Part shown: positions 1 through 64,000 of the stretch, in pieces
How the letters are laid out: every line of letters starts with the position of its first letter
Numbering within the stretch: position 1 is the stretch's first letter
Source: a virus
Lineage: Duplodnaviria > Caudoviricetes
Virus record (IMG/VR): IMGVR_UViG_3300032237_000809
Location: 32,001 to 96,000 of that record
DNA length: 64,000 bases
Reading direction: 5' to 3' (one strand)
Made by a program: the position numbers and the translations under genes
The notes under the pieces: generated by a model
The model's input: only the letters and a program-made list of their open reading frames with translations
Database searches by the model: none
What the model was told of the DNA's origin: nothing

Positions 1-1
1 C

Positions 2-769
2 ATAAGAAAAACCATTATTGCTTTTGGTACTCTTTTTAATAACATCTATATAAAGCATCAAGATTCTGAAGAAAATATTTATAGTGAACTCAGAGTCCCA
101 TTGGCATATGGTCCAATGCAAAAATTTCTTGCAAGACTTGAACAGCAAGCAGATTTAAATAAACCTGTTCAAACTACATTACCTAGAATGTCATTTGAAA
201 TGGTTTCCATCAAATATGATCCAAGCAGAAAGGTTGGAGCAACACAATCTTTCTCAGCATCTGATGGAAATAAACTAAAAAAAGTTTATATGCCAGTTGC
301 GTATAATATTGGATTTGAATTAAATATCTTTACAAAATTAAATGACGATTCATTCCAGATCGTAGAGCAGATTCTTCCTTATTTTCAACCAGCATTTACT
401 CTTACTATAGATTTGGTAAATTCAATTGGTGAGAAAAGAGATATTCCTTTAGTTTTAGATGATGTTTCTTTTAAAGATGATTATGAAGGTGATTTTTCTA
501 CAAGAAGATCTTTAATTTATACTCTAAAATTTACAGCAAAAACATATCTGTTTGGTCCTATTGCAGATACTACAGATGGTCTTATTCGTAAAGTACAAGT
601 CGATCTCTATACGGGTACAGATACTGTAAATTCTAAGAGAGAAATGAGATATACAGTTGTTCCAGATCCTATTGATGCCGAACCAACTGATGACTTTGGA
701 TTTAATGAGAATTGGGAATTCTTTAACGATTCTAAAACTTATAGTCCAACTCAAAAAACTGATATTTAA
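2..769 (+). CDS. gp15: Tail sheath stabilizer / tail completion protein (5'-truncated; frame is open from window start)
   Basis: IRKTIIAFGTLFN upstream of the called start, VPLAYGP..KFLARL, LPRMSFE, QIVEQILPYFQP motifs; lies before gp16/gp17. Confidence 0.92.
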   Translation: MRKTIIAFGTLFNNIYIKHQDSEENIYSELRVPLAYGPMQKFLARLEQQADLNKPVQTTLPRMSFEMVSIKYDPSRKVGATQSFSASDGNKLKKVYMPVAYNIGFELNIFTKLNDDSFQIVEQILPYFQPAFTLTIDLVNSIGEKRDIPLVLDDVSFKDDYEGDFSTRRSLIYTLKFTAKTYLFGPIADTTDGLIRKVQVDLYTGTDTVNSKREMRYTVVPDPIDAEPTDDFGFNENWEFFNDSKTYSPTQKTDI

Positions 770-780
770 TGGTAATTAAT

Positions 781-1209
781 ATGGCAAATAATTTTGAATC
801 CATTGATAAAACATTGAATACTAAAAGTAACATCATCGAAGTTGAACCAAAAGTATCCAATGTTAAAATACTGAAGGCGACTCCAGATGATATTCAAAAA
901 GATTATGAATATAGTAGAGCACAATTATATTCACTTATTGAAAAAGGCCAGGAAACATTGAATGGCATTATGGAACTTGCAGCAGAAACTGCTAGTCCAA
1001 GGGCATATGAAGTTGCAGGACAGATTTTAAAAAGTGTTGGTGATACTGCAGATAAATTAATTGATCTTCAGAAGAAAATGAAAGGTATTGAAGATGAAGA
1101 TGCAAAGGCAACTAATAATGTAACTAATAATGCGGTTTTTGTTGGATCAACGTCAGAATTGCAAAAATTACTCAAAAAAGGTTTTCTAAATAATAAAGAG
1201 AAATTTTAA
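781..1209 (+). CDS. gp16: Terminase small subunit
   Basis: DYEYSR..LY.LIEKGQE, SPRAYEVAGQ, NNAVFVGSTSELQK motifs; start could be 769. Confidence 0.92.
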   Translation: MANNFESIDKTLNTKSNIIEVEPKVSNVKILKATPDDIQKDYEYSRAQLYSLIEKGQETLNGIMELAAETASPRAYEVAGQILKSVGDTADKLIDLQKKMKGIEDEDAKATNNVTNNAVFVGSTSELQKLLKKGFLNNKEKF

Positions 1210-1217
1210 ATATATAA

Positions 1218-3245
1218 ATGGATCTCAAGTCTCATAGAACAGTTGAACAAATTGCAAAGAAACATCGTTTGGATATTTCTTTTGTAAAAAAACAACTTGA
1301 AATGGGAATTCCAATTGAGCATGAACATACGCAAAATAGAATTATAGCAACTGATATTGCTCTTCAACATTTAGATGAGATTCCAGATTATTATACTCGT
1401 CTTAAAAAAATGGAAGCATCTGCAAAAAAAGAACATAAAAAGTTCAGAGATGTAAAAGAAGATGCTGTGACTGACCTTCAGAGAGGTATTACTGAATTAC
1501 CTGATGCATCCTATGATTCCATAGATAATTTAATGAGACGCATTATGAAGAAAAGAAAAATGAGCGCCAAACAACTTCATAATGATTTTGTTAATAGACA
1601 CAATCAAACTCCAGATACTTGGGCAAAAAAGAACATGAAGGAAGAAACCAAATCTGGAGATCAAGGTCTTCATGATTGGTTTGACAAATCCAAATCAAAA
1701 GATAAAAAACCAGGTTGGGTAAATGTTGTAACTGGCGGAACTTGTGCAAGTGATGAACCTGGAGAAGGAGTTCCAAAGTGTGTATCTTCTCAGAGAAGAG
1801 CAAATATGTCCAAAGAAGAAAGATTATCAGCATCAAGAAGAAAAAAAGCAGCAGATCCTAGACAACAAGAAAAATCTGGTGCTGCAAAACCAACAAATGT
1901 AAGGACGGAAGAAATGGATCTACAAGAAGTAAAAGATAAACCAGGTAAAGGTAGTGGTAAAAAAGATGCTTGTTATAATAAAGTAAAGTCAAGATATGAT
2001 GTTTGGCCTAGTGCATATGCATCTGGAGCACTTGTCAAGTGTCGTAAAGTTGGTGCTGCTAATTGGGGAACAAAAAGTGAGGCAGCAAACCTTGATCAAC
2101 AACCAGCAATTGCAATTAAGATGAAAAAGAAAGGAATTAAACCAAAATCAGAAATGGAGGAAGATTGTTGGGATGAATATAAGAAAAAAGGTATGAAAAA
2201 GAAAGGTAATAAAATGGTTCCAAATTGCGTTCCAATAAAAGAAACAATGGAAATGAAAAGATATTGTCCAAAATGTGCAAAAGAAGAAACTCGTGATGAA
2301 TGCAAATATGGGCAAAAATATTGGGATATGTTCTCAATGCCAATTACTTTAAAGCATTATACACCAAATACTCCCCATCCTGGAAATATGCCAGAAGAAA
2401 AAGATTATGAGTATTCAATGGCACGTTCTGAACTGAATACAATCATAAACGCCTCAAAAAGATTAAAGAAAAAAATAGGTAAAGGTGAAGGCAATCTTGA
2501 AGCATGGATTCAATCCAAAATTACTAAAGCCGCAGATTATATCGACACTGCTGCCGATTATATTGATAGTGGCGAAAGTAAAGTAAATGAAGATGTTACC
2601 ATTGAAGATGCGGACGGTAATACATTTCTCAGAATTATTAATATTATCAGACCGGAACGATTGAAGACAACAAGAGGTATTAGTAATAGATTAGTTGGAG
2701 AAAGTATTTCTAGTGAACCAAAGTTAAAACCAGGATCTGGACTTGGTGGTGGAAAACCAGTTTATGAGAAAGAAAAAGAACCAAAACCAACAGGTGCAGA
2801 ATTGCCAAAATTACCTTTAGCAAAGGGAGAAGGTGGATCTCCATATGAACCATATAAGGCACCAAAAGAGGATCCAAAAAATCCTTATGTTCCTGCACCA
2901 AAAAGACTAAAGGTTCAATTAGCACATTATGAGTTTGAAGGTAAAACTCTTTCTCAATTTATGATTGAAGCATCCGCTGCTTGGCAAAGAAAAGAGGGAA
3001 AGAATCCTGAGGGTGGTCTAAACAAAAAAGGAATCTCCTCATACCGAAAAGAGCATCCAGGATCACACCTTTCACTTGCGGTTACAACTAAACCATCAAA
3101 GTTGAAAGCAGGTTCTAAAAAAGCAAATCGCAGAAAGTCTTTTTGTAGTCGTATGTCTGGCATGAAAGCAAAATTAACAAGTGCAAAAACTGCAAATGAT
3201 CCTAATTCAAGAATCAATAAATCATTAAGAAAGTGGAATTGTTAG
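1218..3245 (+). CDS. Modular Lys/Glu-rich late protein, probable internal head polyprotein
   Basis: String of short basic modules (MGIPIEHEHT..IALQHLDEIPDYYTRL; KKDACYNKVKSRYDVWPSAYASGALVKCRK; WQRKEGKNPEGGLN..RRKSFCSRM..SLRKWNC) separated by acidic linkers. Confidence 0.6.
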   Translation: MDLKSHRTVEQIAKKHRLDISFVKKQLEMGIPIEHEHTQNRIIATDIALQHLDEIPDYYTRLKKMEASAKKEHKKFRDVKEDAVTDLQRGITELPDASYDSIDNLMRRIMKKRKMSAKQLHNDFVNRHNQTPDTWAKKNMKEETKSGDQGLHDWFDKSKSKDKKPGWVNVVTGGTCASDEPGEGVPKCVSSQRRANMSKEERLSASRRKKAADPRQQEKSGAAKPTNVRTEEMDLQEVKDKPGKGSGKKDACYNKVKSRYDVWPSAYASGALVKCRKVGAANWGTKSEAANLDQQPAIAIKMKKKGIKPKSEMEEDCWDEYKKKGMKKKGNKMVPNCVPIKETMEMKRYCPKCAKEETRDECKYGQKYWDMFSMPITLKHYTPNTPHPGNMPEEKDYEYSMARSELNTIINASKRLKKKIGKGEGNLEAWIQSKITKAADYIDTAADYIDSGESKVNEDVTIEDADGNTFLRIINIIRPERLKTTRGISNRLVGESISSEPKLKPGSGLGGGKPVYEKEKEPKPTGAELPKLPLAKGEGGSPYEPYKAPKEDPKNPYVPAPKRLKVQLAHYEFEGKTLSQFMIEASAAWQRKEGKNPEGGLNKKGISSYRKEHPGSHLSLAVTTKPSKLKAGSKKANRRKSFCSRMSGMKAKLTSAKTANDPNSRINKSLRKWNC

Positions 3246-3246
3246 T

Positions 3247-4125
3247 ATGAATGAATTAACAGAACTTTTTAAGTTAGTAGCGCAAGAAAAGAAACAAAAA
3301 AAAGAAGAATTTGAATCTTTAGTCGGTGACTTGGGACTAGATTCCATCTTTGAGGAAGTTTCTATTCTCAAAACTAAGAGTAAAATAAAAAATAAAAAAG
3401 GTGATAAGGCACTCAAAGTATTTGAGGACTTACTATCATCTAGAGAGATGGAACCGAATATTGAAGAAGAAATTGAAGAAATTTTTGAAGTAGTAGAAGA
3501 ACTTCAAGAAGAACTTGAAGAACCAAAAAATAAACTGATTGAACGGTCATTAGGACTTCTTGCAGAACCATCAAATACTAAAGTTCAGCAAGACCCACTC
3601 ACTCCACTGGATCAGAAGTTTGCAACACTCGACGATTTACAGAAACATTACAGTACTTTCCTTTCTCGTATTCAACAACAACTCTCCACATTAGGTGGTG
3701 GTGGTGAAACTCGTTTAAGATACCTTGATGATATTGTGGGAGTTGCAACAAATTCAAGTGCTTATAATCAAAAGTTTTTGCAATGGAATTCAACTACAAA
3801 TACGGCAGAGTTTGTTGATCCAAGTGATTCTGAAACTACGACGATAGTTTCTATCAGTGGAATTACGCCATACTATCAAGCATCAAATGTAGATGATTAT
3901 ATTGGCGTAAGTGCGAATGTTCCCGTAACTATTGATTTGCCATTATCTCCCATAGTAGGTAAAAAAATTGTTGTAAAAGATGAGGGAAATAAAATCGCTA
4001 CATATAATATCACAGTACAAGCAGGTGCTGGAACAAGTGTTGAGAATGATAGTTCAGTTATTATGGATATCAATCATCAAAGTTTCACATACTTCTTTAA
4101 TGGAAATAATTGGTTCTTAATCTAA
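3247..4125 (+). CDS. Hypothetical virion protein: acidic coiled-coil N-terminus, fibre-like beta C-terminal domain
   Basis: RIQQQLSTLGGGGE..YLDDIVG linker and VTIDLP...GKKIVVKDEG...NGNNW domain resembling phage fibre/baseplate repeats. Confidence 0.55.
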   Translation: MNELTELFKLVAQEKKQKKEEFESLVGDLGLDSIFEEVSILKTKSKIKNKKGDKALKVFEDLLSSREMEPNIEEEIEEIFEVVEELQEELEEPKNKLIERSLGLLAEPSNTKVQQDPLTPLDQKFATLDDLQKHYSTFLSRIQQQLSTLGGGGETRLRYLDDIVGVATNSSAYNQKFLQWNSTTNTAEFVDPSDSETTTIVSISGITPYYQASNVDDYIGVSANVPVTIDLPLSPIVGKKIVVKDEGNKIATYNITVQAGAGTSVENDSSVIMDINHQSFTYFFNGNNWFLI

Positions 4126-4126
4126 T

Positions 4127-4981
4127 ATGTCATATAATCCTCTTCCACAACCAGCAAATGTAGTTGCCATTAGTGCTGGTTCATCGGTCACAGAAGTTAA
4201 TAGATTTCCAGTAGGTATTGGTTCCACTGGTTTTGTAACACTTAAAACTGGAAATACTCCAATCAGTTTTTCCAATCCACTTCCAGTATCATTGGGTTCA
4301 TCCAATATTACTATTACTGGTAATGTAAATGTAGGAACTACGGTATCAGTCACTAGTACTCCACAAAATCCAGTTCACACTCACATTACTGAAGTTGGTT
4401 CAAGTGGTATTTTGCAGGATATGGGTATCCCATATCTTCCAGTGGGTATATCAACTTTTAATAATATTATAGTTATCAAACAACCTGAAGGCAGTTTATA
4501 TTCATTCAACAATCACGCAACAAATACAAATCGCGGTTGGACTATGGACGATACAATGAGACCTGTGCTGAGTATTAGAGTGAATAGTTCTGGAACCACT
4601 ATAGCAGATTTGGCAGAAATTGCAGAATATGAAATTGGAAATAATAACGCAAGTCAAAGCACTATCATCTATGAGTGGTATGAGGGTGATATTAATATTT
4701 CTGGAGCAGCAATTCCTGCTTGGAATTCATTAGGAACAAAATTGCAATATAGAGTATATCAAGATAAGTATAGCAGTAATGCGGGAAATACCTTTACACA
4801 AAATAGTTCTGTTATGAGACATAGTGGAGTTATTATTGGAAAAAATACTTCAGGTGATGAAGGACCATCAACTATGCATGGTGGAGCATCTCCAAATATG
4901 CTTACACTTTGTATGAGAAGAGTTGATAACTCAACGAAATTGGATGTTTGGTTTGCTTTTACTTGTAAGGAATTATCTTAA
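4127..4981 (+). CDS. Hypothetical structural protein (Ser/Thr/Gly/Asn-rich)
   Basis: 284-aa ORF abutting both neighbours in the late operon. Confidence 0.55.
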   Translation: MSYNPLPQPANVVAISAGSSVTEVNRFPVGIGSTGFVTLKTGNTPISFSNPLPVSLGSSNITITGNVNVGTTVSVTSTPQNPVHTHITEVGSSGILQDMGIPYLPVGISTFNNIIVIKQPEGSLYSFNNHATNTNRGWTMDDTMRPVLSIRVNSSGTTIADLAEIAEYEIGNNNASQSTIIYEWYEGDINISGAAIPAWNSLGTKLQYRVYQDKYSSNAGNTFTQNSSVMRHSGVIIGKNTSGDEGPSTMHGGASPNMLTLCMRRVDNSTKLDVWFAFTCKELS

Positions 4982-4986
4982 CTATT

Positions 4987-6876
4987 ATGACAATCGAAGA
5001 TATTCAACTAAAGCAATCCGATGCTTATCTCTCTAATCCAAATTTAAAGAGAGCAAACACAACTATTGAGTGGACTGAAGATCAAATTATTGAGTTTTTG
5101 AGATGTAAAGAAAATCCTGTATATTTTGCAAAAAATTACATTAAAATTGTTTCTCTTGATGAAGGACTTGTTCCTTTTGAAATGTATCCGTTTCAGGAAA
5201 AATTAGTTCAACGATTTCATGAGAATCGTTTTAATATATGTAAAATGCCACGCCAAACCGGCAAATCTTTAGCATTAGACACTCCAATTCCAACTCCAAA
5301 TAGTTGGACAACAATGGGGGATTTAAAAGTTGGGGATGTTATTTTTTCCCCCTCTGGCGATAGTGTTTCGGTTACTATGAAAACTGAAATAATGTATAAT
5401 CATAATTGCTATAAATTATATTTTGATAATGGTGAGGAAATAGTTGCAGATGCGGGTCATTTATGGGAGGTTGATAGTTCATATTGGAGAACTGGTAAAA
5501 AAGTATTAACATCTCAAGAAATATACGATAAGTACGAAACAAAAACTAAAAATAAAAGAGGAAGTGGCGTTCAAGGGTCATTATATATTGAAAAATCCAA
5601 ACCAATCAATTTTATTAAAAACTCATTAGATATTGATCCATATCTTCTTGGAGTTTGGTTGGGAGATGGATATTCTTCAGATGGAAGAATTGTAGCACAT
5701 AAAGATGATTATGAGTTCTATAAGACTATATTCGATATAGAGCATGAAAGAGAAGATGGTAATTGTATGAGATTTAAAGTTAGAGATTTTAAATTAAAAT
5801 TAAAATCTCACAATTTATTAAAAAACAAACATATTCCACAAAATTATTTAAGATCTTCCTATGAAGATAGGTTAGAATTACTTCGTGGATTAATGGATAC
5901 CGATGGATCTGTTACAAAAAATACTAGATCTTTTGAATTTTATCAAAAAAATTATGATTTTATATTACAAGTTGTGGAATTGCTCTCTACCCTTGGCATT
6001 AAATCTAATATTAGAAGAAAAAAAATAAAAGACATTTACTATCACACAGTATCATTTACTACCAAAGAAAGAATATTCAATCTTTCAAGAAAATTGAATA
6101 ATATTGATGTGCTAAGACCAACAAGAATTCAAGAAAATCGACATTATATTCATAAGATAGAAAAAGTTGATAGTGTTCCAGTTGCTTGTATTCAAGTAGA
6201 TAGTGAAGATCATCTATTCTTATGTGGTAAGACTTTTATACCAACTCACAACTCTACAACTTGCGTATCCTACTTACTCCATTATGCAGTTTTTAATGAT
6301 AATGTAAATATTGCTATTCTAGCAAACAAAGCATCTACTGCTAAAGATCTTTTAGGAAGATTGCAACTAGCATATGAAAATCTTCCTAAATGGATGCAAC
6401 AAGGTATTGTATCTTGGAACAAGCAATCATTAGAACTAGAAAACGGATCAAAAATTGTTGCTGCTTCAACTTCCGCATCTGCTGTTCGTGGTGGATCTTA
6501 TAATATCATATTTTTGGACGAATTTGCGTTTATTCCAAATAATATTGCAGATCAGTTCTTTGCGTCGGTTTATCCTACTATTTCTTCCGGTAAATCTACC
6601 AAAGTAATTATTGTATCTACGCCTCACGGTATGAATCACTTCTACCGTATGTGGCATGATGCTGAGAAGGGTAAAAATGAATATGTTCCAACAGATGTTC
6701 ATTGGTCTGAAGTTCCTGGTAGAGATGCAAAATGGAAGGCATCTACGATTTCCAACACCAGCGAATCCCAATTTAAGGTAGAATTTGAAAGTCTTGACTA
6801 TACAACTGTTATAAATAATGGTATGATAGATGTATCTATCGGAGATTTATATGAACAACTCAAAAACGAACAGTAA
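4987..6876 (+). CDS. gp17: Terminase large subunit, N-terminal part (ATPase), containing a full intein and ending in a split-intein N-fragment
   Basis: YLSNPNLKR, PFQ, Walker A RQTGK|ST interrupted by intein, Walker B IIFLDEFAF, IVSTPHG; ends FKVEFE followed by IntN. Confidence 0.95.
   Translation: MTIEDIQLKQSDAYLSNPNLKRANTTIEWTEDQIIEFLRCKENPVYFAKNYIKIVSLDEGLVPFEMYPFQEKLVQRFHENRFNICKMPRQTGKSLALDTPIPTPNSWTTMGDLKVGDVIFSPSGDSVSVTMKTEIMYNHNCYKLYFDNGEEIVADAGHLWEVDSSYWRTGKKVLTSQEIYDKYETKTKNKRGSGVQGSLYIEKSKPINFIKNSLDIDPYLLGVWLGDGYSSDGRIVAHKDDYEFYKTIFDIEHEREDGNCMRFKVRDFKLKLKSHNLLKNKHIPQNYLRSSYEDRLELLRGLMDTDGSVTKNTRSFEFYQKNYDFILQVVELLSTLGIKSNIRRKKIKDIYYHTVSFTTKERIFNLSRKLNNIDVLRPTRIQENRHYIHKIEKVDSVPVACIQVDSEDHLFLCGKTFIPTHNSTTCVSYLLHYAVFNDNVNIAILANKASTAKDLLGRLQLAYENLPKWMQQGIVSWNKQSLELENGSKIVAASTSASAVRGGSYNIIFLDEFAFIPNNIADQFFASVYPTISSGKSTKVIIVSTPHGMNHFYRMWHDAEKGKNEYVPTDVHWSEVPGRDAKWKASTISNTSESQFKVEFESLDYTTVINNGMIDVSIGDLYEQLKNEQ
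5266..6252 (+). mobile_element. 329-aa intein with LAGLIDADG endonuclease inserted in terminase Walker A; class-3 W-C-T signature
   Basis: Starts SLALDTPIPTPNSW, block B ADAGHLW, LLGVWLGDG and LLRGLMDTDG motifs, block F VACIQVD, ends IPTHN before Ser+1. Confidence 0.93.
6790..6873 (+). mobile_element. Atypical split intein N-fragment (28 aa, Ser1)
   Basis: SLDYTTVINNGMIDVSIGDLYEQLKNEQ directly after extein EFE, then stop; same layout as the short IntN of TerL atypical split inteins. Confidence 0.85.
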
Positions 6877-7996
6877 AAATATCACAAAAGAACAATTGGA
6901 ACATTTGTATCGTGATAAAAAAATGACTTTAGATGAGATTGGGATATATTTTGGATATGCAGATCGCCAACCCATTATTCGTTTATTTAAAAAATTTAAT
7001 ATAAAATCAAGAACAAAAGTGGAAAGTTCTGCCATAGTATTTGAAAATAAAAACAATATTCCGTCGAGAGATGAATTAAAAAAAGATTTAGAAACTATGA
7101 GCGTTTCTAAGGCAGCAAAAAAATATAATATTCATAGAGGATCTTTAACAAAAATTATAAAAAAATATGGTTTGGAAATAGATTATTTTGTAAATTTAAA
7201 TATCAAAGAAAATATTAACAACGAAGAATATAAAGATTTATCCCCCATAGAATTATCTTTGATATTTGGCGTAGAAGTACAGACTATAAAATACTACAAA
7301 AAAACATTCACTAGAAACCAATATGATTTAGAAACCATAAAGGAAAAATTTAACAAATATAATTTTAATTTTAATAGTAAAAGTTTAATAAAACAAATTA
7401 AATGTTCCGATAAAAATTTATATGATTCTATTTTTGAATTAACAAAAAATCAGTATTTACAAAGTAATAAATTTACTGAAAGAATTTATCGCCTTTTTAA
7501 TAATTATAGTGAAGATAAAATTGAACAATGTAAATATTGTAAAAATCCATTAAAATTTTATACTTATGAATTGGGATATGGTAATAGTGAGCATAATATT
7601 TGTAAAATGTGCAACCATTCTATTAATGGGGTATCATTAATTTCCCAAAAATTGTTTTGGAGCATTTATAATTCATTGAATTTTCAAGAAAAAAAGTTTT
7701 GCAAATTTTCAGAATTAAATATAGAAAAGAAAATTTATATAACTAGCAATGATAAATGTAAGTTACTAGAAGTAAAAAATAAATTAAATAAAAATTGCTA
7801 TTTTATTGATTTTATTTTCAATAATAAAATTATAGAATTTGATGGAACTTATTATCATAAAGATAAAGATAAAGATATAGCAAAAGACAAATTTTTAAAT
7901 CTCAAAGGTTATGAAGTTCTCCATATTGATGAATTGGAATATAAAAATTATCCCGAACAAATTTTAAACAAATGCATACAATTCCTGAAAGCGTAG
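6830..7996 (+). CDS. Free-standing homing endonuclease, Vsr/EDxHD (PD-(D/E)xK)-like, with N-terminal HTH repeats and CxxC pairs
   Basis: C-terminal YFIDF...KIIEFDGTYYH..D..KD..L...GYEVLHI; overlaps both halves of the fractured gp17; start may be 6851. Confidence 0.8.
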   Translation: MYLSEIYMNNSKTNSKNITKEQLEHLYRDKKMTLDEIGIYFGYADRQPIIRLFKKFNIKSRTKVESSAIVFENKNNIPSRDELKKDLETMSVSKAAKKYNIHRGSLTKIIKKYGLEIDYFVNLNIKENINNEEYKDLSPIELSLIFGVEVQTIKYYKKTFTRNQYDLETIKEKFNKYNFNFNSKSLIKQIKCSDKNLYDSIFELTKNQYLQSNKFTERIYRLFNNYSEDKIEQCKYCKNPLKFYTYELGYGNSEHNICKMCNHSINGVSLISQKLFWSIYNSLNFQEKKFCKFSELNIEKKIYITSNDKCKLLEVKNKLNKNCYFIDFIFNNKIIEFDGTYYHKDKDKDIAKDKFLNLKGYEVLHIDELEYKNYPEQILNKCIQFLKA

Positions 7997-8319
7997 TATT
8001 AAACAAAAAAGGACACAAAATACTTTCTCCTGAAGGTTTAGTATCCTTTTTTGGTATAAACAAAATAACTAAAAATAGTTACATTCATCTAAAGTTTTCT
8101 AATGGAAATGAATTGAAATGTTCTTTAGATCACCCATTATCTACAATTGATGGAATAATTAAAGCAAAGGATTTGGACAAATTTACAGAAATTTATACTA
8201 AGGATGGTGGATGTTTTTTAAAAAAATCAAAAATCATTGAGCAACAAATAGATCTATATGATATTGTAAATTCTGGTATTAACCACCTATATTATTCAAA
8301 TGATATAATATCACATAAC
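7972..8319 (+). mobile_element. Split intein C-fragment (116 aa) of terminase
   Basis: Holds blocks B, F (LYDIVN) and G (ISHN); Cys+1 at 8320. Confidence 0.88.
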
Positions 8320-9225
8320 TGCGAGTTCTTAGGATCGGTAGATACATTAATCAATGCATCAAAACTTAGAACGATGGTTTATGAGGATCCATCTAAAAGA
8401 AATAAAGGTCTTGATGTTTATGAAGATCCAAAAGAAGATCACAATTATTTAATTACTGTTGACGTGGCAAGAGGTGTTGGAAACGATTATTCTGCATTTA
8501 TAGTATTTGATATTACAAATTTTCCATACAGAACAGTAGCAAAATATAAGAATAATGAAATAAAACCTATGATGTTTCCTGCTATTATTCATGAAGTAGC
8601 AAAAGCGTATGATGATGCTTGGTTATTGATTGAAGTTAATGACATTGGTGATCAGGTGGCAAGTATTCTTCATTTTGATCTTGAATATGATAATGTTTTA
8701 ATGTGTTCAATGCGCGGCCGCGCAGGTCAAATTGTAGGATCTGGATTTAGTGGTAAAAAATCTCAACTTGGTGTCCGTATGACATCAGCGGTTAAAAAGT
8801 TAGGATGTTCTAACTTAAGAACCTTAGTTGAGGACGATAAACTTCTGATTAATGACTATGATATGATCTCAGAACTTACTACATTTATTCAAAAAAGTAG
8901 ATCATTTGAAGCAGAAGAGGGATGTAATGATGATTTAGCAATGTGTCTTGTTATATTTTCTTGGTTAGTTGCTCAAGATTATTTTAAAGAAATGACGAAT
9001 AATGATGTTCGTAAAAGAATCTATGAAGAGCAAAAGAATCAAGTAGAACAAGATATGGCACCCTTTGGATTTATTTTGGATGGATTAGATGATCCCGAAA
9101 TTTACGTAGAACCTGAGACTGGTGATAGATGGTTATTTGCAACAGCACAAAATGAAAATCAACCTTTAGAAATTTGGAATGTTGATGAGTATGGTGATAG
9201 ATCTCATGAATGGAATTATCGCTAA
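7972..9225 (+). CDS. gp17: Terminase large subunit, C-terminal part (nuclease), preceded by a 116-aa split-intein C-fragment
   Basis: Block B LKCSLDHPL, end YSNDIISHN then CEFLGS; nuclease motifs VDVARGVGNDYSAF, LIEVNDIG, GCNDDLAM. Confidence 0.95.
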   Translation: MHTIPESVVLNKKGHKILSPEGLVSFFGINKITKNSYIHLKFSNGNELKCSLDHPLSTIDGIIKAKDLDKFTEIYTKDGGCFLKKSKIIEQQIDLYDIVNSGINHLYYSNDIISHNCEFLGSVDTLINASKLRTMVYEDPSKRNKGLDVYEDPKEDHNYLITVDVARGVGNDYSAFIVFDITNFPYRTVAKYKNNEIKPMMFPAIIHEVAKAYDDAWLLIEVNDIGDQVASILHFDLEYDNVLMCSMRGRAGQIVGSGFSGKKSQLGVRMTSAVKKLGCSNLRTLVEDDKLLINDYDMISELTTFIQKSRSFEAEEGCNDDLAMCLVIFSWLVAQDYFKEMTNNDVRKRIYEEQKNQVEQDMAPFGFILDGLDDPEIYVEPETGDRWLFATAQNENQPLEIWNVDEYGDRSHEWNYR

Positions 9226-9238
9226 AGAGGCAGAATTT

Positions 9239-9246
9239 TATAAATA
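9239..9246 (+). promoter_or_regulatory. T4-type late promoter TATAAATA (gp18 operon)
   Basis: Exact gp55 consensus upstream of gp18. Other exact copies at 13816, 15856, 18552, 20003, 20071, 23731, 27464, 30228, 34272, 34303, 44052, 46560, 47250, 53474, 60311, 61786. Confidence 0.85.
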
Positions 9247-9282
9247 CTTTTAGAATAATTCTGGACTTGTCGGGGAATAAAA

Positions 9283-11490
9283 ATGGCGCTAAATTTAGCA
9301 TCTCCTGGAATTGTAGTAAGGGAAGTTGACTTAACAGTTGGGAGAGTTGGGCCAGCTTCAAATAAAATTGGTGCAATCGTAGCTCCTTTTGCAAAGGGAC
9401 CTGTAGATTCACCAACTCTGGTTGAAACAGAGAAAGATTTACTAAACAATTTTGGTGAGCCATATGCAACAGATAAAAATTATGAGCATTGGTTAGTTGC
9501 TTCTTCTTATCTTGCATATGGGGGATCACTTAGAGTAGTGAGAGCAGACGACACATCATTTAAAAATGGTATGGTAGGTACTGCTGCTAGTGTTAAAATT
9601 AAAAGTTTAGAGCACTATACTGAATTAGGGTATGATGAAAACACAATTACTGATGTAACTATTGCTGCAAGAAATCCTGGTTCCTGGTCTAATGGAATTA
9701 GAGTAGCAATGATTGATGCTAAAGCAGATCAAATTTTAAATGGAATTGACACTACTAACATCACTATTGGATGTGGTCTTACACAATCTGCTAATAGTAA
9801 AGTTAAGGCAGGAATTGGAACAACATCAATTCTTGGAGGATACATAAAAGGTATTGTTACTGGTGTTGGAACTGCTGTAGGTCTTTCAACGAATCAAATT
9901 TTAGTTAAGTTTTTATCACATGTTTCTACTGGAGGAACAATTACAAATATTGATTATCAACCATCAAGTATCTATTCTTTTACTAATTCTGGATTTGTTT
10001 CAATTAGTACAAGTGGTGGATATATTGGAACTGCTGCATATAGTTCACAATTAGATTGGTTTGATCAGCAACAACTTGTACTTGGAAATACTGCAGTTGG
10101 ATCTGGAACAACATATATAACTATTAATTGGAATAATATTGCCGATCGTCCATCTACTTCAGATTATGCAGAATCTAGAGGATCAAGATTCGATGAAGTT
10201 CATATTGTAGTAATTGATGCCTTAGGGTCAATTACTGGTAATGCAGGAACAATTCTTGAGAAGCATTTAAATATTTCCAAAGCATCTGATGCACAATTTT
10301 CAGTTGGAAGTCCTTCTTACTGGAGAAAATATCTTGCAAATAATTCTGAATATATTTTTGGTGGATCTGCTCCAACAGGTATTGTAACTACTGGATTTAG
10401 TTATGATTTTACATTATCAAATGATATTGGTTGGGATCAAACTGCCGATGGTGGAACTGGAGGAGTTATTTTTGGTGGTACTGGAGCACAAAACTTTGTT
10501 CTTTCCAAAGGATCAGATTATGGTGGGAAAACGGGAATTAGTTCAACAGGTGCATTAACTGCATCAGTTGGAAAACTTTCTGAAGGATATGATTTATTTG
10601 AAAATACGGATAATTTTAAAGTTGATTTTCTCTTAATGGGTTCTGCAAATTATGGTATCTATGATGCTCAAGCACTTGCAGAAAAGGTCATTTCTGTTGC
10701 AGAATTAAGAAAAGATGCACTTGCATTTATTTCACCATATAGAGGATCTTCATTATCAGATACTTCAGATCAAAGCAAAGTAACTGTGTATTCGGATGCA
10801 ACAATTACTGATAAACTTATTGAATTCTATGCACCTATTACATCTTCAACTTATGCAGTATTTGATTCTGGATATAAGTACATGTATGATAGATTCTCAG
10901 ATACTTTTAGATATGTTCCCTTAAATGGTGATATTGCTGGAACTTGTGCTCGTAATGATATTAACAACTTCCCATGGTATTCGCCAGCAGGAACTTCAAG
11001 AGGAGCAATCTTGAACGCAGTGAAACTTGCATATAATCCATCTAAATCTCAAAGAGATCGTCTTTACACAAATAGAATTAATCCAGTTATCTTCTCCCCA
11101 GGAGCAGGTATTGTTTTATTTGGTGATAAAACTGCTTATGGTAAAGCATCTGCATTTGATAGAATTAACGTTCGTAGACTTTTTGTTTACTTAGAAACTG
11201 CAATTTCTTCAGCTGCTAAGGATCAACTTTTCCAGTTTAATGATGAAATCACAAGAACCAACTTCGTAAATATTATAGAACCATTCCTCCGCGATGTTCA
11301 AGCAAAGAGGGGAATTTATGATTATGTTGTTGTTTGTGATGAAACCAATAATACCGCAGCTGTAATTGATTCTAACGAATTTGTTGCAGATATTTACATC
11401 AAACCAGCAAGATCAATTAACTTCATTGGTCTTACTTTTGTCGCCACCAGAACTGGTGTTTCATTTGACGAAGTAATCGGTCAATTCTAA
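9283..11490 (+). CDS. gp18: Tail sheath protein
   Basis: SPGIVVREVDLT start, PWYSPAG..RG, GDKT, FDRINVRRLF, IYIKPARSINFI. Confidence 0.97.
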   Translation: MALNLASPGIVVREVDLTVGRVGPASNKIGAIVAPFAKGPVDSPTLVETEKDLLNNFGEPYATDKNYEHWLVASSYLAYGGSLRVVRADDTSFKNGMVGTAASVKIKSLEHYTELGYDENTITDVTIAARNPGSWSNGIRVAMIDAKADQILNGIDTTNITIGCGLTQSANSKVKAGIGTTSILGGYIKGIVTGVGTAVGLSTNQILVKFLSHVSTGGTITNIDYQPSSIYSFTNSGFVSISTSGGYIGTAAYSSQLDWFDQQQLVLGNTAVGSGTTYITINWNNIADRPSTSDYAESRGSRFDEVHIVVIDALGSITGNAGTILEKHLNISKASDAQFSVGSPSYWRKYLANNSEYIFGGSAPTGIVTTGFSYDFTLSNDIGWDQTADGGTGGVIFGGTGAQNFVLSKGSDYGGKTGISSTGALTASVGKLSEGYDLFENTDNFKVDFLLMGSANYGIYDAQALAEKVISVAELRKDALAFISPYRGSSLSDTSDQSKVTVYSDATITDKLIEFYAPITSSTYAVFDSGYKYMYDRFSDTFRYVPLNGDIAGTCARNDINNFPWYSPAGTSRGAILNAVKLAYNPSKSQRDRLYTNRINPVIFSPGAGIVLFGDKTAYGKASAFDRINVRRLFVYLETAISSAAKDQLFQFNDEITRTNFVNIIEPFLRDVQAKRGIYDYVVVCDETNNTAAVIDSNEFVADIYIKPARSINFIGLTFVATRTGVSFDEVIGQF

Positions 11491-11511
11491 TTAATCTAGA
11501 GGTAAAAAACC

Positions 11512-12105
11512 ATGGCAACCAGAAATCAATTAAATCCACCTCCTTTAAGGAAGATTACCGACTTCAAGAGTAAACTCTCTGGTGGTGGTACTCGCGCAAA
11601 CCTTTTTGAAGTTGTATTGTCATTCCCAGCATCTTCTCCAACAGATAATGTTACTCTTGATAAAATTAGATTTTTAGTCAAAACAGCAGCTCTTCCAGCA
11701 TCCACTATTGGTCCTGTTAATGTTCCATTTAGAGGAAGAATTTTAAAAGTCGCTGGAGATAGAACTTTTGAAAGTTGGACTGTTACTGTAATTAATGATA
11801 CAGACTTTGCAATTCGTTCTGCTCTTGAAAAATGGGTCAATTCAATCAACAGAGTTTCTGATGCAACTGGTGCTACTGATCCAGCACTTTATCAAGCAGA
11901 TGCTTTTGTTTATCAATTAGATCGTGATGGTTCTACTCTTAGAGCATATCACATGTATGATATTTTCCCAACTAATATTTCACCAATTGCCCTTTCTTAT
12001 GATACCACTGATGCAATTGAAGATTTTACTTGTGAATTCCAAGTTCAATGGTGGGAAGCAATTAAAGGAAATGGTGCAAACTCCGGTGGTGAAGATATCA
12101 ACTAA
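11512..12105 (+). CDS. gp19: Tail tube protein
   Basis: GGTRANLFEV, VPFRGRILKVAGDRTF..WT.TVIND. Confidence 0.96.
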   Translation: MATRNQLNPPPLRKITDFKSKLSGGGTRANLFEVVLSFPASSPTDNVTLDKIRFLVKTAALPASTIGPVNVPFRGRILKVAGDRTFESWTVTVINDTDFAIRSALEKWVNSINRVSDATGATDPALYQADAFVYQLDRDGSTLRAYHMYDIFPTNISPIALSYDTTDAIEDFTCEFQVQWWEAIKGNGANSGGEDIN

Positions 12106-12131
12106 ATATAATATACAGATAAAATTATAAG

Positions 12132-13820
12132 ATGGCAAAACTTTTTGGATTTTCAATTGATGATTCTAATGATAAACTAAAATCTAAATCTATTGTCTCC
12201 CCCGTTCCACCTAACAATGACGACGGGGTAGACAATTTTATTGCGAGTGGATTTTATGGTCAATATTTAGATATTGAAGGTGTTTATAGAACTGAATTTG
12301 ATTTAATCAAAAGATATCGTGAAATGGCATTACATCCTGAGTGTGATAATGCAATTGAAGATGTTGTAAATGAAGCAATTGTAAGTGATTTATATGATTC
12401 TCCAGTAGAAATTGAACTTTCAAATTTAAATGCTAGTGATAAATTAAAAGAAAAAATTAGAGAGGAATTTAAATATATTAAAGAACTCATGGATTTTGAC
12501 AGAAAATGTCATGAGATTTTTAGGAATTGGTATGTTGATGGTAAATTGTATTATTTAAAAGTAATTGATATTAAAAAACCTCAAGAGGGTATACAGGATC
12601 TGAGATATATTGATCCTATGAAGATGAAATTTGTTCGACAAGAAAAAAATAAAGATAAAAGAAATTTACTTAATATAAACACTGCACAAGAAACTGATAA
12701 GGTATTTTATCCAGAACTTGATGAATTTTTCTTATATACGCCTATACCATCTTACCCATCTGCGGGAATGATCAGTGGTGGTGGAACTGCTAAACATATT
12801 AAAATTGCCAGAGATTCGATAACATATGTTACTTCTGGTCTTGTAGACAGAAATAAAGGTACTATTCTTTCATATTTACATAAAGCAATCAAGGCTCTCA
12901 ATCAACTGAGAATGATTGAAGATTCACTTGTAATTTATAGACTTTCAAGAGCACCAGAACGTCGTATTTTTTATATTGATGTTGGCAATCTTCCTAAAGT
13001 AAAAGCGGAACAATATCTCAAAGAGGTTATGTCTCGCTATAGAAATAAGTTAGTTTACGATGCCAGCACTGGAGAAGTTCGTGATGATCGTAAATTTATG
13101 TCCATGATGGAAGATTTTTGGTTGCCTCGTCGTGAAGGTGGTAGAGGAACTGAAATTACTACTCTTCCAGGTGGTCAAAATCTTGGAGAACTTAGTGATA
13201 TTGAATATTTCCAGAAAAAACTTTATAGAGCACTCGGTGTTCCAGAATCTAGAATAGCTGGAAGTGGAGACGGATTTAATCTTGGTCGTTCATCAGAAAT
13301 TCTGAGAGATGAATTAAAATTTACAAAATTTGTAGGGCGTTTAAGAAAAAGATTTTCTAATCTGTTTAATGATATGCTCAAAACTCAATTAGTTTTGAAG
13401 AATATTGTTACTCCAGAAGATTGGGATTCGATGAGTGACCATATTCAATATGATTATCTTTATGACAATCAATTTGCTGAACTTAAAGAATCAGAACTGA
13501 TAAGTGAAAGATTGGGAATTCTTGCAACTATCGAACCTTATATTGGAAAATATTATTCACAAGAATATGTTCGCAAAAGAATACTGAGACAAACAGATAG
13601 TGAAATTATTGAGATAAATCAACAAATTAAGAGTGAAATTAAAAAAGGAATTATTCCAGATCCGGCAACAATTGATCCAATTACTGGCGAACCTTTACCA
13701 CCACCAGATCAAATGGGAATGGATACCGGAATGCCACAAGATCAGGGTATGGATCAACAATTGGCAGTACCACCACCTCCAATGCCATCTTCCAAAGAAG
13801 TTAAAAAAGCAGAGATATAA
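12132..13820 (+). CDS. gp20: Portal protein
   Basis: SYLHKAIK, YRLSRAPERRIFYIDVGNLP, EDFWLPRREGGRGTEITTLPGG. Confidence 0.98.
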   Translation: MAKLFGFSIDDSNDKLKSKSIVSPVPPNNDDGVDNFIASGFYGQYLDIEGVYRTEFDLIKRYREMALHPECDNAIEDVVNEAIVSDLYDSPVEIELSNLNASDKLKEKIREEFKYIKELMDFDRKCHEIFRNWYVDGKLYYLKVIDIKKPQEGIQDLRYIDPMKMKFVRQEKNKDKRNLLNINTAQETDKVFYPELDEFFLYTPIPSYPSAGMISGGGTAKHIKIARDSITYVTSGLVDRNKGTILSYLHKAIKALNQLRMIEDSLVIYRLSRAPERRIFYIDVGNLPKVKAEQYLKEVMSRYRNKLVYDASTGEVRDDRKFMSMMEDFWLPRREGGRGTEITTLPGGQNLGELSDIEYFQKKLYRALGVPESRIAGSGDGFNLGRSSEILRDELKFTKFVGRLRKRFSNLFNDMLKTQLVLKNIVTPEDWDSMSDHIQYDYLYDNQFAELKESELISERLGILATIEPYIGKYYSQEYVRKRILRQTDSEIIEINQQIKSEIKKGIIPDPATIDPITGEPLPPPDQMGMDTGMPQDQGMDQQLAVPPPPMPSSKEVKKAEI

Positions 13821-13850
13821 ATAATTATTATAATACTATATTAAAGTTTC

Positions 13851-14066
13851 ATGGAAGAACTTATCGATATGATTGCTACAGATTCTGCAGCATCTCAAAT
13901 TACTGACAGAATTAAGGATTTACTTTTTGCAAAAGCTGCAGAAAGAATTGATGGTGCTAAACCATATGTGGCTTCAACAATGTTTGGTGAGGATGATGTT
14001 GAAGATATTGAAAATGAAGATGATGAAGATGAAGATAGTGAAGAGTACTCCGAGGATCAAGAATAA
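13851..14066 (+). CDS. Small acidic prohead core-like protein (gp67 position)
   Basis: Very acidic C-terminus, late promoter at 13816, between gp20 and gp21. Confidence 0.55.
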   Translation: MEELIDMIATDSAASQITDRIKDLLFAKAAERIDGAKPYVASTMFGEDDVEDIENEDDEDEDSEEYSEDQE

Positions 14067-14608
14067 TGGCAATAAAAATTATTCAGGACACACAAATTCC
14101 AAAAATATCACCATCAGTTGGTGTTGCGGCAACGAGTGTACCTATTGCCCTTAAAACTGGATATTTAAGAATCACTATTGGATCAACTCTTGGATCTTCT
14201 GGCGGATATATTGCTATTGGAACTAACCCAGTAGCAACACAGGACAATTATCACATTACATCATATAGTGTTGATATCATAAAAGAACCTCTCAAAAATC
14301 AAAAAATTGCAGGAATTGTTACAGGAACGACTACAAAAATAATCTTTGATACGAATGAATGGCATTCTTTTAACGCACAAGATTATGTGACTATTTCTGG
14401 TGCTGCAACTGCTGGAATAAACACAACACATAATGCAATTGTTTCTTTAGATAATTCATCAGTTACGATTAATTTCAATAGTTCTTCAATTTCTTCACCA
14501 AATATTACTGGAGCATCACTTTCCAGAAGTGTAAAAGTATCTTGTCTTACTCATTCGCCAAGTACTTTTTTTAATATTGCAGAAGTAGTCACACTAGTCT
14601 CAGAATAA
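14066..14608 (+). CDS. Hypothetical structural protein
   Basis: 180-aa beta-rich ORF translationally coupled in the head operon. Confidence 0.55.
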   Translation: MAIKIIQDTQIPKISPSVGVAATSVPIALKTGYLRITIGSTLGSSGGYIAIGTNPVATQDNYHITSYSVDIIKEPLKNQKIAGIVTGTTTKIIFDTNEWHSFNAQDYVTISGAATAGINTTHNAIVSLDNSSVTINFNSSSISSPNITGASLSRSVKVSCLTHSPSTFFNIAEVVTLVSE

Positions 14609-14612
14609 AAAA

Positions 14613-15263
14613 ATGAAACTCATCACAGAAGAAGTACAAAAGGTCAAATTTATTACAGAAGGAAAAGGTTCCGGAAAGAAAATGTTTATTGAAGGAATTT
14701 TCCTTCAAGGAGATATTTGTAATCGTAACGGAAGAATGTATCCAATGGATACTTTAATGAGAGAAGTAAAACGTTATAATGAATCTTTTGTCAATAAAGG
14801 TCGTGCTCTTGGAGAACTTGGGCATCCTGATGGTCCTACCGTTAATCTTGATCGTGTTTCTCACATGATTACTTCTCTCGTTAGAGAGGGAAGTAATATT
14901 AAAGGAAGAGCACAACTTCTTGAAACACCAATGGGAAAAATTGCCAAAGCACTTATTGCTGAAGGTGTTTGTCTTGGTGTTTCTTCCCGTGGTGTTGGAT
15001 CATTAAAAATGACTAATGAAGGTCATAAAATTGTTGGTGAAGATTTTATGTTGGCGACTGCAGCAGATATTGTTGCAGATCCTTCCGCACCTGATGCTTT
15101 TGTTCAGGGAATTATGGAAGGTAAAGAATGGATTTATGACAATAGTAAGCAGGTTTGGATTGCAGAATCAATTAAAAATATAATTGATAAAGATGTTAAA
15201 AAAAGAAAATTGACAGAAGAAAGAAAACTTGAGCATTTTGAGAAATTTATAAGTATGCTATGA
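14613..15263 (+). CDS. gp21: Prohead core protease
   Basis: MKLITE, NRNGRMY, ALGELGHP, GVSSRGVGS, DIVADPSAPDAFV. Confidence 0.97.
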   Translation: MKLITEEVQKVKFITEGKGSGKKMFIEGIFLQGDICNRNGRMYPMDTLMREVKRYNESFVNKGRALGELGHPDGPTVNLDRVSHMITSLVREGSNIKGRAQLLETPMGKIAKALIAEGVCLGVSSRGVGSLKMTNEGHKIVGEDFMLATAADIVADPSAPDAFVQGIMEGKEWIYDNSKQVWIAESIKNIIDKDVKKRKLTEERKLEHFEKFISML

Positions 15264-15853
15264 AAAATGAACATTACGTTTATGCTCTTGTAGATCCAAT
15301 TAATAGAATTCCATTCTATATTGGTAAAGGTAAAAAAGATAGGTGTTATTCGCATTTAAAAGGATGTGCCAATTATAATGAAGAAAAATTGAATTATATC
15401 AAAAATATAAGACTTTTAGGATTTGAACCAGTGGTTTATAAAATTATTGAAAATTTATCAAATAAACATTCATTAGAATATGAAGATTATTTTATTGAAT
15501 ATTATAAAGAATTTCTTACAAACAAGAAGATAAGTCCACCAGATAGGACGGGATCTAAACTTTCAGAATATCACAAAAAAATATTAAAAGAAAAAAATTT
15601 AGGAAAAAAATTAAGTGAAAATCATAAAATAAAAATAGGTACATCTAATTCACATAAACCAAATTATAATATAAATAAAATTTATAAAGATAAATCTTTA
15701 CATAAAAATGAAGGATCAAAAAATCCTAACTCTAAAAAAATTATTTGTAATGGAATAACTTTTGGATGTATGAAAGATGCTTATGAATATTTTAATGTTT
15801 CTAAGCAGACTTTTAAGAAAAGATATGATTTTAATTTTCTTCCAAATCTTTAA
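15260..15853 (+). CDS. Putative GIY-YIG-family homing endonuclease with NUMOD3-like repeats
   Basis: YVYALVDP...PFYIGKGK..R...H; KLSE.HK repeats; ATGA overlap with gp21. Confidence 0.8.
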   Translation: MKNEHYVYALVDPINRIPFYIGKGKKDRCYSHLKGCANYNEEKLNYIKNIRLLGFEPVVYKIIENLSNKHSLEYEDYFIEYYKEFLTNKKISPPDRTGSKLSEYHKKILKEKNLGKKLSENHKIKIGTSNSHKPNYNINKIYKDKSLHKNEGSKNPNSKKIICNGITFGCMKDAYEYFNVSKQTFKKRYDFNFLPNL

Positions 15854-15889
15854 ATTATAAATAAATATAGATTATACACAAAATCTAAA

Positions 15890-17047
15890 ATGTCCGTTGG
15901 TAGCAATTTACAAGAAATGGAAAACGTAGTAACCAAAGGAGCTGCACCTGCTGAACCAATGCAAAAGTTGTCCACTGGAATTGCTCCTGGACAAACTGGC
16001 GCATGGGAAGATTTAGGTGGACCTACTCCAGAAAATTATCGCACAGATGACGACTCAGCGAGACTTAATACTCCTGGATCTACTCTTCAACAAGTTAGAA
16101 ATGTCGTTAATGCTAAGGCTGCTGCGGCAGATCCTATGCAAACAATGGCAAAAGAAGATACTGAATATAATGACGATGAAGAACTTGTAGAAGAATCTGA
16201 AACCGAGGATGATAAAAAAGACAAAGAGGAAGATAAGAAGGAGTATGGCAAAAAGAATCCTTCTGCATCTGAAGAAGATGATAAGAAAAAGAAGGAAGAT
16301 GAAGATGAAATGAAGGAAGAGTATGACATTGAAGAAGATGTCAATGCTCTCCTTGCTGGTGAGGATCTTTCTGAAGAATTCCAAGAGAAAGCACGTACCA
16401 TCTTTGAAGCTGCTATTAGATCGAAAGTTTTTGAGATCAAAGAGCAGATTCAAGAAACCTATGAAAATGCACTCATTGAAGAAGTTGAAAATATTAAGCA
16501 AGGACTCACTGAAAGAGTTGATGCTTATCTTGAATATGTTGCAGATGAGTGGGTTTCAGAAAATGCCCTTGCAATTGAGCAAGGACTTAAAACTGAAATG
16601 ACTGAATCATTCCTCCTTGGAATGAAGAGTCTTTTTGAAGATCATTATGTATCAATCCCTGAAGAGAAATATGATGTAATCGAGAGTATGGTAGATAAAC
16701 TTGATGAAATGGAAGAAAAACTCAACGAGCAAATTGAAAAAAATATTGCTCTTAATAACAGATTAGCAGAGTCGGTTGCTGATGTAATCTTTGGAGATAT
16801 CTCCGATGGTCTTGCACTTTCGCAAAAAGACAAACTCGCTTCTCTTGCAGAAAATGTTGAGTTTGATAGTGAAGAAAACTATCGTGAGAAACTGGTAACT
16901 TTGAGGGAATCATACTTCCCATCTAATACTAGTACTCAAAGAGAAGTTACTGAGAATTTATCTGAAGAAGTAGAATATTCCAATCCTTCACAAATCAGTG
17001 GAACTATGGAAAGATATCTTTCAGTTCTCAGTAGAACTACTAAGTGA
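15890..17047 (+). CDS. gp22: Prohead core scaffold protein
   Basis: WEDLGGPTPENY, LSEEFQEKARTIFEAA, VDAYLEYV..EW, KL.TLRESYF. Confidence 0.95.
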   Translation: MSVGSNLQEMENVVTKGAAPAEPMQKLSTGIAPGQTGAWEDLGGPTPENYRTDDDSARLNTPGSTLQQVRNVVNAKAAAADPMQTMAKEDTEYNDDEELVEESETEDDKKDKEEDKKEYGKKNPSASEEDDKKKKEDEDEMKEEYDIEEDVNALLAGEDLSEEFQEKARTIFEAAIRSKVFEIKEQIQETYENALIEEVENIKQGLTERVDAYLEYVADEWVSENALAIEQGLKTEMTESFLLGMKSLFEDHYVSIPEEKYDVIESMVDKLDEMEEKLNEQIEKNIALNNRLAESVADVIFGDISDGLALSQKDKLASLAENVEFDSEENYREKLVTLRESYFPSNTSTQREVTENLSEEVEYSNPSQISGTMERYLSVLSRTTK

Positions 17048-17099
17048 TTTTTAAATTATAACAAATCAAACTAACACGTTTTAACTAGAGGTAAAACAA

Positions 17100-18506
17100 A
17101 TGCAAATGTTCAATGCAGAATATTTGCAGGAGAAGTGGGCACCAATCCTGGACTATCAGGGACTTGATTCAATCAAGGATTCTCATCGTAGAATGGTTAC
17201 CGCTGTCCTGCTTGAAAACCAAGAAAAAACTATTCGTGAAGAGCGCGAGTTTCTTTCCGAAAACGTTCCAACCAATAGCACCGCCTCAGGATCCAATCCC
17301 GGTTTTAGTGGTAGTGCATCTTCACCTGTTGCTGGTTTCGATCCCGTTCTGATCTCCTTGATCAGACGTGCAATGCCTAACTTGGTCGCTTATGACCTTG
17401 CTGGTGTTCAACCAATGAACGGTCCTACAGGACTTATCTTCGCAATGCGTTCACGCTACAAGACACAACTTGGTACGGAAACATTCTACAACGAAGTAGA
17501 TTCCGCATTCTCAGGTCAAGGTTCAACCTTCACCGAAACCGAAGGATGGACTTCTGGTACAGTTGGTCTTGGTACTACTGCTCAGTCAGGTTCAAACCCA
17601 GGTCTTCTTGATGCAGCTGGAACCAACGCAACGGTTTATAACGTTGGTCAAGGTATGCGTACTGATAACGCAGAAAACCTTGGTACTGCCGAAGGTGGTC
17701 AGTTCAACGAAATGTCTTTCTCAATTGAGAAGATTACCGTTACTGCAAAGTCACGCGCTCTGAAAGCTGAGTACTCGTTAGAACTCGCACAAGATCTTAA
17801 GGCAATTCACGGGTTGAATGCAGAAGCTGAGTTGGCAAATCTTCTGTCAACTGAGATTCTTGCTGAAATCAACCGTGAAGTCATTCGTACCATCTATAAC
17901 GTTGCTAAGCCTGGTGCTCAAACCAACGTTGCTACTGCCGGTACTTTTGACCTTGATGTTGACTCCAACGGTCGTTGGTCAGTTGAGAAGTTCAAAGGAC
18001 TTATCTTCCAAATCGAGCGCGATGCTAACGCAATCGCACAACAAACTCGTAGAGGAAAGGGTAATATGATCCTCTGCTCGGCAGACGTTGCTTCGGCACT
18101 CACCATGGCAGGTGTTCTCGATTACACCCCAGCACTCAACGCTAATCTTAACGTTGATGACACTGGCAATACCTTCGCTGGTATCCTCCAAGGCAAGTAT
18201 AAGGTCTATATTGATCCTTATGCTGGTGGTTTCACAAACTCCAACGTCACTGGTGGTCAGTATTATGTTGTCGGTTATAAGGGTTCTTCACCTTATGACG
18301 CTGGACTCTTCTATTGTCCTTATGTTCCTCTCCAAATGGTTCGCGCCGTTGGTGAGAACACCTTCCAGCCTAAAATCGGATTCAAGACCAGATATGGCAT
18401 TGTTGCTAACCCATTCGCTAAGGGTGCAGACACTGCTAATCCTGGTGTTCTTGAGAGAAACACCAACGTCTACTACAGAAGAGTTACTGTTCAAAATTTA
18501 ATGTAA
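17100..18506 (+). CDS. gp23: Major capsid protein
   Basis: KWAPIL, LLENQE, DPVLISLIRRAMP, GVQPMNGPTGLIFAMR, KSRALKAEYS, YDAGLFYCPYVPL. Confidence 0.99.
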   Translation: MQMFNAEYLQEKWAPILDYQGLDSIKDSHRRMVTAVLLENQEKTIREEREFLSENVPTNSTASGSNPGFSGSASSPVAGFDPVLISLIRRAMPNLVAYDLAGVQPMNGPTGLIFAMRSRYKTQLGTETFYNEVDSAFSGQGSTFTETEGWTSGTVGLGTTAQSGSNPGLLDAAGTNATVYNVGQGMRTDNAENLGTAEGGQFNEMSFSIEKITVTAKSRALKAEYSLELAQDLKAIHGLNAEAELANLLSTEILAEINREVIRTIYNVAKPGAQTNVATAGTFDLDVDSNGRWSVEKFKGLIFQIERDANAIAQQTRRGKGNMILCSADVASALTMAGVLDYTPALNANLNVDDTGNTFAGILQGKYKVYIDPYAGGFTNSNVTGGQYYVVGYKGSSPYDAGLFYCPYVPLQMVRAVGENTFQPKIGFKTRYGIVANPFAKGADTANPGVLERNTNVYYRRVTVQNLM

Positions 18507-18526
18507 TTCTAACATTAAATACTATT

Positions 18527-18559
18527 AAAGGGATCTTAAGATCCCTTTTTTTATAAATA
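18527..18559 (+). terminator. Intrinsic terminator after gp23, fused to a late promoter
   Basis: Perfect 22-bp palindrome AAAGGGATCTTAAGATCCCTTT, T-run, then TATAAATA. Confidence 0.8.
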
Positions 18560-18582
18560 ATTATGTTATAAACTTTGGTGAT

Positions 18583-19068
18583 ATGTTTTATATTTACAAG
18601 TCCACAAATAAAATTAATAATAAATTTTATATTGGGAGATGTAAGGGACCCATCAAAAAAAGGGAATATAAACACTGGTGGTATGCTACAAATAAAAAAA
18701 GTAATATGCCATTTCCAAATGCTTTAAGAAAATATGGAAGAAACAATTTTATATGGGAAATTTTAGAAGAAACTGAACAGTATAATAATGGTGAACGAGA
18801 GATATACTGGATAGATAAATTAAAACCAGATTATAATGCAACTTTAGGTGGAGATGGTGGAAAATTTGGACACACTTGTCCTGAACATGTAAAAGAAGCG
18901 ACAAGGCAATCTAGAATTGTGTCAGTAAAGGATAGAAAAACTGGAAAAATTTATAATTCTATGAAAGAAGCAAGAGAAGATACTGGAGTTTTTGAAAGTA
19001 GTATAGGTAGATCATTGAAATATAATGGACAAAATGGTAGATGGGAAAAAGTGTCTAAATACAAATAA
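18583..19068 (+). CDS. GIY-YIG homing endonuclease (Seg-like)
   Basis: YIYKSTNKINNKFYIG, ALRKYGRNNF.WEILE, EIYWI....P.YN.T.GG. Confidence 0.85.
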   Translation: MFYIYKSTNKINNKFYIGRCKGPIKKREYKHWWYATNKKSNMPFPNALRKYGRNNFIWEILEETEQYNNGEREIYWIDKLKPDYNATLGGDGGKFGHTCPEHVKEATRQSRIVSVKDRKTGKIYNSMKEAREDTGVFESSIGRSLKYNGQNGRWEKVSKYK

Positions 19069-19072
19069 AACG

Positions 19073-19459
19073 ATGAAGACGTTTAAACAATTCATGACAG
19101 AGGCAACACCATTTGCCTTAGTAGGACCAACGAGTGCCTATGGTCCTGGATTGTATGGAAATAAAACTGCAAGTGGTCAAGTTTTAACTCCAAATACTAT
19201 AGGAATTGCTCACAAAACACTTCCTTTAGGTAGTCAAGTTAGATTAACAGATCCAAAAACTAAAAAAAGTATACAAGTTCCTGTAATTGATAGAGGTCCT
19301 TATGTAGGAAATCGTCAAGCAGATATAACAGATGCTACTGTAAAAAGAATGGGTTATAAAGGATGGAAAGATTATGGAGTTCGTGATATAGATGTAACCC
19401 CAGTGGGAGCAAAGCCAACAAAACCTAAAAAACCACCAATTATTGGATTACCAGACTAA
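19073..19459 (+). CDS. RlpA-like double-psi beta-barrel (lytic transglycosylase/expansin-like) protein with capsid-targeting-like N-terminus
   Basis: SAYG..LYGNKTASG...IAHKTLPLGS.V.L......V.VIDRGPY..R..DI motif; begins MKTFKQFMTEA. Confidence 0.8.
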   Translation: MKTFKQFMTEATPFALVGPTSAYGPGLYGNKTASGQVLTPNTIGIAHKTLPLGSQVRLTDPKTKKSIQVPVIDRGPYVGNRQADITDATVKRMGYKGWKDYGVRDIDVTPVGAKPTKPKKPPIIGLPD

Positions 19460-20007
19460 TGGCAATTTCACCATATGCAAATCAAATTGGAAATAGAAAT
19501 TTTCTTTCTCCAGTTGGATTTAAATTTACTCTAGCAAAAGAACCTAAAGTTGCATTTTTCTGCAATTCTGCAAAAATTCCAGAAATTACTTTAGGAGTTG
19601 CCAAACAACCAACATATTTAAAAAATCTTGATGTTCCTGGAGAAATTCTCACATATGGGGATTTTACTTTAAAATTTTTAGTCGATGAAAATATGACTAA
19701 TTATATGTGTATTCATAATTGGTTAACTGGATTAGGATTTCCGGAAAGTGCAGACCAGTATAAAAAATTAACTACAAATGATCAAGAAGTAAGAGATTCT
19801 AAAAAGGCATTTAGTGATGGATCACTTCATATCTTAAATAGCAATTATAGGGATATTGCTATCATAAAATTAAAAGATTTATTTCCAATGTCATTGTCAG
19901 CATTAGAATTTGATGCTACATTAACTGATATATTATACCTTTCTGCAGAAGTCACCTTCAAATACACAATCTATGATATACTAGGAACAAACGGCAAACC
20001 CTTATAA
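19459..20007 (+). CDS. gp3: Tail tube terminator / head-proximal tail completion protein
   Basis: NRNFLSPVGFKF, L.FLVDENM.NY..IHNW, FP.SLS.LEF, A.VTFKY. Confidence 0.9.
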   Translation: MAISPYANQIGNRNFLSPVGFKFTLAKEPKVAFFCNSAKIPEITLGVAKQPTYLKNLDVPGEILTYGDFTLKFLVDENMTNYMCIHNWLTGLGFPESADQYKKLTTNDQEVRDSKKAFSDGSLHILNSNYRDIAIIKLKDLFPMSLSALEFDATLTDILYLSAEVTFKYTIYDILGTNGKPL

Positions 20008-20103
20008 ATAATTTTGCTCTAATTGGTTGGCGCTTTTTGGAGATGGGTAGAGAAATCTACCCTATTCCATTATAAATAGTAATGCCAACCAAAATAGAAG
20101 CGG

Positions 20104-20784
20104 ATGAAAGATCCAAAAAGGTTTTATACCTACGCTTATTTGCGTAAAGATGGTACTGTATATTATGTAGGAAAAGGTGAAAAATATAGAGCATATAATA
20201 AAAACCATAATAACGTATATGTTCCACCCAAAGAAAGGATTATATTTTTAAAAAAAAATATTTTAGAAGAAGAAACATTTAAGCATGAAATCTATATGAT
20301 TGCTGTATTTGGTAGAAAAGATTTGGGTAAAGGTATTCTTCATAATAAAACAAATGGAGGAGATGGATCTTCAGGAAGAATAGTAACAGAAAATCAAAAA
20401 AATAAACAAAGTGAAAAGATGAAAGGAAGAAAAGGTCCTACAATAAGTGAAGAGGGTAGAAAAAAATTATCTCAAATTATGAAAGGTAACAAAAGAGGAA
20501 AACCTCATACACAAGAAACTAAGAAAAAAATTAGTGATTCGCATAAAGGAAAAAAACTCACAGAGGAACACAAGAAAAAATTAAGTGAGGTGCATATTAG
20601 TATTAAAAAAGGTCCCCATAGTCAAGAAACTAAAGATAAAATAAGTAAGGCACATAAAGATAAAAACCATTTTCCACCCTCTCAAAAAGGAACAAAATGG
20701 TGGAATAATGGACAAATAAACAAAAGAAATGTAGAATGTCCAGGAGAAGAGTGGTGTTTGGGGAAAATATCAAATGTCAATTGA
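20104..20784 (+). CDS. Putative GIY-YIG-like homing endonuclease with NUMOD3 repeats
   Basis: FYTYAYLR.DG..YYVGKG, N.TNGGDG, repeated H..ETK.KIS..HKG, KWWNNG. Confidence 0.8.
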   Translation: MKDPKRFYTYAYLRKDGTVYYVGKGEKYRAYNKNHNNVYVPPKERIIFLKKNILEEETFKHEIYMIAVFGRKDLGKGILHNKTNGGDGSSGRIVTENQKNKQSEKMKGRKGPTISEEGRKKLSQIMKGNKRGKPHTQETKKKISDSHKGKKLTEEHKKKLSEVHISIKKGPHSQETKDKISKAHKDKNHFPPSQKGTKWWNNGQINKRNVECPGEEWCLGKISNVN

Positions 20785-21211
20785 TTTGGAAAAACTGCAA
20801 GAAATGTGGCAGAGAGATTCTATCATTGATCCTGACAATTTACACAATGAATCTTTAAAAATTCCCCAACTACATTCAAAATATTATACAATTTACAATA
20901 CTATAATTCTTCTTCGTGAAAAGGCAAGAGAATCTTATAGTAAAATTAGATTAGAACGATACAACTACTACACAGGAAAGGCACCAGCAGAGGTTTATGT
21001 ACAAGAACCATTCCCATATAAGGTAAGAGAAAAGGACGGCATACAGAGGCATATGGATGCCGATGAGAGATTAAATAAAATAGATCTTAAAATAAAATAT
21101 TATGATGTTATTCTAAAATTTCTTGAAGAGATTATAAAATGTATTTCCAATCGAACTTATCAAATAAAAAATGCAATTGAATGGTCTAAATTTACATCAG
21201 GATACAATTAA
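20774..21211 (+). CDS. uvsY: Recombination mediator
   Basis: ESLKIPQLHSKY, YYTGKA, NRTYQIKNAIEW. Confidence 0.92.
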   Translation: MSIDLEKLQEMWQRDSIIDPDNLHNESLKIPQLHSKYYTIYNTIILLREKARESYSKIRLERYNYYTGKAPAEVYVQEPFPYKVREKDGIQRHMDADERLNKIDLKIKYYDVILKFLEEIIKCISNRTYQIKNAIEWSKFTSGYN

Positions 21212-21230
21212 GGCAGAAATGCCTTTTTTT
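21210..21230 (+). terminator. Intrinsic terminator
   Basis: AAGGCA-GAAA-TGCCTT followed by T-run. Confidence 0.7.
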
Positions 21231-21267
21231 ATTGCAAATAAATATTTGTATCTGAATGATATAAATC

Positions 21268-22737
21268 ATGAGTCATTTGACCATATCAAAAAAGAATGAA
21301 GTATATTTACATATTAATGCGGAACCTCATATCTATTATGAGTTATCTGATCAATTTACTTTTGATGTTCCAAATGCAAAATTTAGTCCTCAATTTCGTA
21401 ACAAATATTGGGATGGAAAAATACGCCTATTCTCTACACAAACCGGCGAAATATATGTAGGATTATTAGATAAAATAATCAAATTTTGTGAAGATCACAA
21501 TTATACCTACGAGTTTATAGATAATAAATTTTATGGACTTCCTTTTGAAGTAAATAAGAATATCTCAAAAGAGGGTGTAAAAGATTATGTAAATAAAATT
21601 AGTAGACACGTCCCACGTGACTATCAAGTTGATGGAGTATACGACGCTTTAAGATATAATCGCAAGTTATTGATATCTCCAACTGCTTCTGGAAAGTCGT
21701 TAATGATATATTCTGTTGTGAGATACTATGTTGAGAAGCAACAAAATATTTTGATAGTTGTTCCAACGACTTCCCTTGTAGAACAAATGTATAAAGATTT
21801 TGCAGATTATGGGTGGGATGTTGGTTCATACTGCCACAAGATCTACGCTGGAAAGGAAAGAGAAACAGATTCTCAAGTCATTATTACTACTTGGCAAAGC
21901 ATTTATAAATTGCCCAAGCAATATTTTGCCAGATTTAATGTAGTAGTAGGAGATGAGGCACACCAATTTAAATCCAAGTCACTAATATCTATAATGACAA
22001 AACTTTGTGATGCAAAATATAGATTTGGATTTACTGGAACATTAGATGGAAGTCAAACTCATAAGTGGGTATTGGAAGGATTGTTTGGACCCTCTTATAA
22101 GATTATTAAGACAGATGAACTCATGCAAAAAGGACATCTTGCTAAATTAGACATTAAAATACTGTTATTAAAACATCCCCCAAATCGATTTGATATTTTT
22201 GAGGATGAGGTTCAATATATTATTAATCATAAAAAAAGAAATAATTTTATTAAAAATCTTACTTTAGATCTTAAAGGAAATAGTCTTGTTTTATTTTCAA
22301 GAGTAGAAACTCATGGGCAACCTTTATATGAACTCATAAATAGTAACAAAATTGATGATCGTCATGTCTTTTTCATTCATGGTGGTGTGGAAACAGAGGA
22401 TAGAGAAAAGGTTAGAGAAATTACGGAAAAAGAAAATAACGCTATTATCGTTGCTTCTTATGGCACCTTTTCTACAGGAATTAACATTAAGAATCTACAT
22501 AATGTTGTTTTTGCTTCACCTTCAAAGTCTAGAATCCGCAATCTCCAATCAATTGGAAGAGTTTTAAGAAAGAGTGATAATAAAACAAAAGCAACTCTAT
22601 ATGACATTGCCGATGATATTAGTTATAAATCAAGAAAAAATTATACTCTTAATCATTTAATTGAAAGAATTAAAATTTATAATGAAGAAAATTTCAATTA
22701 TGATATTGTAAATATTAATTTAAAATCAGATGAATGA
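21268..22737 (+). CDS. uvsW: SF2 DNA/RNA helicase
   Basis: WDGKIRL, PRDYQ, SPTASGKS, GDEAH, QSIGRVLR. Confidence 0.96.
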   Translation: MSHLTISKKNEVYLHINAEPHIYYELSDQFTFDVPNAKFSPQFRNKYWDGKIRLFSTQTGEIYVGLLDKIIKFCEDHNYTYEFIDNKFYGLPFEVNKNISKEGVKDYVNKISRHVPRDYQVDGVYDALRYNRKLLISPTASGKSLMIYSVVRYYVEKQQNILIVVPTTSLVEQMYKDFADYGWDVGSYCHKIYAGKERETDSQVIITTWQSIYKLPKQYFARFNVVVGDEAHQFKSKSLISIMTKLCDAKYRFGFTGTLDGSQTHKWVLEGLFGPSYKIIKTDELMQKGHLAKLDIKILLLKHPPNRFDIFEDEVQYIINHKKRNNFIKNLTLDLKGNSLVLFSRVETHGQPLYELINSNKIDDRHVFFIHGGVETEDREKVREITEKENNAIIVASYGTFSTGINIKNLHNVVFASPSKSRIRNLQSIGRVLRKSDNKTKATLYDIADDISYKSRKNYTLNHLIERIKIYNEENFNYDIVNINLKSDE

Positions 22738-23131
22738 AGAATTTTATTGCTCATTAAAACTAATATCAGGAGAAGAAATATTCTCTCTCATCATGATCGA
22801 TGATAATGATGGAGATCCTATTATAATTTTACAAAATCCAGTTATAATGAAAATACATCAAAATTCTAACGGAATGGTAATAAAAATAAAACCATGGATG
22901 GAAATACCAGATGATGATTTTTATTTTATTAAATTTGATAAGGTAATCACTATGACAGAAGTAACTGATAATATTGCAATTAATTTTTATACAAAATATT
23001 TAAATGAAGAACCTTTAGTGAGTGATAGTAATGGTAAAGTTAATTTAACAAATAAGATGGGATATATTTCTTCAGTAGAAGAATCTAGAAAGAATCTTGA
23101 GAATATATTTAAAGGCCTTAAAGAAAGATAA
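22730..23131 (+). CDS. Conserved hypothetical protein (Sm-like fold suspected)
   Basis: LKLISGEEI...L.NPV...KPW pattern; usual position between uvsW and gp55. Confidence 0.65.
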   Translation: MNEEFYCSLKLISGEEIFSLIMIDDNDGDPIIILQNPVIMKIHQNSNGMVIKIKPWMEIPDDDFYFIKFDKVITMTEVTDNIAINFYTKYLNEEPLVSDSNGKVNLTNKMGYISSVEESRKNLENIFKGLKER

Positions 23132-23137
23132 ATCATC

Positions 23138-23210
23138 ATCTTCAACCGGGACAAAGGTAGTCTACACAAGATTTGAATAGTTGTCAAGCCCCCTCAAAGT
23201 GTGCTATAAT
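23138..23210. promoter_or_regulatory. 73-bp bidirectional sigma70-type promoter element, copy 1
   Basis: Plus: TTGTCA(23181)-18-TATAAT(23205) toward gp55; minus: TTGACA-17-TAGACT followed by TTTGTCCCGGTTGAAGAT; inverted copy at 63365-63437. Confidence 0.75.
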
Positions 23211-23238
23211 TAACATAACTTATAGAAAGATTAATCTC

Positions 23239-23718
23239 ATGTCTAAAAAGAAATCAGAGCATTATGTAAACAACAAAGAATTTTTGGAAGCAATTACTAT
23301 CCATCGAGAAAAGATTGCTTATGCCAAAGAAAATGATTTACCAAAACCAAGAATTTCTGACTATATTGGTTCATGTTTTCTAAAGATTGCTACACATCTT
23401 TCATATAAACCAAATTTTGTAAATTATATGTTTCGTGAAGATATGATTTCTGATGGAATTGAAAACTGTGTTCAATACATCCATAATTTCAATCCAGAAA
23501 AGTCACAGAATCCATTTGCATATTTTACTCAAATTATTCACTATGCATTTCTTCGTAGAATTGAAAAGGAAAAGAAACAATTAAAAATTAAAAATAAAAT
23601 CATTGAACGTACTGGATTTGATGAGGTTATGATGATTGATGATAACTTGCTTTCTGGAAGCAATTCAGAGTATAATAGTATGAAAGATGCAATTCAATAT
23701 AGAAACAATAACCGATGA
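23239..23718 (+). CDS. gp55: Late-transcription sigma factor
   Basis: HYVNNKEFL, FLKIATHLSYKPNF.NY, MISDGIENC, NPFAYFTQI. Confidence 0.96.
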   Translation: MSKKKSEHYVNNKEFLEAITIHREKIAYAKENDLPKPRISDYIGSCFLKIATHLSYKPNFVNYMFREDMISDGIENCVQYIHNFNPEKSQNPFAYFTQIIHYAFLRRIEKEKKQLKIKNKIIERTGFDEVMMIDDNLLSGSNSEYNSMKDAIQYRNNNR

Positions 23719-23719
23719 C

Positions 23720-23756
23720 GCACCATAGTGTATAAATAAATAAAACACTATGGTGC
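23720..23756 (+). promoter_or_regulatory. Hairpin with late promoter in its loop, covering the HNH translation-initiation region
   Basis: Perfect 12-bp inverted repeat GCACCATAGTGT / ACACTATGGTGC enclosing TATAAATA, ending 3 nt before the ATG. Confidence 0.8.
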
Positions 23757-23759
23757 TTT

Positions 23760-24317
23760 ATGCCCAATCAATATTCACAGTCAAGAAAAAATAGATTAAA
23801 AGCAATAGAAAAGGGTAAAAAAACTTATACTAGTGAAACTATTTGTAAACACTGTGGAAGTTATGAAAAATATGTATCTACTTCTAATTGTGCCCCATGT
23901 TCTATAAAATCTGGTTTAGAAAAACTTAATAATAAAGAGTTGATGGAACCTTATAGAACAAAGGAGAAAAAGCAAAAATATTGTGAGGATAATAAAGAAA
24001 AAGTTAATGGAATAAAAAGAAAATATGCTAAAACTGAAAGAGGTAAAGCAGTAAGTTGTGAAAAGACAAGGAGATACCTTGCAAGAAAACAACTTGGTAT
24101 TCCAATAGATATTACGGAGCAGCAACTTCGAGAAATACAGGAAATATACCAACAGGCACAGCACTTGACTTTTACTACCGGTATGCAGTATGATGTAGAC
24201 CATATCATCCCTTTATTTGAGGGTGGACTACACCATCCGGATAACTTACAAGTTATTACACACAAAGAGCATCTTATGAAAACCGCACAAGAAAATAGTA
24301 GGAGGCAACAAAAGTGA
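23760..24317 (+). CDS. HNH homing endonuclease
   Basis: YDVDHIIPL..GGLHHPDNLQVIT..EH..K; N-terminal CxxC..CxxC. Confidence 0.88.
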   Translation: MPNQYSQSRKNRLKAIEKGKKTYTSETICKHCGSYEKYVSTSNCAPCSIKSGLEKLNNKELMEPYRTKEKKQKYCEDNKEKVNGIKRKYAKTERGKAVSCEKTRRYLARKQLGIPIDITEQQLREIQEIYQQAQHLTFTTGMQYDVDHIIPLFEGGLHHPDNLQVITHKEHLMKTAQENSRRQQK

Positions 24318-25351
24318 AAATTGGCGTAATTTCTGACACCCATTGGAGCGCCCGTAAAGCGTCTAAACATCTGCACGAGTATTTCCAACTTTTCTATGAT
24401 AATATCTTTTTTCCTGCTCTAAAAGATCATGGAGTAGAAACAGTCATTCATATGGGTGATGCTTTTGATAATCGTAAAAGTATTGATTTTTGGGGATTAA
24501 ATTGGACCAGAAGAGTTGTATTAGAACCTCTTAGAAAATATGAAGTTCATATGATTGTAGGTAATCATGATTGTTTTCTTCGCAACTCTAACGAAATTAA
24601 TTCCCCAGACCTACTTCTCAAAACTTATCCAAATATCAAAACTTATAGTTCTCCAACAAATACAAAAGTTGGTGGAATTGATATGACATTCATTCCTTGG
24701 ATTTGTAGTGAAAATTATGAAGAAACGATGAATGTAATTAAAAAATCGAAAGCAAAAGTTGCCTTTGGGCACTTAGAACTTCAAGGTTTTCGTGTAAATT
24801 GCAATTTAATTATGGAGGACCATGGATTGGATTCAAATATTTTTAAGAACTTCACAAAGGTATTTTCTGGTCATTACCATACTCGTTCTGACAATGGATC
24901 TATCTTCTATCTTGGTAATCCTTATGAAATGTATTGGACGGATGTAAATGATACTCGCGGATTTCATATTTTTGATACTGAAACGTTAGAGCATACGCCA
25001 ATTAATAATCCTTATAAATTGTTTTATAACATATATTATGAGGATACTCCTCATCAAATGTTTGATGCAACAGAATATGAAAATAAAATTGTAAAAATCA
25101 TTGTTCGTAAAAAATCTAAACCAAAAGATTTTGAAAAATTTGTAGATAAATTATATACAGTGGGTATTCAAGATCTTAAAATTATTGAAAATTTTGATAT
25201 ACAAGAAAGTGAAGATTTTGAAATTGATGAAGAAGAAAATACTATTTCAATTCTAAATCGTTATATTGATGATTCAGAAATTCAATATGATAAGAATATC
25301 ATTAAAGGTATTCTACAGGATCTTTATCAACAAGCTTGCGAAGTAGAATAA
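24314..25351 (+). CDS. gp47: Recombination endonuclease subunit (Mre11/SbcD-like)
   Basis: SDTH, GDAFDNRK, GNHD, GHLE, SGHYH metallophosphoesterase motifs; GTG start. Confidence 0.95.
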   Translation: MKIGVISDTHWSARKASKHLHEYFQLFYDNIFFPALKDHGVETVIHMGDAFDNRKSIDFWGLNWTRRVVLEPLRKYEVHMIVGNHDCFLRNSNEINSPDLLLKTYPNIKTYSSPTNTKVGGIDMTFIPWICSENYEETMNVIKKSKAKVAFGHLELQGFRVNCNLIMEDHGLDSNIFKNFTKVFSGHYHTRSDNGSIFYLGNPYEMYWTDVNDTRGFHIFDTETLEHTPINNPYKLFYNIYYEDTPHQMFDATEYENKIVKIIVRKKSKPKDFEKFVDKLYTVGIQDLKIIENFDIQESEDFEIDEEENTISILNRYIDDSEIQYDKNIIKGILQDLYQQACEVE

Positions 25352-25617
25352 TGTTTCTTCTTACACTCAAGGATAAAAAAACTGATGGGGCATTTGCTGT
25401 AGAAGATAAATTTGGAGATAGAGTTTTATTTCTTTTTGAGGAGGAAGATGATGCAACTCGTTATGCATTAATGCTTGAAGATCAAGAAGAAAGTGAAATG
25501 GATGTTATAGAAATTGATGAAGAACTTGCCATTAGGACTTGTAAGATGTATAATTATAAGTATGCAGTGGTTACACCAAACGATATTGTGATTCCCCCTA
25601 AGAATGATAATTTTTAA
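25351..25617 (+). CDS. Conserved hypothetical protein
   Basis: LFLFEEEDDATRYA, D.VIPP; coupled between gp47 and gp46. Confidence 0.7.
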   Translation: MFLLTLKDKKTDGAFAVEDKFGDRVLFLFEEEDDATRYALMLEDQEESEMDVIEIDEELAIRTCKMYNYKYAVVTPNDIVIPPKNDNF

Positions 25618-27319
25618 AACTATAAAATGGAAGAACTTTCTTTCTACAGGACAGCATTTCACTGAAATTGATTTTCAAAAAAATCATACAAATTTAATTG
25701 TTGGTACGAATGGTTCTGGAAAATCAACTCTTCTAGATGCACTCACATTTGCCCTATTTAATAAAGCATTTCGTAAAATTAACAAAAATCAACTTTCTAA
25801 TAGCACCAACGAAAAGGATTGTGTTGTTGAAGTTGAGTTTTCTATAAACAATAAAAATTATTTGGTTCGTCGTGGAATAAGACCAAATATTTTTGATATT
25901 GAGGTGAATGGGGTACAATTGCATAAAGAAGCAGATGATCGAGCAAATCAAAAAATCCTAGAAGAAAATATTCTAAAAGTTAATTACCACAGTTTTACAC
26001 AGATTGTGATTCTGGGTTCCAGCACTTTTGTTCCCTTTATGCAATTGACTACGGCAAATCGTCGCGAAGTGATTGAGGACTTGCTGGATATTCGTATCTT
26101 CTCTTCAATGAATAATTTGATTAAAGATAAGATTCGTCAGCAAAAGGACCAAATTAAATCTTTAGAACTAAAAAAACAATCTCTTAAAGATAAAGTTCAG
26201 ATGCAAAAAAACTTTATCGAACAATTAGAAAATCTTGGAAAAGATAATATAATTTCCAATAAGAAAAAGATTTCTAATTTAATCAGTGAAGTTGAGATTT
26301 ATATGAATCAAAATGCTCAAACTGAAGAAATGATATTTGGTTTTACTAAAAATCAAGAAGAGGTTATTGGTGCTACTGATAAATTAAAGAAATTAGATAA
26401 TTTAAAAGGTAAAATCTCTCAAAAAGTATCTACTATTACCAAAGAGCACAAGTTTTTTACTGAAAATACAGTTTGTCCTACATGCACACAAACTATTGAG
26501 GAAGAATTTAGGTTAAATAGAATTGCAGATTCTCAAAATAGTGCAAAAGAACTTCATAAAGGTTATAAAGATCTTGAAGATACTATAAAATTAGAAGAAG
26601 AGAGGGAGCGTCAATTTATTGCTCTATCTAAGGAGATTACGAAACTCAACAATGACATTTCTCAAAATAATGCTAGGATTTCCTCTAACCAACGACAGGT
26701 TAGGGATTTGGAAAGTGAAATTCAAACACTTACCGAACAACTTGAAAATAAGAATACTGAGCACGAAAAGTTAGAAGAGTTTCAGACCAATCTTCAAAAA
26801 GTCTTTGAAGATTTGGGAAATAAAAAAGAAGAGATAGTTTACTTTGATTTTGCATATTCTCTTCTTAAAGATGATGGTGTAAAGACTAAAATTATTAAAA
26901 AATATCTTCCCTTTATTAATCAGCAGGTAAATCGTTATTTGCAAATGATGGATTTTTATATTAATTTTCATCTCGATTCTGAGTTTAATGAGAGTATCAA
27001 GTCACCTATTCATGAGAACTTCTCTTATGCTTCTTTTAGTGAAGGTGAGAAAATGAGAGTAGATTTGAGTTTGTTATTTACTTGGAGAGAGGTTGCAAGA
27101 GTTAAGAATTCAGTCAATACAAATCTTTTAATTATGGATGAAGTTTTTGATAGTTCTCTTGATGGATTTGGGACCGATGAGTTTCTGAAAATTATTCGTT
27201 ATGTCATTAAGGATGCTAATATATTCGTGATTTCTCATAAGACTGGACTTGAGGACAAATTCCAAAGTGTCACAAGGTTTGACAAGAAGGGAGGATTCTC
27301 GTATAAAATAGAATCATAA
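25604..27319 (+). CDS. gp46: Recombination ATPase subunit (Rad50/SbcC-like)
   Basis: GTNGSGKST, CPTC zinc hook, SFSEGEKMR, LIMDEVFD, ISH. Confidence 0.97.
   Translation: MIIFKTIKWKNFLSTGQHFTEIDFQKNHTNLIVGTNGSGKSTLLDALTFALFNKAFRKINKNQLSNSTNEKDCVVEVEFSINNKNYLVRRGIRPNIFDIEVNGVQLHKEADDRANQKILEENILKVNYHSFTQIVILGSSTFVPFMQLTTANRREVIEDLLDIRIFSSMNNLIKDKIRQQKDQIKSLELKKQSLKDKVQMQKNFIEQLENLGKDNIISNKKKISNLISEVEIYMNQNAQTEEMIFGFTKNQEEVIGATDKLKKLDNLKGKISQKVSTITKEHKFFTENTVCPTCTQTIEEEFRLNRIADSQNSAKELHKGYKDLEDTIKLEEERERQFIALSKEITKLNNDISQNNARISSNQRQVRDLESEIQTLTEQLENKNTEHEKLEEFQTNLQKVFEDLGNKKEEIVYFDFAYSLLKDDGVKTKIIKKYLPFINQQVNRYLQMMDFYINFHLDSEFNESIKSPIHENFSYASFSEGEKMRVDLSLLFTWREVARVKNSVNTNLLIMDEVFDSSLDGFGTDEFLKIIRYVIKDANIFVISHKTGLEDKFQSVTRFDKKGGFSYKIES
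27253..27307 (+). promoter_or_regulatory. Early-type promoter: upstream dyad box plus TTGACA-17-TATAAA
   Basis: GGACAAATTCCAAAGTGTCACA (27253-74), -35 at 27279, -10 at 27302. Confidence 0.65.
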
Positions 27320-27330
27320 GCAAAAAACCG

Positions 27331-27468
27331 ATGCAAGTTCCAAATCGCTACCATCACTCTAAAAAGGAACAAAAGCGGAAACTCAAACCGCAAGCACTCC
27401 GACAAGCAAAGGCCCGCCGCCAAGCACTCAAGAAGCGTCTCCATCAAAGAGACGCTTCTTTTTTATAA
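27331..27468 (+). CDS. Small highly basic protein (45 aa, not in ORF track)
   Basis: MQVPNRYHHSKKEQKRKLKPQALRQAKARRQALKKRLHQRDASFL, with its own promoter and terminator. Confidence 0.65.
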   Translation: MQVPNRYHHSKKEQKRKLKPQALRQAKARRQALKKRLHQRDASFL

Positions 27469-27471
27469 ATA
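27431..27471 (+). terminator. Intrinsic terminator fused to late promoter
   Basis: AGAAGCGTCTC-CATCAAA-GAGACGCTTCT, T-run, TATAAATA. Confidence 0.8.
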
Positions 27472-27489
27472 TCTAAAAAGATTTTAGAT

Positions 27490-27963
27490 ATGGCAATAAG
27501 AAGATCGCGTAAAGATGAAACTGAAGAAGAAATTGCAGGACAACCAATTCCAAGAAAAAATCTTAGTCCTAAGAAAAGACATGAATTTGAAAAAAGGAGA
27601 AGAGAGGAAAGAGCAAAAAGAGGTGATCCAAGAGTAGGGGATTCTTTTTCTTCTCAAAGAATGATTGGAAGTAGAGGACATGGATCAGAATATGAGAATA
27701 CTAGGGCAATTCGTGAAGAAATTATTTCATATCTTCTGGATGAAGGTTTTGCATCTAATGAGAAATCTGCAGAATCAATTATGAGTGCTATGAGTGAAAC
27801 ATGGATTGAGAGTATTTTTGAAGCAGAAATTCAACCACCAAGAGAAAGGGTTGGTAATCTAACTAATATTAATATCCCTCAAGAAGAAATAGATGCGGCA
27901 AAAAAAAGAACTCTTGAGAAGGCAAGGAGAATGAGGGAAAAAAGAAAAGAAAAAAAAGATTGA
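27490..27963 (+). CDS. EGY-tag family late protein 1
   Basis: Arg/Lys-rich body plus EEIISYLLDEGFA....AESIMSAMSETWIESIFEA motif. Confidence 0.75.
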   Translation: MAIRRSRKDETEEEIAGQPIPRKNLSPKKRHEFEKRRREERAKRGDPRVGDSFSSQRMIGSRGHGSEYENTRAIREEIISYLLDEGFASNEKSAESIMSAMSETWIESIFEAEIQPPRERVGNLTNINIPQEEIDAAKKRTLEKARRMREKRKEKKD

Positions 27964-28018
27964 CCACTTTTCAAACTGGTACATGAGAGGGTCTTAGCAC
28001 CCTCTTTTTTCGTATAGT
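27962..28018 (+). promoter_or_regulatory. Dyad box + terminator hairpin + -10 box restarting early transcription
   Basis: GACCACTTTTCAAACTGGTACA, hairpin AGAGGGT/ACCCTCT with T-run, TATAGT at 28013. Confidence 0.65.
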
Positions 28019-28041
28019 GGGTTCATACCGCACAAAACCAA

Positions 28042-30225
28042 ATGTCTGTCAATCTTGAAATCAAAGGAATGCTTGCTAAACTTCTGGCAACGGAAGATTT
28101 GATCGTTGAGCACAAAAAAGTAGAGACTGCTTGCTTCAACGTTCATACTCGTGTTTTGACCCTACCTTTCTGGGAAAAGGCTAGTGATGCTGTTTACACG
28201 ATGCTTGTAGCTCATGAATGTGGACATGCAATTTTTACGGATGATACTGATTGGTCCAATGAATATAAAATTCCTAAACAATTTGTGAATATTGTTGAAG
28301 ATGTGCGAATTGAAAAATTGATGAAGCGCAAGTATGCTGGTCTTGCCAAATCTTTTTTCAATGGTTATAGGGAACTTTCAATTGAAGATTTCTTTCAACT
28401 GGGAGATGAAGATGTTAATGAGATGAATCTTGCCGATCGTGTCAATCTTTATTATAAAATCGGAAATTTTATTTCTGTTGATTTTACAGAACAAGAGAAA
28501 GAGATTGTCGATCTTATTGGTAGTGTAGAAACTTTTGATGATGCATTGAAGGCTGCTGAAGTACTTTATAATTACTGTAAGCAAGAAAATGAAGAACAAG
28601 AATCTATTCCTGATCTGGATATTGATGCAAATCAATCTTCGGGTTCTCAGAATGATACACCTTCAGATCTCTCTGATCAAACTCAAGGTGAGAATCAATC
28701 TGAACCTACTCCAGATACTTCCGATAAAGATCAAGATGGAGAAAAATCTCAATCAAATGATTCTAAGAATGATTTTAATAATACACAAGAAAAATCTGTA
28801 GATAATCCAAAACCAAGCAATAAAGGTGGAAAGACTTCCGAACCAAAAGTTAATACTATGGATAAACTTGAGAAGTCTCTCAAAGATCTTGTAAATCTTG
28901 ACTCTGTTGATAATGTTTATGTTGAAATTCCCAAATTGGACATTGATAATCTTATCATCAGCAATTCAGAACTTCATAATGTTTGTGAAGAATACTGGGG
29001 TAACAATGTTGAAGCATTTATCACTGCAGATAAAGAGTTTCGTGAGTTTAAAAATTCTACTCAAAAAGAAGTCAATTATTTGGTGAAAGAATTTGAATGC
29101 CGTAAAGCTGCAGATAGTTATGCTCGCGCTACAACTGCCCGTACTGGTGTTTTAGATTGTACAAAACTTCATACTTACAAATACAATGATGATCTATTCC
29201 GAAAAGTTACCACTCTTGCAGATGGTAAAAATCATGGACTAGTGTTCATTCTGGATTGGTCGGGTTCCATGAGTAGAGTGATGTTGGATACCATTAAACA
29301 ACTTTTTAATCTTATTTGGTTCTGTAAAAAACTGAATATTCCTTTTGATGTCTATGCTTTTACATATGATTATCCAGTTTCTAAACGTGAAGAAAATGGC
29401 ACTGTAATTTATCGCAAACCCTCATACAAAAAAGATGATGGCATACTTTGTATTGATGACTCCTTTTCTTTGCTTAATATGCTGACTAGTAAAGTATCTA
29501 ATAGAACACTAGAAAAACAGATGTTGAATATCTATCGTATTGCCAGATATTTTGGTGATAGGAATTATTCTCCGTATAGCATTCCGATTGGTTGGACCCT
29601 TTCCGGAACACCTTTGAATGAAACTTTGGTTGCTCTTCATGAAATTCTTCCTATCTTTCAAAGGAACAATAAAGCTCAAAAAGTTCAGTGTGTAATTCTC
29701 ACAGATGGTGATGCACCACATTTGAAATATCACAAACAATTTAATAATCGAACGTATGGTGGGGATAGTATCCCATATCTGGGTATTGGATCTCTTGGTC
29801 AAAATTCTTATTTGCGTGATCGTAAGACTGGATATACATATTCTCTGAATTGTGGATATAAGGATTTTTCAAATCTTCTTCTTCGCAATCTTCGGGATAA
29901 ATTTCCATCCGTTAATTTTATTGGTATGAGAATTATAGAATCTCATGATTGTAGTAATTTTATTCGTCATTATACTGGATATAATTATGATTCTGATTAT
30001 GGAAAAATTATGAGTCAATGGAAAAAAGAAAAATCTTTTTCTATTAAAAATTCTGGATACCATACTTATTTTGGTATTTCTGCAAGTTCTCTTTCAAGTA
30101 TTGCAGAATTTCAAGTTATTGAAGATGCTACAAAATCTCAAATTAAAAATGCTTTTATGAAAAGTTTAAAGAGTAAAAAAATGAATAAAAAAGTTCTCAA
30201 TGAATTTATTGATTTAATTGTTTAA
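28042..30225 (+). CDS. CobT-like protein: HExxH metallopeptidase domain, acidic linker, VWA domain
   Basis: AHECGH, NIVED.RIE, MIDAS motif LDWSGSM, GTPL, LTDG. Confidence 0.85.
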   Translation: MSVNLEIKGMLAKLLATEDLIVEHKKVETACFNVHTRVLTLPFWEKASDAVYTMLVAHECGHAIFTDDTDWSNEYKIPKQFVNIVEDVRIEKLMKRKYAGLAKSFFNGYRELSIEDFFQLGDEDVNEMNLADRVNLYYKIGNFISVDFTEQEKEIVDLIGSVETFDDALKAAEVLYNYCKQENEEQESIPDLDIDANQSSGSQNDTPSDLSDQTQGENQSEPTPDTSDKDQDGEKSQSNDSKNDFNNTQEKSVDNPKPSNKGGKTSEPKVNTMDKLEKSLKDLVNLDSVDNVYVEIPKLDIDNLIISNSELHNVCEEYWGNNVEAFITADKEFREFKNSTQKEVNYLVKEFECRKAADSYARATTARTGVLDCTKLHTYKYNDDLFRKVTTLADGKNHGLVFILDWSGSMSRVMLDTIKQLFNLIWFCKKLNIPFDVYAFTYDYPVSKREENGTVIYRKPSYKKDDGILCIDDSFSLLNMLTSKVSNRTLEKQMLNIYRIARYFGDRNYSPYSIPIGWTLSGTPLNETLVALHEILPIFQRNNKAQKVQCVILTDGDAPHLKYHKQFNNRTYGGDSIPYLGIGSLGQNSYLRDRKTGYTYSLNCGYKDFSNLLLRNLRDKFPSVNFIGMRIIESHDCSNFIRHYTGYNYDSDYGKIMSQWKKEKSFSIKNSGYHTYFGISASSLSSIAEFQVIEDATKSQIKNAFMKSLKSKKMNKKVLNEFIDLIV

Positions 30226-30264
30226 TTTATAAATAAGAATAGTAAAAGTAAAGTAAATAAGAAA

Positions 30265-31347
30265 ATGAACTCTGAACAAATTAAAGATCTTCATCTACTC
30301 TATACCGCAGTCTATGATGAAGATCTCAGAAAACAGTTTGATGAATATAACAATACCATCTATGACGAAGATATTGTAGAAGTTGCCACAGAGTACTTCT
30401 ATGCATATGGTCTGAATGATGATGGTATTGATATTCTGATTGAAAACATTGGTCTCGATTCTTTTGTGGAATTTGTTTATGATTTATCAGAAGATCTTTA
30501 TGATCTTACGGAAGCAAGAGCAGCAAGAAAAGCAAGGCCTGGTGGCAAAACTATTGAGCAAGTAAAAGCAGATATTGACGCCAAAGAAAAAAAAGCAGCA
30601 GCAAAGAAGGAAGCAAAGAAAAAAGTTACTACAGCAGCTACTGAGAAAACAGAAACAGAGAGAGTAAAACCAGAAACTCGTGGTCCTGAGAGTCAGGCAA
30701 AAGCACAACAACCAAAGGGAAAAAAACCTGTAAGAGATGCCATAGCAAGAACCATTCTTCAAGGTATTGAGCGTCATAATAAGGCAACAGCGACTGCAGG
30801 GCGCCTTGCTGGTGAAACTGGAGCAACTCTTGGTAGAATCGGTTCACTCGCTGCAGAGGCAGGTAGAAGGGCAGGTGAGCATATTAAAAAGCATGGATTG
30901 AAATCTCTTGCACATGAAGAAGTTGAACTTTTGGCGAATCAACTTATTGAGGAAGGTTATGATCTGAGTGATTATACTTGGGATGATATGATTGAGATTT
31001 ATGAAAAAACTGAGTCTAAGTATAAACCAAAAACCAAAGAAGAACTTGCAAGATATGTCTCTGCTCTTGATAGACTGCATCGTATGGCTACAGAAGTACG
31101 TGGACCAGAACCATCATCAACTCCAGAGAAAAAAAGAAAACCAAAAACGGATATGAGAAATGTCCAAGTTCATGAAGATCTTTATGATGTAATTCTCTCA
31201 CATCTTATCGATGAAGGTTATGCTGATTCTGTAGAACGGGCAGAAGTTATTATGGTGAATATGAGTGAAGAGTGGAGAGATGGAATTCTTGATGAAGCAA
31301 ATAGAGCAGACGATCATGTAACATCGAGTATGTATATGAGTAGTTAA
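30265..31347 (+). CDS. EGY-tag family late protein 2
   Basis: N-tag IKDLHLLYTAVY, middle LIEEGYDLSDYTWDDM, C-tag LYDVILSHLIDEGYA..AEVIMVNMSEEWRDGILDEA; late promoter at 30228. Confidence 0.8.
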   Translation: MNSEQIKDLHLLYTAVYDEDLRKQFDEYNNTIYDEDIVEVATEYFYAYGLNDDGIDILIENIGLDSFVEFVYDLSEDLYDLTEARAARKARPGGKTIEQVKADIDAKEKKAAAKKEAKKKVTTAATEKTETERVKPETRGPESQAKAQQPKGKKPVRDAIARTILQGIERHNKATATAGRLAGETGATLGRIGSLAAEAGRRAGEHIKKHGLKSLAHEEVELLANQLIEEGYDLSDYTWDDMIEIYEKTESKYKPKTKEELARYVSALDRLHRMATEVRGPEPSSTPEKKRKPKTDMRNVQVHEDLYDVILSHLIDEGYADSVERAEVIMVNMSEEWRDGILDEANRADDHVTSSMYMSS

Positions 31348-31360
31348 CCATCTACCACAA

Positions 31361-31486
31361 ATGCAAAAAAAATATCGTAGGCAAGGTAGAGACTTTAAGG
31401 GAGTTTTGCATCGTGATGATTGGGAAACCCAAGGAGAACCAATAAGACAAAAGGCACATAAAGATAGAAGAGGTGTAAAATCATAA
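31361..31486 (+). pseudogene. Frameshifted basic tail or 41-aa orphan module of EGY protein 2
   Basis: MQKKYRRQGRDFKGVLHRDDWETQGEPIRQKAHKDRRGVKS, in +1 frame just after the stop. Confidence 0.4.
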
Positions 31487-31544
31487 AACCACTTTCCAAA
31501 CCGTCACAAGGGGCACTTACCTGCCCCTTTTTTGTGTGTATAAT
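31487..31544 (+). promoter_or_regulatory. Dyad box + terminator hairpin + -10 box upstream of cobS
   Basis: AACCACTTTCCAAACCGTCACA, hairpin AAGGGGCA/TGCCCCTT with T-run, TATAAT at 31539. Confidence 0.7.
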
Positions 31545-31578
31545 AAGAGAGTTCAAATGAAACACACCTAACTACATT

Positions 31579-32718
31579 ATGTCTCGTAAAAATTCTGTGA
31601 CCGACGATCAACTGTTTACTGAACTCAAAGAACTGTTTGGTTCTGAATTTAGTGCTGGTGATATCCGTGGATATTGTGCTTTTAACAATCTTAATTATCA
31701 GACCGTGACTCGCCGTCTGGAACCATTTAAAACTGATCGTGGTCGTTGGAATCTTGAAGTGACTCAAGAAAAAATTGACCAAATTGAGCATACCTTCCAA
31801 TCCCCCGCCGCTCTTCCAAGTCTTCCAGTTGTGCAACAAAATCTTATTCCTGAAAAAGACAATACTTTTGTTAAATTTGGAAATTTTAACGATATTAAAA
31901 AAATTATCTCTTCAAATCTTTTTTATCCGACGTTTATTACTGGTCTTTCTGGCAACGGAAAAACTTTCGGTATTGAGCAGGCATGTGCTCAACTGAAACG
32001 TGAAATGATCCGTGTCAATATTACAATTGAGACTGATGAAGACGATTTGATTGGTGGGTTCCGTCTTGTTAATGGTGAAACTGCCTGGCATAATGGTCCA
32101 GTCATCGAAGCACTTCAACGTGGTGCAATTCTTCTTCTCGATGAGATTGATCTTGCATCGAATAAAATCATGTGTCTTCAATCCGTTCTTGAAGGTAAAG
32201 GAGTCTTTCTCAAAAAAATTGGTAAGTTTGTAAATCCTACTGAAGGATTCAACATTTTTGCCACTGCAAATACTAAAGGTAAGGGTTCTGATGATGGTCG
32301 CTTCATCGGCACCAACGTGCTCAATGAAGCGTTCCTGGAGAGGTTCCCAGTGACCTTTGAGCAGTCTTATCCTGCTCCTTCCACCGAACAGAAGATCCTT
32401 GAAGGCATTGCTCTGGACCTTGGTGTGGAAGATCGTGATTTCTGCAAGCGTCTGGTTGATTGGGGTGATGTGATTCGCAAGACCTTCTACGATGGTGGTA
32501 TTGAAGAAATCATCAGCACCCGTCGTCTGGTTCATATCATTCGTGCCTACAGCATTTTTAATGACAAGGCAAAGGCAATTCAAGTTTGTATCAATCGTTT
32601 TGATGATGAAACTAAGACTGCTTTCCTGGAACTCTATGATAAAATCGACGCTGATTTTGTAATGCCTTCTGAAGGTGAGCAAGTGACTTATAATATTGAC
32701 AATATGCCACAAGTCTGA
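31579..32718 (+). CDS. cobS: CobS-like MoxR AAA+ ATPase
   Basis: GLSGNGKT, ETDEDDLIGG, LLLDEID, TANTKG, NEAFLERF, STRRL. Confidence 0.93.
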   Translation: MSRKNSVTDDQLFTELKELFGSEFSAGDIRGYCAFNNLNYQTVTRRLEPFKTDRGRWNLEVTQEKIDQIEHTFQSPAALPSLPVVQQNLIPEKDNTFVKFGNFNDIKKIISSNLFYPTFITGLSGNGKTFGIEQACAQLKREMIRVNITIETDEDDLIGGFRLVNGETAWHNGPVIEALQRGAILLLDEIDLASNKIMCLQSVLEGKGVFLKKIGKFVNPTEGFNIFATANTKGKGSDDGRFIGTNVLNEAFLERFPVTFEQSYPAPSTEQKILEGIALDLGVEDRDFCKRLVDWGDVIRKTFYDGGIEEIISTRRLVHIIRAYSIFNDKAKAIQVCINRFDDETKTAFLELYDKIDADFVMPSEGEQVTYNIDNMPQV

Positions 32719-32724
32719 TATGAT
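32696..32724 (+). promoter_or_regulatory. sigma70-type promoter
   Basis: TTGACA-17-TATGAT. Confidence 0.65.
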
Positions 32725-32760
32725 AGGGGGAGGTAAACTATAATTTCCTTCCCCTTTACT

Positions 32761-33162
32761 ATGGAAAATGATCTTCAATTGACGTTAGATTTATTTGAAT
32801 TTACTATGAATAAAAACGAAAATACTGATGTAATTAATTTTACTAAAATTCCTATTAATACTATGAATGAACAAACTAATAAAAACGGATTTTGGAAATA
32901 CAATGAAGAGAAAATCCTGAAACAACTTGAAGAGTATATTGCAGGTACTTATAATCAACACTATGTTGATAGGACTGGTGGTGGTACTGAGCAAACATTG
33001 GATAAGATTAAGCACAATCGTCGTGAAGGGTTTTGTGCCGGTAATGTGACCAAGTATATTGATCGGTATGATACTAAAGGAACTCCCCGTGCTGATTTGT
33101 TCAAAGTATTGCACTATACTATTCTCTTGATTAATCATCTTAATCTTGTTGAAAACAAATGA
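32761..33162 (+). CDS. Conserved phage protein (DUF3310 / T7 gp1.7-like)
   Basis: TYNQHY...QTLD.I....GFCAGNV.KY..RY..KG....DL.K..HY; start may be later. Confidence 0.65.
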   Translation: MENDLQLTLDLFEFTMNKNENTDVINFTKIPINTMNEQTNKNGFWKYNEEKILKQLEEYIAGTYNQHYVDRTGGGTEQTLDKIKHNRREGFCAGNVTKYIDRYDTKGTPRADLFKVLHYTILLINHLNLVENK

Positions 33163-33845
33163 AACTGAAACCTAAAATTATGAAACTCTCAGACAATACT
33201 TTAGTTATTCTTAAAAACTTTGCTGGAATTAATAATTCCATTTTGGTAAAAGAAGGTAATCGCCTTCGCACTATTTCCGTAGCAAAAAATATTCTTGCCG
33301 AAGCGGATATTAGTGAAGAGTTTCCTCGTGAATTTGCCATTTATGATCTGAATCAATTTCTGAATGGACTTGGACTTCATCAAGATCCTGATTTGGATTT
33401 TGGTGAAACATCTCATATTACTATCCGTGAAGGTAAGCGTAGAGTAAAGTATTTCTATGCAGATCCTAATGTGATTATTTCTCCTCCTGATAAAGAAATT
33501 CAACTTCCTTCTAGAGATGTTTGTTTTCATCTGGAAAGTGCTTCTCTTGAAAAACTTGTAAAAGCTGCAGCAGTTTATCAACTTCCGGATTTGTCTGCTG
33601 TTGGTGAAGCAGGTGTAATTCGTCTGGTTGTCCGTGACAAGAAAAACGATACTTCTAATGAATACTCTATTGTAGTTGGTGAAACTGATCAGGAATTCGT
33701 TTTCAATTTTAAAGTTGAAAATATTAAAATTATTCCTGGAGCATACGATGTGGTTGTGTCAAAAAAACTTCTGTCACAGTTCAGCAATAGCAAGTACAAT
33801 TTGAAGTATTATATTGCTTTGGAACCTGATTCTACTTTTACTTGA
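33159..33845 (+). CDS. gp45: Sliding clamp
   Basis: MKLS..T..ILKNFA.IN.SI, FAIYDLNQFL, YYIALEPDS; probable start 33180. Confidence 0.95.
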   Translation: MKLKPKIMKLSDNTLVILKNFAGINNSILVKEGNRLRTISVAKNILAEADISEEFPREFAIYDLNQFLNGLGLHQDPDLDFGETSHITIREGKRRVKYFYADPNVIISPPDKEIQLPSRDVCFHLESASLEKLVKAAAVYQLPDLSAVGEAGVIRLVVRDKKNDTSNEYSIVVGETDQEFVFNFKVENIKIIPGAYDVVVSKKLLSQFSNSKYNLKYYIALEPDSTFT

Positions 33846-34270
33846 TGATATTTCCTTATTATTTGACACCTGAAGGAACAGAAATTCTACAATTAATTGT
33901 AAAAGCGCATTTTAAGATACAAGAAAATATTTCTTGGTGCTCCAATAAAGGTTATGCCGGAGCAATTATACGAGATAGTAAAACTTTCTTTATTTGTACA
34001 AAAAATATTTTTAAAGAAGATAACCCAAATAGTTTTTTAAATGAAACTGTTTATCACGAAGCAGTTCACGCAGCTCAAATATGTAAAGGTATGAAACCAA
34101 TTGGGATTCCAATTGATGAAATGCCATTATCTTCAAATAAAATGGAAAATATCAATAAATCTATTGCTCTAACAAAAGATAAATCTACAAGAAGATTGGA
34201 GCATGAAGCATATTGGTTAGAAGATAAACCAAAAGAAACTATTAAGTACCTTCGCAAATTTTGCTTTTAA
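33842..34270 (+). CDS. Small zincin-like (HExxH) protein
   Basis: ETVYHEAVHAAQ.C and downstream EHEAY. Confidence 0.65.
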   Translation: MMIFPYYLTPEGTEILQLIVKAHFKIQENISWCSNKGYAGAIIRDSKTFFICTKNIFKEDNPNSFLNETVYHEAVHAAQICKGMKPIGIPIDEMPLSSNKMENINKSIALTKDKSTRRLEHEAYWLEDKPKETIKYLRKFCF

Positions 34271-34334
34271 TTATAAATATTTACGTTTGTAAGTATTCTT
34301 TTTATAAATAGTTATGTAGTCAGAAGACAATCAA

Positions 34335-34916
34335 ATGTATTGTTTGGAATGCAATTTCACTCTTGGAAAAAGACAAAAAAAATTCTGTTCTCGCAAATGT
34401 ATGAACGTATACAATGCAAGAGAATTTGGTATGAAAAATCGAGAGGAAAATCCAAATAGGTACAAAATTTGTAAAGAATGTAATCAATCTTTAAATCTTA
34501 ATAAGTTTAGTTTAATTGAAAAATGGAATCCAAATTCTGACACTAAAAATACTTGCAAAAAATGTTCCATAAAAATAAAACAAACTGAAAAATTAAACAG
34601 AGATTGGAAAGTTGATGCTGCCAAACTCCTTTATAAAAATATCAAATCACGATGCAAAAGAATAGGAAGAGAATTCTCTATTGAGTTAGAAGATATTATC
34701 ATTCCAGAAAAATGTCCTGTGTTTGGATTTGATTTAAAAAGAGAAGATAGGCAAACTTGGATGTGCGCTCCAAGTGTCGATAGAATAGACAGTTCCAAAG
34801 GGTATATAAAGGGAAATGTTACAGTTGTCAGCAGAAGAGCAAACATCCTTAAAAAAGATGCTACATTAGAAGAGTTAGAACAATTATTTAATTATTACAA
34901 AACTTTGAGGAACTAA
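34335..34916 (+). CDS. Putative His-Me finger (HNH-like) homing endonuclease with Zn-finger repeats
   Basis: CxxC repeats, IPEKCPVFG, PSVDRID..KGYIKGNV.VVS.RAN..K; two late promoters upstream. Confidence 0.8.
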   Translation: MYCLECNFTLGKRQKKFCSRKCMNVYNAREFGMKNREENPNRYKICKECNQSLNLNKFSLIEKWNPNSDTKNTCKKCSIKIKQTEKLNRDWKVDAAKLLYKNIKSRCKRIGREFSIELEDIIIPEKCPVFGFDLKREDRQTWMCAPSVDRIDSSKGYIKGNVTVVSRRANILKKDATLEELEQLFNYYKTLRN

Positions 34917-34918
34917 CT

Positions 34919-35428
34919 TTGAATATATTCGCAACATCGCCGTGGCCTGCTGAAAGTGCAATTGTACTTCCTGACCGTCACGTAACAAAAATGTCTTTAG
35001 AGGCATGTCAAATGCTGTCCATCGTTGCCTCCAAGTGGTATCATGGGTATGGAACCCTCCCTAAGGCAGATGGATCCACCTATAGCACCGAGAAGGGTGC
35101 TTTCCGTAATCATCCATGTACCAAGTGGGCAGCAGAATCCATTCATAATGCTTACTGGTTGATCAAACATGGAATGAACCTCTGTGATGAATATACGGTT
35201 CGTTATAGTAAGGTTCATTCATGCTATAATACTCTTCTGTCTGCTTACTATCTTTTTCCTAAAGGAAAAATTACTGAAGTAACAGATTTTGTTCGTGCTA
35301 TGCCAGATGAATATAAACTTGACGAAAGCATTGACACTTTTACTGCTTACAAGATGTATATTGCATCCAAACCTTGGGTTGCATCTAATTATCTTCGTAT
35401 GCCAGAACGCAAACCTGAATGGATCTAA
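34919..35428 (+). CDS. Pyrimidine-dimer glycosylase-like conserved phage protein
   Basis: NIF......A..L.D.HV.KM.LE..QMLS, NHPCTKW, F.RAMP...K, AY..Y; TTG start. Confidence 0.65.
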   Translation: MNIFATSPWPAESAIVLPDRHVTKMSLEACQMLSIVASKWYHGYGTLPKADGSTYSTEKGAFRNHPCTKWAAESIHNAYWLIKHGMNLCDEYTVRYSKVHSCYNTLLSAYYLFPKGKITEVTDFVRAMPDEYKLDESIDTFTAYKMYIASKPWVASNYLRMPERKPEWI

Positions 35429-35431
35429 ATT

Positions 35432-36376
35432 ATGACAAGTGATTTTATTTGGACAGAACGATATCGTCCAAGAACTATTGAAGATTGTATCCTTCCAGAG
35501 GATATTAAAAGAACATTTAGTGATTTTCTAAATAAAGGTGAAATTTCAAATATGCTTCTTTGTGGTCCTCCTGGTGTTGGAAAGACTACAGTTGCAAAGG
35601 CATTATGTAATGAATTGGGAGTAGATGTTTATGTCATTAACGGATCCGACGAGGGTAGATTCCTTGATACTGTCAGAAACAATGCGAAAAACTTCGCTTC
35701 GACCGTCTCACTTTCGTCAGATGCTAAACATAAAGTCATCATCATTGATGAAGCAGATAACACGGGAAACGACGTTCAACTCCTCTTACGGGCGTTTATT
35801 GAGGAATTTGCTGGTAACTGCAGATTCATCTTTACCTGCAACTACAAGAACAAAATCATCGAACCACTCCACTCCAGATGTGCGGTTATCGAGTTTGGAA
35901 TCAATGGAAAAGACAAACCAAAACTCGCGTCAAGATTCTTTAAGCGAGTATGCGAAATCTTGGTTAAAGAGAACATTAGATTCGATGAAAAAGTAATTGC
36001 TGAATTGGTCAATAAGCATTTTCCCGACTGGAGAAGAGTTCTCAATGAATGTCAAAGATATTCTGTCAGTGGAGAAATAGATAGTGGAATTCTTGCTTGT
36101 TTTTCTGATGTTGTAGTAAATAATCTTATTATTCATCTTAAAGATAAAAATTTTTCCGAAGTTAGAAAATGGGTAGTATCAAATTTGGATAATGATTCTT
36201 CTGTCATTCTCCGTAGAATTTATGAAGCATGTTACAGTTGTCTTTCACCTCAAACTATTCCTGCTGCAGTTTTGATTATTGCTAAGTATCAATATCAAAT
36301 TGCATTTGTTGCTGATCAAGAAATTAATCTGTTAGCAGCATTGACTGAAATTATGTGTGAGTGTGAGTTTTTATGA
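35432..36376 (+). CDS. gp44: Clamp loader large subunit
   Basis: W.ERYRP, GPPGVGKTT, IIDEAD, LHSRC, FPDWRR. Confidence 0.96.
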   Translation: MTSDFIWTERYRPRTIEDCILPEDIKRTFSDFLNKGEISNMLLCGPPGVGKTTVAKALCNELGVDVYVINGSDEGRFLDTVRNNAKNFASTVSLSSDAKHKVIIIDEADNTGNDVQLLLRAFIEEFAGNCRFIFTCNYKNKIIEPLHSRCAVIEFGINGKDKPKLASRFFKRVCEILVKENIRFDEKVIAELVNKHFPDWRRVLNECQRYSVSGEIDSGILACFSDVVVNNLIIHLKDKNFSEVRKWVVSNLDNDSSVILRRIYEACYSCLSPQTIPAAVLIIAKYQYQIAFVADQEINLLAALTEIMCECEFL

Positions 36377-36582
36377 ATTTTTATGAAATACATTATAACT
36401 TTTTAAGAGAACCAAGAGTTAAATCCAATCCAGAAAATGTAAGAGAAGCAAATGAAGGACTTTTTCGTGCTAAAATGACGCTTCCTGCCGCAGCGAAACA
36501 CTGTGGTATGACTCAAAAAGAAATGAAACTTATCTTTTGGGAATTTTTAAAATATAATAATCCTGATTATGAAGAGAATTGA
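36373..36582 (+). CDS. Small conserved hypothetical protein (HTH-like)
   Basis: PENVREANEGLF.AKMTLPAAAKHCGMT.KEMK; ATGA coupling. Confidence 0.65.
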   Translation: MNFYEIHYNFLREPRVKSNPENVREANEGLFRAKMTLPAAAKHCGMTQKEMKLIFWEFLKYNNPDYEEN

Positions 36583-37156
36583 AGTAGTTACAAATGAATC
36601 ACGTTTAGAAGTTTATTGTTATAGAACTTTTCTTGATTTTGAAAATTTAAAAGTTCTTGATTTGTGGGAAAAAAATAGAAATAATACGGATGTAGTTCGA
36701 TCAATTACAAGACCTTTTTATGACCTAGTTCATTCTTTATCAGTTCCTTCAGGATTTATTACCGAAAGAGCATTAGAAAAAAAGCGAATGGATAATACAT
36801 GGGTAATATGTAAAGATCATTGCTATTCTCCACAATTCATTTATCAAATGCTTATGGATAAGCATGAATTGTATATAAATGATTATGATAAGTATTTTAA
36901 AATATTTAAAGTTGCCTGTACTACAATTGATATTTTGTCTGAACAGAATAAAAGTTTGTCGCTGTTGACTTCCAATAGAAAGGGTAAATATAAAGTTTAT
37001 GTTCCAACCGATAAAAAATATCAATATTTGGACATCAAACTTGTATCAAGAAATTATGGAAGGCAATGGTATAATAAACCAATAAATCCTGTTGATAATT
37101 ATATCGTAACTCCACAGGAACTTTTGGATTATGAAAAAGGATTTTTGGTAAATTAA
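36569..37156 (+). CDS. Hypothetical protein
   Basis: 195-aa coupled ORF with a DHCYSPQ motif. Confidence 0.6.
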   Translation: MKRIEVVTNESRLEVYCYRTFLDFENLKVLDLWEKNRNNTDVVRSITRPFYDLVHSLSVPSGFITERALEKKRMDNTWVICKDHCYSPQFIYQMLMDKHELYINDYDKYFKIFKVACTTIDILSEQNKSLSLLTSNRKGKYKVYVPTDKKYQYLDIKLVSRNYGRQWYNKPINPVDNYIVTPQELLDYEKGFLVN

Positions 37157-37157
37157 T

Positions 37158-38216
37158 ATGTTATCTATTGAAAATGCAGTTTGGGCAGCAGACCAATTTA
37201 TACAATATTATTCTAAGTTTAATCGTATAGATGATTATCTTAGATATGTCAAACAGAGTAGAATGGGAAATGCTTCTGGTAAATTATTTGGTCCAGAGGA
37301 TGATATTTTTTCAAACTTTGATATTCATCCTAGGGATATGTCATTTTCAATTCATATCGTAGATACTAATCCAAAAACAACATCAAAATATAATCAAGAT
37401 CTTTATTCTGAAATTTTAACCGATACTGCTTCAAATCCTATTGAGGAGGCAATTCCTGGTAGAACGTTGAAATGGATTGTAACTGAAGATACCTCAAATA
37501 AAATAATTGGAGTAGTTCGATTTGGATCTCCAACTATAAATTCAAAACCAAGAAATGATTATTTTGGAGAAGTTATTTCACTTTCCCGAATTAATAGTGA
37601 ATTTGTAATGGGATTTAATATTGTCCCCGTTCAACCTTTTGGTTACAATTATCTTGGTGGAAAACTCTTAGCTCTTTTAGCATCTTCTAATGAATTCAAG
37701 CGACAATTTGATGGAAAATATGGAGTTAATCTTCAATACTTTGAAACAACTTCATTATACGGTACAACGAAAGGGGTATCCATGTATGATGGCCTTAAAC
37801 CTTATATTCGACACATAGGAGATACTGAAAGTAATTTCCTTCCACTCTTTCATGATGACTATTTTAAAGAGATGTTCTGGTGGTTTAATAATACTGCTAA
37901 TGGTGGGGAAAGACTCATTTCAGCAGATAAATCATCAAAAAAATTAAAGATTCAAACTAAGATGATTTCCATCATCAAAAATTCTTTGAAGAATCATTCA
38001 AAGTTGGATGAATTTAATTCATGTATTGAACATGCAAAAACATTGACAGAAAAAAAGAGATATTATCTTTCTAAATTTGGATATGAACCTGAAGAAGTTA
38101 TTCAGTGGTGGAAAAATAAAGCATCCAAAAGATATGAAAAACTTAAATCTGATGGTCGTTTAAGAACGGAACTTGAACTGTGGAAACATGATAATGATTT
38201 GGAGATTATTCGATGA
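37158..38216 (+). CDS. DUF4338/DruA-like protein (possible GNAT/Mom-like modifier)
   Basis: IPGR.LKWIV, G...FGSP, VPVQPFGYNYLGGKLLA, ETTSLYG....S.Y..L. Confidence 0.65.
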   Translation: MLSIENAVWAADQFIQYYSKFNRIDDYLRYVKQSRMGNASGKLFGPEDDIFSNFDIHPRDMSFSIHIVDTNPKTTSKYNQDLYSEILTDTASNPIEEAIPGRTLKWIVTEDTSNKIIGVVRFGSPTINSKPRNDYFGEVISLSRINSEFVMGFNIVPVQPFGYNYLGGKLLALLASSNEFKRQFDGKYGVNLQYFETTSLYGTTKGVSMYDGLKPYIRHIGDTESNFLPLFHDDYFKEMFWWFNNTANGGERLISADKSSKKLKIQTKMISIIKNSLKNHSKLDEFNSCIEHAKTLTEKKRYYLSKFGYEPEEVIQWWKNKASKRYEKLKSDGRLRTELELWKHDNDLEIIR

Positions 38217-38599
38217 CTTATGAATTAAAAGATTGGTTAAATTCTATAAATCAAACAAAGAAAAATATTATGGATGAAGATCCTTCATCTGAAAAGGAGT
38301 ATGCTCCATACATCATTAATAGGTGCTTTTCAGGACATATTGATTCTTTGATGTTTGCAAATGAAATGAATAAGTATCATTTTCTATCTAAAAAGATGCA
38401 ATATGATTTTTATATAAATATTTTGAGAACTAAGAAGAGATTTTCTCCTTGGCTTCGTAAAGATACGATCAAAGATCTTGATTATGTCAAACGATATTAT
38501 AATTATAGTAATGAAAAGGCAAAACAGGCTTTGAAAATTCTTAGTAAAGAACAATTAGAATTTATTAAATCAAAATTTGAGACTGGAGGAAAAAAATGA
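38213..38599 (+). CDS. gp62: Clamp loader small subunit
   Basis: LKDWLNSIN, YAPYIINR, ANEMN, VKRYY.YS.EKA. Confidence 0.93.
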   Translation: MTYELKDWLNSINQTKKNIMDEDPSSEKEYAPYIINRCFSGHIDSLMFANEMNKYHFLSKKMQYDFYINILRTKKRFSPWLRKDTIKDLDYVKRYYNYSNEKAKQALKILSKEQLEFIKSKFETGGKK

Positions 38600-39039
38600 G
38601 CGTCGTTCAAGAACCTGTTGTGAATTGGACACCTGACCAAATGGTAGAAGTGATCCTGAATGAACCAGATGACTTTTTGAAAGTTCGTGAGACTTTGACA
38701 CGTATTGGAGTTGCTTCACGCAAGGAAAAGAAAATTTATCAATCTTGCCATATTCTTCACAAACAAGGTAGATACTATCTTGTACACTTTAAAGAATTGT
38801 TTGCTCTTGATGGTAAACATGCTAATCTTACTGTAAATGATGTTCAACGTCGTAATCGTATTGCTCAATTGATTGCAGATTGGGGTCTTGTAGAAATAGT
38901 TGATGTTTCTAAGATTTCTGATATTGCCCCTCTGAATCAGATTAAAGTTCTTTCTTATAAGGATAAGGGTGATTGGATTTTGGAAACCAAGTACAATATT
39001 GGTGCCAAAAAAAAGCGTACTGAAGAGGAAACCGAATAA
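38596..39039 (+). CDS. regA: Translational repressor RegA
   Basis: DDFLKVRETLTRIGVAS, YQSCHILHKQG.Y..VHFKELF. Confidence 0.97.
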   Translation: MSVVQEPVVNWTPDQMVEVILNEPDDFLKVRETLTRIGVASRKEKKIYQSCHILHKQGRYYLVHFKELFALDGKHANLTVNDVQRRNRIAQLIADWGLVEIVDVSKISDIAPLNQIKVLSYKDKGDWILETKYNIGAKKKRTEEETE

Positions 39040-39144
39040 AAAAGTAGAGAGTTCAACACTCTTCATTTTTTATGTTCTTGATATATAATAATGATGTTGC
39101 CTTCGGGGACATCATTAACTTACAGACGCTTTAGGAGGTCTATT

Positions 39145-39651
39145 ATGTTCGGAACAAGTTCGCTTACACTTTCAGTGCCAGAAACTGCAAAGTATCTGAC
39201 GGAGATTCAGAGAAATAGTATTGGATTAGATGAGTGGTTCAAAAGGTTTGATACTGCATTTGAGACGCATACTAACTATCCACCATATAATTTAGTTAAA
39301 GAAAGTAGTGTTGATTTTAGGTTAGAAATTGCACTTGCTGGATACAAAAGAGAAGATATTAGAGTATCTACAGAATGGAATAAACTCTATGTAGAATCGG
39401 GGAAAATTCGTAAATCCGATGATGAGTATCTACACCAAGGAGTAGCAAAGAGGGCATTTACTCGCACCTGGACTCTTTCTGATGATGTAGAAATTAAGAA
39501 TGTTTGTTTTGAAGATGGATTACTCACTATTAAACTAAATAGAGTTATTCCCGAGCATCAGAAGAGAAAGGTATATGAAATCGTTTCAGAAGTTCGTGCA
39601 AGAGACCAAAACGATTCGCTATCCAATGGCTCAGGTACACACAGTGATTGA
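39145..39651 (+). CDS. hsp20: Small heat-shock protein
   Basis: NYPPYN, LEIALAG, YLHQG.A.R.F.R.W.L, FEDGLL; AGGAGG at 39133 fixes the start at 39145. Confidence 0.93.
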   Translation: MFGTSSLTLSVPETAKYLTEIQRNSIGLDEWFKRFDTAFETHTNYPPYNLVKESSVDFRLEIALAGYKREDIRVSTEWNKLYVESGKIRKSDDEYLHQGVAKRAFTRTWTLSDDVEIKNVCFEDGLLTIKLNRVIPEHQKRKVYEIVSEVRARDQNDSLSNGSGTHSD

Positions 39652-39745
39652 TCCCGTGACAAAAAAACCCCAAAGAATTCCAAAGGGAAAGGCAGTTCCT
39701 TTTAATCCTGGCGGCGGTGGAAGGGGTGGATGTGAAGAGGAATAA
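39575..39745 (+). CDS. 56-aa ORF overlapping hsp20 with capsid-targeting-like N-terminus (not in ORF track)
   Basis: MKSFQKFVQETKTIRYPMAQVHTVIDPVTKKPQRIPKGKAVPFNPGGGGRGGCEEE. Confidence 0.5.
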   Translation: MKSFQKFVQETKTIRYPMAQVHTVIDPVTKKPQRIPKGKAVPFNPGGGGRGGCEEE

Positions 39746-39769
39746 ATAGTAATAACTATCGTCGCCGCA

Positions 39770-39821
39770 GGGGAGCAACTGGCAAAATCCAGTTGACACT
39801 CCCCCATTTTTTTGCTATAAT
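39770..39821 (+). terminator. Long hairpin terminator overlapping a consensus sigma70 promoter
   Basis: GGGGAG-CAACTGG / CCAGTTG-ACA-CTCCCC then T-run; TTGACA(39793)-17-TATAAT(39816). Confidence 0.75.
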
Positions 39822-39843
39822 ACCTTGAGAGGAGAAATTTAAA

Positions 39844-40179
39844 ATGTCCGTAAAAATTGCTCTATTAAAATCTGGAGAATCAGTAATTGCTGATATAAAG
39901 GAATTAATTTCTGAAGATAAAATATGTGGATATCTATTTACTGATCCGCATAAAATGCAGATCAGTAACTCTATCTTCTTGACAGAAGAATCACTCAAAC
40001 CAGAAGATGGAACAGTTAGTGTTACATTTTCTTCTTGGATTCTTTTTACAAGTGATAATGAGATTCCAGTTCGACCAGATTGGGTTGTAACTATTGTTGA
40101 ACCAGTTAAATCTATTAAAGAAATGTATGAGGAAAAAGTAAATGGAACGAAATGTGAAGTGTCTTCTATTGAAGGTTGA
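39844..40179 (+). CDS. Conserved hypothetical protein (Sm-like)
   Basis: LLKSGE.VIAD..E, W...DWVVTIVEP. Confidence 0.7.
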   Translation: MSVKIALLKSGESVIADIKELISEDKICGYLFTDPHKMQISNSIFLTEESLKPEDGTVSVTFSSWILFTSDNEIPVRPDWVVTIVEPVKSIKEMYEEKVNGTKCEVSSIEG

Positions 40180-40396
40180 TACTGTATTAATTACAGAAAT
40201 TGTTGAGGTTGGTTCTGAACTTGGAGAACCTGATTGTAAATTGATTAATCCTTATCAATTTTTTAATATGGATGATCTTAGACCTTGGCCAGAAATTACC
40301 AATCAAACCGAATTGATGATTCATTCAGATAGTATTCTGACTATTGCAGAACCAAAACCAGAAATTACTAAAAAATATCTTGAATTAACTTCATAA
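40142..40396 (+). CDS. Conserved hypothetical protein
   Basis: ELGEPDCKLINP, SD.ILTI.EP. Confidence 0.7.
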   Translation: MERNVKCLLLKVDTVLITEIVEVGSELGEPDCKLINPYQFFNMDDLRPWPEITNQTELMIHSDSILTIAEPKPEITKKYLELTS

Positions 40397-42903
40397 TGTC
40401 ATATCGTTTTTACACAAACATCCAAATGGTCGGAGATCACTTTTTGGTACGTGGTTATGAAAATGGAAAACATTTCATGACTCGTGAAAATTTTTATCCG
40501 ACTCTTTTTATTCCTTCAAAAAAAGATACTAAATATCAAACATTAAATGGTGAATATGTTGAAGAAGTGCAACCCGGTTCGGTAAGAGATTGTAGGGAAT
40601 TTGTTAAAAAATATGATGATATAGAGGGATTTAAAATATATGGAAATACTGGATATATCTATCAATATATCAGTGAAAAATATCCAGAAGAAGAAGTTAA
40701 ATTTGATATTACTAAAATTAAAGTAGCAACAATTGATATTGAGGTTGCATCAGAAAATGGATTTCCTGACGTTGAAAGTGCTGCCGAAAAAGTATTGTTG
40801 ATTACTATTCAAGATTATAGTACAAAACAAATTCGTACCTGGGGTCTTGGTAAGTTTAATAATCAGCAGAGTAATATAAAGTATCTTTCTTTTTCAAATG
40901 AGCATGATTTATTGAATGACTTTATTAACTGGTGGATGATTGAAGAGAACACTCCAGAAGTCATTACTGGTTGGAATAGTGAATTGTATGATATTCCATA
41001 CTTGGTTCGTCGTATAGATCGTATTCTTGGTGAAAAACTTATGAAGCGTATGTCTCCATGGGGATTAGTAACTGAAACTGAGAAATATATTTCTGGTCGC
41101 AAGCATATTGCTTATGATATTGGGGGAGTAAGTCAACTCGATTATTTAAATCTTTATAAAAAATTCACTTATAAAGTTCGGGAATCTTATCGTTTGGATT
41201 ATATTTCAGAAGTTGAACTTGATCAAAAGAAGTTGGATCACAGTGAGTTTGATACATTCAAAGATTTCTATACAAAAGGTTGGCAAAAATTTGTAGAATA
41301 TAACATCAAAGACGTTGAACTTGTTGACCGCTTGGAAGACAAAATGAAACTGATTGAACTTGCCTTGACCATGGCATATGATGCTAAGGTAAACTATTCC
41401 GATGTTTTTTCTCAGGTTAGGATGTGGGATACGATTATTTACAATTATCTTAAAAAGAGAAATATTGTTATTCCACCAAAAGAGACTAGTGATAAAGATT
41501 CCAAGTATGCTGGTGCATATGTAAAAGAACCAATTTCTGGTGTTTATGATTGGGTAGTCAATTTTGACTTAAACTCTCTATATCCTCACCTGATTATGCA
41601 ATACAATATAAGTCCCGAAACTTTAGTAGAAGAACGGCATCCTTATGTAACTGTAGATAAAATTCTAAATCAAGAGATTGATTTTGAACCTTATAAGAAT
41701 TATGCAGTTTGTGCGAATGGTGCAATGTACCGGAAAGATGTTCGTGGATTTCTCCCAGAATTGATGGAGAAAATCTATAAAGACCGAACCATCTATAAGA
41801 AGAAAATGATTGCTGCGAAGCAGGAATATGAGAAGAAGAAAACTAAAGAACTTGAAAAGGAAATTTCAAGATGTAATAACATCCAAATGGCAAGAAAAAT
41901 TCAACTTAATAGTGCTTATGGTGCCATTGGTAATCAGTACTTTCGTTATTTTAAATTAGCGAATGCTGAGGCAATTACTCTTTCAGGACAAGTTTCAATT
42001 CGTTGGATTGAAGAAAAACTCAATAAGTATCTAAATAAACTTCTTAAAACTAAAGATGTAGACTATGTTATTGCTTCTGATACTGACTCCATTTATCTTA
42101 ATATGGGTCCTTTGGTGGAAACTATATACAAGGGAAGAGAGAAAACTACTGAAGGCATTGTTTCGTTCCTTGATAAGGTCGCTAAGGTGGAACTTGAAAA
42201 ATATATTGAAAGTTGTTACCAAGAACTGGCCGACTATGTAAAGGCATATGATCAAAAGATGCAGATGAAGCGTGAGAATATTGCTGATCGTGGAATCTGG
42301 ACGGCCAAGAAACGTTATATTTTAAATGTCTGGGATAGCGAAGGTGTTCGTTATGAAGAACCTGAACTTAAAATGATGGGGATTGAGGCAGTTAAATCTT
42401 CTACTCCCGCTCCTTGTCGCCAAATGATTAAAAATGGATTAAAATTGATGATGAGTGGGACTGAAGAACAGGTGATTGCATTTATTAATAAATGTCGATC
42501 TGAGTTTAGAAAACTTCCTCCAGAACAGATTGCCTTTCCAAGAACTGCATCTGATGTCCGTAAATATCATTCCCACTCTGACATTTATATAAAAGGAACT
42601 CCAATTCATATTCGTGGAGCACTTCTTTTTAATCATTACATTAAAGAAAAAAATCTTACTAATAAATATTCTCTTATTGGTAATGGTGAAAAGATTAAAT
42701 TTATCTATCTAAAAAAACCAAATATTATTCAGGAAAATATCGTTTCATTTATTCAAGATTTTCCTAAGGAACTTGGTCTTGACAAATACATAGATTATGA
42801 ACTACAATTTGAAAAAAGTTTTCTTGAACCACTTAAATCTATTCTTGATGCAATTGGATGGAAAATAGAAAAAACTGTTAATTTGGAATCATTTTTTACT
42901 TAA
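40396..42903 (+). CDS. gp43: Family B DNA polymerase (uninterrupted)
   Basis: DIE exonuclease motif, FDLNSLYP, KIQLNSAYG, ASDTDS, KKRY. Confidence 0.98.
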   Translation: MSYRFYTNIQMVGDHFLVRGYENGKHFMTRENFYPTLFIPSKKDTKYQTLNGEYVEEVQPGSVRDCREFVKKYDDIEGFKIYGNTGYIYQYISEKYPEEEVKFDITKIKVATIDIEVASENGFPDVESAAEKVLLITIQDYSTKQIRTWGLGKFNNQQSNIKYLSFSNEHDLLNDFINWWMIEENTPEVITGWNSELYDIPYLVRRIDRILGEKLMKRMSPWGLVTETEKYISGRKHIAYDIGGVSQLDYLNLYKKFTYKVRESYRLDYISEVELDQKKLDHSEFDTFKDFYTKGWQKFVEYNIKDVELVDRLEDKMKLIELALTMAYDAKVNYSDVFSQVRMWDTIIYNYLKKRNIVIPPKETSDKDSKYAGAYVKEPISGVYDWVVNFDLNSLYPHLIMQYNISPETLVEERHPYVTVDKILNQEIDFEPYKNYAVCANGAMYRKDVRGFLPELMEKIYKDRTIYKKKMIAAKQEYEKKKTKELEKEISRCNNIQMARKIQLNSAYGAIGNQYFRYFKLANAEAITLSGQVSIRWIEEKLNKYLNKLLKTKDVDYVIASDTDSIYLNMGPLVETIYKGREKTTEGIVSFLDKVAKVELEKYIESCYQELADYVKAYDQKMQMKRENIADRGIWTAKKRYILNVWDSEGVRYEEPELKMMGIEAVKSSTPAPCRQMIKNGLKLMMSGTEEQVIAFINKCRSEFRKLPPEQIAFPRTASDVRKYHSHSDIYIKGTPIHIRGALLFNHYIKEKNLTNKYSLIGNGEKIKFIYLKKPNIIQENIVSFIQDFPKELGLDKYIDYELQFEKSFLEPLKSILDAIGWKIEKTVNLESFFT

Positions 42904-42910
42904 AATTTAA

Positions 42911-43060
42911 ATGAACTTGCCTATCAATGAAAAAAAATTGAACATTATTATTAATGCTATGCTTCTCGGCGGTGATACTGCTTTATATCAAAAACTTTGT
43001 ACTTTTAGAATTAATTACATAAACAAAAAAAAGAGGATAATAAATGATGGATTTTCTTAA
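42911..43060 (+). CDS. Small hypothetical protein (49 aa, not in ORF track)
   Basis: MNLPINEKKLNIIINAMLLGGDTALYQKL...; fills the gp43-uvsX gap. Confidence 0.45.
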   Translation: MNLPINEKKLNIIINAMLLGGDTALYQKLCTFRINYINKKKRIINDGFS

Positions 43061-44051
43061 AGATATTGTAAAAGAGATTGGTGGTGAATACACCCAACTT
43101 GCTTCAGAAATTAATGAAACCGAAACTTTTGTGGATACAGGTTCGTACATTTTTAACGCTCTTGTATCTGGGTCTATCTTTGGTGGGGTATCTGGGAATA
43201 AAATTACTGCAATCGCGGGTGAAACTTCTACTGGTAAAACTTTCTTTAGTTTGGCTGTGGTTAAGAATTTTCTTGATAATAATCCTACTGGATATTGTCT
43301 ATATTTTGATACTGAAGCAGCAATCACAAGATCCCTTTTGGAAAGTAGGGGAATTGACACAACTCGTGTGGTGGTTGTCAATGTAGTAACTGTTGAAGAG
43401 TTTCGTGGAAAGGCACTCAAAGCAGTTGACATGTATATGAAGAAACCTGAAGAAGAACGCAATCCTTGCATGTTTGTGTTAGACTCATTAGGAATGCTTT
43501 CAACTAGTAAAGAGATTAATGATGCTCTGAATGATAAAGAAGTTAGAGATATGACCAAATCCCAACTGATTAAGGGTGCATTTCGTATGCTTACTTTGAA
43601 ACTTGGTCAAGCAAATATTCCAATGATTGTAACAAATCACTTATATTCTGTTGTGGGATCTTATGTTCCAACACAAGAACAATCTGGCGGAAGTGGATTG
43701 AAGTATGCAGCATCTTCTATCATCTATCTTTCTAAAAAGAAAGATAAAGATGGAACCGAAGTTATTGGAAATATTATTAAATCAAAATTAGTCAAATCTC
43801 GTTTAAGTAAAGAAAATCAAGAAGTAGAAATACGACTTTATTATGATGAAAGAGGTCTTGATAAGTATTATGGTCTGTTGGAACTTGGAGAACTTGGAGG
43901 ATTGTGGAAAAATACTGCTGGTAGATATGAAATGGATGGGAAAAAAATATATGGGAAGGAGATATTAAAAAATCCAGAACAATATTTTACATCTCAAGTA
44001 TTACAAGCACTTGATGAAATTGCCAGACAAAAATTTTCTTATGGAAAATAA
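43044..44051 (+). CDS. uvsX: RecA-like recombinase
   Basis: AGETSTGKT, YFDTE, VLDSLG, GGSGLKYAAS. Confidence 0.96.
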   Translation: MMDFLKDIVKEIGGEYTQLASEINETETFVDTGSYIFNALVSGSIFGGVSGNKITAIAGETSTGKTFFSLAVVKNFLDNNPTGYCLYFDTEAAITRSLLESRGIDTTRVVVVNVVTVEEFRGKALKAVDMYMKKPEEERNPCMFVLDSLGMLSTSKEINDALNDKEVRDMTKSQLIKGAFRMLTLKLGQANIPMIVTNHLYSVVGSYVPTQEQSGGSGLKYAASSIIYLSKKKDKDGTEVIGNIIKSKLVKSRLSKENQEVEIRLYYDERGLDKYYGLLELGELGGLWKNTAGRYEMDGKKIYGKEILKNPEQYFTSQVLQALDEIARQKFSYGK

Positions 44052-44062
44052 TATAAATAAGT

Positions 44063-44632
44063 ATGGTTAATAACCATACACAAATGTTTATAGATACGCA
44101 TCACATAATACCAAGATCTGAAGGTGGAACTGACGATCCAAAAAATCTTGTTAAACTTCCAAGAAAATTACATCAAGAAGTTCATCATCGTAGGTGGTTA
44201 GTTAGTAAATCTATTAATGATTTGTATGCTTTTCAAATATTAGGAGGACATTTATCTGATGATGAACTGGATAAAATTTATGAAGATCAAGTTTATAGGT
44301 GTAAAAGAGATCAAACTAAATTGATTGAGTCTAGATTAAATTCTGAAAAATGGAAGCAATCACATCAAAATAATGAATATAAACAGAAAAAAAGAGAACA
44401 GAGTATTTTATTAAATAAACTTGGAAAAATTAATTCTAAAAAATCAGCAATGCTTATAAGTGAAAAGAAAAAATCTGTAAAAAATTATAATTCAAAAGCA
44501 ATTTCAGTTTATGGTAAAATATGGGAAGATGCTTCCAAATGTGTAAGAGATGGTGGTTCTAATGGATTAAGTTTAAGACAATTGAGATATAGAGCAAATA
44601 AAATTAATTATCCCGATGTATTTTATGTGTAA
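44063..44632 (+). CDS. HNH homing endonuclease
   Basis: THHIIPRSEGGTDDPKNLVKL....H...H; late promoter at 44052. Confidence 0.85.
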   Translation: MVNNHTQMFIDTHHIIPRSEGGTDDPKNLVKLPRKLHQEVHHRRWLVSKSINDLYAFQILGGHLSDDELDKIYEDQVYRCKRDQTKLIESRLNSEKWKQSHQNNEYKQKKREQSILLNKLGKINSKKSAMLISEKKKSVKNYNSKAISVYGKIWEDASKCVRDGGSNGLSLRQLRYRANKINYPDVFYV

Positions 44633-44653
44633 AAAACAATTTAATTATGGAGC

Positions 44654-45199
44654 ATGAAAAATATCAGAATTATAGAAACCAATATTGATGTTTCTGATAT
44701 ATTAGAACAACTTAAGAAATATCCTGAAGATTGGGGATCTCAAAAAAACATTGAAAATACTAAACAACAGGATCCAACAAAATATACTACAACTGTAGAT
44801 GTTTTACAACTAATCATGGGTGGAGTAAAAAATGAAGGTGAATATGTTGGCAACACTGAAATTTGCATCAAAACTTTAGCATATGAACATCATACTGAAA
44901 TTCTTAAATTCTTATCTAATAGATTTAAAAAAATAAGAAGATGTGCATTTTTATCTCTTCCAATTGGAGATAAAGTAGGTCTTCATATTGATGAAGGAAC
45001 CTATTATCTAACAAAAGATAGATATCATCTTTCTATTCAAGGAAAATATGAATATGCCGTAGGAGATGAAGTAGTTATTATTGAACCAGGAACATTTTTT
45101 TGGTTTAATAACAAATTACCACACTCTGCGGTTAATATTGGCAATGATGTTAGAATTACTTTTGTATTTGATGTACCCCATCATAAAAAAAATCCTTAA
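44654..45199 (+). CDS. 2OG-Fe(II) oxygenase, aspartyl/asparaginyl beta-hydroxylase-like
   Basis: HIDEG..Y...RYHL, WFNNK.PHSA.N....RI..VFD. Confidence 0.8.
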   Translation: MKNIRIIETNIDVSDILEQLKKYPEDWGSQKNIENTKQQDPTKYTTTVDVLQLIMGGVKNEGEYVGNTEICIKTLAYEHHTEILKFLSNRFKKIRRCAFLSLPIGDKVGLHIDEGTYYLTKDRYHLSIQGKYEYAVGDEVVIIEPGTFFWFNNKLPHSAVNIGNDVRITFVFDVPHHKKNP

Positions 45200-45207
45200 T
45201 TGAAATA

Positions 45208-46539
45208 ATGGAAAGACTTGAACTTACAATTTTACGAAACTTGGTATATAATGAAGATTACTCTAGAAAAGTTATACCTTTTATACAACCAGACTATTTT
45301 GAAGAAAGGACTGAAAAAATTATATTTGAAGAAATTGTTAAGTTTATTGTAAAATATGGGTCAGCAATTACAATAGAGGCACTTGGAATCGAGATTCAAA
45401 ATAGAACTGATTTAACAGAATCTGAAATCAAACAAATTCATGAACTTATTTCTAGTTTTCATAATGGTGTAGTAGAAAAACAATGGATTCTTGATACTAC
45501 TGAAAAATGGTGTAGAGACCGAGCGATTTATCTTGCATTGATGGAATCTATTCATATTGCCGATGGTAATAATGAAAAGAAAAATCGTGATGCAATTCCT
45601 AGTATTTTATCTGATGCTCTTGCAGTATCTTTTGATAATAATATAGGACATGATTATCTTGAAAATTATGAAGATAGGTATGAATTTTATCATCGTAAAG
45701 AAGATAAAATTGAGTTTGATTTAGACTATTTTAATAAAATTACAAAAGGAGGTTTACCTAATAAAACTCTCAACATTGCTCTTGCTGGAACTGGTGTTGG
45801 AAAATCTCTTTTCATGTGTCATGTTGCTAGTTCTGCTTTATTACAGGGTAGAAATGTTCTTTACATAACTCTTGAAATGGCAGAAGAAAGAATTGCTGAA
45901 AGAATTGATGCAAATCTCTTCAATCTACCAATTCAACAACTGATTGATTTGCCAAAACATACGTTTGAAACTAAAGTAAATAGTATCTCTAAAAAGACTA
46001 GAGGTTCTTTAGTGATCAAAGAATATCCAACTGCTTCTGCACATTCTGGACATTTTAAAGCACTTCTTAATGAACTTGCTCTTAAAAAATCATTTAGACC
46101 TGATATTATTTTTATTGACTATCTTAATATTTGTGCTTCTTCTAGGCATAAAGCAAATACCTCAGTCAATTCTTATACTTATATCAAGGCAATTGCTGAG
46201 GAACTTCGTGGTCTTGCAGTTGAGTTTAATGTTCCCATTGTCTCTGCTACTCAGACCACTCGTTCAGGGTATTGCTTGGACTTGAAAACACAAGTTCAAA
46301 CACCGCAAGGACTGAAAGAACTTTCAAATATTCAAGTTGGAGATTTGGTGCTTTCAAATACTGGTTATAATGAAGTCCTAAATGTTTTTCCAAAATCCAA
46401 AAAGAAATCTTATAAGATTACTTTGGAAGATGGTAAAGAAATTATTTGTAGTGAAGAACACTTGTTCCCAACTCAAAATGGTGAAGTGAATATCAAAGGG
46501 GGTTTGAAAGAAGGTATGTCTCTTTATGTAAAAGAATAG
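45208..46539 (+). CDS. gp41: Replicative helicase, N-terminal part, with split-intein IntN
   Basis: AGTGVGKS, TLEMAEE, IDYLNI, SATQTTRSGY followed by CLDLKTQV. Confidence 0.96.
   Translation: MERLELTILRNLVYNEDYSRKVIPFIQPDYFEERTEKIIFEEIVKFIVKYGSAITIEALGIEIQNRTDLTESEIKQIHELISSFHNGVVEKQWILDTTEKWCRDRAIYLALMESIHIADGNNEKKNRDAIPSILSDALAVSFDNNIGHDYLENYEDRYEFYHRKEDKIEFDLDYFNKITKGGLPNKTLNIALAGTGVGKSLFMCHVASSALLQGRNVLYITLEMAEERIAERIDANLFNLPIQQLIDLPKHTFETKVNSISKKTRGSLVIKEYPTASAHSGHFKALLNELALKKSFRPDIIFIDYLNICASSRHKANTSVNSYTYIKAIAEELRGLAVEFNVPIVSATQTTRSGYCLDLKTQVQTPQGLKELSNIQVGDLVLSNTGYNEVLNVFPKSKKKSYKITLEDGKEIICSEEHLFPTQNGEVNIKGGLKEGMSLYVKE
46273..46536 (+). mobile_element. Split intein N-fragment (88 aa), gp41-1-like
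   Basis: CLDLKTQVQTPQG...IICSEEHLFPT...LYVKE then stop. Confidence 0.93.
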
Positions 46540-46588
46540 TATGTGTAAGTTTTACTTCTTATAAATAATAGTAGTATAACTTACTGAT

Positions 46589-47254
46589 ATGAAAGTAAAG
46601 ATTTATCTAATTACCAACACAGCAGTCAATCCGCATATGTATTATGTTGGATTGACTAAAAATGAATTGGATAGAAGATTACAAGAACATATCACTCTTG
46701 GAAGGCATGAAGGAAATAAACTTCTGTCTGATGCTATTATTGAATATGGTAAAAGAAACTTTACTATTGAAGTGATAGAAGAAGTTGATGAAAGTGAAGC
46801 AAGAATAAAAGAAGATTATTATATTCGCAAATATAAATCTCATTATAGAGATGGATGTGGATATAATATGAAATATGAAACTTCTAATTATGAGAAACAC
46901 TATCACGGAGCAAATCAAGAACTAATAGAAGAGAATATTAGAAATGGTAGGGCGTGGAACTATGGAATAAGTTTTTCTACACAATCAAAAGAAAAAATGA
47001 GAAAAACTAAAAAGCATAGATATTCTCTTGGTGTTTATAAAAAGTTCAATACAAATCATTCACAAGAAACTAAAAATAAAATCGCAGAAAGTAAAAAAGG
47101 ACAAAAACTTACAGAGGAACATAGAAAAAATATTTCTAAATCTTCTGTTGGTAGAACTTGGATTTATAATCCAGAGTTGAATGAAAGAAAGTTTGTAAAA
47201 CAAGATGAGTTGGAAATGTTCTTGGAAAGTGGTTGGAGGAAAGGTAGATTATAA
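46589..47254 (+). CDS. GIY-YIG homing endonuclease with NUMOD3 repeats, between the gp41 halves
   Basis: KIYLITN....YYVGLT...L.RR..EH, AI.EYG..NF.IEVIE, GYN; late promoter at 46560 within a hairpin. Confidence 0.88.
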   Translation: MKVKIYLITNTAVNPHMYYVGLTKNELDRRLQEHITLGRHEGNKLLSDAIIEYGKRNFTIEVIEEVDESEARIKEDYYIRKYKSHYRDGCGYNMKYETSNYEKHYHGANQELIEENIRNGRAWNYGISFSTQSKEKMRKTKKHRYSLGVYKKFNTNHSQETKNKIAESKKGQKLTEEHRKNISKSSVGRTWIYNPELNERKFVKQDELEMFLESGWRKGRL

Positions 47255-47276
47255 ATAAACTTATAGTGTAAAAAAA

Positions 47277-47873
47277 ATGGACTCACAAGAATTACGCAAT
47301 CTTCAAGAAGCATATTTGAAAGTTTGTGAACTTGATGAAGCAAATAGAGTTGAAAGACATTTAGGAATACATTCAAATACTCCAGAAAATGAATTGTCTA
47401 GAATGAAACGCAGAGCGTCTGTTAGTGGCGTTGGAAGTGGAAAAAGTGATATAAATCCCGGAACCTTACGCATGAATAGAGGTGTCGCTAGAATGGTAAC
47501 AAAAAGAAATAGAGGAAAATCACCTTCCGATCCAACATATACAAAAAGAAGAGGAATAGATCCACATGCCGATGTAAAATCTTGGAGAGATTCACCTTTA
47601 GGATTACCAAAAGGGTATAAAGATCCACTTAATCCAAGAACTTCTAAAAATATTGGAAATAAAGTACAGGTTAAAACTAAACCCGCAAGTAAGTTATGGA
47701 GTAATCCACATCAAGCATCCAGTAAAATAGTTAAATTTAGAAGAGAAGATTTTGACATCTACGATATCATCCTCTCACATCTTTTAGATGAAGGTTATGC
47801 CGAAACACCAGAAGCAGCAGAAGCAATTATGGTGAATATGAGTGAAGAATGGAGAGATAGTATTATTGGTTGA
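47277..47873 (+). CDS. EGY-tag family late protein 3 (inside the fractured gp41 locus)
   Basis: N-tag ELRNLQEAYLKV.ELDEA, basic body, C-tag IYDIILSHLLDEGYAETPEAAEAIMVNMSEEWRDSII; late promoter at 47250. Confidence 0.82.
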   Translation: MDSQELRNLQEAYLKVCELDEANRVERHLGIHSNTPENELSRMKRRASVSGVGSGKSDINPGTLRMNRGVARMVTKRNRGKSPSDPTYTKRRGIDPHADVKSWRDSPLGLPKGYKDPLNPRTSKNIGNKVQVKTKPASKLWSNPHQASSKIVKFRREDFDIYDIILSHLLDEGYAETPEAAEAIMVNMSEEWRDSIIG

Positions 47874-47894
47874 TAAAATCATAAAATCTTTCTC

Positions 47895-47934
47895 AACCAC
47901 TCACCTTGCTTTTGGTGTGTGGTTTTGTTATAAT
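47895..47934 (+). promoter_or_regulatory. Hairpin plus sigma70 promoter for the gp41 C-terminal half
   Basis: AACCAC-T-CACC / GGTG-T-GTGGTT hairpin; TTGCTT(47906)-17-TATAAT(47929) with extended TG. Confidence 0.7.
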
Positions 47935-47953
47935 GTGAATAGGTAAGAACTCT

Positions 47954-48379
47954 ATGATGCTGAAAAAAATTCTAAAAATTGAAGAACTTGATGAAAGAGA
48001 ACTTATAGATATTGAAGTGTCTGGAAATCATTTGTTTTATGCGAATGCTATTCTCACACATAATAGTAGCTCTGATGTTGAACTTACTGATACTTCAGAA
48101 TCCTTCGGTCTTCCTGCTACTGCTGATCTTATGTTTGCTCTTATAAGTACAGAAGAGTTGGAAGAATTGGGACAAATTATGGTAAAACAACTTAAAAATA
48201 GATATAATGATCCGACAATTTATAAACGTTTTGTTGTTGGCATTGATCGTGCAAAAATGAGACTTTATGATGTAGAACAGTCCGCTCAAAAAGACATACT
48301 TGACAGTGGACAAAAAGAGGAGTATAATTGCGAAGAAAAGACACCAAAAAAATTATTTGAGGGATTTAAATTTTCATGA
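47954..48379 (+). CDS. gp41: Split-intein IntC (37 aa, 47954-48064) fused to helicase C-terminal part
   Basis: MMLKKILKIEELDERELIDIEVSGNHLFYANAILTHN then SSSDV.LTDTSESFGLPATAD, KQLKNRY. Confidence 0.95.
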   Translation: MMLKKILKIEELDERELIDIEVSGNHLFYANAILTHNSSSDVELTDTSESFGLPATADLMFALISTEELEELGQIMVKQLKNRYNDPTIYKRFVVGIDRAKMRLYDVEQSAQKDILDSGQKEEYNCEEKTPKKLFEGFKFS

Positions 48380-48786
48380 CACAAAAAATTGATTTTGATA
48401 GGTATAAGAATTTTGTGGATGCAGTAACTTCTGATGCATCTAAAGATTTTCTTGCTCTGTCTGACCGTATGGTTCAGTTGGATGAGAAAGGTGCAAATAT
48501 TGAACGTCTTCTAACTGCTGCTGTTGGTATTAATGCTGAAGGTGGTGAGTTTATGGAAATTGTGAAAAAGATGCTATTTCAAGGTAAATCTTGGAATGAT
48601 GAAACTCGCACTCACCTGATTAAGGAACTTGGAGATACTATTTGGTATGTTGCTCAAGCATGTATTGCTCTTGAAATTTCTTTTGATGAAGTTCTTCAAA
48701 CTAATATTGATAAATTGATGAAGCGTTATCCAGATGGATTCTTTGATGTGTATTATAGTGAAAATCGTGAAACAGGTGACATTTGA
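48376..48786 (+). CDS. mazG: MazG-like NTP pyrophosphohydrolase
   Basis: G..AEGGEF.EIVKK, KELGD..WY, NI.KL.KRYP. Confidence 0.92.
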   Translation: MTQKIDFDRYKNFVDAVTSDASKDFLALSDRMVQLDEKGANIERLLTAAVGINAEGGEFMEIVKKMLFQGKSWNDETRTHLIKELGDTIWYVAQACIALEISFDEVLQTNIDKLMKRYPDGFFDVYYSENRETGDI

Positions 48787-48947
48787 TGAATTATAATTCT
48801 AATTGGTCTTATGAACATAGGCATTCGTCCGAACTGTGGGATATTGCCGCTCAAATTTTAAGTGAACTCTCTCATAGAGATCAAGTTAATTTTAGGATAA
48901 TCGCAACACCAGAATCTGTAAATACAAAAATTAAAAATTATGAATAA
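48786..48947 (+). CDS. Small hypothetical protein (53 aa, not in ORF track)
   Basis: MNYNSNWSYEHRHSSELWDIAAQILSELSHRD...; TGATG coupling to mazG. Confidence 0.5.
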   Translation: MNYNSNWSYEHRHSSELWDIAAQILSELSHRDQVNFRIIATPESVNTKIKNYE

Positions 48948-49125
48948 AGAAAATCTAGTAAATATCAAAATGGATGTTCGTTCTGCTGCTGCAGTTCGTC
49001 AAATTCTTTTTGAATCGCAAAGGGGATATACATATGATAGCATGTGTGTTCCTGTACGTATATCTAATATACGTACAGTAATATTAGATATTGATGAAAA
49101 AATCAGTGCTATTGTAGATAGATAA
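48940..49125 (+). CDS. Small hypothetical protein
   Basis: 61-aa ORF coupled to the upstream ORF. Confidence 0.55.
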   Translation: MNKENLVNIKMDVRSAAAVRQILFESQRGYTYDSMCVPVRISNIRTVILDIDEKISAIVDR

Positions 49126-49141
49126 TAAATATTTTAAAAAT

Positions 49142-49549
49142 ATGTCAATTCTCGGAAAAAGAAAAGGTAGACCAACTACCAAAATACAACTTGATTCTAT
49201 TCTGAAGCAATTTAAACTTTTTCTTAAACGAGAACTTCGTCTTAATTATGATATTCCAGTTATTCTGGTCGATGATGTTGATTTTTCTAAAAAAATGAAA
49301 GCATTTGGAGAAATCTCACATGAAAATATTATTCATGTGAGTATTATTAATCGTCATCCTATTGATATTTTAAGAACTCTTGCTCATGAATATGTTCATT
49401 ATAAACAATTCATGGAAAAGGGTATTCATCATAGATCTTCCCGTGCTGGTAGTCCTGCTGAAAATGAAGCAAATGCTAAGGCAGGTGAAATTATGAGAAA
49501 ATATGGACAACTTCATCCAGAATTATTTGATTTAATGCCTATTAGATAA
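49142..49549 (+). CDS. Small zincin-like (HExxH) protein
   Basis: DILRTLAHEYVHYKQ...E.EANAKAG. Confidence 0.72.
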   Translation: MSILGKRKGRPTTKIQLDSILKQFKLFLKRELRLNYDIPVILVDDVDFSKKMKAFGEISHENIIHVSIINRHPIDILRTLAHEYVHYKQFMEKGIHHRSSRAGSPAENEANAKAGEIMRKYGQLHPELFDLMPIR

Positions 49550-49564
49550 TATAATTCTTTTTTT

Positions 49565-49637
49565 GGGGAATTAGCTCAGTTGGTAGAGCGCGGTCTTTGC
49601 AAGGCCGATGTCAGGAGTTCGAGCCTCCTATTCTCCA
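49565..49637 (+). tRNA. tRNA-Ala (anticodon UGC), CCA not encoded
   Basis: Acceptor GGGGAAT/ATTCTCC with G3:U70, D-arm GCTC..GAGC, anticodon arm CGGTC-TTTGCAA-GGCCG, T-loop GTTCGAGC. Confidence 0.95.
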
Positions 49638-49690
49638 CTTTTTAAAGTGGCACATATCATCTTGTCAAACCTAGTATGATGTCTTATCAT
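49633..49690 (+). promoter_or_regulatory. Dyad box plus sigma70 promoter overlapping the tRNA 3' end
   Basis: CCACTTT-TT-AAAGTGG-CACA; TTGTCA(49662)-17-TATCAT(49685). Confidence 0.7.
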
Positions 49691-49696
49691 ACATGC

Positions 49697-50602
49697 ATGA
49701 CAAAAAAATCCCAAATGAAAAACGTCCACATTGAACATCCTGAAGATTCAATTTTGACTGGCGATTTGACAGTATTGGATTGGTTTATTAATCCGGGGCA
49801 TCTTTCTGTAAAAATTGATGGTTCTCCTGCAATTGTCTGGGGAACAAATCCTGCTACTGGTAAGTTCTTTGTAGGAACTAAAAATGTTTTCAACAAAGTT
49901 AAAATCAAAATCAATCATTCTCATGATGAAATTAATAAAAATCATGAAGGTAATGTTGCAGATATTCTTCATTCTTGTTTTGATTATTTGCCCAAAGTAG
50001 AAACAATTTATCAAGGCGATTTTCTTGGTTTTGGCGGAATTTCTGAATATACACCCAACACAATCACTTATAAGTTTCCGGAATTAGTTTCTCAGAAGAT
50101 TATTATTGCACCTCATACTTGCTATTATGCTGAGAATGATCTTCGTGATGCTGTGTCTATGCCTGACCGTTCCATCTGGAAGGATACTGACATGGTGAAG
50201 TTTGTGAAACCTAATGCACATATTCTCTACAATCAGGATTCCTTCTCTGATGTTGATGAAATTGTAAGTTTTGCTCGTCAAATATCACAAACTTGTAATT
50301 TTGTTTCTGGTAAGAAACTGGCAGAACTTAAAAAAAATCTGAATGCCTGTATTCGTGAGAAGCGTGAGATTGAAGATGATGCTTTTGATTGTGATAATAA
50401 TTTGATTCGTTTTTGGAAGTTGGTAAAGTCGATCAAAGAGGATTGTCTTTTCCTTTGTCGTAATGATGGTCCGGATGCTTATATTGGTTATGATCGAATT
50501 GATGTTGAAGGTTACGTAATGACAAATGATTTTGGTATGTTTAAACTAGTCAATCGTGAAGTGTTTTCTCATGCCAATTTCACAATGCAAAAGAATTGGT
50601 AG
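49697..50602 (+). CDS. Conserved phage protein with ligase-like KxDG motif (DUF6267-like)
   Basis: H.EHPED, SVKIDGSPAIVWG, YQGDF, EGYV, KLVNR..FS..NF; start 49697 or 49715. Confidence 0.65.
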   Translation: MTKKSQMKNVHIEHPEDSILTGDLTVLDWFINPGHLSVKIDGSPAIVWGTNPATGKFFVGTKNVFNKVKIKINHSHDEINKNHEGNVADILHSCFDYLPKVETIYQGDFLGFGGISEYTPNTITYKFPELVSQKIIIAPHTCYYAENDLRDAVSMPDRSIWKDTDMVKFVKPNAHILYNQDSFSDVDEIVSFARQISQTCNFVSGKKLAELKKNLNACIREKREIEDDAFDCDNNLIRFWKLVKSIKEDCLFLCRNDGPDAYIGYDRIDVEGYVMTNDFGMFKLVNREVFSHANFTMQKNW

Positions 50603-50665
50603 TCATAAATATAAGTATATTTTATTGTTTATAATTATTTTTATAACAAAAACCTGTAATAGTAA

Positions 50666-52021
50666 ATGAAAAGTTTTTTAAAATTTATAACCGAAGCAAA
50701 TAGTAAAGCAGTTCAACAGGCAACTCGTATGGGACTTGTTACTGATGGGCATGGTGGATGGTATAATAAAGCAACAGGAGAATTTACCGCAAAAACTTTT
50801 CAAGGTGCATTAAAATTTTATAATAAAAGACAAATAATTGGTGGAAAAGATCCTGCACAAACTGAACAGGAAAAAAATCTTTCTCAAACATCTTATGCAC
50901 CTCAACAACCAATCCCACAAGATCAAGTTCCTGTAGATCAGCAGCAACCAATCCCACAAGATCAAGTTCCTGTAGATCAGCAGCAGATGCAAGAACCAGT
51001 TCCACAGGAACCATTTTCTCCACCACCAGTCGAAAAAACTTTAGGAACTTTGACGATTGCTTTTGGTCGCTTTAATCCACCAACCATAGGTCATCTTCAG
51101 TTAATGGATACTGCTGCTGCATCTGCAGAACAAGATCAGAGTGACTATATTATTGTTCCTTCTCGTACTCAAGATGCAAAGAAAAATCCTTTGGATGCTG
51201 ATACAAAAATCTATTATATAAGAAAAATGTTTCCTCAACATAGTGAGAGGATTTATAATGATGTAAATTTAAGAACTATTTTTGATGTTCTCAAAAAGGC
51301 TCATAATGATGGATATTCAAGCGTAAGAATTGTTGGTGGATCTGATAGGGTAAAAGAATTTGATAAATTGGCAAATAATTATAATGGAAATCTTTATCAA
51401 TTTGATAATATTGACGTAATTTCTTCTGGAGATAGAGATCCTGATTCTGAAGGAGTTGAAGGAGTTTCTGCATCAAGAATGAGACTTGCAGCTGCTGAAG
51501 GAGATTTTAAAACTTTTCGTATGGGACTTCCTCCTGAAGTTTCTAGAAAGGATGCAATAGAACTTTTTGATGTTCTTCGTCAATCTATGGGAATTGAGCA
51601 AATACAAGAAGAAGGTTATTATGTTTGGGAAATTGCTCCTAAATTTGATCTAAATTCTCTTCGTGAAAATTATATTTCAGAGAAAATTTTCCAGATTGGA
51701 CAATTAGTTGAGAATATGAATACGGGTCTTGTTGGGCGCATTATTCGTAGGGGAACTAATTATTTGATTTGTGTGACTGAAGGTGGAATGATGTTTAAAT
51801 CCTGGATTAAGGATATGATGGAAACAAAGAAATATACAGAAGTTATGATGGATAGTGAAATGAGAGAACCAGGAAAACCAAATACGTTAGTTGGAACTCT
51901 TGGTGCATTTAAGAATTATGCGAGCAAAACTCCAGGTGCTATTGGAACTGGCGCAGAGAATTTACAACCGGGTGGAAATGCTTATGGTATTAATTTCATA
52001 AATAGATTTAGAAAAAAGTAA
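50666..52021 (+). CDS. HxGH nucleotidyltransferase (cytidylyltransferase/NadD-like) with capsid-targeting-like N-terminus
   Basis: FGRFNPPTIGH, VGGSDR, SG.RDPD, SASRMR; begins MKSFLKFITEA. Confidence 0.82.
   Translation: MKSFLKFITEANSKAVQQATRMGLVTDGHGGWYNKATGEFTAKTFQGALKFYNKRQIIGGKDPAQTEQEKNLSQTSYAPQQPIPQDQVPVDQQQPIPQDQVPVDQQQMQEPVPQEPFSPPPVEKTLGTLTIAFGRFNPPTIGHLQLMDTAAASAEQDQSDYIIVPSRTQDAKKNPLDADTKIYYIRKMFPQHSERIYNDVNLRTIFDVLKKAHNDGYSSVRIVGGSDRVKEFDKLANNYNGNLYQFDNIDVISSGDRDPDSEGVEGVSASRMRLAAAEGDFKTFRMGLPPEVSRKDAIELFDVLRQSMGIEQIQEEGYYVWEIAPKFDLNSLRENYISEKIFQIGQLVENMNTGLVGRIIRRGTNYLICVTEGGMMFKSWIKDMMETKKYTEVMMDSEMREPGKPNTLVGTLGAFKNYASKTPGAIGTGAENLQPGGNAYGINFINRFRKK
50906..50983 (+). repeat. 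In-frame 39-bp tandem duplication (QPIPQDQVPVDQQ x2)
   Basis: Two identical consecutive copies in the Gln/Pro linker. Confidence 0.9.
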
Positions 52022-52036
52022 GCATTAAATTTTCCG

Positions 52037-53416
52037 ATGACTAATAAAATTTTTGAAGAACTTCCTTCTAGAGATAAAAATCCAAGATCTTCTGGTGGAG
52101 AAAGACCAGCAGGACCTACAAGTATGCAGGAAAAAATTGAAAAAAAGGTTCGTCAAGCAGTTTATGATATTCGTTATCGTGCAAGAAGAGAAGGTATTGA
52201 CGTTAAGCAAGCATATTCGCAATATATGCAAAATAGTAGTCTGAATGGACAAGAAAGAAATTTAGTTAAAGCAAAAATTTTTGGTAGACCTATGGCAGAA
52301 GATTATAATATTGAAGAATTTGCATCAAATTCTGTAGCAGAAGCACTTTTTAAAGTATTTGTTGAAGGTGTGGAAAACGAAGAATCTACTATTTACCTTC
52401 AAGAACTTAGAAAAGGTTATATTAAAAAAGAAATTGGAAGAGTTGATAGTCAAGCAGGTATTGGAAAATATAAAGTCCGAGTGACTGATAAAAATGGAAC
52501 TTCTTATGTAAGATATGCTACTCGTGAAAAAATTAGCGATCTTCGTGCAAATCCAAATATTGAATCAGTTGAAATGACTGGATATGGCGAACCTTATGAG
52601 GGTGAAAAAAATAGGGGTGAACAGACTGCCGCAGCAAAAGCAGGTAAAGATTATGATGGTGATGGTAAAGTTGAATCTGGTGCTAAGGAACATGCTGGTG
52701 TAGTTCATAATGCAATTCAGCGTAAAAAAGGTGGAGTTCCTGATGGTAAGGATACTTCCAGTGTAAAAGAAGATGTTGATTATCTGGAAGAAAAAAGAAA
52801 ATCTAAGAAAGATAAACAATTTAATGTAATGCGTGGAACAAATAATGTAAAATTATTTCCAGAAACAAGCAAACCCCAATTTGAAGAATTCGTTCCCGAA
52901 TCTGCGGTGAGCACTGCTCAACAAAAATTTATGGGAATGGTTCATGCATTTAAAAAAGGTAAAATGAGAGATGCATCACCTGAAGTTAAAAAGGCTGCGA
53001 AGGGAATGAGTGATACTGAAGCAACAAAATTCGCTTCTACTAGTCATGAAGGACTTCCAAAGCATGTTCAAAAAGAAGATGCATCTTGTGGTTGTTCAGA
53101 TTCGCAAAGTGATACTAGAGGTGATTATGCTAAAAAAGAAGTTCTTAAAAACAAATTAAGATCTGCATTGGGAGTTAAAAATCCTATGATAATGACTGCG
53201 GAAGGTATGGGATTAAGTGTTGGTGCTTCAAAATTTGCTGGAAAAGTTCTGTCAAATCCAAGAACTTCTGCAGAACAGGGAGCAAAAAACTTACAAAAGA
53301 ATCTTACAGATCCAGTTGGTCGTGCCGTAAAGGGTGCTGTTCGTGCAATTGTTCAACCTGCAAATATGTCTCCTGAAGCACAAAAAGCAAGAAATGATAA
53401 GTATAGACCTAAATAA
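52037..53416 (+). CDS. Modular charged late protein, probable internal head protein
   Basis: Modules RQAVYDIRYRARRE, DYDGDGKVES, AVSTAQQKFMGMV..ASTSHEGLP separated by Glu-ending linkers. Confidence 0.6.
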   Translation: MTNKIFEELPSRDKNPRSSGGERPAGPTSMQEKIEKKVRQAVYDIRYRARREGIDVKQAYSQYMQNSSLNGQERNLVKAKIFGRPMAEDYNIEEFASNSVAEALFKVFVEGVENEESTIYLQELRKGYIKKEIGRVDSQAGIGKYKVRVTDKNGTSYVRYATREKISDLRANPNIESVEMTGYGEPYEGEKNRGEQTAAAKAGKDYDGDGKVESGAKEHAGVVHNAIQRKKGGVPDGKDTSSVKEDVDYLEEKRKSKKDKQFNVMRGTNNVKLFPETSKPQFEEFVPESAVSTAQQKFMGMVHAFKKGKMRDASPEVKKAAKGMSDTEATKFASTSHEGLPKHVQKEDASCGCSDSQSDTRGDYAKKEVLKNKLRSALGVKNPMIMTAEGMGLSVGASKFAGKVLSNPRTSAEQGAKNLQKNLTDPVGRAVKGAVRAIVQPANMSPEAQKARNDKYRPK

Positions 53417-53441
53417 ATTAAATCCAATAATCAAATAATTA

Positions 53442-53481
53442 AAAAGAGACCAAAATCTAAGGTCTCTTTTTTTTATAAATA
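53442..53481 (+). terminator. Intrinsic terminator fused to late promoter
   Basis: AAAAGAGACC / GGTCTCTTTT, T-run, TATAAATA. Confidence 0.75.
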
Positions 53482-53512
53482 TCAATAGAAAAAGAATTTA
53501 TAGGTAAAGCAC

Positions 53513-54541
53513 ATGGCTCTTTGGGGCATTTCAACAAACGCTGAGACTGCAGCAAACAATTATGCAATTCCAAAATTCCAGCATGAGACTGTTCGTGAGA
53601 GAAGTCCATGGAATACCTTTGCAGATGTTCGTGGTTGGATTCAGAGAAGATATAAAACTAAAGAAAATTCTGGAATTTCTACTCGTTACTTTGACGAAGT
53701 TTTAATTCCAGTTGTTGGATTGAATAGTACTGGTAATGTTGGAGGAACCACTGGTATTGGTACTGCTGGTCCAGTTGCAGTTTTCTTTGAAGATCCTAAT
53801 CAGGCATCGCCAATTTCTGTTGGTGGTGGTGCAACTAGTGGAATTGCAACTAATACTAGCGGTTATGTTCATGTAGTATTTAATGAACTTGTATTTGCTG
53901 GTGCTGGATCAACAGTTCGTATTCGCACCTTTGATGCAAATAATGCTAATGAATCGACAGCAATTATTGGATATGCTGCATCAAACACTGGTACTCAATA
54001 TGCTTGGGCAGGTCCTGCTGCTACTCACGGATCTCCAAATGTCTATACAAGTTTCAACGGTCAGATTACAAATAGAGTAGCATTTGCATTTACTTCACCA
54101 AGTTCAGTTCTTACTGCACAAGTAAACTTCTTAACTACTTCAACAAGCACAGGTCAAACTGTTGCGATTGGTGGAACACAAATTTGGGTCGATTCGGTAA
54201 CTGGTGTATCTGCTGGAAGTTCGATATCAGTTAGCGGAAAACTTACAACTGTTCCTGTTGTTTCTGTTGGAAATACTTTTGTATACATTGGAGCAGCATC
54301 TACAATTGCATCCACAATTCTTGCAGGTACTGCAACTACATTTAGTACATTTACAAGAGCAACAAAATTATTTATTGATATTCCTAGAGGATTTGTTGGT
54401 GTAATTACTGATGGATCAAATGCTGTTGGAGTAATTAGTTCATTTACATCACAATTTGGAGACATTCTTATCCGCAATGTTGGTGGTGCAGGGACAACCT
54501 CTAGTGTCGGAATTGGTACAACTACATTAACAGTTAGATAA
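53513..54541 (+). CDS. Virion structural protein (Thr/Gly/Ser-rich)
   Basis: MALWG start, late promoter, beta-rich composition. Confidence 0.6.
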   Translation: MALWGISTNAETAANNYAIPKFQHETVRERSPWNTFADVRGWIQRRYKTKENSGISTRYFDEVLIPVVGLNSTGNVGGTTGIGTAGPVAVFFEDPNQASPISVGGGATSGIATNTSGYVHVVFNELVFAGAGSTVRIRTFDANNANESTAIIGYAASNTGTQYAWAGPAATHGSPNVYTSFNGQITNRVAFAFTSPSSVLTAQVNFLTTSTSTGQTVAIGGTQIWVDSVTGVSAGSSISVSGKLTTVPVVSVGNTFVYIGAASTIASTILAGTATTFSTFTRATKLFIDIPRGFVGVITDGSNAVGVISSFTSQFGDILIRNVGGAGTTSSVGIGTTTLTVR

Positions 54542-54549
54542 AATATAAT

Positions 54550-54921
54550 ATGAGATTTGATGAATTGAATGAGAGTAATTATTTACTCTTTGCTATAAAA
54601 TTCTATGATAATCCACAATCTCTCACCAGAGAAGATTTTGAAGATGATTTGAAAAGAATTAAATATATTAAAAGATTATTAAAAAGATATAAAAATACAG
54701 GTGAACTTAAGACGCATTTAATCTTAAATCATTTGACTGTTTTGTTTAATGTTTTTAATGATGCTGCAGTCCCATTACTCTTTTATAATTTAGATAAGGA
54801 ACTTTGGCCTTCTATAAAAAGTTTTTTAATCTTTTTAAATAGATTGCCAGAATATCCTAAAACTGAAATTAATAATATAAAAAAAGATGATGAATGCTCA
54901 GAACATTTGGAGTCAATTTAA
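54550..54921 (+). CDS. Conserved T4-like hypothetical protein
   Basis: FAIK.YDNPQ, F..DLKRIKYIKRL, LILNHL..LFNVF. Confidence 0.75.
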   Translation: MRFDELNESNYLLFAIKFYDNPQSLTREDFEDDLKRIKYIKRLLKRYKNTGELKTHLILNHLTVLFNVFNDAAVPLLFYNLDKELWPSIKSFLIFLNRLPEYPKTEINNIKKDDECSEHLESI

Positions 54922-55148
54922 TGGATAAAGTAGATAAAATTATTAATATAATTCGTAAACTTCATGAAGATGGTATAGTAAGCGGAGCACCAACTAATTC
55001 AGTTGGGAGTAGTGGATTGACAAATGCATCAACTCCTCCAGGAAGACTTGATGGATATGATAAAGTAATGGGACTTACAAGAAGAGTAAAAATAATTGGC
55101 AAAGGTAAGTTTCCAGGTGCCAGAACACGCTGGAAAAAATCATCATAA
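54921..55148 (+). CDS. Small hypothetical protein
   Basis: TAATG coupling; APTNSVG..GYD..MG..GARTRW. Confidence 0.6.
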   Translation: MDKVDKIINIIRKLHEDGIVSGAPTNSVGSSGLTNASTPPGRLDGYDKVMGLTRRVKIIGKGKFPGARTRWKKSS

Positions 55149-55226
55149 ATTTAACTTAAATAAATAATAGTATGATTTATTAAATTCGTTTCGTGAGTTA
55201 GAAACGTAAATCAATCCTAATCTAAA

Positions 55227-55682
55227 ATGTTTAACAACAATAATACTACAGCAGATACCAAAATTGCCGTGTTAGAAGAAAGACTATCATCATATGAACT
55301 TATGATGAGAAAAATAGACGAAGCAATTCAATTGATGGGTAAAACTAGTCAAAATATCAGTAAAATGCTTGCTGTACATGATGAAAGAATAGAGCAGGGT
55401 GTTAAAACTGATAGTATGATTACATCTTTAATTAATGAATTAAAAGAAGAAAATAAACAACAGCATGATATAGTAACAGAAAGAATTGATCAAATTGAGG
55501 AAGAAGTTAAAGAAATTAGTAAAATTAAATGGATGACAATTGGGTGTGGCGTTTTATTGGCGGTTTTAACAGCAGCATTCTCAACTTTAGCATCTGGTTG
55601 GTGGACTCCATCAGAAATGCAAATGCAGCATGAGGGTCATATTCACCATCAAAGCGTCAACGACCAAAATGTTCCCAATTGA
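55227..55682 (+). CDS. Coiled-coil protein with a single C-proximal transmembrane helix
   Basis: MLAVHDERIE coiled coil, then WMTIGCGVLLAVLTAAFSTLASGWW. Confidence 0.65.
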   Translation: MFNNNNTTADTKIAVLEERLSSYELMMRKIDEAIQLMGKTSQNISKMLAVHDERIEQGVKTDSMITSLINELKEENKQQHDIVTERIDQIEEEVKEISKIKWMTIGCGVLLAVLTAAFSTLASGWWTPSEMQMQHEGHIHHQSVNDQNVPN

Positions 55683-55730
55683 CGATTTCATAATCTTGTG
55701 TTAAACTAGAAGTCCTGAAAGTTTTTGCGA

Positions 55731-56705
55731 ATGGACCTTATTGATTTAAAATATATTGGACTAGTTTCGTCAAGATTGCAAAAGTTTAAACGTATTAAGG
55801 CAGATCTATACAACTTTCGTTGCCCTATTTGTGGAGATTCGCAAAAAAATAAAAGTAAAGCAAGAGGTTATTTATATGCGGTAAAAACAAATACCAACTT
55901 TAAATGTCATAATTGTGGAGCAAGTTTATCCTTTAATAATTTTCTTAAAGAAGTGGATTCAACACTCCATAAGCAGTATACTATGGAGAAATTTAAAGAA
56001 GGATTTACTGGAAAAAACTTTGTAGTTGAAACACCATCATTTGATTTTACAAAACCAATATTTAAACAAAAATTAGATCTACCTAAAGCATCGGAGATTT
56101 TAGTTGCTAAGCAATATCTTGAAAAAAGACTTTTAAATCCAAATAAATTTTATTTTGCGGAAAAATTTCAGGAATGGACTAATACGCAAAAATTTACATT
56201 CAATAAAATTGGTAAAGATGAAAGTAGAATAGTAATACCATTACATACTAGAGAAGGTGAAATATTTGGTTTTCAAGGAAGATCGCTGGGTTCTAACAAT
56301 GTTAAATATATTACAGTGATTTTGAATGAAAGTATTCCAAAAGTATATGGTTTGAATGAAGTGCAAAACAATAAAACAATCTATGTTACAGAAGGTCCAT
56401 TTGATTCAACTTTTGTTGAAAATGCAATAGCAATGTGTGGATCTGATATTGCACTCGATAGTCTTAATTTGGGTAATGATATTGTTTATGTACTTGATAA
56501 TGAACCCCGAAATAGGGAAATTTGTAATAGGATTTCTAAACTTATAGATGGAGGTAAACAAGTCGTCATCTGGCCAAGATCTATAAATTATAAAGACATC
56601 AATGATATGAAAATTGCTGGACTTTCTATTATGGATGTGTTAAAATTAAATACATATAAAGCACTAGAAGCAAAAATCAAATTCAACGAATGGAAGAAAG
56701 TATGA
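55731..56705 (+). CDS. gp61: DNA primase
   Basis: CPICGDS..CHNCG zinc finger, FQGR, TEGPFDS, DNEPRN, KDINDM. Confidence 0.96.
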   Translation: MDLIDLKYIGLVSSRLQKFKRIKADLYNFRCPICGDSQKNKSKARGYLYAVKTNTNFKCHNCGASLSFNNFLKEVDSTLHKQYTMEKFKEGFTGKNFVVETPSFDFTKPIFKQKLDLPKASEILVAKQYLEKRLLNPNKFYFAEKFQEWTNTQKFTFNKIGKDESRIVIPLHTREGEIFGFQGRSLGSNNVKYITVILNESIPKVYGLNEVQNNKTIYVTEGPFDSTFVENAIAMCGSDIALDSLNLGNDIVYVLDNEPRNREICNRISKLIDGGKQVVIWPRSINYKDINDMKIAGLSIMDVLKLNTYKALEAKIKFNEWKKV

Positions 56706-59002
56706 GTAACGGAACACGGGTAGTTAAGAGAAATGGATCTGTTGAAGGTTTAGATTTAAATAAACTTCATTTGATGGTAGAAGAAGCATGTAAGGATCTG
56801 GCAGGAGTATCAGCATCACAAGTTGAAATGCAATCTGGTATTCAATTTTATGATGGAATTTCTACAGTAGAAGTTCAGGAAATTTTGATTCGCTCTGCTT
56901 CTGACCTAATTGATCTTGAACATCCTAATTATCAATTTGTTGCTGCTCGTTTGCTTTTATTCGCTCTTCGTAAACAATTGTTTGGTCGTATGTATGAATG
57001 TCCAAATGTTCTTGAGCATACTAAAAAATGTGTAGAACTTGGTGTTTATGATGAAGAGATTCTTTCTCTATATAATGAGGAAGAGTTTGAAAAACTTCAA
57101 TCATTTGTTGATCATGATCGTGATTATCTTTTTACTTATGCAGGTCTTCGTCAGGTAGTTGATAAGTATTTGGTACAAGATCGTAGTAGTGGACAACTTT
57201 ATGAAACTCCACAATTCATGTATCTTTTGATTGCTGCCACTATTTTTTCTAAATATCCAAAAGAAACACGTTTAGATTATGTTAAGAGGTATTATGATGC
57301 AATCAGCAAACACAAGATCAACATCCCAACACCAATCATGGCAGGAGTCAGAACACCTCTTCGCCAATATGCTTCTTGTGTTCTCGTTGATGTTGATGAT
57401 ACCCTCAGGAGTATCGGTCACTCTGATTTGGCTATTTACGAATATGTTGCACAGAGAGCTGGTATCGGTATCAACGCAGGTAGAATCCGTGGCATCAACT
57501 CTAAAATCAGAGGTGGAGAGGTACAACACACAGGCATTATTCCCTTCCTTAAGAAGTTTGAAGCAACTGTCAGATCTTGCACACAAAACGGTATTAGAGG
57601 TGGTTCTGCTACAGTCTTTTTTCCTATCTGGCATCAAGAAATAAGTGATATTCTGGTCTTAAAAAATAATAAAGGAACTGAAGATAATCGTGTTCGTAAG
57701 TTAGACTATGGAATTCAACTCAGCAAAATCTTCTATGAACGATTCATTCAAAACGGAGAAATCACACTTTTCTCACCACACGATGTTCCTGGTCTTTATG
57801 ATGCTTTTGGCACTGATAGATTTGACGACCTTTACGTGGGTTATGAACGAGATGCATCTGTTCCAAGAAAAACTATCGGTGCTCAAGAACTCTTTTTGGA
57901 CCTTCTGAAGGAAAGAGCAGAAACTGGTCGTATTTACATTATGAATATTGACCATTGTAATTCTCATAGTCCTTTCCTTGATAAGATTTCAATGAGCAAT
58001 CTTTGTATGGAAATACTTTTGCCGACTAAACCAATTCAACACATTGATGATCCAAATGGTGAAATTGCTCTTTGCATTCTTAGTGCTATCAATATTGGAA
58101 AGATTAAAACCAATGAAGATCTTGAAGTTCTTTGTGATCTTGCCATTAGAAGTCTTGATGAACTTATTGATTTTCAAGGATATCCCGTTAAAGCAGCAGA
58201 AATCGCAACCAAAGCGCGACGTTCACTTGGAGTAGGTTATATTGGTCTTGCACACTATCTTGCCAAGAATAATGTCAAATATGATGATCAGAATGCTTGG
58301 CAATTGGTTCATGATTTAACTGAGGCATTCCAATATTATCTAATCAAGGCAACCGTAAATCTTGCAAAAGAAAAAGGGGCATGTGCATATTCTCATCGTA
58401 CCAAGTACGGTCAAGGAATTCTGCCAATTGATACCTATAAAAAGGATGTTGATGAATTGGTTGAAAATGTGCTAAAATATGATTGGGAAGCACTTCGGGA
58501 AGAGGTAAAAATTTATGGAGTCAGAAACTCCACTCTCTCAGCACAAATGCCCTCCGAGAGCAGTTCAGTCGTCTCCAATGCCACAAATGGAATTGAACCA
58601 CCTCGCGGATATCTATCCATTAAGAAGTCCAAGAAAGGTCCTCTTAAGCAAATTGTCCCACAGTTTGGAACACTCAAAAACAATTATACGTTGCTTTGGG
58701 ATATGCCTAGCAATCGTGGTTATATTAGTATTGTTGCAGTTATGCAGAAGTTCTTCGATCAAGCGATTTCTGGAAACTGGTCCTATAATCCGGGCAATTA
58801 TCCGAATAATGAAGTTCCTGTTAGCGTGATGGCACAAGATATGCTTACGTGCTTTAAGTATGGGCATAAAACTGCATATTATCAAAACACTTATGATAAT
58901 AAAACTGATGAAGTGGTAGATGAACCAAAGCAAGAACTCAATTCACTTCTTGATGATATTATGAGTTCTGATGAAACTAGTTGCGATAGTTGCTCAATTT
59001 AA
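56702..59002 (+). CDS. nrdA: Ribonucleotide reductase class Ia alpha subunit
   Basis: ATP cone, PTPIM, SCVL, SNLCMEI, MPSESSS, YYQ, C-terminal CDSC. Confidence 0.98.
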   Translation: MSNGTRVVKRNGSVEGLDLNKLHLMVEEACKDLAGVSASQVEMQSGIQFYDGISTVEVQEILIRSASDLIDLEHPNYQFVAARLLLFALRKQLFGRMYECPNVLEHTKKCVELGVYDEEILSLYNEEEFEKLQSFVDHDRDYLFTYAGLRQVVDKYLVQDRSSGQLYETPQFMYLLIAATIFSKYPKETRLDYVKRYYDAISKHKINIPTPIMAGVRTPLRQYASCVLVDVDDTLRSIGHSDLAIYEYVAQRAGIGINAGRIRGINSKIRGGEVQHTGIIPFLKKFEATVRSCTQNGIRGGSATVFFPIWHQEISDILVLKNNKGTEDNRVRKLDYGIQLSKIFYERFIQNGEITLFSPHDVPGLYDAFGTDRFDDLYVGYERDASVPRKTIGAQELFLDLLKERAETGRIYIMNIDHCNSHSPFLDKISMSNLCMEILLPTKPIQHIDDPNGEIALCILSAINIGKIKTNEDLEVLCDLAIRSLDELIDFQGYPVKAAEIATKARRSLGVGYIGLAHYLAKNNVKYDDQNAWQLVHDLTEAFQYYLIKATVNLAKEKGACAYSHRTKYGQGILPIDTYKKDVDELVENVLKYDWEALREEVKIYGVRNSTLSAQMPSESSSVVSNATNGIEPPRGYLSIKKSKKGPLKQIVPQFGTLKNNYTLLWDMPSNRGYISIVAVMQKFFDQAISGNWSYNPGNYPNNEVPVSVMAQDMLTCFKYGHKTAYYQNTYDNKTDEVVDEPKQELNSLLDDIMSSDETSCDSCSI

Positions 59003-59021
59003 AAATAAATAAGGAAAAAGT

Positions 59022-60164
59022 ATGATTGATAATATGACAGTTTTCAATTCCCATGAAGTTGATACCAAAAAGCAACCAATGTTTTTTGGACAACCTCTTG
59101 GCATTCAACGATATGATACTTACAAGTATCCTATTTTTGATAAATTGACTCAACAACAATTAAGTTATTTTTGGCGTCCTGAAGAAATATCACTTCAAAA
59201 AGACCGTGGTGATTATCAAACACTTCGACCCGAACAGAAACATATTTTTACTTCTAATCTAAAATATCAAATTATGTTAGATTCCATTCAAGGTCGTGGA
59301 CCAGGAATGGCATTTGCTCCCTACTGCTCACTTCCAGAATTAGAAGCGTGTATGAAGGTTTGGGAATTTATGGAAATGATTCACTCACGATCTTATACAT
59401 ATATTATCAAAAATATATATTCAGATCCTTCGGATGTGTTTGATACTATTCTTAGAGATGAAAAAATTCTTGAACGCGCATATAGTGTAACCGAAGCATA
59501 TGATGATTTTATCAATAGTGCTCAACATTATGGAACTTCTGAACTTTGGAAACACGCTCAAGAACAAGTTCCCTATGCACAGGATCAAAGATATGAACTC
59601 AAAAGAAAGCTCTTTAGAGCAGTTGCAAATGTTAATATTCTTGAAGGTATTCGTTTTTACGTCAGTTTTGCTTGCAGTTTTGCATTTGGCGAACTCAAAC
59701 TTATGGAAGGAAGTGCAAAAATCATCAGTCTGATTGCGCGTGACGAGAATCAACATCTAGTCATTACTCAAAATATTTTGAACAAATGGAAAGAAAGTGA
59801 TGATCCTGATATGAAGAAAATCATGGATGAAGAAGAACCATGGGTATATAAGACCTTTGAAAAAGCAGTCAATCAAGAGAAACTTTGGGCAGAATATCTG
59901 TTCAAAGATGGTTCTATGATTGGTCTGAATGATAAACTTCTTCAGCAATATGTTGAATGGATTGCAAATCGTCGTATGAGGGCGATTGGTTTGAAACCTC
60001 TTTATGATATTCCAGCAAAAAATAATCCACTTCCTTGGACGGAGCATTGGATTTCTTCCAAAGGATTGCAAGTAGCTCCACAAGAAGTGGAAGCGGAACA
60101 ATATTTAATTGGAGGAATTAAACAAGATGTTACCAAAGATACTTTCTCAGGATTCCAATTATGA
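59022..60164 (+). CDS. nrdB: Ribonucleotide reductase class Ia beta subunit
   Basis: FWRPEE, DSIQGR, EMIHSRSY, EGIRFY, RDENQH. Confidence 0.98.
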   Translation: MIDNMTVFNSHEVDTKKQPMFFGQPLGIQRYDTYKYPIFDKLTQQQLSYFWRPEEISLQKDRGDYQTLRPEQKHIFTSNLKYQIMLDSIQGRGPGMAFAPYCSLPELEACMKVWEFMEMIHSRSYTYIIKNIYSDPSDVFDTILRDEKILERAYSVTEAYDDFINSAQHYGTSELWKHAQEQVPYAQDQRYELKRKLFRAVANVNILEGIRFYVSFACSFAFGELKLMEGSAKIISLIARDENQHLVITQNILNKWKESDDPDMKKIMDEEEPWVYKTFEKAVNQEKLWAEYLFKDGSMIGLNDKLLQQYVEWIANRRMRAIGLKPLYDIPAKNNPLPWTEHWISSKGLQVAPQEVEAEQYLIGGIKQDVTKDTFSGFQL

Positions 60165-60288
60165 TGAATGGGTAGAACAGGAAATTTTGAATGCCTTTAA
60201 AGATGCTGCAGAAGTAGATGAATTTATTTTTGGTGATTATAATTATGAAGAAGACTGGTTAGGTAAAATGAATAATGATATCAATTGA
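60127..60288 (+). CDS. Small acidic hypothetical protein (53 aa, not in ORF track)
   Basis: MLPKILSQDSNYDEWVEQEILNAFKDAAEVDEFIFGDY...; overlaps the nrdB end and stops at the terminator. Confidence 0.5.
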   Translation: MLPKILSQDSNYDEWVEQEILNAFKDAAEVDEFIFGDYNYEEDWLGKMNNDIN

Positions 60289-60318
60289 GAGTCCTTTGGG
60301 ACTCTTTTTTTATAAATA
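60288..60318 (+). terminator. Intrinsic terminator fused to late promoter
   Basis: AGAGTCC-TTTG-GGACTCT, T-run, TATAAATA. Confidence 0.8.
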
Positions 60319-60402
60319 AAATTATAAAAAGGTATATTAAATGGAAAGAATTACATCGAATCAAGTAGTTGATTTAATGGAGGCATATCAGGCAGTATAT
60401 GT

Positions 60403-60506
60403 TCCTCAAGAAAATTTAAATGAAGAATTGGTCTGGGAAGAAGTTGAAAATTGGTCCTCAAGAAAATTTAAATGAAGAATTGGTCTGGGAAGAAGTTGAA
60501 AATTGG
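60403..60506 (+). repeat. Perfect 52-bp tandem duplication
   Basis: TCCTCAAGAAAATTTAAATGAAGAATTGGTCTGGGAAGAAGTTGAAAATTGG twice. Confidence 0.95.
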
Positions 60507-61019
60507 GTAAATTCTCTTTTAGAAGAAGGATATGACTTGGGAGATTATGCTTGGGAAGAAATGTATGAGGAATATTTGAGTGAAGTTCCCATGACTGGTA
60601 GCAATCGTCCCACTAAATTAAGTGACCCGTTAGCAAATACAGGACGCGCTATAGGAAGTGCAGCACGTTCTTTTGTTACGGGTTCCTCTAGACCAGGCAA
60701 TACTGGATCTCAATCTACGAGGGCAACACAACCTTCACCAGGAACTTCGACTGGTGGGGGAGGATATGCTGCCGGCCGTACTACAAGTTCACCGGTAACA
60801 CCATATCGTGCAAATGATCCTAGAAGAACTGATACTAGTACAAGATCAAGATTTGCTCGTCCAATGAATGCAGGAACTCCAAGTACAGTTGCCGTCAGAG
60901 GAACTGGTGGATCTTCTACACAAAGACCACCAATTGGATCTTTACCTGCAAGTGCAAGACAACCAACACAATATCCAGCAGGAGTTTCTACTGGTGTTGG
61001 TGGTGGAAATGCTGGTGCC

Positions 61020-61212
61020 TCTAGACCCGCTCCTGCTGCCCCTGCTAGACCAGTTGCTAGACCCTCTGCTGCCGCTCCTAGACCCGCTGCTAGTGCCCCT
61101 GCTGCCGCTCCTAGACCAGTTGCTAGACCGTCTGCTGCTCCTGCTCCTAGTGTCCCTAGATCCGCTACTAGTGCCCCTGCTGCCGCTCCTAGACCCGCTG
61201 CTAGTGCTCCTA
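61020..61212 (+). repeat. Coding minisatellite (Ala-Pro-Arg-Ser repeats)
   Basis: Recurring CCTGCTGCCGCTCCTAGACC / GCTAGTGCCC units encoding APAAAPRP. Confidence 0.85.
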
Positions 61213-61737
61213 GTATATCAAAATCTACATCTCAAGCACCTAGTACATCCCCTGCTGCAACAACTGGTAATCCACCATTAGCACCAAAACCATTACCCCC
61301 AATCATGGGTAAACCAAGTCTTTCATCGCAAGCAGCAGAAATTCGTGCCATGAGACAAAGATCTCAACAACGTATTATCTCACAAGGTGGAACTCCAGCA
61401 ACTGCATTGGTTCAAAGTTTTGATCCATTTGATGTTGTATTGGGACATCTAATTGATGAAGGTTATGCTGATACTGAAGAATCAGCACTCCAAATTATGG
61501 CAAATATGAGTGAAGAGTGGAGAGATGGAATTCTTGATGAAGCAAAAACTGTTATGAGTGTGACATCACCTTCTGAAAAATCCAGAAGATTAAATATATC
61601 CAAAGCTAAACCTTCAGAAAATTTGGAAGGTTAAAGAAGACTGTCTGCTGCCAGAGATATGAAACAACAGGATGTTGATCGTAGGGCTCCTCAAATTGAA
61701 AAAAAAAAAATTAAAAGAAGACATAATATTAATTGAA

Positions 61738-61793
61738 GACTACTTTCCAAACTGTTCATATAGAGGTCTTCGGACCTCTTTTTTTTATAAATA
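61738..61793 (+). terminator. Degenerate dyad box + UUCG terminator + late promoter
   Basis: GACTACTTTCCAAACTGTTCA; AGAGGTC-TTCG-GACCTCT, T-run, TATAAATA. Confidence 0.8.
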
Positions 61794-61820
61794 AGTTTAT
61801 ACAGAAAATATTTTATTAAA

Positions 61821-63356
61821 ATGTCTAACCTATCAACAGAAGTTTTTGGAGATATGAATTTTCTTTATGAGCATATTGCAACTAAAGAAAATGAAAAACT
61901 TAATGAAAACTCTGAATACTATGACGAAGAATTTGCAGAACTTGTAGAGAATATTATTTCTACTATTTCTTTATCAATGGTCTATGAAGGTTATAGTGCA
62001 GAAGGAATTTTATCATTTCTTGCAGATTTTTCAGAAGAAGATATCGTTGAAAGATATTTAAATTTTGATGAAAATATTCTTACGGAAAGTGTAGTTCCTG
62101 AAGAGTATATTGTTGAACAATTAGATATTTTTGATAACGCCATTTCTGAAGGTTTAGGAACAGTAATTGGAAGAGTTGCTAAAGGTGCAGCTTCCCTGGC
62201 AGGAAGAATTGTTTCAAAACCTGCAAGAATGAAGGTTGCACAAAAACTCATGACTAGCACAAATCCTGCTAGAACAGGAAAGGCAGTTGATAGATTGGCA
62301 AGAATGAAGTTGAACAAGGCAGGAGCTCCTGCGGATGTGACTAAAGGTTTAGTAGATGCTGCACCAAATATTTCAACAAAAGCTAGATTAATAGCAACTG
62401 CTCCTGTAATGGGTAAGGTCGTTAAGGGTGTACAAAAAGTAAAAGATATTGCCAGAGGTGCAAAAGCAGCATTAACGGGTTCAACTGCTAAAAAAATTGG
62501 TTTGGGTGCTGCAGCATTAGGTGCTGCTACTGGAGCAGGTTATATTGGTGGTAAGATGTCGGGAGCAGGTGGTGGTCAAGGATCTTCACCAGCAATTGCA
62601 AAATCAACAGGTAAACCCTCTGACAATTTTATGCAAGGTAGTTCTCTTGCTAAACTTGGTGGAAGAGAAGGTAGAGTTAAAGGTGGAGAATTTAGAAGTA
62701 TTAATTGGACGCAACAATCTAGAGATAGGTATAACGCAGCAAATCCATCTACAAAACCTACAGCATCTGCTGCATCTACACCTTCTGCTCCTAGTGGCAG
62801 TGGTGGTGGTTCTGCTGCATCTTCTGGTGGCGGTGGCGGTGGTGCTGGAACAAGAGCACCTTCTGCTGCAAGAGCATCTTCTCCATCAAAAGCATCCTCT
62901 GCTACAAAGGCAAAAGAAACGGGTAAAACTCCAGCAGGAGAGACACCAATGCAGACTTGGGCAAGAACTAATCCAAAACTTGCTGCTAAAGTAAAACTTG
63001 GTCAGTCTGGATACGATGAAATTTCTGCAAAAAGAACTGTACCTGGACCTTATGAAAAACAGGATCAAACTCCAACAACTGGACCAGAACCAACAGAAGC
63101 ACAAAAGACTCAAGCAGGATCAGATGTTGCTGCATATCAGGCAGCAGAAAAGGAAAGATTTAATAAAAAGCAAAAAGAAGTAGCAGCATTAACACAGAAA
63201 GAATCTTATGATGCATATGATTTGGTAATTGAATATTTACTTCATACTGGACATGCAGATACAATCTCTGAAGCAGAATATGTAATATCAAATTTTGATT
63301 CTGATATGCTTGATACTCTTATTGAATCTACAGCAATCTGGATTGAAAATCTTTGA
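61821..63356 (+). CDS. EGY-tag family late protein 5 (divergent), with Gly/Ala hydrophobic segment and low-complexity body
   Basis: Acidic N-terminal region with VYEGYS, IGLGAAALGAATGAGYIGG, C-tag YDAYDLVIEYLLHTGHADTISEAEYVI. Confidence 0.72.
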   Translation: MSNLSTEVFGDMNFLYEHIATKENEKLNENSEYYDEEFAELVENIISTISLSMVYEGYSAEGILSFLADFSEEDIVERYLNFDENILTESVVPEEYIVEQLDIFDNAISEGLGTVIGRVAKGAASLAGRIVSKPARMKVAQKLMTSTNPARTGKAVDRLARMKLNKAGAPADVTKGLVDAAPNISTKARLIATAPVMGKVVKGVQKVKDIARGAKAALTGSTAKKIGLGAAALGAATGAGYIGGKMSGAGGGQGSSPAIAKSTGKPSDNFMQGSSLAKLGGREGRVKGGEFRSINWTQQSRDRYNAANPSTKPTASAASTPSAPSGSGGGSAASSGGGGGGAGTRAPSAARASSPSKASSATKAKETGKTPAGETPMQTWARTNPKLAAKVKLGQSGYDEISAKRTVPGPYEKQDQTPTTGPEPTEAQKTQAGSDVAAYQAAEKERFNKKQKEVAALTQKESYDAYDLVIEYLLHTGHADTISEAEYVISNFDSDMLDTLIESTAIWIENL

Positions 63357-63364
63357 TTACTGAG

Positions 63365-63437
63365 ATTATAACATAATCTAAGGGGGCTTGACAAGTCCTC
63401 TTTTTTTATGTAGACTAGGTTTGTCCCGGTTGAAGAT
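63365..63437. promoter_or_regulatory. 73-bp bidirectional promoter element, copy 2 (also forms a terminator hairpin)
   Basis: TTGACA(63388)-17-TAGACT(63411)-AGG-TTTGTCCCGGTTGAAGAT; minus-strand TTGTCA-18-TATAAT. Confidence 0.75.
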
Positions 63438-63464
63438 AAATAATAACTCATAAGATTACTTAAA

Positions 63465-63914
63465 ATGAGTTATGAAAATCCTTGGATATATCAAGGAGAA
63501 ATATTTGAATCAAATCATATAGGAAATTATTTTGGTTTTGTTTATCTTATATCCTGTAAGACCACCGGTAGAAAATATATTGGACGTAAGTATCTATGGT
63601 CATTCAGAACTCCACCTGGAAAAAAAAGAAAAGTAAAATCGGAGTCTGATTGGAAAAAATATTATGGATCTTGTCCAGAATTAAAAGAAGATGTGAATAA
63701 GTACGGTAAAGAGTTTTTCAGTAGAGAAATAATAAGTCTTCATAAAACCAAGGGTAAATGTAATTTTGAAGAAACACGGCAATTATTCCTAAATAATGTG
63801 CTGACCGAAGCACTTGACACTGGAGAACCTGCATACTACAATTCGCAAATTTTAAGTCGTTATTTTAGGAAAGATTACTTTCATAAAGGATATGTTGCTA
63901 AAATTATTGATTAA
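63465..63914 (+). CDS. GIY-YIG nuclease, conserved T4-like type lacking NUMOD repeats
   Basis: FGFVYLI...TGRKYIGRK, ESDWKKYYGS, F.REI, E, YYN. Confidence 0.8.
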   Translation: MSYENPWIYQGEIFESNHIGNYFGFVYLISCKTTGRKYIGRKYLWSFRTPPGKKRKVKSESDWKKYYGSCPELKEDVNKYGKEFFSREIISLHKTKGKCNFEETRQLFLNNVLTEALDTGEPAYYNSQILSRYFRKDYFHKGYVAKIID

Positions 63915-63950
63915 TGCTAAGATAGAAGCATCAATACTTCTCTAAATACT

Positions 63951-64000
63951 ATGGTTACACTTGAAACCACGCTTCGTAAATCACATGATTGGGCAATCGA
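63951..64000 (+). CDS. Start of hypothetical protein (runs off the window)
   Basis: MVTLETTLRKSHDWAI, open to the window edge. Confidence 0.4.
   Translation, partial: MVTLETTLRKSHDWAI

Follow-up and report, generated by a model that had tools for sequence, protein, structure and literature searches.

The 64,000-nucleotide stretch of DNA analysed here (the window) is from an uncultured T4-like cyanophage, and it carries two inverted copies of an element that are probably members of a small dispersed family of early-promoter cassettes, held at fixed positions by T4-like cyanophages. The reverse complement of positions 23138-23210 aligns to positions 63365-63437 without gaps and with 58 of 73 positions identical, against a background of 20.5 +/- 4.2 for 73-mer pairs drawn at random within the window. 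This confirms the inverted pair, with its identical 18-mer, that was described in an earlier note on this DNA. The 18-mer TTTGTCCCGGTTGAAGAT occurs exactly at 23138-23155 (minus strand) and 63420-63437 (plus strand), and no further site with three or fewer mismatches is found in the window (0.06 expected) or anywhere else in the 125.5-kb contig. Searching the contig with a sequence model of the cassette likewise recovers two places only, namely copies 1 and 2. As judged from sequence comparison, the cassette family spans the T4-like viruses of marine and freshwater cyanobacteria, and copy 1 is its universal copy.

Each copy contains two sigma-70-type promoter arms on opposite strands, which supports the proposal of a bidirectional promoter element. 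In both copies arm 1 reads TTGACA-17-TAGACT (a 10/12 sigma-70-type match, as a match of sequence only) and arm 2, on the opposite strand, reads TTGTCA-18-TATAAT with a TG (11/12); these are the top sigma-70-type matches in the neighbourhood of each copy. The -35 hexamers of the two arms share 5 bp, an overlapping geometry that would admit one polymerase at a time per cassette. Cyanomyoviruses lack Alt, Mod, MotA and AsiA, and their early genes carry sigma-70-like motifs while their late genes carry NATAAATA (PMC2984593). The arm TTGACA-17-TAGACT would serve the unmodified host RNA polymerase. It is followed, at the predicted transcript start, by a start box of the form TTTGT-N4-GTTGAAGAT, which in this clade is GUCCCGGUUGAAGAU. 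The predicted start is the G of the invariant TTTGT, and in most copies the G of TGT lies 7 nt past the -10 box, the canonical start distance. The box occupies predicted positions -3 to +15, inside the polymerase footprint (to about +15), with TTGA at +8 to +11, and transcripts would carry it as a conserved 5′ end. The reported divergence of the -35/-10 spacer is confirmed, and the spacer of copy 2 doubles as an intrinsic terminator’s 3′ arm and T-run. The claim of selection and not recent duplication also holds, in that the copies belong to two position-specific classes, each conserved across many phages. The anatomy, conservation and genome contexts of the cassettes can be read directly from such comparisons; from these we infer their transcription, the competition between their promoters and any function of their RNAs.

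Copy 1 lies at the gp55 locus, where the following features were identified:
20774-21211: uvsY
21268-22737: uvsW
22730..23131, plus strand: Sm-like (‘methylamine utilization’) gene (PF16243, phrog_471)
23138..23210, both strands: copy 1, class B, back to back with the gp55 promoter (model R1, 75 bits; 58/73 against copy 2)
23138..23155, minus strand: start box (18-mer) of copy 1, predicted -3 to +15 of the leftward transcript
23159..23187, minus strand: leftward host-type promoter TTGACA-17-TAGACT (10/12), predicted start at G 23152, with this arm present at 83 of 86 gp55 loci
23181..23210, plus strand: rightward extended -10 promoter TTGTCA-18-TGcTATAAT, for gp55 (11/12 with TG), predicted start near 23217
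23239..23718, plus strand: gp55, late sigma factor (phrog_234, E 6e-67)

The identities given earlier to uvsY, uvsW and gp55 were borne out, and the DNA beside copy 1 is indeed AT-rich (22.7% GC at 22600-23131 vs 33.3% for the window). The suspected tie to gp55 is real and general. Among 86 gp55 loci picked irrespective of the 18-mer, 83 contain the cassette, including those of the isolates P-SSM2, Syn9, S-RSM4, S-SSM7 and S-SRM01 and, as its promoter half only, that of MED4-213. The rightward extended -10 arm is present in 46 of the 52 scored class B copies, and in copy 1 it would be the gp55 promoter. The leftward arm would give rise to an RNA that is not translated and that runs antisense to the uvsW/Sm-like operon at its 3′ end, the predicted transcript covering the 3′ end of the Sm-like gene. 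No terminator was found behind the start box down to 22300, a distance of at least 850 nt, so this RNA would have no defined 3′ end; a stem-loop was not found in copy 1 either. The leftward RNA would be a cis-antisense RNA, as is CfrI of S-PM2 (PMC2984593), although CfrI lies at psbA and is unrelated to the cassette in sequence. No terminator was found between the Sm-like gene and gp55. Because the uvsW/Sm-like operon and gp55 are not separated by one, the leftward arm may compete with the gp55 promoter and block read-through, and could thereby help to set the timing and amount of gp55. A small RNA or switch tied to gp55, as the earlier note proposed, is consistent with these data. A minus-strand open reading frame at 22987-23187 is not credible, as it begins inside the -35 box.

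The same note raised the possibility of paired replication origins, that is, origins of the T4 oriF/oriG kind at which a promoter transcript stays as an R-loop and primes leading-strand synthesis. Like oriF (uvsY) and oriG (gene 34) of T4, the cassette would make a transcript with no obvious coding role near recombination genes. Copy 1 lies behind uvsY-uvsW and adjoins the AT-rich DNA, its leftward transcript meets no terminator for at least 850 nt, and several copies per genome share one strong promoter with a conserved start. The R-loop origins of T4, however, need MotA-dependent middle promoters, and the cyanomyoviruses have neither motA nor asiA (PMC2984593); the cassette promoters are of the -35/-10 host type and not of the MotA middle type. 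Transcripts of the relatives’ cassettes are either terminated or serve genes: in one context the unit stops at a hairpin or terminator after 81–85 nt, and copy 2 forms the leader of a gene, complete with late promoter and a hairpin for translational control. Copies also occur in host chromosomes. The origin proposal was not refuted but gained nothing in its support, and we consider it very unlikely.

Copy 2 belongs to class A, the leaders of SegE-like genes, and is a more elaborate arrangement:
61821-63356: 511-aa open reading frame upstream of copy 2, into which the leftward arm points antisense
63365..63437, both strands: copy 2, class A, SegE-like gene leader (cassette model and 58/73 against copy 1)
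63365..63394, minus strand: leftward extended -10 promoter TTGTCA-18-TGtTATAAT (11/12 with TG), predicted start near 63358
63380..63408, plus strand: intrinsic terminator of the upstream 511-aa open reading frame (stem 63380-63402 with the -35 box in the loop, then a T-run)
63388..63416, plus strand: rightward host-type promoter TTGACA-17-TAGACT (10/12), predicted start at G 63423
63420..63437, plus strand: start box of copy 2 (exact 18-mer)
63435..63442, plus strand: late promoter box GATAAATA, of the NATAAATA type, read from the sequence
63444..63472, plus strand: hairpin TAACTCAT / ATGAGTTA with a 13-nt loop, holding the SegE-like start codon
63465..63914, plus strand: SegE-like GIY-YIG gene, 149 aa (PF19835, E 4e-54; phrog_447)

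Copy 2 is a composite. It opens with a terminator whose loop contains the -35 box, and then come the early promoter, the NATAAATA late box and a hairpin of 8 bp in which the AUG is hidden. These elements recur in relatives. The cassette is upstream of about 65 of 80 SegE-like genes, the terminator stem shows compensatory changes (GGGGGC/GTCCCC, GCACCC/GGGTGC, GGAGGC/GTCTCC), and the NATAAATA late box is found in 58 of the 61 scored relatives with the cassette. In copy 2, GATAAATA overlaps the final three bases of the start box and ends one base short of the 5′ arm of the hairpin, the late start site itself being predicted only. Positions 63444-63451 pair with 63465-63472, AUG included. All eight positions are paired (G-U counted) in 35 of 61 relatives, and at one position of the stem the pair varies among phages between G-C, G-U and A-U. 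Early transcripts from copy 2 would be untranslatable, the hairpin hiding the SegE-like AUG, and late transcripts, starting inside the 5′ arm, would be translatable, making the SegE-like gene silent early and active late.

A precedent for such control exists in the endonuclease genes of T4, in which a hairpin silences early transcripts and a late promoter within the hairpin relieves the silencing (PMC2988022). The logic proposed for copy 2 is that of T4 I-TevI, segB and mobE. As in T4 I-TevI, I-TevII, I-TevIII and segB and in Aeh1 mobE (PMC2988022), a hairpin takes in the translation start and the position of a late promoter would let late transcripts bypass the 5′ arm, and both features are present in the sequence of copy 2. 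In the T4 homing-endonuclease genes the Shine-Dalgarno sequence is paired, whereas in copy 2 it would be the AUG itself. Unlike the T4 genes, moreover, copy 2 has an early promoter of its own, at a distance of only some 45 nt from the AUG.

As stated earlier for both copies, one arm is directed into a gene in antisense, with no credible open reading frame on the arm’s own strand; at copy 2 the minus-strand frame at 63242-63451 was rejected, as it begins upstream of the leftward start. The leftward extended -10 arm is found in 6 of 41 class A copies of relatives, compared with 46 of 52 in class B and all 13 in class D.

The conservation that the earlier note expected of the 18-mer was found: at least 119 viral contigs, representing four contexts, have it without mismatch. 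Complete relatives have two to four copies per genome in fixed places, or one to four when strong copies are counted. S-SRM01 has four (before a SegE-like gene, gp55, a helicase gene and a glutaredoxin gene), S-SKS1 three and S-RSM4 two; for Syn9 and P-SSM2 the cassette model gave no second strong copy beyond the box at gp55. In the helicase context, 30 distinct versions fold as a 5′ domain followed by a strong 3′ hairpin or terminator, 80–85 nt in all. A short transcript bounded by its own promoter and a 3′ hairpin or terminator is a feature of the class C units of relatives only; neither copy in the window has one, copy 1 having no terminator and copy 2 running into its gene. Bacterial small RNAs of the RybB and OmrA/B type possess a conserved 5′ seed and an intrinsic terminator, and the 81–85 nt unit resembles them: it has a promoter to itself, its 5′ end is conserved and a hairpin closes its 3′ end. 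Neither the cassette nor the class C unit is covered by an Rfam family. From the class C alignment RNAalifold derived a weak consensus of five pairs with no compensatory change; a 5′ hairpin, GUCC...GGAC, is frequent among single class C folds, at loci found by a method that fixes the 5′ arm.

The cassette is also found outside phages, in 10 of 151 host-family genomes. These true host copies are detectable with the cassette model and not with a search for the exact 18-mer, which returned 30 matches in 185,579 cellular genomes, none of them behind the cassette promoter and all therefore taken as chance. The open reading frames beside the cassette in host islands match no Pfam or PHROG family.

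Most likely a set of short early RNAs begins with the start box, which would be the working part at their 5′ end. In relatives the same promoter and box would head an RNA of 81–85 nt closed by a hairpin or terminator. A scan of the window for targets of the box gave non-specific, G-U-rich matches only. Further features complicate the picture. The 3–6 bases right after the -10 box covary with +3 to +8 as a small hairpin, and in its marine versions the box makes up a dyad with the start site at its centre, in which G-T ‘pairs’ are common and always on the sense strand. The covarying 5′ arm sits before the predicted start, so that the primary RNA could not by itself account for the covariation. 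Tentatively, and with rather low confidence, we propose that the box marks early RNAs of cyanophages and of host mobile islands: the single-stranded 5′ end would act as a seed or protein handle, and the upstream arm would mask that end in read-through RNA. Only RNAs started at the cassette’s own promoter would then be active, a transfer of the T4 late-translation trick to non-coding RNAs. If true, the universal copy would tie such an RNA to the late-sigma-factor switch.

A role of the box at the DNA level, in promoter escape or as an operator, would account equally well for its conservation in all contexts. In the first form of this explanation the box is an initial-transcribed-sequence element of strong or quickly clearing promoters, the dyad acts on promoter opening or scrunching, and the RNAs matter only through the genes on them. 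The box is conserved alike before an mRNA leader, an antisense run, a short RNA and a host-island leader, it lies within the polymerase footprint, and the dyad covers the non-transcribed discriminator and early transcribed bases, which are present together in DNA only. A TTGA block near +7 is common to the early promoters of T5, and the TTGA at +8 to +11 of the box resembles it. At the strong early promoter N25 of T5, changes at +3 to +20 shift productive RNA output about tenfold (PMC12464699). That effect is experimental, whereas the cassette box is known by conservation only and has a dyad not described for T5. The restriction of G-T to the sense strand suggests a single-stranded fold and not duplex DNA. 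Other early-type promoters of these phages, such as the weak matches upstream of hli genes in Syn9, do without the box, which is therefore no general requirement for early promoters. On this evidence we rate the explanation as rather unlikely.

In the second form the box is an operator for a repressing DNA-binding phage protein, perhaps the SegE-like protein, copy 2 being its own operator and copy 1 a target, by analogy with I-TevI, whose operator covers part of its own late promoter and is similar to its homing site (PMC2988022). The box of copy 2 does overlap the late promoter of the SegE-like gene, T4 SegE targets uvsW (PMC2988022), copy 1 lies about 400 bp behind uvsW, and the dyad of the marine versions is centred on the start site. 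We nevertheless regard an operator as decidedly unlikely. PF19835 covers residues 7-129 of the 149-aa protein, so that the GIY-YIG domain nearly fills it and a DNA-binding domain could hardly be fitted in. In Syn9 and P-SSM2 the box persists at gp55 with no second strong copy, the dyad arms covary and tolerate G-T, which is unusual for a protein site, and the box is found in host genomes too.

Two other candidates were rejected. A tiny open reading frame behind the box (ATG AGA ACT TAG and variants) lacks its ATG in many copies, and a late promoter in the -35/-10 spacer is not supported, the A-rich spacer of classes B and C not being NATAAATA and being missing in classes A and D.

T4-like cyanophages kill a large share of the ocean’s main photosynthetic bacteria, and the cassette bears on how they time early and late expression without Alt, Mod, MotA or AsiA (PMC2984593). 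A near-universal cassette atop the promoter of the late sigma factor offers a concrete handle on that timing, and the conserved transcript start, the antisense arm, the sibling copies (one heading a short terminated RNA) and the host copies offer others. Should the box prove to be a promoter-strength element only, it would still supply an annotation rule for early promoters, together with the early-silent, late-on design of the SegE-like gene.

The cassettes are PeSL-like and represent a variant of known promoter cassettes. PeSLs (promoter-early stem-loops), credited with modular shuffling and mini-circle formation, were described in the T4-like coliphages RB49 and phi1 (Arbiol 2010, PMC2839356; Comeau 2014, PMC4122927), where the roughly 50 per genome are concentrated in hyperplastic regions in front of ORFans (PMC2839356; PMC4122927); the 2014 paper (PMC4122927) does not mention cyanophages. 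Both are short repeated intergenic units in which a strong early promoter of the sigma-70 type is joined to a stem-loop terminator (present in copy 2), in both the stem-loop may overlap the -35 box, as it does in copy 2, and both bear signs of exchange between copies. In contrast to the roughly 50 PeSLs before ORFans, cassettes number two to four per genome, two in the 125.5-kb contig, and stand in fixed places at core genes. Copy 1, unlike PeSLs, has no stem-loop, and the conserved transcript start, the opposite-strand promoter and the copies in host genomes are not described for PeSLs. Recombination or gene conversion of the PeSL type among dispersed cassettes could in principle explain the likeness of the copies with the 18-mer unselected. 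The gp55 and helicase copies of S-SKS1 have an identical 21-nt start, and the TGtTATAAT left arm of copy 2, found in so few class A copies and in nearly all of classes B and D, looks like exchange at the shared -35 core. Identity is, however, limited to functional blocks while the spacer has diverged, the box is kept across phages whose genes are only about 74% identical in DNA, and genomes that have only one strong copy, and hence no partner for conversion, keep it at gp55 too. We regard unselected likeness as extremely improbable. That copy 2 has a left arm of the class B/D type is a hint, and only that, of PeSL-like shuffling.

The repeat comprises copy 1, at gp55 (23138-23210), and copy 2, at a SegE-like gene (63365-63437). 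As an earlier note described, the reverse complement of the first aligns to the second without gaps, with 58 of 73 positions identical; random pairs of 73-mers from the window match at 20.5 ± 4.2 positions. The 18-mer TTTGTCCCGGTTGAAGAT is present exactly in both copies, and no third site with three or fewer mismatches was found in the window (0.06 expected) or in the whole 125.5-kb contig. A sequence model of the cassette, as we call this back-to-back promoter element, was built from 94 copies and matched only copies 1 and 2 in that contig. The source of this IMG/VR contig is an uncultured T4-like cyanophage with about 74% DNA identity to P-SSM2 around uvsW and gp55. Its completeness is about 58% (CheckV), and further cassette copies may lie in the missing 42% of the genome.

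One strand of both copies carries TTGACA-17-TAGACT and the opposite strand TTGTCA-18-TGnTATAAT. The proposal that the element is a bidirectional promoter is supported at the sequence level in that, at both copies, no sigma-70-type match in the surrounding region is as good as the two arms. With a 5-bp overlap between the -35 hexamers, two polymerases should be unable to bind simultaneously; host polymerase would engage a cassette in one direction or the other but not in both at once. At the canonical distance, 7 nt past TAGACT, the predicted start is the G of TTTGT (23152, minus strand; 63423, plus strand), so that the 18-mer spans -3 to +15 relative to this start. In the sets sampled without 18-mer bias, the consensus around the start is TTTG(+1)T, four variable bases, then G-TT-(G/C/A)-AAG-R, of which TTTGTCCCGGTTGAAGAT is the version fixed in the window's clade. 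We refer to this conserved 5′ part of the TAGACT-arm transcript as the start box; here and below, transcription at the cassettes is predicted from sequence.

The search of related phages for the 18-mer, suggested in the earlier note, returned exact matches in at least 119 viral contigs, and in every contig among the matches listed (at least 119) the 18-mer lies behind the same pair of promoter boxes, -35 and -10. The copies occupy four genomic contexts.

Genomic contexts of the cassette, with copies among the matches listed
Class A: leader of the SegE-like gene, as copy 2; at least 15 copies
Class B: divergent from the gp55 promoter, as copy 1; at least 45 copies
Class C: flanked by a tail-protein gene on one side and a helicase gene (about 400 aa) on the other; at least 42 copies
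Class D: directed antisense into a different convergent gene at its 3′ end; at least about 16 copies

Further loci were sampled without 18-mer bias. Among 86 gp55 loci (80 fetched by gp55 protein and six isolates), the cassette adjoins the gp55 promoter back to back in 83, including those of P-SSM2, Syn9, S-RSM4, S-SSM7, and S-SRM01; at the MED4-213 gp55 locus the match extends over the promoter half only. Another 80 loci were retrieved through the SegE-like protein, and in about 65 of them the cassette stands ahead of the gene for it. Complete genomes hold one to four strong copies at fixed places: four in S-SRM01 (before the SegE-like, gp55, helicase, and glutaredoxin genes), three in S-SKS1, two in S-RSM4 (one ahead of a small ORF and a tRNA cluster), and in Syn9 and P-SSM2 the gp55 copy only. 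Predicted starts, at the G of TGT, lie at about 123,698 (minus strand) in Syn9 (DQ149023.2); near 141.69 kb (minus), 179.36 kb (plus), 44.63 kb (plus), and 10.9 kb (minus) in S-SRM01 (MW015081.1); and near 97.33 kb (plus), 61.56 kb (minus), and 169.86 kb (minus) in S-SKS1 (NC_020851.1). From these counts, the gp55 copy is universal and the other copies have spread in some lineages. The second S-RSM4 copy (FM207411.1, about 177.72-177.80 kb, minus strand) is followed by a 46-aa ORF, tRNA-Leu, and the tRNA cluster, so the cassette may drive tRNA genes in some phages.

Class C provides the best argument that the product of a cassette can itself be an RNA. Thirty distinct versions extend over 80–85 nt from the predicted start and close with either a strong hairpin at the 3′ end or a canonical terminator. 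Downstream lies a TGCTATAAT promoter and then the helicase gene (about 400 aa), which has this promoter as its own.

Class C units
Class C loci L004-L118: sRNA-like unit of 81–85 nt with cassette promoter, start box, and strong 3′ hairpin or terminator
S-SKS1, NC_020851.1, about 169.76-169.9 kb, minus strand: class C unit
S-SRM01, MW015081.1, about 44.6-44.75 kb, plus strand: class C unit

No Rfam family matched the class C unit, and no copy of this type occurs in the window. Our preferred reading is that a family of early RNAs has the start box as its functional 5′ end. Alternatively, the box could be a DNA element that affects promoter strength or escape, with T5 N25 as precedent (PMC12464699), or it could be an operator.

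The region around the predicted start also contains a dyad. A segment of three to six bases immediately past the -10 box covaries with positions +3 to +8, with arm pairs that include ACC/GGT, AGG/CC, AACC/GGTT, AACTC/GAGTT, AACTT/AAGTT, CACC/GGTG, and ATGC/GCGT, among others, making a stem of 5–6 bp with TGT in the loop. Across 75 distinct sequences the mean best stem is 4.48, versus 3.87 ± 0.08 with the upstream arms swapped, and 2000 shuffles gave no mean as high as 4.48. Kinship of the sequences inflates this result, although independence is clear for several of the arm types. The clade of the window has a stem of 2–3 bp only. G-T pairs are frequent and fall without exception on the sense strand, which points to folding of a single strand and not to a palindrome in duplex DNA. 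Because its 5′ arm precedes the predicted start, the hairpin should be unable to form in the primary transcript. The dyad may be a mask, present in read-through RNA only; a fold adopted by the non-template strand while transcription initiates; or an unusual operator.

Cassettes are found in host genomes as well. Among 151 genomes from a single picocyanobacterial family the model matched 10; in a class-wide sample, also of 151, it matched 2, one of these a chance 18-mer match. Host copies (L330 and L332-L340) are single in each genome and share promoter boxes, start box, and dyads with the phage copies; behind them lie a 300–350 nt non-coding leader and then small ORFs of unknown family, and two of the loci have a tRNA gene near the cassette. 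These loci resemble island or satellite DNA that has been placed under phage promoters. In three of them (L335, L339, and L340) a late-type phage box (TATAAATA, CTAAATA, AATAAATA) occurs just before the small ORF, directly followed by a short dyad: AACTC-TGT-GAGTT in L339, one with a longer loop in L335, and CTCT/AGAG in L340. Exact 18-mers in cellular genomes lacked the promoter in front and were taken as chance matches.

Copy 1 lies within a block of recombination and late-sigma genes.

Gene neighborhood of copy 1
20104-20784: NUMOD3-motif ORF, overlapping the start of uvsY
20774-21211: uvsY
21268-22737: uvsW
22730-23131: Sm-like 'methylamine utilization' gene
23239-23718: gp55, directly after copy 1 in gene order
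23760-24317: HNH/endonuclease VII-like ORF, between gp55 and gp47, as in S-SRM01
Last gene of the neighborhood, after the HNH/endonuclease VII-like ORF: gp47

The TGcTATAAT arm faces gp55 and the opposite arm points antisense into the Sm-like gene, with no terminator behind it over 850 nt. At both copies the antisense arm enters a region whose ORFs on that strand were judged not credible, as previously noted. Transcription of gp55 would be pitted against the antisense transcript, which would also meet read-through from the uvsW operon. The earlier suggestion that the two copies are paired replication origins draws on the position near uvsY and uvsW and an AT-rich flank, with nothing further in its favor, and it is hard to reconcile with cassettes that stand as gene leaders, head a terminated RNA, or sit in host genomes. 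The two endonuclease-type ORFs (20104-20784 and 23760-24317) bracket the block.

In the second copy it is the TAGACT arm that is directed toward the SegE-like gene, and the TGtTATAAT arm is antisense to the upstream ORF.

Gene neighborhood of copy 2
61821-63356: ORF of 511 aa, unknown family, upstream of copy 2
63465-63914: SegE-like GIY-YIG gene, 149 aa, downstream of copy 2

This copy is a composite, its -35 box lying within the loop of an intrinsic terminator (63380-63402 and a T-run) whose stem is maintained at this position in relatives by compensatory changes. The final three bases of the 18-mer begin GATAAATA (63435-63442), which matches the cyanophage late promoter consensus NATAAATA (PMC2984593). 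One base past this late box begins an 8-bp hairpin, TAACTCAT / ATGAGTTA, that contains the AUG of the SegE-like gene (box and hairpin, 63435-63472). Among 61 relatives with the cassette at this gene, the late box is present in 58 and the AUG hairpin is also kept, one stem position being G-C, G-U, or A-U depending on the phage. The design is that of T4 I-TevI, I-TevII, I-TevIII, and segB and Aeh1 mobE, in which the translation start is hidden on early transcripts and late transcripts, beginning inside the hairpin, are translated (PMC2988022). The early transcript of the SegE-like gene would likewise be silent and the late one translated.

The nearest described system is the PeSL (promoter-early stem-loop) cassette of RB49 and phi1 (PMC2839356), which shares the promoter-plus-stem-loop build of copy 2. 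We do not class the cassette as a PeSL because it differs in copy number, fixed positions beside core genes, second promoter, conserved start box, and host copies.

Copy 2 is atypical in its leftward TGtTATAAT arm, which occurs in 6 of 41 class A copies versus 46 of 52 in class B and 13 of 13 in class D. This distribution suggests an exchange between cassettes, with the -35 core they share as the junction. About 440 nt beyond the predicted start of this arm is a terminator-like hairpin (62895-62917, minus strand) that could end an antisense RNA within the 511-aa ORF. A near-consensus TTGACA-17-TACAAT promoter match (63814-63842), which has no start box, lies inside the SegE-like gene at its 3′ end, directed toward the gene that follows, and resembles the T4 promoters embedded in endonuclease genes.

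Follow-up and report, generated by a model that had tools for sequence, protein, structure and literature searches.

Morons of tailed phages, in the Juhala/Hendrix concept, are genes with their own promoter and terminator placed between backbone genes, and classical morons are expressed from the prophage. The internal-protein (IP) loci of T4 encode proteins that share a capsid-targeting sequence, which the prohead protease cleaves, and are found in the head. T4-type phages also contain PeSL (promoter-early stem-loop) cassettes, repeated composite elements found between genes, preferentially in hyperplastic regions, in which a GC stem-loop overlaps or adjoins a host-type promoter. These lie at the joints where accessory ORFs between core genes are inserted, deleted or replaced; they have been proposed to act as transcription insulators and to be where homologous recombination takes place, and mini-circles arise when flanking copies recombine (Arbiol et al., 2010, PMC2839356; Comeau et al., 2014, PMC4122927). 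As far as the accessible text of these two papers goes, accounts of PeSL-type shuffling concern early ORFans in coliphages and vibriophages, the word 'cyanophage' is absent, and the discussion of the first touches on IP loci. In the accessible part of a later study, PeSLs were judged sparse in S-PM2 (Puxty et al., 2015, PMC4503421); Thompson et al. (2016, PMC5082946) contains nothing on promoter motifs. Fractured genes, in which a split intein is combined with a free-standing homing endonuclease, are described for gp41-1 to gp41-7 in the corresponding sections of Dassa et al. (2009, PMC2677866).

The window, by which we mean the whole stretch of DNA analysed (64,000 nt, positions 32,001-96,000 of the Caudoviricetes virus record IMGVR_UViG_3300032237_000809), comes from an uncultured freshwater T4-like cyanophage. 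Its layout around five genes of one protein family is a late-gene variation on known T4-type gene-shuffling layouts, the nearest being PeSLs, morons and fractured genes. The relevant features are as follows.

14613-15263: head maturation protease gene.
23173-23718: gp55 late sigma factor (PHROG 234, E = 5.6e-67).
27332-27469, plus strand: conserved small basic ORF of 45 codons after gp46, shared, together with its hairpin, by relatives with and without a family gene.
27464-27963, plus strand: predicted late promoter (27464-71), leader and family gene 1 (27490-27963, 157 aa, divergent N-terminus).
27963-28018, plus strand: resident element 5' of the CobT-like peptidase gene, with ACCACTTTTCAAACTG, hairpin 27985-28006, T-run and -10 box TATAGT (28013-18).
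30228-31347, plus strand: predicted late promoter (30228-35, no terminator upstream) and family gene 2 (30265-31347, 360 aa).
31488-31544, plus strand: resident element 5' of cobS, with motif 31488-503, hairpin 31508-29, T-run and -10 box TATAAT (31539-44).
45208-46539, plus strand: N part of the gp41 helicase and N half of a split intein (PHROG 19, Hint-like tail).
46560-47254, plus strand: predicted late promoter inside a hairpin (46560) and GIY-YIG homing endonuclease (46589-47254, 221 aa, PHROG 314).
47250-47873, plus strand: predicted late promoter, which overlaps the stop codon of the endonuclease gene, followed by family gene 3 (47277-47873, 198 aa).
47874-47953, plus strand: 3'UTR with hairpin 47895-47924 and predicted extended -10 TGTTATAAT (-10 at 47929-34), 5' of intein-C/gp41-C.
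47954-48379, plus strand: C half of the split intein and C part of gp41 (Intein_splicing E = 0.0022, below the Pfam cut-off).
60287-61634, plus strand: terminator 60287-306, predicted late promoter 60311-18 and family gene 4 (long ORF 60420-61634).
61739-63356, plus strand: motif 61739-54, terminator 61762-79, predicted late promoter 61786-93 and family gene 5 (61821-63356, 511 aa).
63380-63416, plus strand: resident hairpin (TTGACA in the loop), T-run and TAGACT, the predicted promoter of the segE-like gene.
63465-63914: segE-like gene of the SegE-type GIY-YIG class, adjoining family gene 5.

The family comprises 3569 proteins at E <= 0.001, all of them viral. Family genes 1 to 5 match the famC HMM with E = 2.7e-16, 1.2e-23, 1.1e-30, 1.3e-21 and 1.5e-14, respectively, and gene 3 also matches famN (E = 1.5e-14). 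The true start of family gene 4 is the ATG at 60341, which a perfect 52-nt tandem duplication (60403-60506) puts out of frame. Pfam has no family for any of the five window proteins, PHROG 3708 is annotated as of unknown function, and the protein atlas returned only virus-only 'hypothetical protein' clusters, with structure matches at TM < 0.3. In the AlphaFold model, confidence is high only for the N helix and for three helices at the C-terminus; the family has a constant C-terminal helical domain of about 45 residues, and disorder is predicted for the middle (pLDDT 45-64). As with morons, each family member is a single gene with a private promoter, lying between genes that are adjacent in many relatives; genes 1, 4 and 5 have a terminator on both sides, as in a full moron, whereas genes 2 and 3 have none upstream. 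Unlike morons, which are mutually unrelated, the five belong to one large paralogous family and would be late-lytic.

The initial annotation had placed a late promoter at seven positions, and a word search of the window found TATAAATA at every one of them (27464, 30228, 47250, 60311, 61786, 18552 and 53474). The word has a strong strand bias in the window, with 20 copies on the plus strand versus 2 on the minus strand, and precedes 5/5 family genes versus 10/68 other genes (p = 2e-4), lying 20-40 nt from the start codon in all five. Among 59 non-redundant family genes of IMG/VR, 54 carry NATAAATA no more than 60 nt before the start, mostly at -26 to -31, and the leader is near-identical among the IMG/VR genes that carry it. 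A T4-type late transcription unit is defined by this promoter word at -10 together with gp55, gp45 and gp33; the word, gp55 and the gp45 clamp (PHROG 223 match) were all found in the window. Each family gene is preceded by its own predicted gp55-type late promoter, and the family genes would be silent early and expressed late in infection.

Intrinsic terminators cluster around the family genes as the initial annotation had it, with 6/9 family-adjacent junctions carrying one versus 3/64 others (Fisher p = 3.7e-5). The terminator scan returned hairpins followed by a T-run at 27430-60, 27985-28006, 31508-29, 18527-48, 60287-306, 61762-79 and 63380-402; a separate scan added 53442-66, whose 9-nt loop the first had missed. 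Nine hairpins have folding energies of -10.8 to -18.4 kcal/mol (z -3.0 to -7.7), the four downstream ones among them ranging from -11.0 to -15.1 kcal/mol (z -3.0 to -4.7). The scans bear out the annotated terminators and terminator-like hairpins, except that the hairpin at 47895-924, with a run of only four U behind it, is a weak terminator. The sigma-70 promoters annotated downstream of the family genes fared less evenly: one of the four, 63388-63416 (TTGACA-17-TAGACT, 10 of 12), satisfies the sigma-70 rule of the scan, whereas the other three combine a good -10 box (TATAGT, TATAAT and TGTTATAAT) with a poor -35. The position of the downstream -10 box is fixed across relatives, and we regard the hairpins and -10 boxes as predicted terminators and promoters. 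Insulation is incomplete because 2/5 family genes (30265 and 47277) have no upstream terminator in the terminator scans of the window. IMG/VR family genes have a terminator upstream in 23/76 cases and downstream in 33/76.

These four downstream elements resemble PeSLs in that a stable stem-loop overlaps or lies next to a predicted promoter at an insertion joint, at 63380-402 with TTGACA within the loop itself. They differ in their cargo, which is a late gene with its own TATAAATA and not an early ORFan driven by the PeSL, and three of them would be fixed promoters of core-adjacent genes, conserved in distant cyanomyoviruses. The window hairpins also differ between sites, and the -35 boxes are mostly poor. 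A 16-nt motif has three good copies in the window (27963, 31488 and 61739), all at variable slots; allowing up to 3 mismatches, 4 matches were found versus 1.9 expected, a number reached in 14/100 shuffles. From slot to slot the hairpin sequences have little in common, and most of the homology available to recombination between slots would have to be that of the 16-nt motif, the T-run and the gene ends.

The reading that we consider probable is that these are accessory late genes which sit at resident stop/restart boundaries and are exchanged by recombination. The initial annotation had the family gene separating the two parts of gp41. By sequence criteria it is a split intein and a GIY-YIG homing endonuclease that split the gene: intein halves lie at the ends of the gp41 parts with the endonuclease between them on one strand, although the Hint match at the gp41-N tail (E = 0.0047) is below the Pfam cut-off. 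We therefore rejected the family gene as the cause of the split; gp41 is a single ORF in 76/80 relatives. The order gp41-N/intein-N, a short spacer hairpin with TATAAATA, GIY-YIG gene and intein-C/gp41-C on one strand is that of the fractured genes as they appear in the accessible sections of PMC2677866, where three coding regions are described; the window and 15 related loci add, between the endonuclease gene and intein-C, a family gene and a hairpin/promoter. The endonuclease, which has 41 relatives at 77-100% identity, differs as well, being 221 aa long in loci with a family gene and not 254 aa as in the forms that no family gene follows.

We compared nucleotide identity to the window across 16 split-gp41 loci. 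The endonuclease is 89-99% identical, the family leader and N-terminus 76-92%, and the C-terminal 135 nt of the family gene 84-91%, while the middle of the family ORF has no nucleotide match to the window in any of the 16. Beyond the gene, the 3'UTR with hairpin and promoter is 85-100% identical in the 15 loci that reach that far, and gp41-C is 79-94% identical in 15 loci, the 94% being a 119-nt fragment in L368 and the 13 full-length matches spanning 79-87%. Among these near-identical gp41 contexts it is apparently only the ORF middle that has been replaced, with ends and untranslated regions conserved.

This pattern bears on whether the genes move at all. They could be ancient residents of fixed slots, inherited vertically and lost in some relatives, with fast-evolving disordered middles and terminators that are the ordinary punctuation of late genes with strong expression. 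The same few slots do recur in many phages (behind the small ORF that follows gp46, the gp41 gap and the nrdB-segE interval), the disorder predicted for the middle would suit rapid divergence, and only in the freshwater clade nearest to the window do family genes fill the peptidase slots. Yet where the endonuclease is 94-99% identical at the nucleotide level, the middles have no detectable similarity and the gp41-gap proteins range from 114 to 198 aa; with the endonuclease so close in those loci, point divergence is hard to accept as the cause. Moreover, loci whose NrdB is 78-91% identical hold anywhere between 0 and 3 copies, and in one locus (L344) just the 3' half of the hairpin is kept, next to an unrelated ORF. 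We consider purely vertical inheritance unlikely. In the locus comparisons, the hairpin-promoter elements mark the limits of the indels and replacements that distinguish related phages. The nrdB-segE slot holds no family gene in 37 of 57 loci, one in 15 and two in 5, so that empty, filled and multi-copy alleles, the first two of which the initial annotation had anticipated, all exist among relatives.

The initial annotation went further, describing self-contained portable units that split formerly joined operons, each of them bringing a terminator and a late promoter at its upstream end and a second terminator with a restart promoter at its downstream end. The gp41 gap fits part of this proposal: split-gp41 loci with a family gene have TGnTATAAT in 15/15 cases and the hairpin in 14/15, versus 1/21 and 0/21 in those without. 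It is by sequence the only slot where gene and hairpin/TGnTATAAT promoter come and go jointly, apparently as one indel, and the 15 loci are close kin that may amount to a single event. Tandem arrays agree with portability too, since each copy has its own motif and hairpin, in L154 (three copies), in L026 (two) and, in the window, at 61634-61821.

The other three of the four sites contradict it, as their elements are conserved without family genes. In loci without any family gene, a hairpin of -12 kcal/mol or stronger lies upstream of the peptidase gene in 42/55 cases and of cobS in 24/52, compared with 2/44, 3/33 and 2/36 for the controls gp45, gp47 and gp46. We used this count in place of the strict motif pattern, which picks up 21/59 peptidase-upstream regions where many more are recognizable by eye. 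The cobS element is also in L026, whose corresponding slot is without a family gene, and the segE hairpin/TTGACA promoter is kept in the family-free loci L277, L303, L305 and L310, with an nrdB-segE spacing of 124-225 nt. The predicted hairpin-promoter elements before the peptidase gene and cobS, and likewise the one before segE, are thus part of the backbone. Because family-free relatives keep them, the family genes would lie at existing boundaries, and the operons that the initial annotation saw as interrupted and restarted were not interrupted. The segE element has, in addition, an inverted partial copy near 23140-23200.

The upstream terminator at 27431, which had been assigned to family gene 1, also turns out to be resident: it is formed by the 3' end of the small ORF 27332-27469, whose stop codon overlaps TATAAATA at 27464, and it is present in L009, where the slot has no family gene. 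In that relative two punctuation elements stand back to back, which may be a deletion footprint or a precursor state. With two genes lacking an upstream terminator and gp41 split by other means, fully portable units are, in our view, distinctly improbable.

Occupancy of these slots varies: between gp46 and the peptidase gene, 58 loci divide into 40 compact, 15 with other DNA and 3 with a family gene, and between the peptidase gene and cobS, 77 loci into 48, 27 and 2. The latter pair, said to go together normally, is indeed adjacent in 48/77 loci, but other DNA separates it in 27/77. Synechococcus phage S-SRM01 has the same order as the window (gp46, family, peptidase, family, cobS), and its counterpart of family gene 2 is 48% identical over 90% of the query. 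Gain and loss at these slots cannot be dated or ordered, since the relatives whose peptidase slots are empty stand far from the window (38-56% identity in the peptidase).

Homing-endonuclease hitch-hiking, with family genes co-converted with neighbouring GIY-YIG or HNH genes, is very unlikely as the main driver. In its favour, family gene 3 has the GIY-YIG gene on one side and intein-C on the other, identity is higher in the endonuclease and its flanks (89-99%) than in full-length gp41-C (79-87%), family gene 5 adjoins the SegE-type gene, and the remaining late-promoter genes of the replication module are endonucleases (23760, 34335, 44063 and 46589). Against it, no endonuclease gene neighbours family gene 1 or 2, and the segE-like gene, unlike an active invader, keeps its position in nearly all relatives, whether or not they carry family genes.

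We return to exchange at resident boundaries. The five genes would be moron-like accessory late genes of one very large phage family, in which the gp55-type late promoter travels with the conserved leader. They would sit at a pre-existing transcription stop/restart, made of a GC hairpin, T-run and -10 box before the peptidase gene, cobS and the segE-like gene. Such PeSL-like punctuation may shield the late gene from early and middle transcription and the gene that follows from late transcription, and with neighbouring transcription so separated, DNA could be gained or lost there without harm to the neighbours. We infer that homologous recombination probably drives gain, loss, tandem duplication and replacement. 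It would most likely act on the repeated punctuation elements and on the constant ends of the family, namely promoter, leader and N-terminal codons on one side and C-terminal codons and 3'UTR on the other. The gp41 gap may be explained by one ancestral insertion of late promoter, gene and hairpin/TGnTATAAT promoter into the 3' end of the endonuclease gene, after which the family gene would have come to ride with the homing element of the fractured gp41.

A more tentative extension is that the constant ends (on one side the N-terminal helix with late promoter and leader, on the other the C-terminal three-helix domain with the 3'UTR) and the PeSL-like punctuation form a cassette-exchange system that swaps unrelated, disordered cargo middles between paralogues and phages while keeping late expression and probably constant targeting or docking. 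It could then be a cyanophage counterpart, distributed over several slots, of the T4 internal-protein system. In both, the late genes combine a constant short N-terminus with bodies that are unrelated, and they lie in hyperplastic loci with promoter/stem-loop bounds. The two have no sequence relation, and the cyanophage family has a constant C-terminal domain and is scattered over several slots.

Taken together, PeSL-type logic is seen here around late genes of a freshwater T4-like cyanophage, and the punctuation can be demonstrated to be resident because relatives without inserts keep it. A cassette that brings its own signals can thereby be told apart from one that lands at existing signals. 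The comparison identifies a small set of permissive sites in an otherwise conserved replication module, and flags a very large unnamed virus-only family with constant ends and exchangeable middles, one member of which lies inside a fractured-gene homing element. To our knowledge, the regulation of cyanophage middle genes is not understood; a candidate way into it is the motif-hairpin-(-10) architecture that cyanomyoviruses conserve before the peptidase gene and cobS.

The window covers bases 32001-96000 of a 125.5-kb IMG/VR virus contig, and every gene in it is encoded on the + strand. By PHROG and Pfam scans it has two modules of a T4-like myovirus, one for head and tail (protease, scaffold, major head protein, sheath and tube) and one for replication, comprising a uvsW-like helicase, gp55, gp47, gp46, a CobT-like 'peptidase', cobS, gp45, gp44/62, regA, gp43, uvsX, gp41, mazG, gp61 and nrdAB. 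The closest cultured relative is the freshwater Synechococcus phage S-SRM01, with 73-79% nucleotide identity across the alignable parts. A tRNA-Ala (49565-49638) is found immediately 3' of a hairpin and T7 run at 49520-49564.

Five ORFs of the window have a C-terminal domain in common. An HMM of this domain (famC), built from metagenome homologues, matches all five with E = 1e-14 to 1e-30:

27490-27963, + strand, family gene 1, C-terminal HMM match
30265-31347, + strand, family gene 2, C-terminal HMM match
47277-47873, + strand, family gene 3, C-terminal HMM match
60420-61634 (long ORF; start ATG 60341), + strand, family gene 4, C-terminal HMM match
61821-63356, + strand, family gene 5, C-terminal HMM match

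The 125.5-kb contig contains no sixth copy. At E <= 0.001 the family comprises 3569 proteins; a Pfam scan assigned no family to the five members in the window, and the protein-atlas clusters are virus-only. A typical member consists of a constant N-terminal helix (~17 residues), a middle and the constant C-terminal domain (~45 residues), and the middles of different members cannot be aligned to one another. AlphaFold predictions are confident for the two constant parts only, with pLDDT values of 75 over the first ten residues, 83-87 over the last forty and 45-64 in the middle. By analogy, the family proteins may resemble the T4 internal proteins in their predicted late expression, their basic and disordered body and their constant termini. 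Past its constant domain, the tail of family gene 2 (window 31290-31500) resembles the segment after the constant N helix in another member, P0034, and may be what is left of a second family gene that was fused to it or has decayed. A 13-nt string is common to the 3'UTRs of family genes 2 and 3.

The initial annotation described a recurring layout around these genes, with terminators whose T-runs run into a late promoter word upstream and hairpins overlaid on sigma70 promoters downstream. This layout is confirmed. The T-run leads directly into TATAAATA at five junctions (18546, 27459, 53467, 60305 and 61779). The word occurs 20 times on the + strand versus twice on the - strand of the window and lies 20-40 nt upstream of every family start, for gene 4 only when the start is set at ATG 60341; it precedes 5/5 family genes versus 10/68 other window genes (p = 2e-4). 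Terminators, detected with a terminator tool plus a separate scan of our own, occupy six of the nine family-touching junctions versus 3 of the remaining 64 among the window's 73 gene junctions (p = 3.7e-5). The nine hairpins named in the initial annotation have folding energies of -10.8 to -18.4 kcal/mol and z-scores of -3.0 to -7.7. Despite the enrichment, two of the five family genes (30265 and 47277) have no upstream terminator. Downstream, hairpins are present at all four sites, but the one at 47895 has a short U-tract and only one of the four promoters passes a sigma-70 scan.

Every family gene has a gp55-type promoter word together with a conserved leader, and the phage carries genes for gp55 and gp45. 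Of 59 non-redundant family genes across IMG/VR, 54 have NATAAATA no more than 60 nt before the start, in most cases between -26 and -31, and a nearly invariant leader follows it; 28 of the 59 have a downstream terminator. With duplicates kept, 23/76 family genes have an upstream and 33/76 a downstream terminator. Besides structural and family genes, the TATAAATA-driven genes of the window encode HNH or GIY-YIG endonucleases (23760, 34335, 44063, 46589, 18583 and 20104), the first four being the only other late-promoter genes of the replication module. At least seven HNH/GIY-YIG endonuclease genes are present in the window, not counting the segE-like gene. At 60403-60506, 52 nt are perfectly duplicated in tandem (2.0 copies, 100% match), which throws family gene 4 out of frame after 39 codons. 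Relatives have a single copy of the unit and an unbroken N-terminus in the gene 4 counterpart; the duplication either arose recently by mutation or is an artefact of assembly.

The layout had been interpreted as portable late cassettes, for which relatives should offer both empty and filled sites. We annotated 80 IMG/VR loci around the peptidase gene and three cultured phages and found the conserved order gp47, DUF3110, gp46, slot A, peptidase, slot B, cobS, gp45. Both kinds of site exist, since slot A (58 loci) is compact in 40, contains other DNA in 15 and family genes in 3, and slot B (77 loci) is compact in 48, with other DNA in 27 and family genes in 2.

The supposed downstream end of the cassette consists of a short motif, a GC hairpin, a T-run and a TATAAT or TATAGT box. 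The same element precedes the peptidase gene, and often cobS, in relatives without any family gene. Among family-free loci, a hairpin folding at -12 kcal/mol or stronger is present in the 110 nt before the peptidase gene in 42/55 and before cobS in 24/52, compared with 2/44, 3/33 and 2/36 for the controls gp45, gp47 and gp46. Between phages the position of the hairpin is kept and its sequence differs. The features concerned in the window are:

27332-27469, + strand, small basic ORF of 45 codons, conserved after gp46 in marine and freshwater cyanomyoviruses
27963-27978, + strand, ~16-20-nt motif, partly palindromic
31488-31503, + strand, copy of the same motif
61739-61754, + strand, copy of the same motif

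In many cyanomyoviruses the motif lies roughly 40-60 nt 5' of the peptidase or cobS -10 box, coding in some and non-coding in others; it may be a site bound by a regulator or an element of a middle promoter. The terminator at 27431, initially taken for the upstream end of a cassette, belongs instead to the small ORF, which has no PHROG match: 27430-60 is its 3' end, and its last codons double as the motif and hairpin before the peptidase promoter. The corresponding codons in marine relatives make the motif ahead of a single hairpin. In the peptidase locus L009 this terminator and the second element adjoin directly, with no gene between them. Tandem arrays of family genes (three copies in locus L154, two in L026, and genes 4 and 5 of the window) have their own motif and hairpin after every copy, followed by the next late promoter.

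A similar picture emerged from 80 loci around nrdB, 57 of which contain both nrdB and a segE-like gene on the + strand. The interval between these genes has no famC-positive gene in 37 of the 57, a single one in 15 and two in 5, which undercounts the family because the matches to family gene 4 in loci L272, L274 and L298 come from BLAST and not from the HMM. A hairpin with TTGACA in its loop, a T-run and TAGACT or TAGAAT precede segE with or without family genes, and both hairpin and promoter are kept in L277, L303, L305 and L310, where the nrdB-segE gap is only 124-225 nt. These sequence comparisons indicate that the punctuation before peptidase, cobS and segE is resident and that family genes sit just upstream of it. 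The proposal that family genes interrupt operons restarted by the downstream promoters therefore fails at these three sites: the boundaries predate the genes, as relatives without family genes keep the elements. The segE promoter core (TTGACA, TAGACT and a ~20 nt leader; 63381-63437) is repeated in inverted orientation upstream of gp55 (23140-23200, - strand), without the 3' arm of the hairpin. In other cyanomyoviruses (L197, L198, L208, L210-L214 and L225), family genes are also found downstream of mazG and a 61-aa ORF, in an additional slot that is filled by other genes in the window.

The family gene had also been viewed as the separator of gp41-N and gp41-C. The N part has a Hint-like segment at its end, and an intein C-terminal block opens the C part (both Pfam matches below curated cut-offs). 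Between the two parts is a GIY-YIG gene preceded by a hairpin containing TATAAATA. The split has the 'fractured gene' layout described by Dassa et al. 2009 (PMC2677866), and among 80 relatives retrieved with the gp41 N part, gp41 is in one ORF in 76, split in one (L235) and cut off or unclear in three. The endonuclease query returned 42 loci, and the gp41 C part is included in 36. In the 15 loci with a family gene after the endonuclease, TGnTATAAT is found in all 15 and the hairpin in 14; in the 21 loci without one, TGnTATAAT is found once and the hairpin never. The exception, L344, has only the 3' half of the element, beside an unrelated ORF. Endonuclease length varies with the content of the gap (window 46589-47254 compared with L347-L367). 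The endonuclease of family-free loci has 254 aa, and the gp41 C part usually begins directly after, or overlaps, the preceding ORF. In family-bearing loci the endonuclease has 221 aa with its stop codon within TATAAATAA, so that the late promoter word supplies the new stop. By this co-occurrence and the difference in endonuclease length, late promoter, family gene and hairpin/promoter form one indel at this site, which replaced the last 33 codons of the endonuclease. The 15 loci are closely related, however, and may all derive from one event. The portable-cassette interpretation is thus partly supported: a unit with its own signals is seen in the gp41 gap, but the elements at peptidase, cobS and segE are resident.

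Segment by segment, we compared the window with 16 family-bearing gp41-gap loci. Nucleotide identity is 88-97% at the end of the N part (15 loci; the segment is missing from one), 89-99% in the endonuclease and 76-92% in the family leader and first 20 codons. The family middle (402 nt) has no match to the window in 16/16 loci, and the last 135 nt are 84-91% identical. The 3'UTR, including hairpin and promoter, is covered by 15 loci at 85-100% identity; the gp41 C part is matched over its full length in 13 loci (79-87%) and partially in two (83% and 94%). Family proteins of this slot are 114 to 198 aa long. With the middle unmatched and the ends and untranslated regions conserved, the exchangeable unit is the middle of the ORF, set between coding ends and UTRs that stay constant. 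In nucleotides, the intein-N end, endonuclease and hairpin/promoter (88-100%) are better conserved than full-length matches to the gp41 C extein (79-87%; window 46240-48379 compared with L329-L346), as would be expected for a recently spreading homing element.

The layout as initially annotated matches the moron concept. Literature searches of main texts found no paper on this protein family or describing late-gene cassettes in cyanophages. The closest known system is the promoter-early stem-loop (PeSL), described in two papers (PMC2839356, PMC4122927) as an element on the flanks of ORFans in hyperplastic regions that acts as a transcriptional insulator and allows the ORFans to be shuffled; the word 'cyanophage' is absent from both texts. 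According to Puxty et al. (PMC4503421), PeSLs are too sparse in S-PM2 to account for the ORFanage region. Unlike in PeSLs, the cargo in the window is a late gene with its own promoter, the elements are resident as promoters of conserved genes and have weak -35 boxes, and the hairpins of different slots have no sequence identity.

Our analysis revealed presence/absence and copy-number differences among relatives and replacement of ORF middles. We propose that family genes would be transcribed late only, from the gp55-type promoter. The hairpins would keep early and middle transcripts out of the family genes and late transcripts in, and the -10 boxes would begin the next early or middle unit. 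Gain, loss, duplication and replacement may proceed by homologous recombination at the punctuation elements and the constant ends of the family, and the copy in the gp41 gap may have been mobilised together with the homing element.

Follow-up and report, generated by a model that had tools for sequence, protein, structure and literature searches.

Five late genes in a T4-like freshwater cyanophage belong to one protein family, which is defined by an acidic module of ~40 amino acids, the EGY module, common to all five. They were found in a 64,000-nucleotide stretch (the window), are named here after their start positions and are the only copies in the whole 125.5-kb contig (Table 1). The family architecture consists of a short acidic amphipathic N-leader followed by at least one unit, each unit comprising a basic, disordered, sequence-unconstrained stretch and a conserved three-helix EGY module. 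Since the junctions between these elements resemble head-protease cut sites, the proteins are probably internal head proteins; to the reading that they represent a new kind of T4-type internal head protein we give about even weight.

The family is viral and restricted to phages, spans 4346 clusters at 50% identity and varies from 1 to 5 copies per genome. No Pfam family covers EGY-module proteins and the PHROGs that contain members are of unknown function. The initial annotation knew of no functional description either, in agreement with Pfam, PHROGs, PDB and Atlas. Its observations hold for the shared module and the promoters, yet not for 60341 as a single ORF. Its interpretation, in which tags dock variable cargo in the prohead and are then removed, finds partial support, by sequence logic only.

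Building blocks of the EGY family

The C-terminal tag initially described in all five ORFs is confirmed by BLASTP and by alignment A1. Three tags are close to each other (64-72 bits, 61-76% identity over 38-41 aa), while those of 27490 (38-42 bits) and 61821 (33-38 bits) are divergent. The middle tag reported in two ORFs was recovered as well (residues 215-246 of 30265 versus residues 21-52 of 60420; 59% identity, 45 bits) and is a diverged copy of the L(I/L)(D/E)EGY module. As proposed, an N-tag is present in 47277, 60341 and 30265 and weak in 61821; 27490 has none and starts with a basic sequence. The bodies had been called unrelated and, indeed, paralogs show no significant BLASTP similarity outside the tags. 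Orthologous bodies are conserved, e.g., 30265 and QPX48196 of phage S-SRM01 are 48% identical over 90% of their length. The idea of a portable tag on diverse cargo had to be abandoned: no recognisable folded domain serves as body in several hundred relatives, and the picture is one of acidic modules alternating with basic disordered linkers.

The canonical form is illustrated by 47277, with an N-tag (M-D-S-Q-E-L-R-N-L-Q-E-A-Y...ELDE/AN, residues 1-21; the slash follows the Glu of the motif), a basic disordered body (net charge +21) and a terminal EGY module with DSIIG-stop at its end. In 30265, the N-tag is followed by an acidic N-domain ending YDLTE/AR (30499-30519), a basic stretch, the middle EGY module and, at the C-terminus, another EGY module that ends GILDE/AN. 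The acidic N-domain of 61821 contains an EGY-like stretch (MVYEGYS, 61977-61997), ends NILTE/SV and precedes a basic body rich in Gly, Ala and Ser, after which comes a divergent EGY module that ends TLIE/STA. Gene 27490 is the ortholog of S-SRM01 QPX48194 and has the same synteny (gp46, family gene, peptidase).

Four of the five ORFs (27490, 30265, 47277 and 61821) are intact. Gene 60341 is split by an exact tandem duplication that shifts the frame: the N-tag lies in one ORF, 60341-60475 (44 aa), and everything else in another, 60420-61634 (404 aa). The latter encodes the middle EGY module ending EYLSE/VP, a basic body rich in Pro, Ala, Ser and Thr, a further EGY module that ends GILDE/AK, and a basic tail. 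The junction unitig (60425-60484) occurs in the source reads at a depth of 18.8 versus 15 and 9.4 in the flanks, hence the duplication is present in the reads. At least this member is consequently dispensable or inactive in this phage.

Across 47 distinct members with a single unit, the charges are -4.6 for the N-leader, -8.1 for the module and +12.2 +/- 2.6 for the body, so that the acidic tags (about -13) balance the basic bodies to a net charge of -0.5 +/- 3.0. Bodies contain 23% Lys + Arg and no Cys, and are disordered in the predicted model. AlphaFold2 predicts the EGY module of 47277 as three short helices (157-172, 178-187 and 190-197; pLDDT about 90). Phage P-SSM2 encodes a stand-alone EGY protein of 51 aa between uvsY and uvsW, hence cargo is not a prerequisite for the module to exist. 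No exact TATAAATA occurs in the 60 nt upstream of that gene.

Table 1. Positions in the window of the EGY family genes, their regulatory elements and the head genes.
Feature	Position	Strand	Remarks
gp21-type prohead maturation protease	14613..15263	+	phrog_207, E 3e-79
gp22 scaffold	15890-17047	+	
gp23 major head protein	17100-18506	+	
Late promoter TATAAATA, gene 27490	27464..27471	+	directly 3' of terminator hairpin 27430-27460
Family member 1 (27490), 157 aa	27490..27963	+	basic N-part, EGY module, basic tail; intact
EGY module of 27490	27697..27849	+	preceded by IRE; end SIFE/AE at 27811-27828
Terminator-like hairpin closing 27490 unit	27985..28006	+	
Late promoter TATAAATA, gene 30265	30228..30235	+	
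Family member 2 (30265), 360 aa	30265..31347	+	intact; ortholog S-SRM01 QPX48196
Middle EGY-like module of 30265 (LIEEGYDLSDY...)	30907..31011	+	end IYE/KT
C-terminal EGY module of 30265	31162..31314	+	
Late promoter TATAAATA, gene 47277	47250..47257	+	
Family member 3 (47277), 198 aa	47277..47873	+	canonical cassette form; intact
Terminal EGY module of 47277	47733..47870	+	
Late promoter TATAAATA, gene 60341	60311..60318	+	directly 3' of terminator hairpin 60287-60306
Family member 4 (60341), split gene	60341..61634	+	intact ortholog S-SRM01 QPX48234
Exact 52-nt tandem duplication, two copies	60403..60506	+	frameshifts gene 60341
EGY module of 60341/60420 gene	61401..61559	+	
Late promoter TATAAATA, gene 61821	61786..61793	+	directly 3' of terminator hairpin 61762-61779
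Family member 5 (61821), 511 aa	61821..63356	+	intact; orthologs S-SRM01 QPX48236, P-SSM2 PSSM2_212
Divergent EGY module of 61821	63183..63353	+	

Late transcription units and DNA-level exchange

The exact late promoter TATAAATA, which the initial annotation placed before all five genes, starts 26-37 nt upstream of each ATG. The window contains 22 such sites, 20 on the + strand, against an expectation of 8.5. In other phage contigs, 60 of 97 family ORFs are preceded by this T4-type late promoter, mostly at a distance of ~27 nt. The observed unit layout is terminator, promoter, gene and terminator. The unit of 61821, for instance, is closed by a terminator at 63380-63402, with a GIY-YIG gene next to it at 63465. 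Gene 47277 is flanked by the halves of a split-intein gp41 helicase and adjoined by a GIY-YIG endonuclease gene.

Across the family, a GIY-YIG ORF is located within 1.5 kb of 27 of 97 family genes, mostly at less than 350 nt (42 GIY-YIG ORFs in total in 1.02 Mb of loci). The DNA of the canonical tag has identical codons at 79% of the conserved residues in 53 distinct versions, several codons being invariant. Two paralogs share an exact 44-nt patch (31258-31301 and 61503-61546) within tags that are otherwise 71% identical, and in the source reads a tag word reaches a depth of 265 versus about 16 in the flanks. The tags are homogenised at the level of DNA, and the conservation of synonymous sites in combination with the GIY-YIG neighbors suggests cassette exchange.

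Junction motifs and putative processing in the prohead

The observation that tags often end in hydrophobic-x-Glu (h-x-E) was confirmed and can be generalised across the family. The motif directly follows the N-leader in 170 of 176 members, precisely at the end of conservation, and every tag-to-body junction carries it. Of the C-terminal modules, 128 end W-R-x-S-I-(I/L/V)-G-stop, whereas internal modules have I-x-E or ILDE at the position of the Gly-stop and the protein continues (67 of 68). Body starts such as ELTG.RK, GYK.LP and AEGSYGQTPK occur after the N-leader or after an internal module alike. Helix capping instead of cleavage could also cause the contrast between Gly-stop and Glu. The h-x-E motif is short and lies in acidic helices.

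T4 gp21 cuts after L/I-X-E, and Asp at P1 blocks the cut (PMC9026906). In 249 bodies, [LIVMF]-x-E is depleted (202 versus 265.5 in shuffles; z -4.6) and [LI]-x-D enriched (173 versus 117; z +5.4), both z-scores being inflated because the sequences are related to one another. The window encodes gp21, gp22 and gp23, and gp21 homologs with 64-75% identity are present in four of the five other large carrier contigs. The gp23 propeptide of the same phage ends EFLSE/NVP, which resembles EYLSE/VP in gene 60341. The gp21-type protease is the putative processing enzyme of the family. The earlier proposal that the tags are cut off fits the N-leaders, which end in h-x-E, but not most C-terminal modules; these have no consistent upstream cut site and would probably stay attached to the basic peptide. 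In T4, trimming affects both termini of Alt (PMC9026906).

The capsid targeting sequence (CTS) of T4 is MKTYQEFIAE (PMC8442874). ORFs starting with MKTYQEFIIE-, MKTYQQFSE- or MKTFQEF are located within 1.1 kb of family genes in several phages (L022-L025, L034 and L037). Similarly, S-SRM01 QPX48235 (MKSFSQFLEE) is flanked by the 60341 and 61821 orthologs, and PSSM2_213 (KTYQQFNE) follows PSSM2_212. The N-leader itself was considered as a homolog of the T4 CTS and rejected, as there is no homology. The EGY module was not found in T4 (profile A3 against the T4 genome, 11.8 bits), nor in Syn9, S-PM2 and S-SM1, the checked cyanophages with published virion proteomes.

From these sequence features we infer cleavage, packaging and ejection as follows. 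The family proteins would be late precursors that become part of the prohead core, where gp21 would process them as it does T4 internal proteins. Cleavage after the h-x-E ending the N-leader would release the leader, and cleavage after the I/L-x-Glu ending every internal EGY module would separate the units. The mature piece would then be a basic peptide still bearing its own EGY module, accompanied in some members by a purely basic tail. The acidic parts may shield the polycation prior to assembly, keep it within the core, or do both, and the basic parts may remain with the DNA as counter-ions or ejected proteins.

Alternative readings and known systems

Non-virion late proteins that bind nucleic acid inside infected cells through their disordered basic stretches are, in our view, an unlikely reading. 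Such binding could serve, for example, to compact or arrange the phage DNA ahead of packaging or in its course, or to shut off the host late. The EGY module would then be a LisH-like self-association domain and I-x-E a mere helix continuation. The module indeed resembles the LisH pattern h-x-x-I-L-x-(H/Y)-L-x-x-x-G-Y-x-x-T, is predicted to fold confidently by itself and stands alone in P-SSM2, and a folded cargo domain was never found as body. Two multi-module relatives reach 27 bits versus the Pfam LisH cut-off of 21.6; the match is nevertheless marginal, with E 0.06 in 2 of 25 single modules and none for the window's own proteins. Moreover, this explanation does not account for a Glu present only where the protein continues, for bodies that avoid h-x-E yet favor h-x-D, or for the clustering with T4-like CTS genes.

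The same late, gp21-linked junction grammar would fit accessory prohead-core (scaffold) proteins that help to build or size the core like T4 gp67, gp68 and gp22, which are cut into several fragments leaving the head (PMC9026906). Here gp21 would cut the proteins to pieces, most of which would be expelled ahead of DNA entry, with nothing functional reaching the host. Four of the five genes hold their position in S-SRM01, as resident structural genes would. However, the bodies are strongly basic and hypervariable, whereas gp22 is acidic and conserved; a copy number of 1 to 5 and one frameshifted copy are odd for a core builder, and the canonical form behaves like an exchangeable cassette, which makes this role quite improbable. 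That cassette behavior could also be the whole story, with largely selfish or neutral passengers that encode a protein of little function, use their conserved ends as recombination handles and, together with GIY-YIG homing endonucleases, spread between co-infecting phages. The frequent GIY-YIG neighbors, the location of 47277 within a split-intein locus, the shared tag codons, the 44-nt patch and the depth of the tag word all agree with this. Nonetheless, reading frames stay open across thousands of variants, four of the five members have syntenic orthologs whose bodies are conserved, and both charge balance and junction grammar are maintained, implying selection on the protein. Mobility and function can coexist. 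We consider pure passengers very improbable.

As internal head proteins, the family would be closest to IPI, IPII and IPIII of T4. T-even internal proteins are diverse and basic, and share only their targeting leader (PMC3012670). Likewise, EGY proteins are encoded by late genes in plastic regions, and their basic bodies vary from paralog to paralog and from phage to phage. At the N-terminus they carry a short conserved leader with hydrophobic-x-Glu at its end, their genomes also encode a gp21-type protease, and genes whose CTS is nearly identical to that of T4 adjoin theirs. In contrast, their leader is not homologous to MKTYQEFIAE, an acidic ~40-aa module is added after each basic stretch and multi-unit polyprotein forms occur. 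While IPI* is a folded inhibitor, the EGY bodies are disordered polycations as predicted from sequence. Other head-internal proteins trimmed after Glu by a gp21-type protease, as the EGY proteins would be, are T4 Alt and, with several sites, the inner-body or ejection proteins of phiKZ and SPN3US (PMC9026906). They have enzymatic or large structured domains, none of which is detectable in the EGY family. T4 gp22, gp67 and gp68 are comparable in belonging to the late head module, in their acidic helical segments and in being cut at several L/I-x-E sites, as the family would be, yet they are conserved single-copy genes without long basic blocks and without sequence similarity to the family (profile A3).

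Beyond T4 head proteins, C-terminal shell- or coat-binding tags are known as encapsulin cargo-loading peptides and as the helix-loop-helix coat-binding domain of P22 scaffolding protein. In both cases, a short conserved C-terminal element is carried by otherwise variable proteins that are targeted to the interior of an HK97-fold shell; the EGY module differs in being acidic, three-helical, and also internal and repeated. LisH (Pfam PF08513), a eukaryotic dimerisation motif for which we know of no role in phages, shows a comparable pattern of residues across the first helix and turn. In the two multi-module relatives, summed matches exceed the Pfam cut-off, whereas single EGY modules remain below significance. 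Finally, Arbiol et al. (2010) reportedly described modular shuffling cassettes of T4-type phages, i.e., ORFs flanked by promoters and stem-loops in hyperplastic regions. EGY genes share with them the self-contained terminator/promoter/gene unit, the conserved flanks around unrelated inserts and the signs of exchange between genomes, but their flanks, the N-leader and the C-module, are coding sequence, and they have a late promoter instead of an early one.

Junctions and make-up of the tagged proteins

The strongest new result of our analysis is the grammar at the ends of the EGY module, the acidic element of about 40 residues that the phage proteins of this family combine with basic bodies. 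In a survey of 201 distinct proteins, 128 C-terminal modules end W-R-x-S-I-(I/L/V)-G followed by the stop codon, whereas the equivalent place holds I-x-E or ILDE in 67 of the 68 internal modules, after which the protein continues. A glutamate at the module end occurs only where protein follows. The observation in the initial annotation that tags often end in hydrophobic-x-Glu (h-x-E) extends to 170 of 176 acidic N-leaders, precisely where conservation stops, and at the motif level L/I-x-E stands at the leader/mature boundary. The window junctions read ELDE/A, YDLTE/A, EYLSE/V, GILDE/A (twice), SIFE/A, NILTE/S and TLIE/S, the slash marking the predicted cut by the prohead protease gp21. Leader and internal-module junctions are equivalent, since identical body openings (ELTG.RK, GYK.LP, AEGSYGQTPK, EKPFPHEK) are found after either.

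In T4, gp21 cleaves behind L/I-X-E but not where Asp occupies P1, and both ends of Alt are trimmed (PMC9026906). The 249 family bodies contain fewer [LIVMF]-x-E motifs than shuffled sequences (202 against 265.5, z -4.6) and more [LI]-x-D (173 against 117, z +5.4), both z-scores being inflated by the relatedness of the sequences. The same phage genome encodes a gp21-type protease, and the propeptide of its major head protein gp23 ends EFLSE/NVP, close to EYLSE/VP in gene 60341 (window genes are named by their start). Homologs of this gp21 (64-75% identity) are encoded by four of the five other large carrier contigs. The earlier proposal that the C-tag is cut off to leave bare peptides had to be abandoned, since no consistent h-x-E precedes the C-terminal modules; the predicted products are therefore leader-free basic peptides joined to a module.

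Canonical members start with a leader of the type M-D-A-Q-E-L-R-N-L-Q-E-A-Y-(L/M)-E-V..(L)DE, continue with a body of 56-136 aa and close with the core D-I-Y-D-I-I-L-S-H-L-L-D-E-G-Y-A-E-T-P-E..I-M-V-N-M-S-E-E-W-R-D-S-I-I-G before the stop. AlphaFold2, run on a 74-sequence alignment, models the module as three short helices (pLDDT about 90) and the N-terminal helix at pLDDT about 70-80, with a disordered body in between. As first described, the bodies show no likeness to one another; they contain 23% Lys + Arg, are rich in Ala, Gly and Ser, have zero Cys and a pI of 10-11.5, and would provide a basic mature part as in T4-type internal proteins. The label of variable cargo suits them less well. 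Among 130 longer relatives (348-730 aa) no Pfam domain was found except a marginal LisH, so the body is always a polycationic low-complexity stretch and never one of an assortment of folded domains. Charges in 47 distinct single-unit members are -4.6 for the leader, -8.1 for the module and +12.2 +/- 2.6 for the body, with a net charge of -0.5 +/- 3.0; the sole conserved trait of the body seems to be charge balancing the tags.

The module is an independent domain, more than a disposable tag, as follows from the terminal modules that lack a preceding cut site and from PSSM2_140 of phage P-SSM2, a lone 51-aa EGY module without basic body between uvsY and uvsW. No exact T4-type late promoter motif (TATAAATA) is present in the 60 nt upstream of the latter. 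Complex prediction with two module copies scored 0.40 against a mark of 0.42 and allows no call either way.

The window genes and the range of the family

Four of the five tagged ORFs are intact, while gene 60341 is broken by an exact 52-nt tandem duplication, whose frameshift splits it into an ORF of 44 aa that carries the N-tag and one of 404 aa for the remainder (ORF 60420). In the one public run containing this DNA, the unitig across the duplication junction has a depth of 18.8 against 15 and 9.4 for its flanks; this flank-level depth rules out an assembly artefact, so the reads contain the duplication and that population truly carries the lesion. In S-SRM01 the ortholog, QPX48234, is unbroken. 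Programmed frameshifting, at 60341 as well as at the 30265 tail, was considered and set aside.

The C-tag reflects true homology (64-72 bits in three close copies, 33-42 bits in two divergent ones). The middle tag (59% identity, 45 bits) is a diverged copy of the EGY module rather than a separate tag. The late promoter motif assigned to all five genes is confirmed, an exact TATAAATA lying 26-37 nt upstream of each; it occurs in the window more often than expected (22 sites against 8.5) and also precedes 60 of 97 relatives. Judged by this promoter motif, the family genes are presumably transcribed late. Three of the window genes are full units composed of terminator hairpin, T-run, TATAAATA, gene and terminator.

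The window spans bases 32001-96000 of a 125.5-kb IMG/VR contig from a T4-like cyanomyovirus (estimated completeness 58%), and this contig contains no further family copies. Its closest cultured relatives are the freshwater/estuarine Synechococcus phages S-SRM01, S-CRM01, B3/B23 and the DSL-LC phages, and a near-identity DNA search among cultured phages gave no match. The window encodes the portal, gp21, the scaffold protein gp22, gp23, an intein-split gp41 helicase and several GIY-YIG endonucleases. S-SRM01 carries four family genes at positions matching 27490, 30265, 60341 and 61821, which identifies these as resident syntenic lineages; 47277 has the canonical form that dominates in metagenomes.

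Several smaller features adjoin these genes (see table). The sequence of the 45-aa basic ORF ahead of 27490 (..QKRKLKPQALRQA..) reappears as the N-terminus of a 277-aa EGY protein in locus L014. The 41-aa ORF behind 30265 may be its detached tail; in relatives (e.g. P0034) the ...HVTSSMYMS segment runs in frame into a basic stretch. S-SRM01 is annotated in the order gp46, EGY gene, peptidase, EGY gene, MoxR ATPase. The HExxH-vWA 'peptidase' was rejected as the processing enzyme of the family: its only support is synteny in two phages, and the family genes of S-CRM01 and P-SSM2 are located elsewhere.

Coordinates of features in the window and in loci of other phages (L-numbers)
Feature	Coordinates	Remark
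gp21-type head protease	14613-15263	phrog_207, E 3e-79
Homing-endonuclease-like gene	15260-15853	between gp21 and gp22
Basic ORF, 45 aa	27331-27468	between gp46 and 27490
HExxH + vWA 'peptidase', 727 aa	28042-30225	phrog_459; between 27490 and 30265
44-nt exact patch	31258-31301; 61503-61546	in 30265 and 60341
Very basic ORF, 41 aa	31361-31486	+1 frame, directly after 30265 stop, ahead of terminator
Terminator	31508-31529	
ORF in place of S-SRM01 MoxR-type ATPase gene	31579-32718	matched by position alone
gp41 helicase N-half	45208-46539	intein-N-like end
GIY-YIG endonuclease gene	46589-47254	between gp41 halves, with 47277 (locus 45208-48379)
gp41 helicase C-half	47954-48379	intein-C-like start ...ILTHN/S
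39-nt tandem repeat	50906-50985	perfect, 2.1 copies, within ORF 50666-52021
52-nt tandem duplication	60403-60506	in 60341
Homing-endonuclease-like gene	63465-63914	directly after 61821
EGY protein, 277 aa	L014:5786-6619	
CTS-like basic protein gene	L025:8406-9966	
CTS-like basic protein gene	L034:2605-2802	
CTS-like basic protein gene	L037:4249-4446	
CTS-like basic protein gene	L023:4417-4710	
S-SRM01 QPX48235	L104:3825-5168	
P-SSM2 PSSM2_213	L094:2403-3155	
P-SSM2 PSSM2_140	L095:1063-1218	
S-CREM1 ORF219	L083:1-2064	
P-SSM7 PSSM7_106	L087:2293-4191	
S-CRM01 g95, g94, g93	L096:1468-2362	minus strand

The 47277 protein retrieves 3569 relatives of similar length. A3, a profile built from 25 EGY modules, matches 4346 clusters formed at 50% identity, 2988 with E <= 1e-10; the proteins have up to three modules and up to 650 aa. 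Genomic contexts were drawn from IMG/VR, where at least 420 loci contain the family; large carrier contigs have 1-4 copies compared to five in this contig. Matches in 185,579 prokaryotic genomes are confined to five short freshwater-MAG contigs, and the Atlas clusters are 100% viral, all 'hypothetical protein'. S-CRM01 encodes g291, g292 and g95-g94-g93, and P-SSM2 has PSSM2_212 besides the stand-alone module. The EGY module is absent from Syn9, S-PM2, S-SM1, P-SSM7, T4 and S-CREM1 (C-module profile), and tblastn found no homolog in S-CREM2. T4-GC 136, 207 and 208 are unique to P-SSM2 (Sullivan et al. 2010).

S-CREM1 ORF219 and P-SSM7 PSSM7_106 are long proteins of like plan, with EGY-like or Y-F-x-A-E-G-I-N-like acidic helical modules between long basic stretches and junctions such as IYE/AEGSYGKTPK. 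As the C-module profile misses both, the superfamily is wider than the given counts. The abutting ORFs g95, g94 and g93 of S-CRM01 can be read as a single multi-unit gene that follows a late promoter and consists of an N-leader and the series body, module, body, module, body. Its first module spans the g95/g94 border near an A-run, and this break may be a homopolymer sequencing error or a true frameshift.

The statement that the family has no functional description stands for Pfam, PHROGs, PDB, Atlas and the searched literature. Pfam returned nothing significant for the five window proteins, LisH included, and has no family for them. PHROG 3708 matches 30265 (E 1.3e-11), ORF 60420 (E 1.9e-10) and 47277 (E 1.7e-6) and leaves 27490 and 61821 without match; all three PHROGs matching the family are of unknown function. 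A PDB profile search gave no match, and a structure search with the AlphaFold2 model only generic helix matches (Z below 5).

Probable cassette exchange and alternative readings

A GIY-YIG ORF lies within 1.5 kb of 27 of the 97 family genes, mostly adjacent, although only 42 such ORFs are present in the 1.02 Mb of these loci; 47277 itself is placed between the two halves of split gp41, beside one of these endonucleases. Across 53 distinct versions of the canonical module DNA, the same codon is kept at 79% of the conserved residues. Several codons never vary, AGT for Ser and GCA-GCA included, and GTG encodes Val in 46 of 53, while the bodies between these codon-conserved tags are unalignable. 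The 44-nt patch shared by 30265 and 60341, whose tags are otherwise 71% identical, looks like a gene-conversion trace, and a tag word reaches a depth of 265 in the public run against about 16 for its flanks. Taken together, these observations suggest that the coding ends recombine or undergo gene conversion, and hence that cassettes are exchanged. The patch also makes a branch (loose end) in the contigs of that run.

Even beside such exchange, we regard it as very improbable that the family consists mostly of selfish cassettes. A role as late DNA-binding proteins that stay outside the head and associate through a LisH-like module is also unlikely. LisH (PF08513) is marginal on 25 single modules (best E 0.063), and two multi-module relatives reach 27 bits by summed weak matches, compared to a gathering cut-off of 21.6. 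Expendable accessory proteins of the core or scaffold form a quite unlikely third reading. Against homology with the core proteins gp22, gp67 or gp68, A3 gave one 11.8-bit match (E 0.04) in the whole T4 genome, and the window contains an ordinary gp22 gene apart from the family.

Most economically, the family is read as an internal-protein system like that of T4 but with another grammar. We give this reading about an even chance, because every step after transcription is one that we infer. Late precursors would enter the prohead core, where gp21 would detach the N-leader and cut the units apart behind each module. Of the products, the basic parts would stay with the DNA or be ejected; the acidic ones would shield the polycation and might also serve core binding or self-association.

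Relation to T4-type internal proteins

The T4 capsid targeting sequence (CTS) is MKTYQEFIAE (PMC8442874). No ORF of the 125-kb contig has a K-T-Y-Q-E-F-like start; CTS-like starts belong to neighbour genes in other phages, not to family members. ORFs with basic bodies that start MKTYQEFIIE/A, MKTFQEFLRE/A, MKTYQQFSE or MKTFQEFM are located at most 1.1 kb from family genes at six loci, or five with the near-identical pair L022/L024 taken as one, and such starts occur nowhere else in 1 Mb of loci. In the six tabulated CTS-like genes, QPX48235 and PSSM2_213 included and all adjoining EGY genes, the first ten residues of the products nearly match the T4 CTS. The late gene of S-SRM01 QPX48235 (start MKSFSQFLEE) lies between the 60341 and 61821 orthologs, and PSSM2_213, starting (V)KTYQQFNE, directly follows PSSM2_212. 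From their sequence, the CTS-like basic proteins are candidates for true internal proteins of these cyano-type phages, and the family therefore shares loci with the best T4-type internal protein candidates. Syn9, S-PM2 and S-SM1, phages with a virion proteome, do not have the family. The text of the S-CREM1 paper does not mention ORF219 and its supplementary ORF list has no detection flags, the S-CRM01 GenBank notes hold no record of MS detection, and the S-SRM01 paper is without proteomics.

Of all parts of T4-type virions, the internal head proteins are understood least. To our knowledge, almost none have been identified outside T-even coliphages, and cyanophage genomes are annotated without them. 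With thousands of variants in lake and estuary viromes and up to five copies per genome, the family would fill this gap if it is the cyanophage equivalent, and it would then join the gp21-processed head-internal proteins. It would also offer a concrete example of selection that preserves only charge and cut sites and lets the sequence vary. A bolder and rather doubtful extension holds that the genes form a cassette system for head-delivered peptides and encode blocky polyampholyte polyproteins. An acidic module, conserved and self-associating, would load these into the prohead, and gp21 would cut them at I-x-E into units of basic peptide plus module, whose sequence-free polycation bodies would be swapped between co-infecting phages by recombination at the DNA-conserved coding ends, often with a neighbouring homing endonuclease. 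If true, the cassette system would generate diversity among injected or DNA-bound peptides in a way for which T4 has no described counterpart.

Packaging and delivery engineering has already been done with the T4 CTS, and the grammar of this family, if true, would be useful for the same purpose. The N-leader (M-D-A-Q-E-L-R-N-L-Q-E-A-Y...) resembles the CTS in character only and is not homologous to it. T-even internal proteins are diverse, basic and united by their targeting leader alone (PMC3012670). If it is the cyanophage equivalent, the family would add to theirs an unrelated second grammar by which proteins are targeted to T4-type heads and processed.
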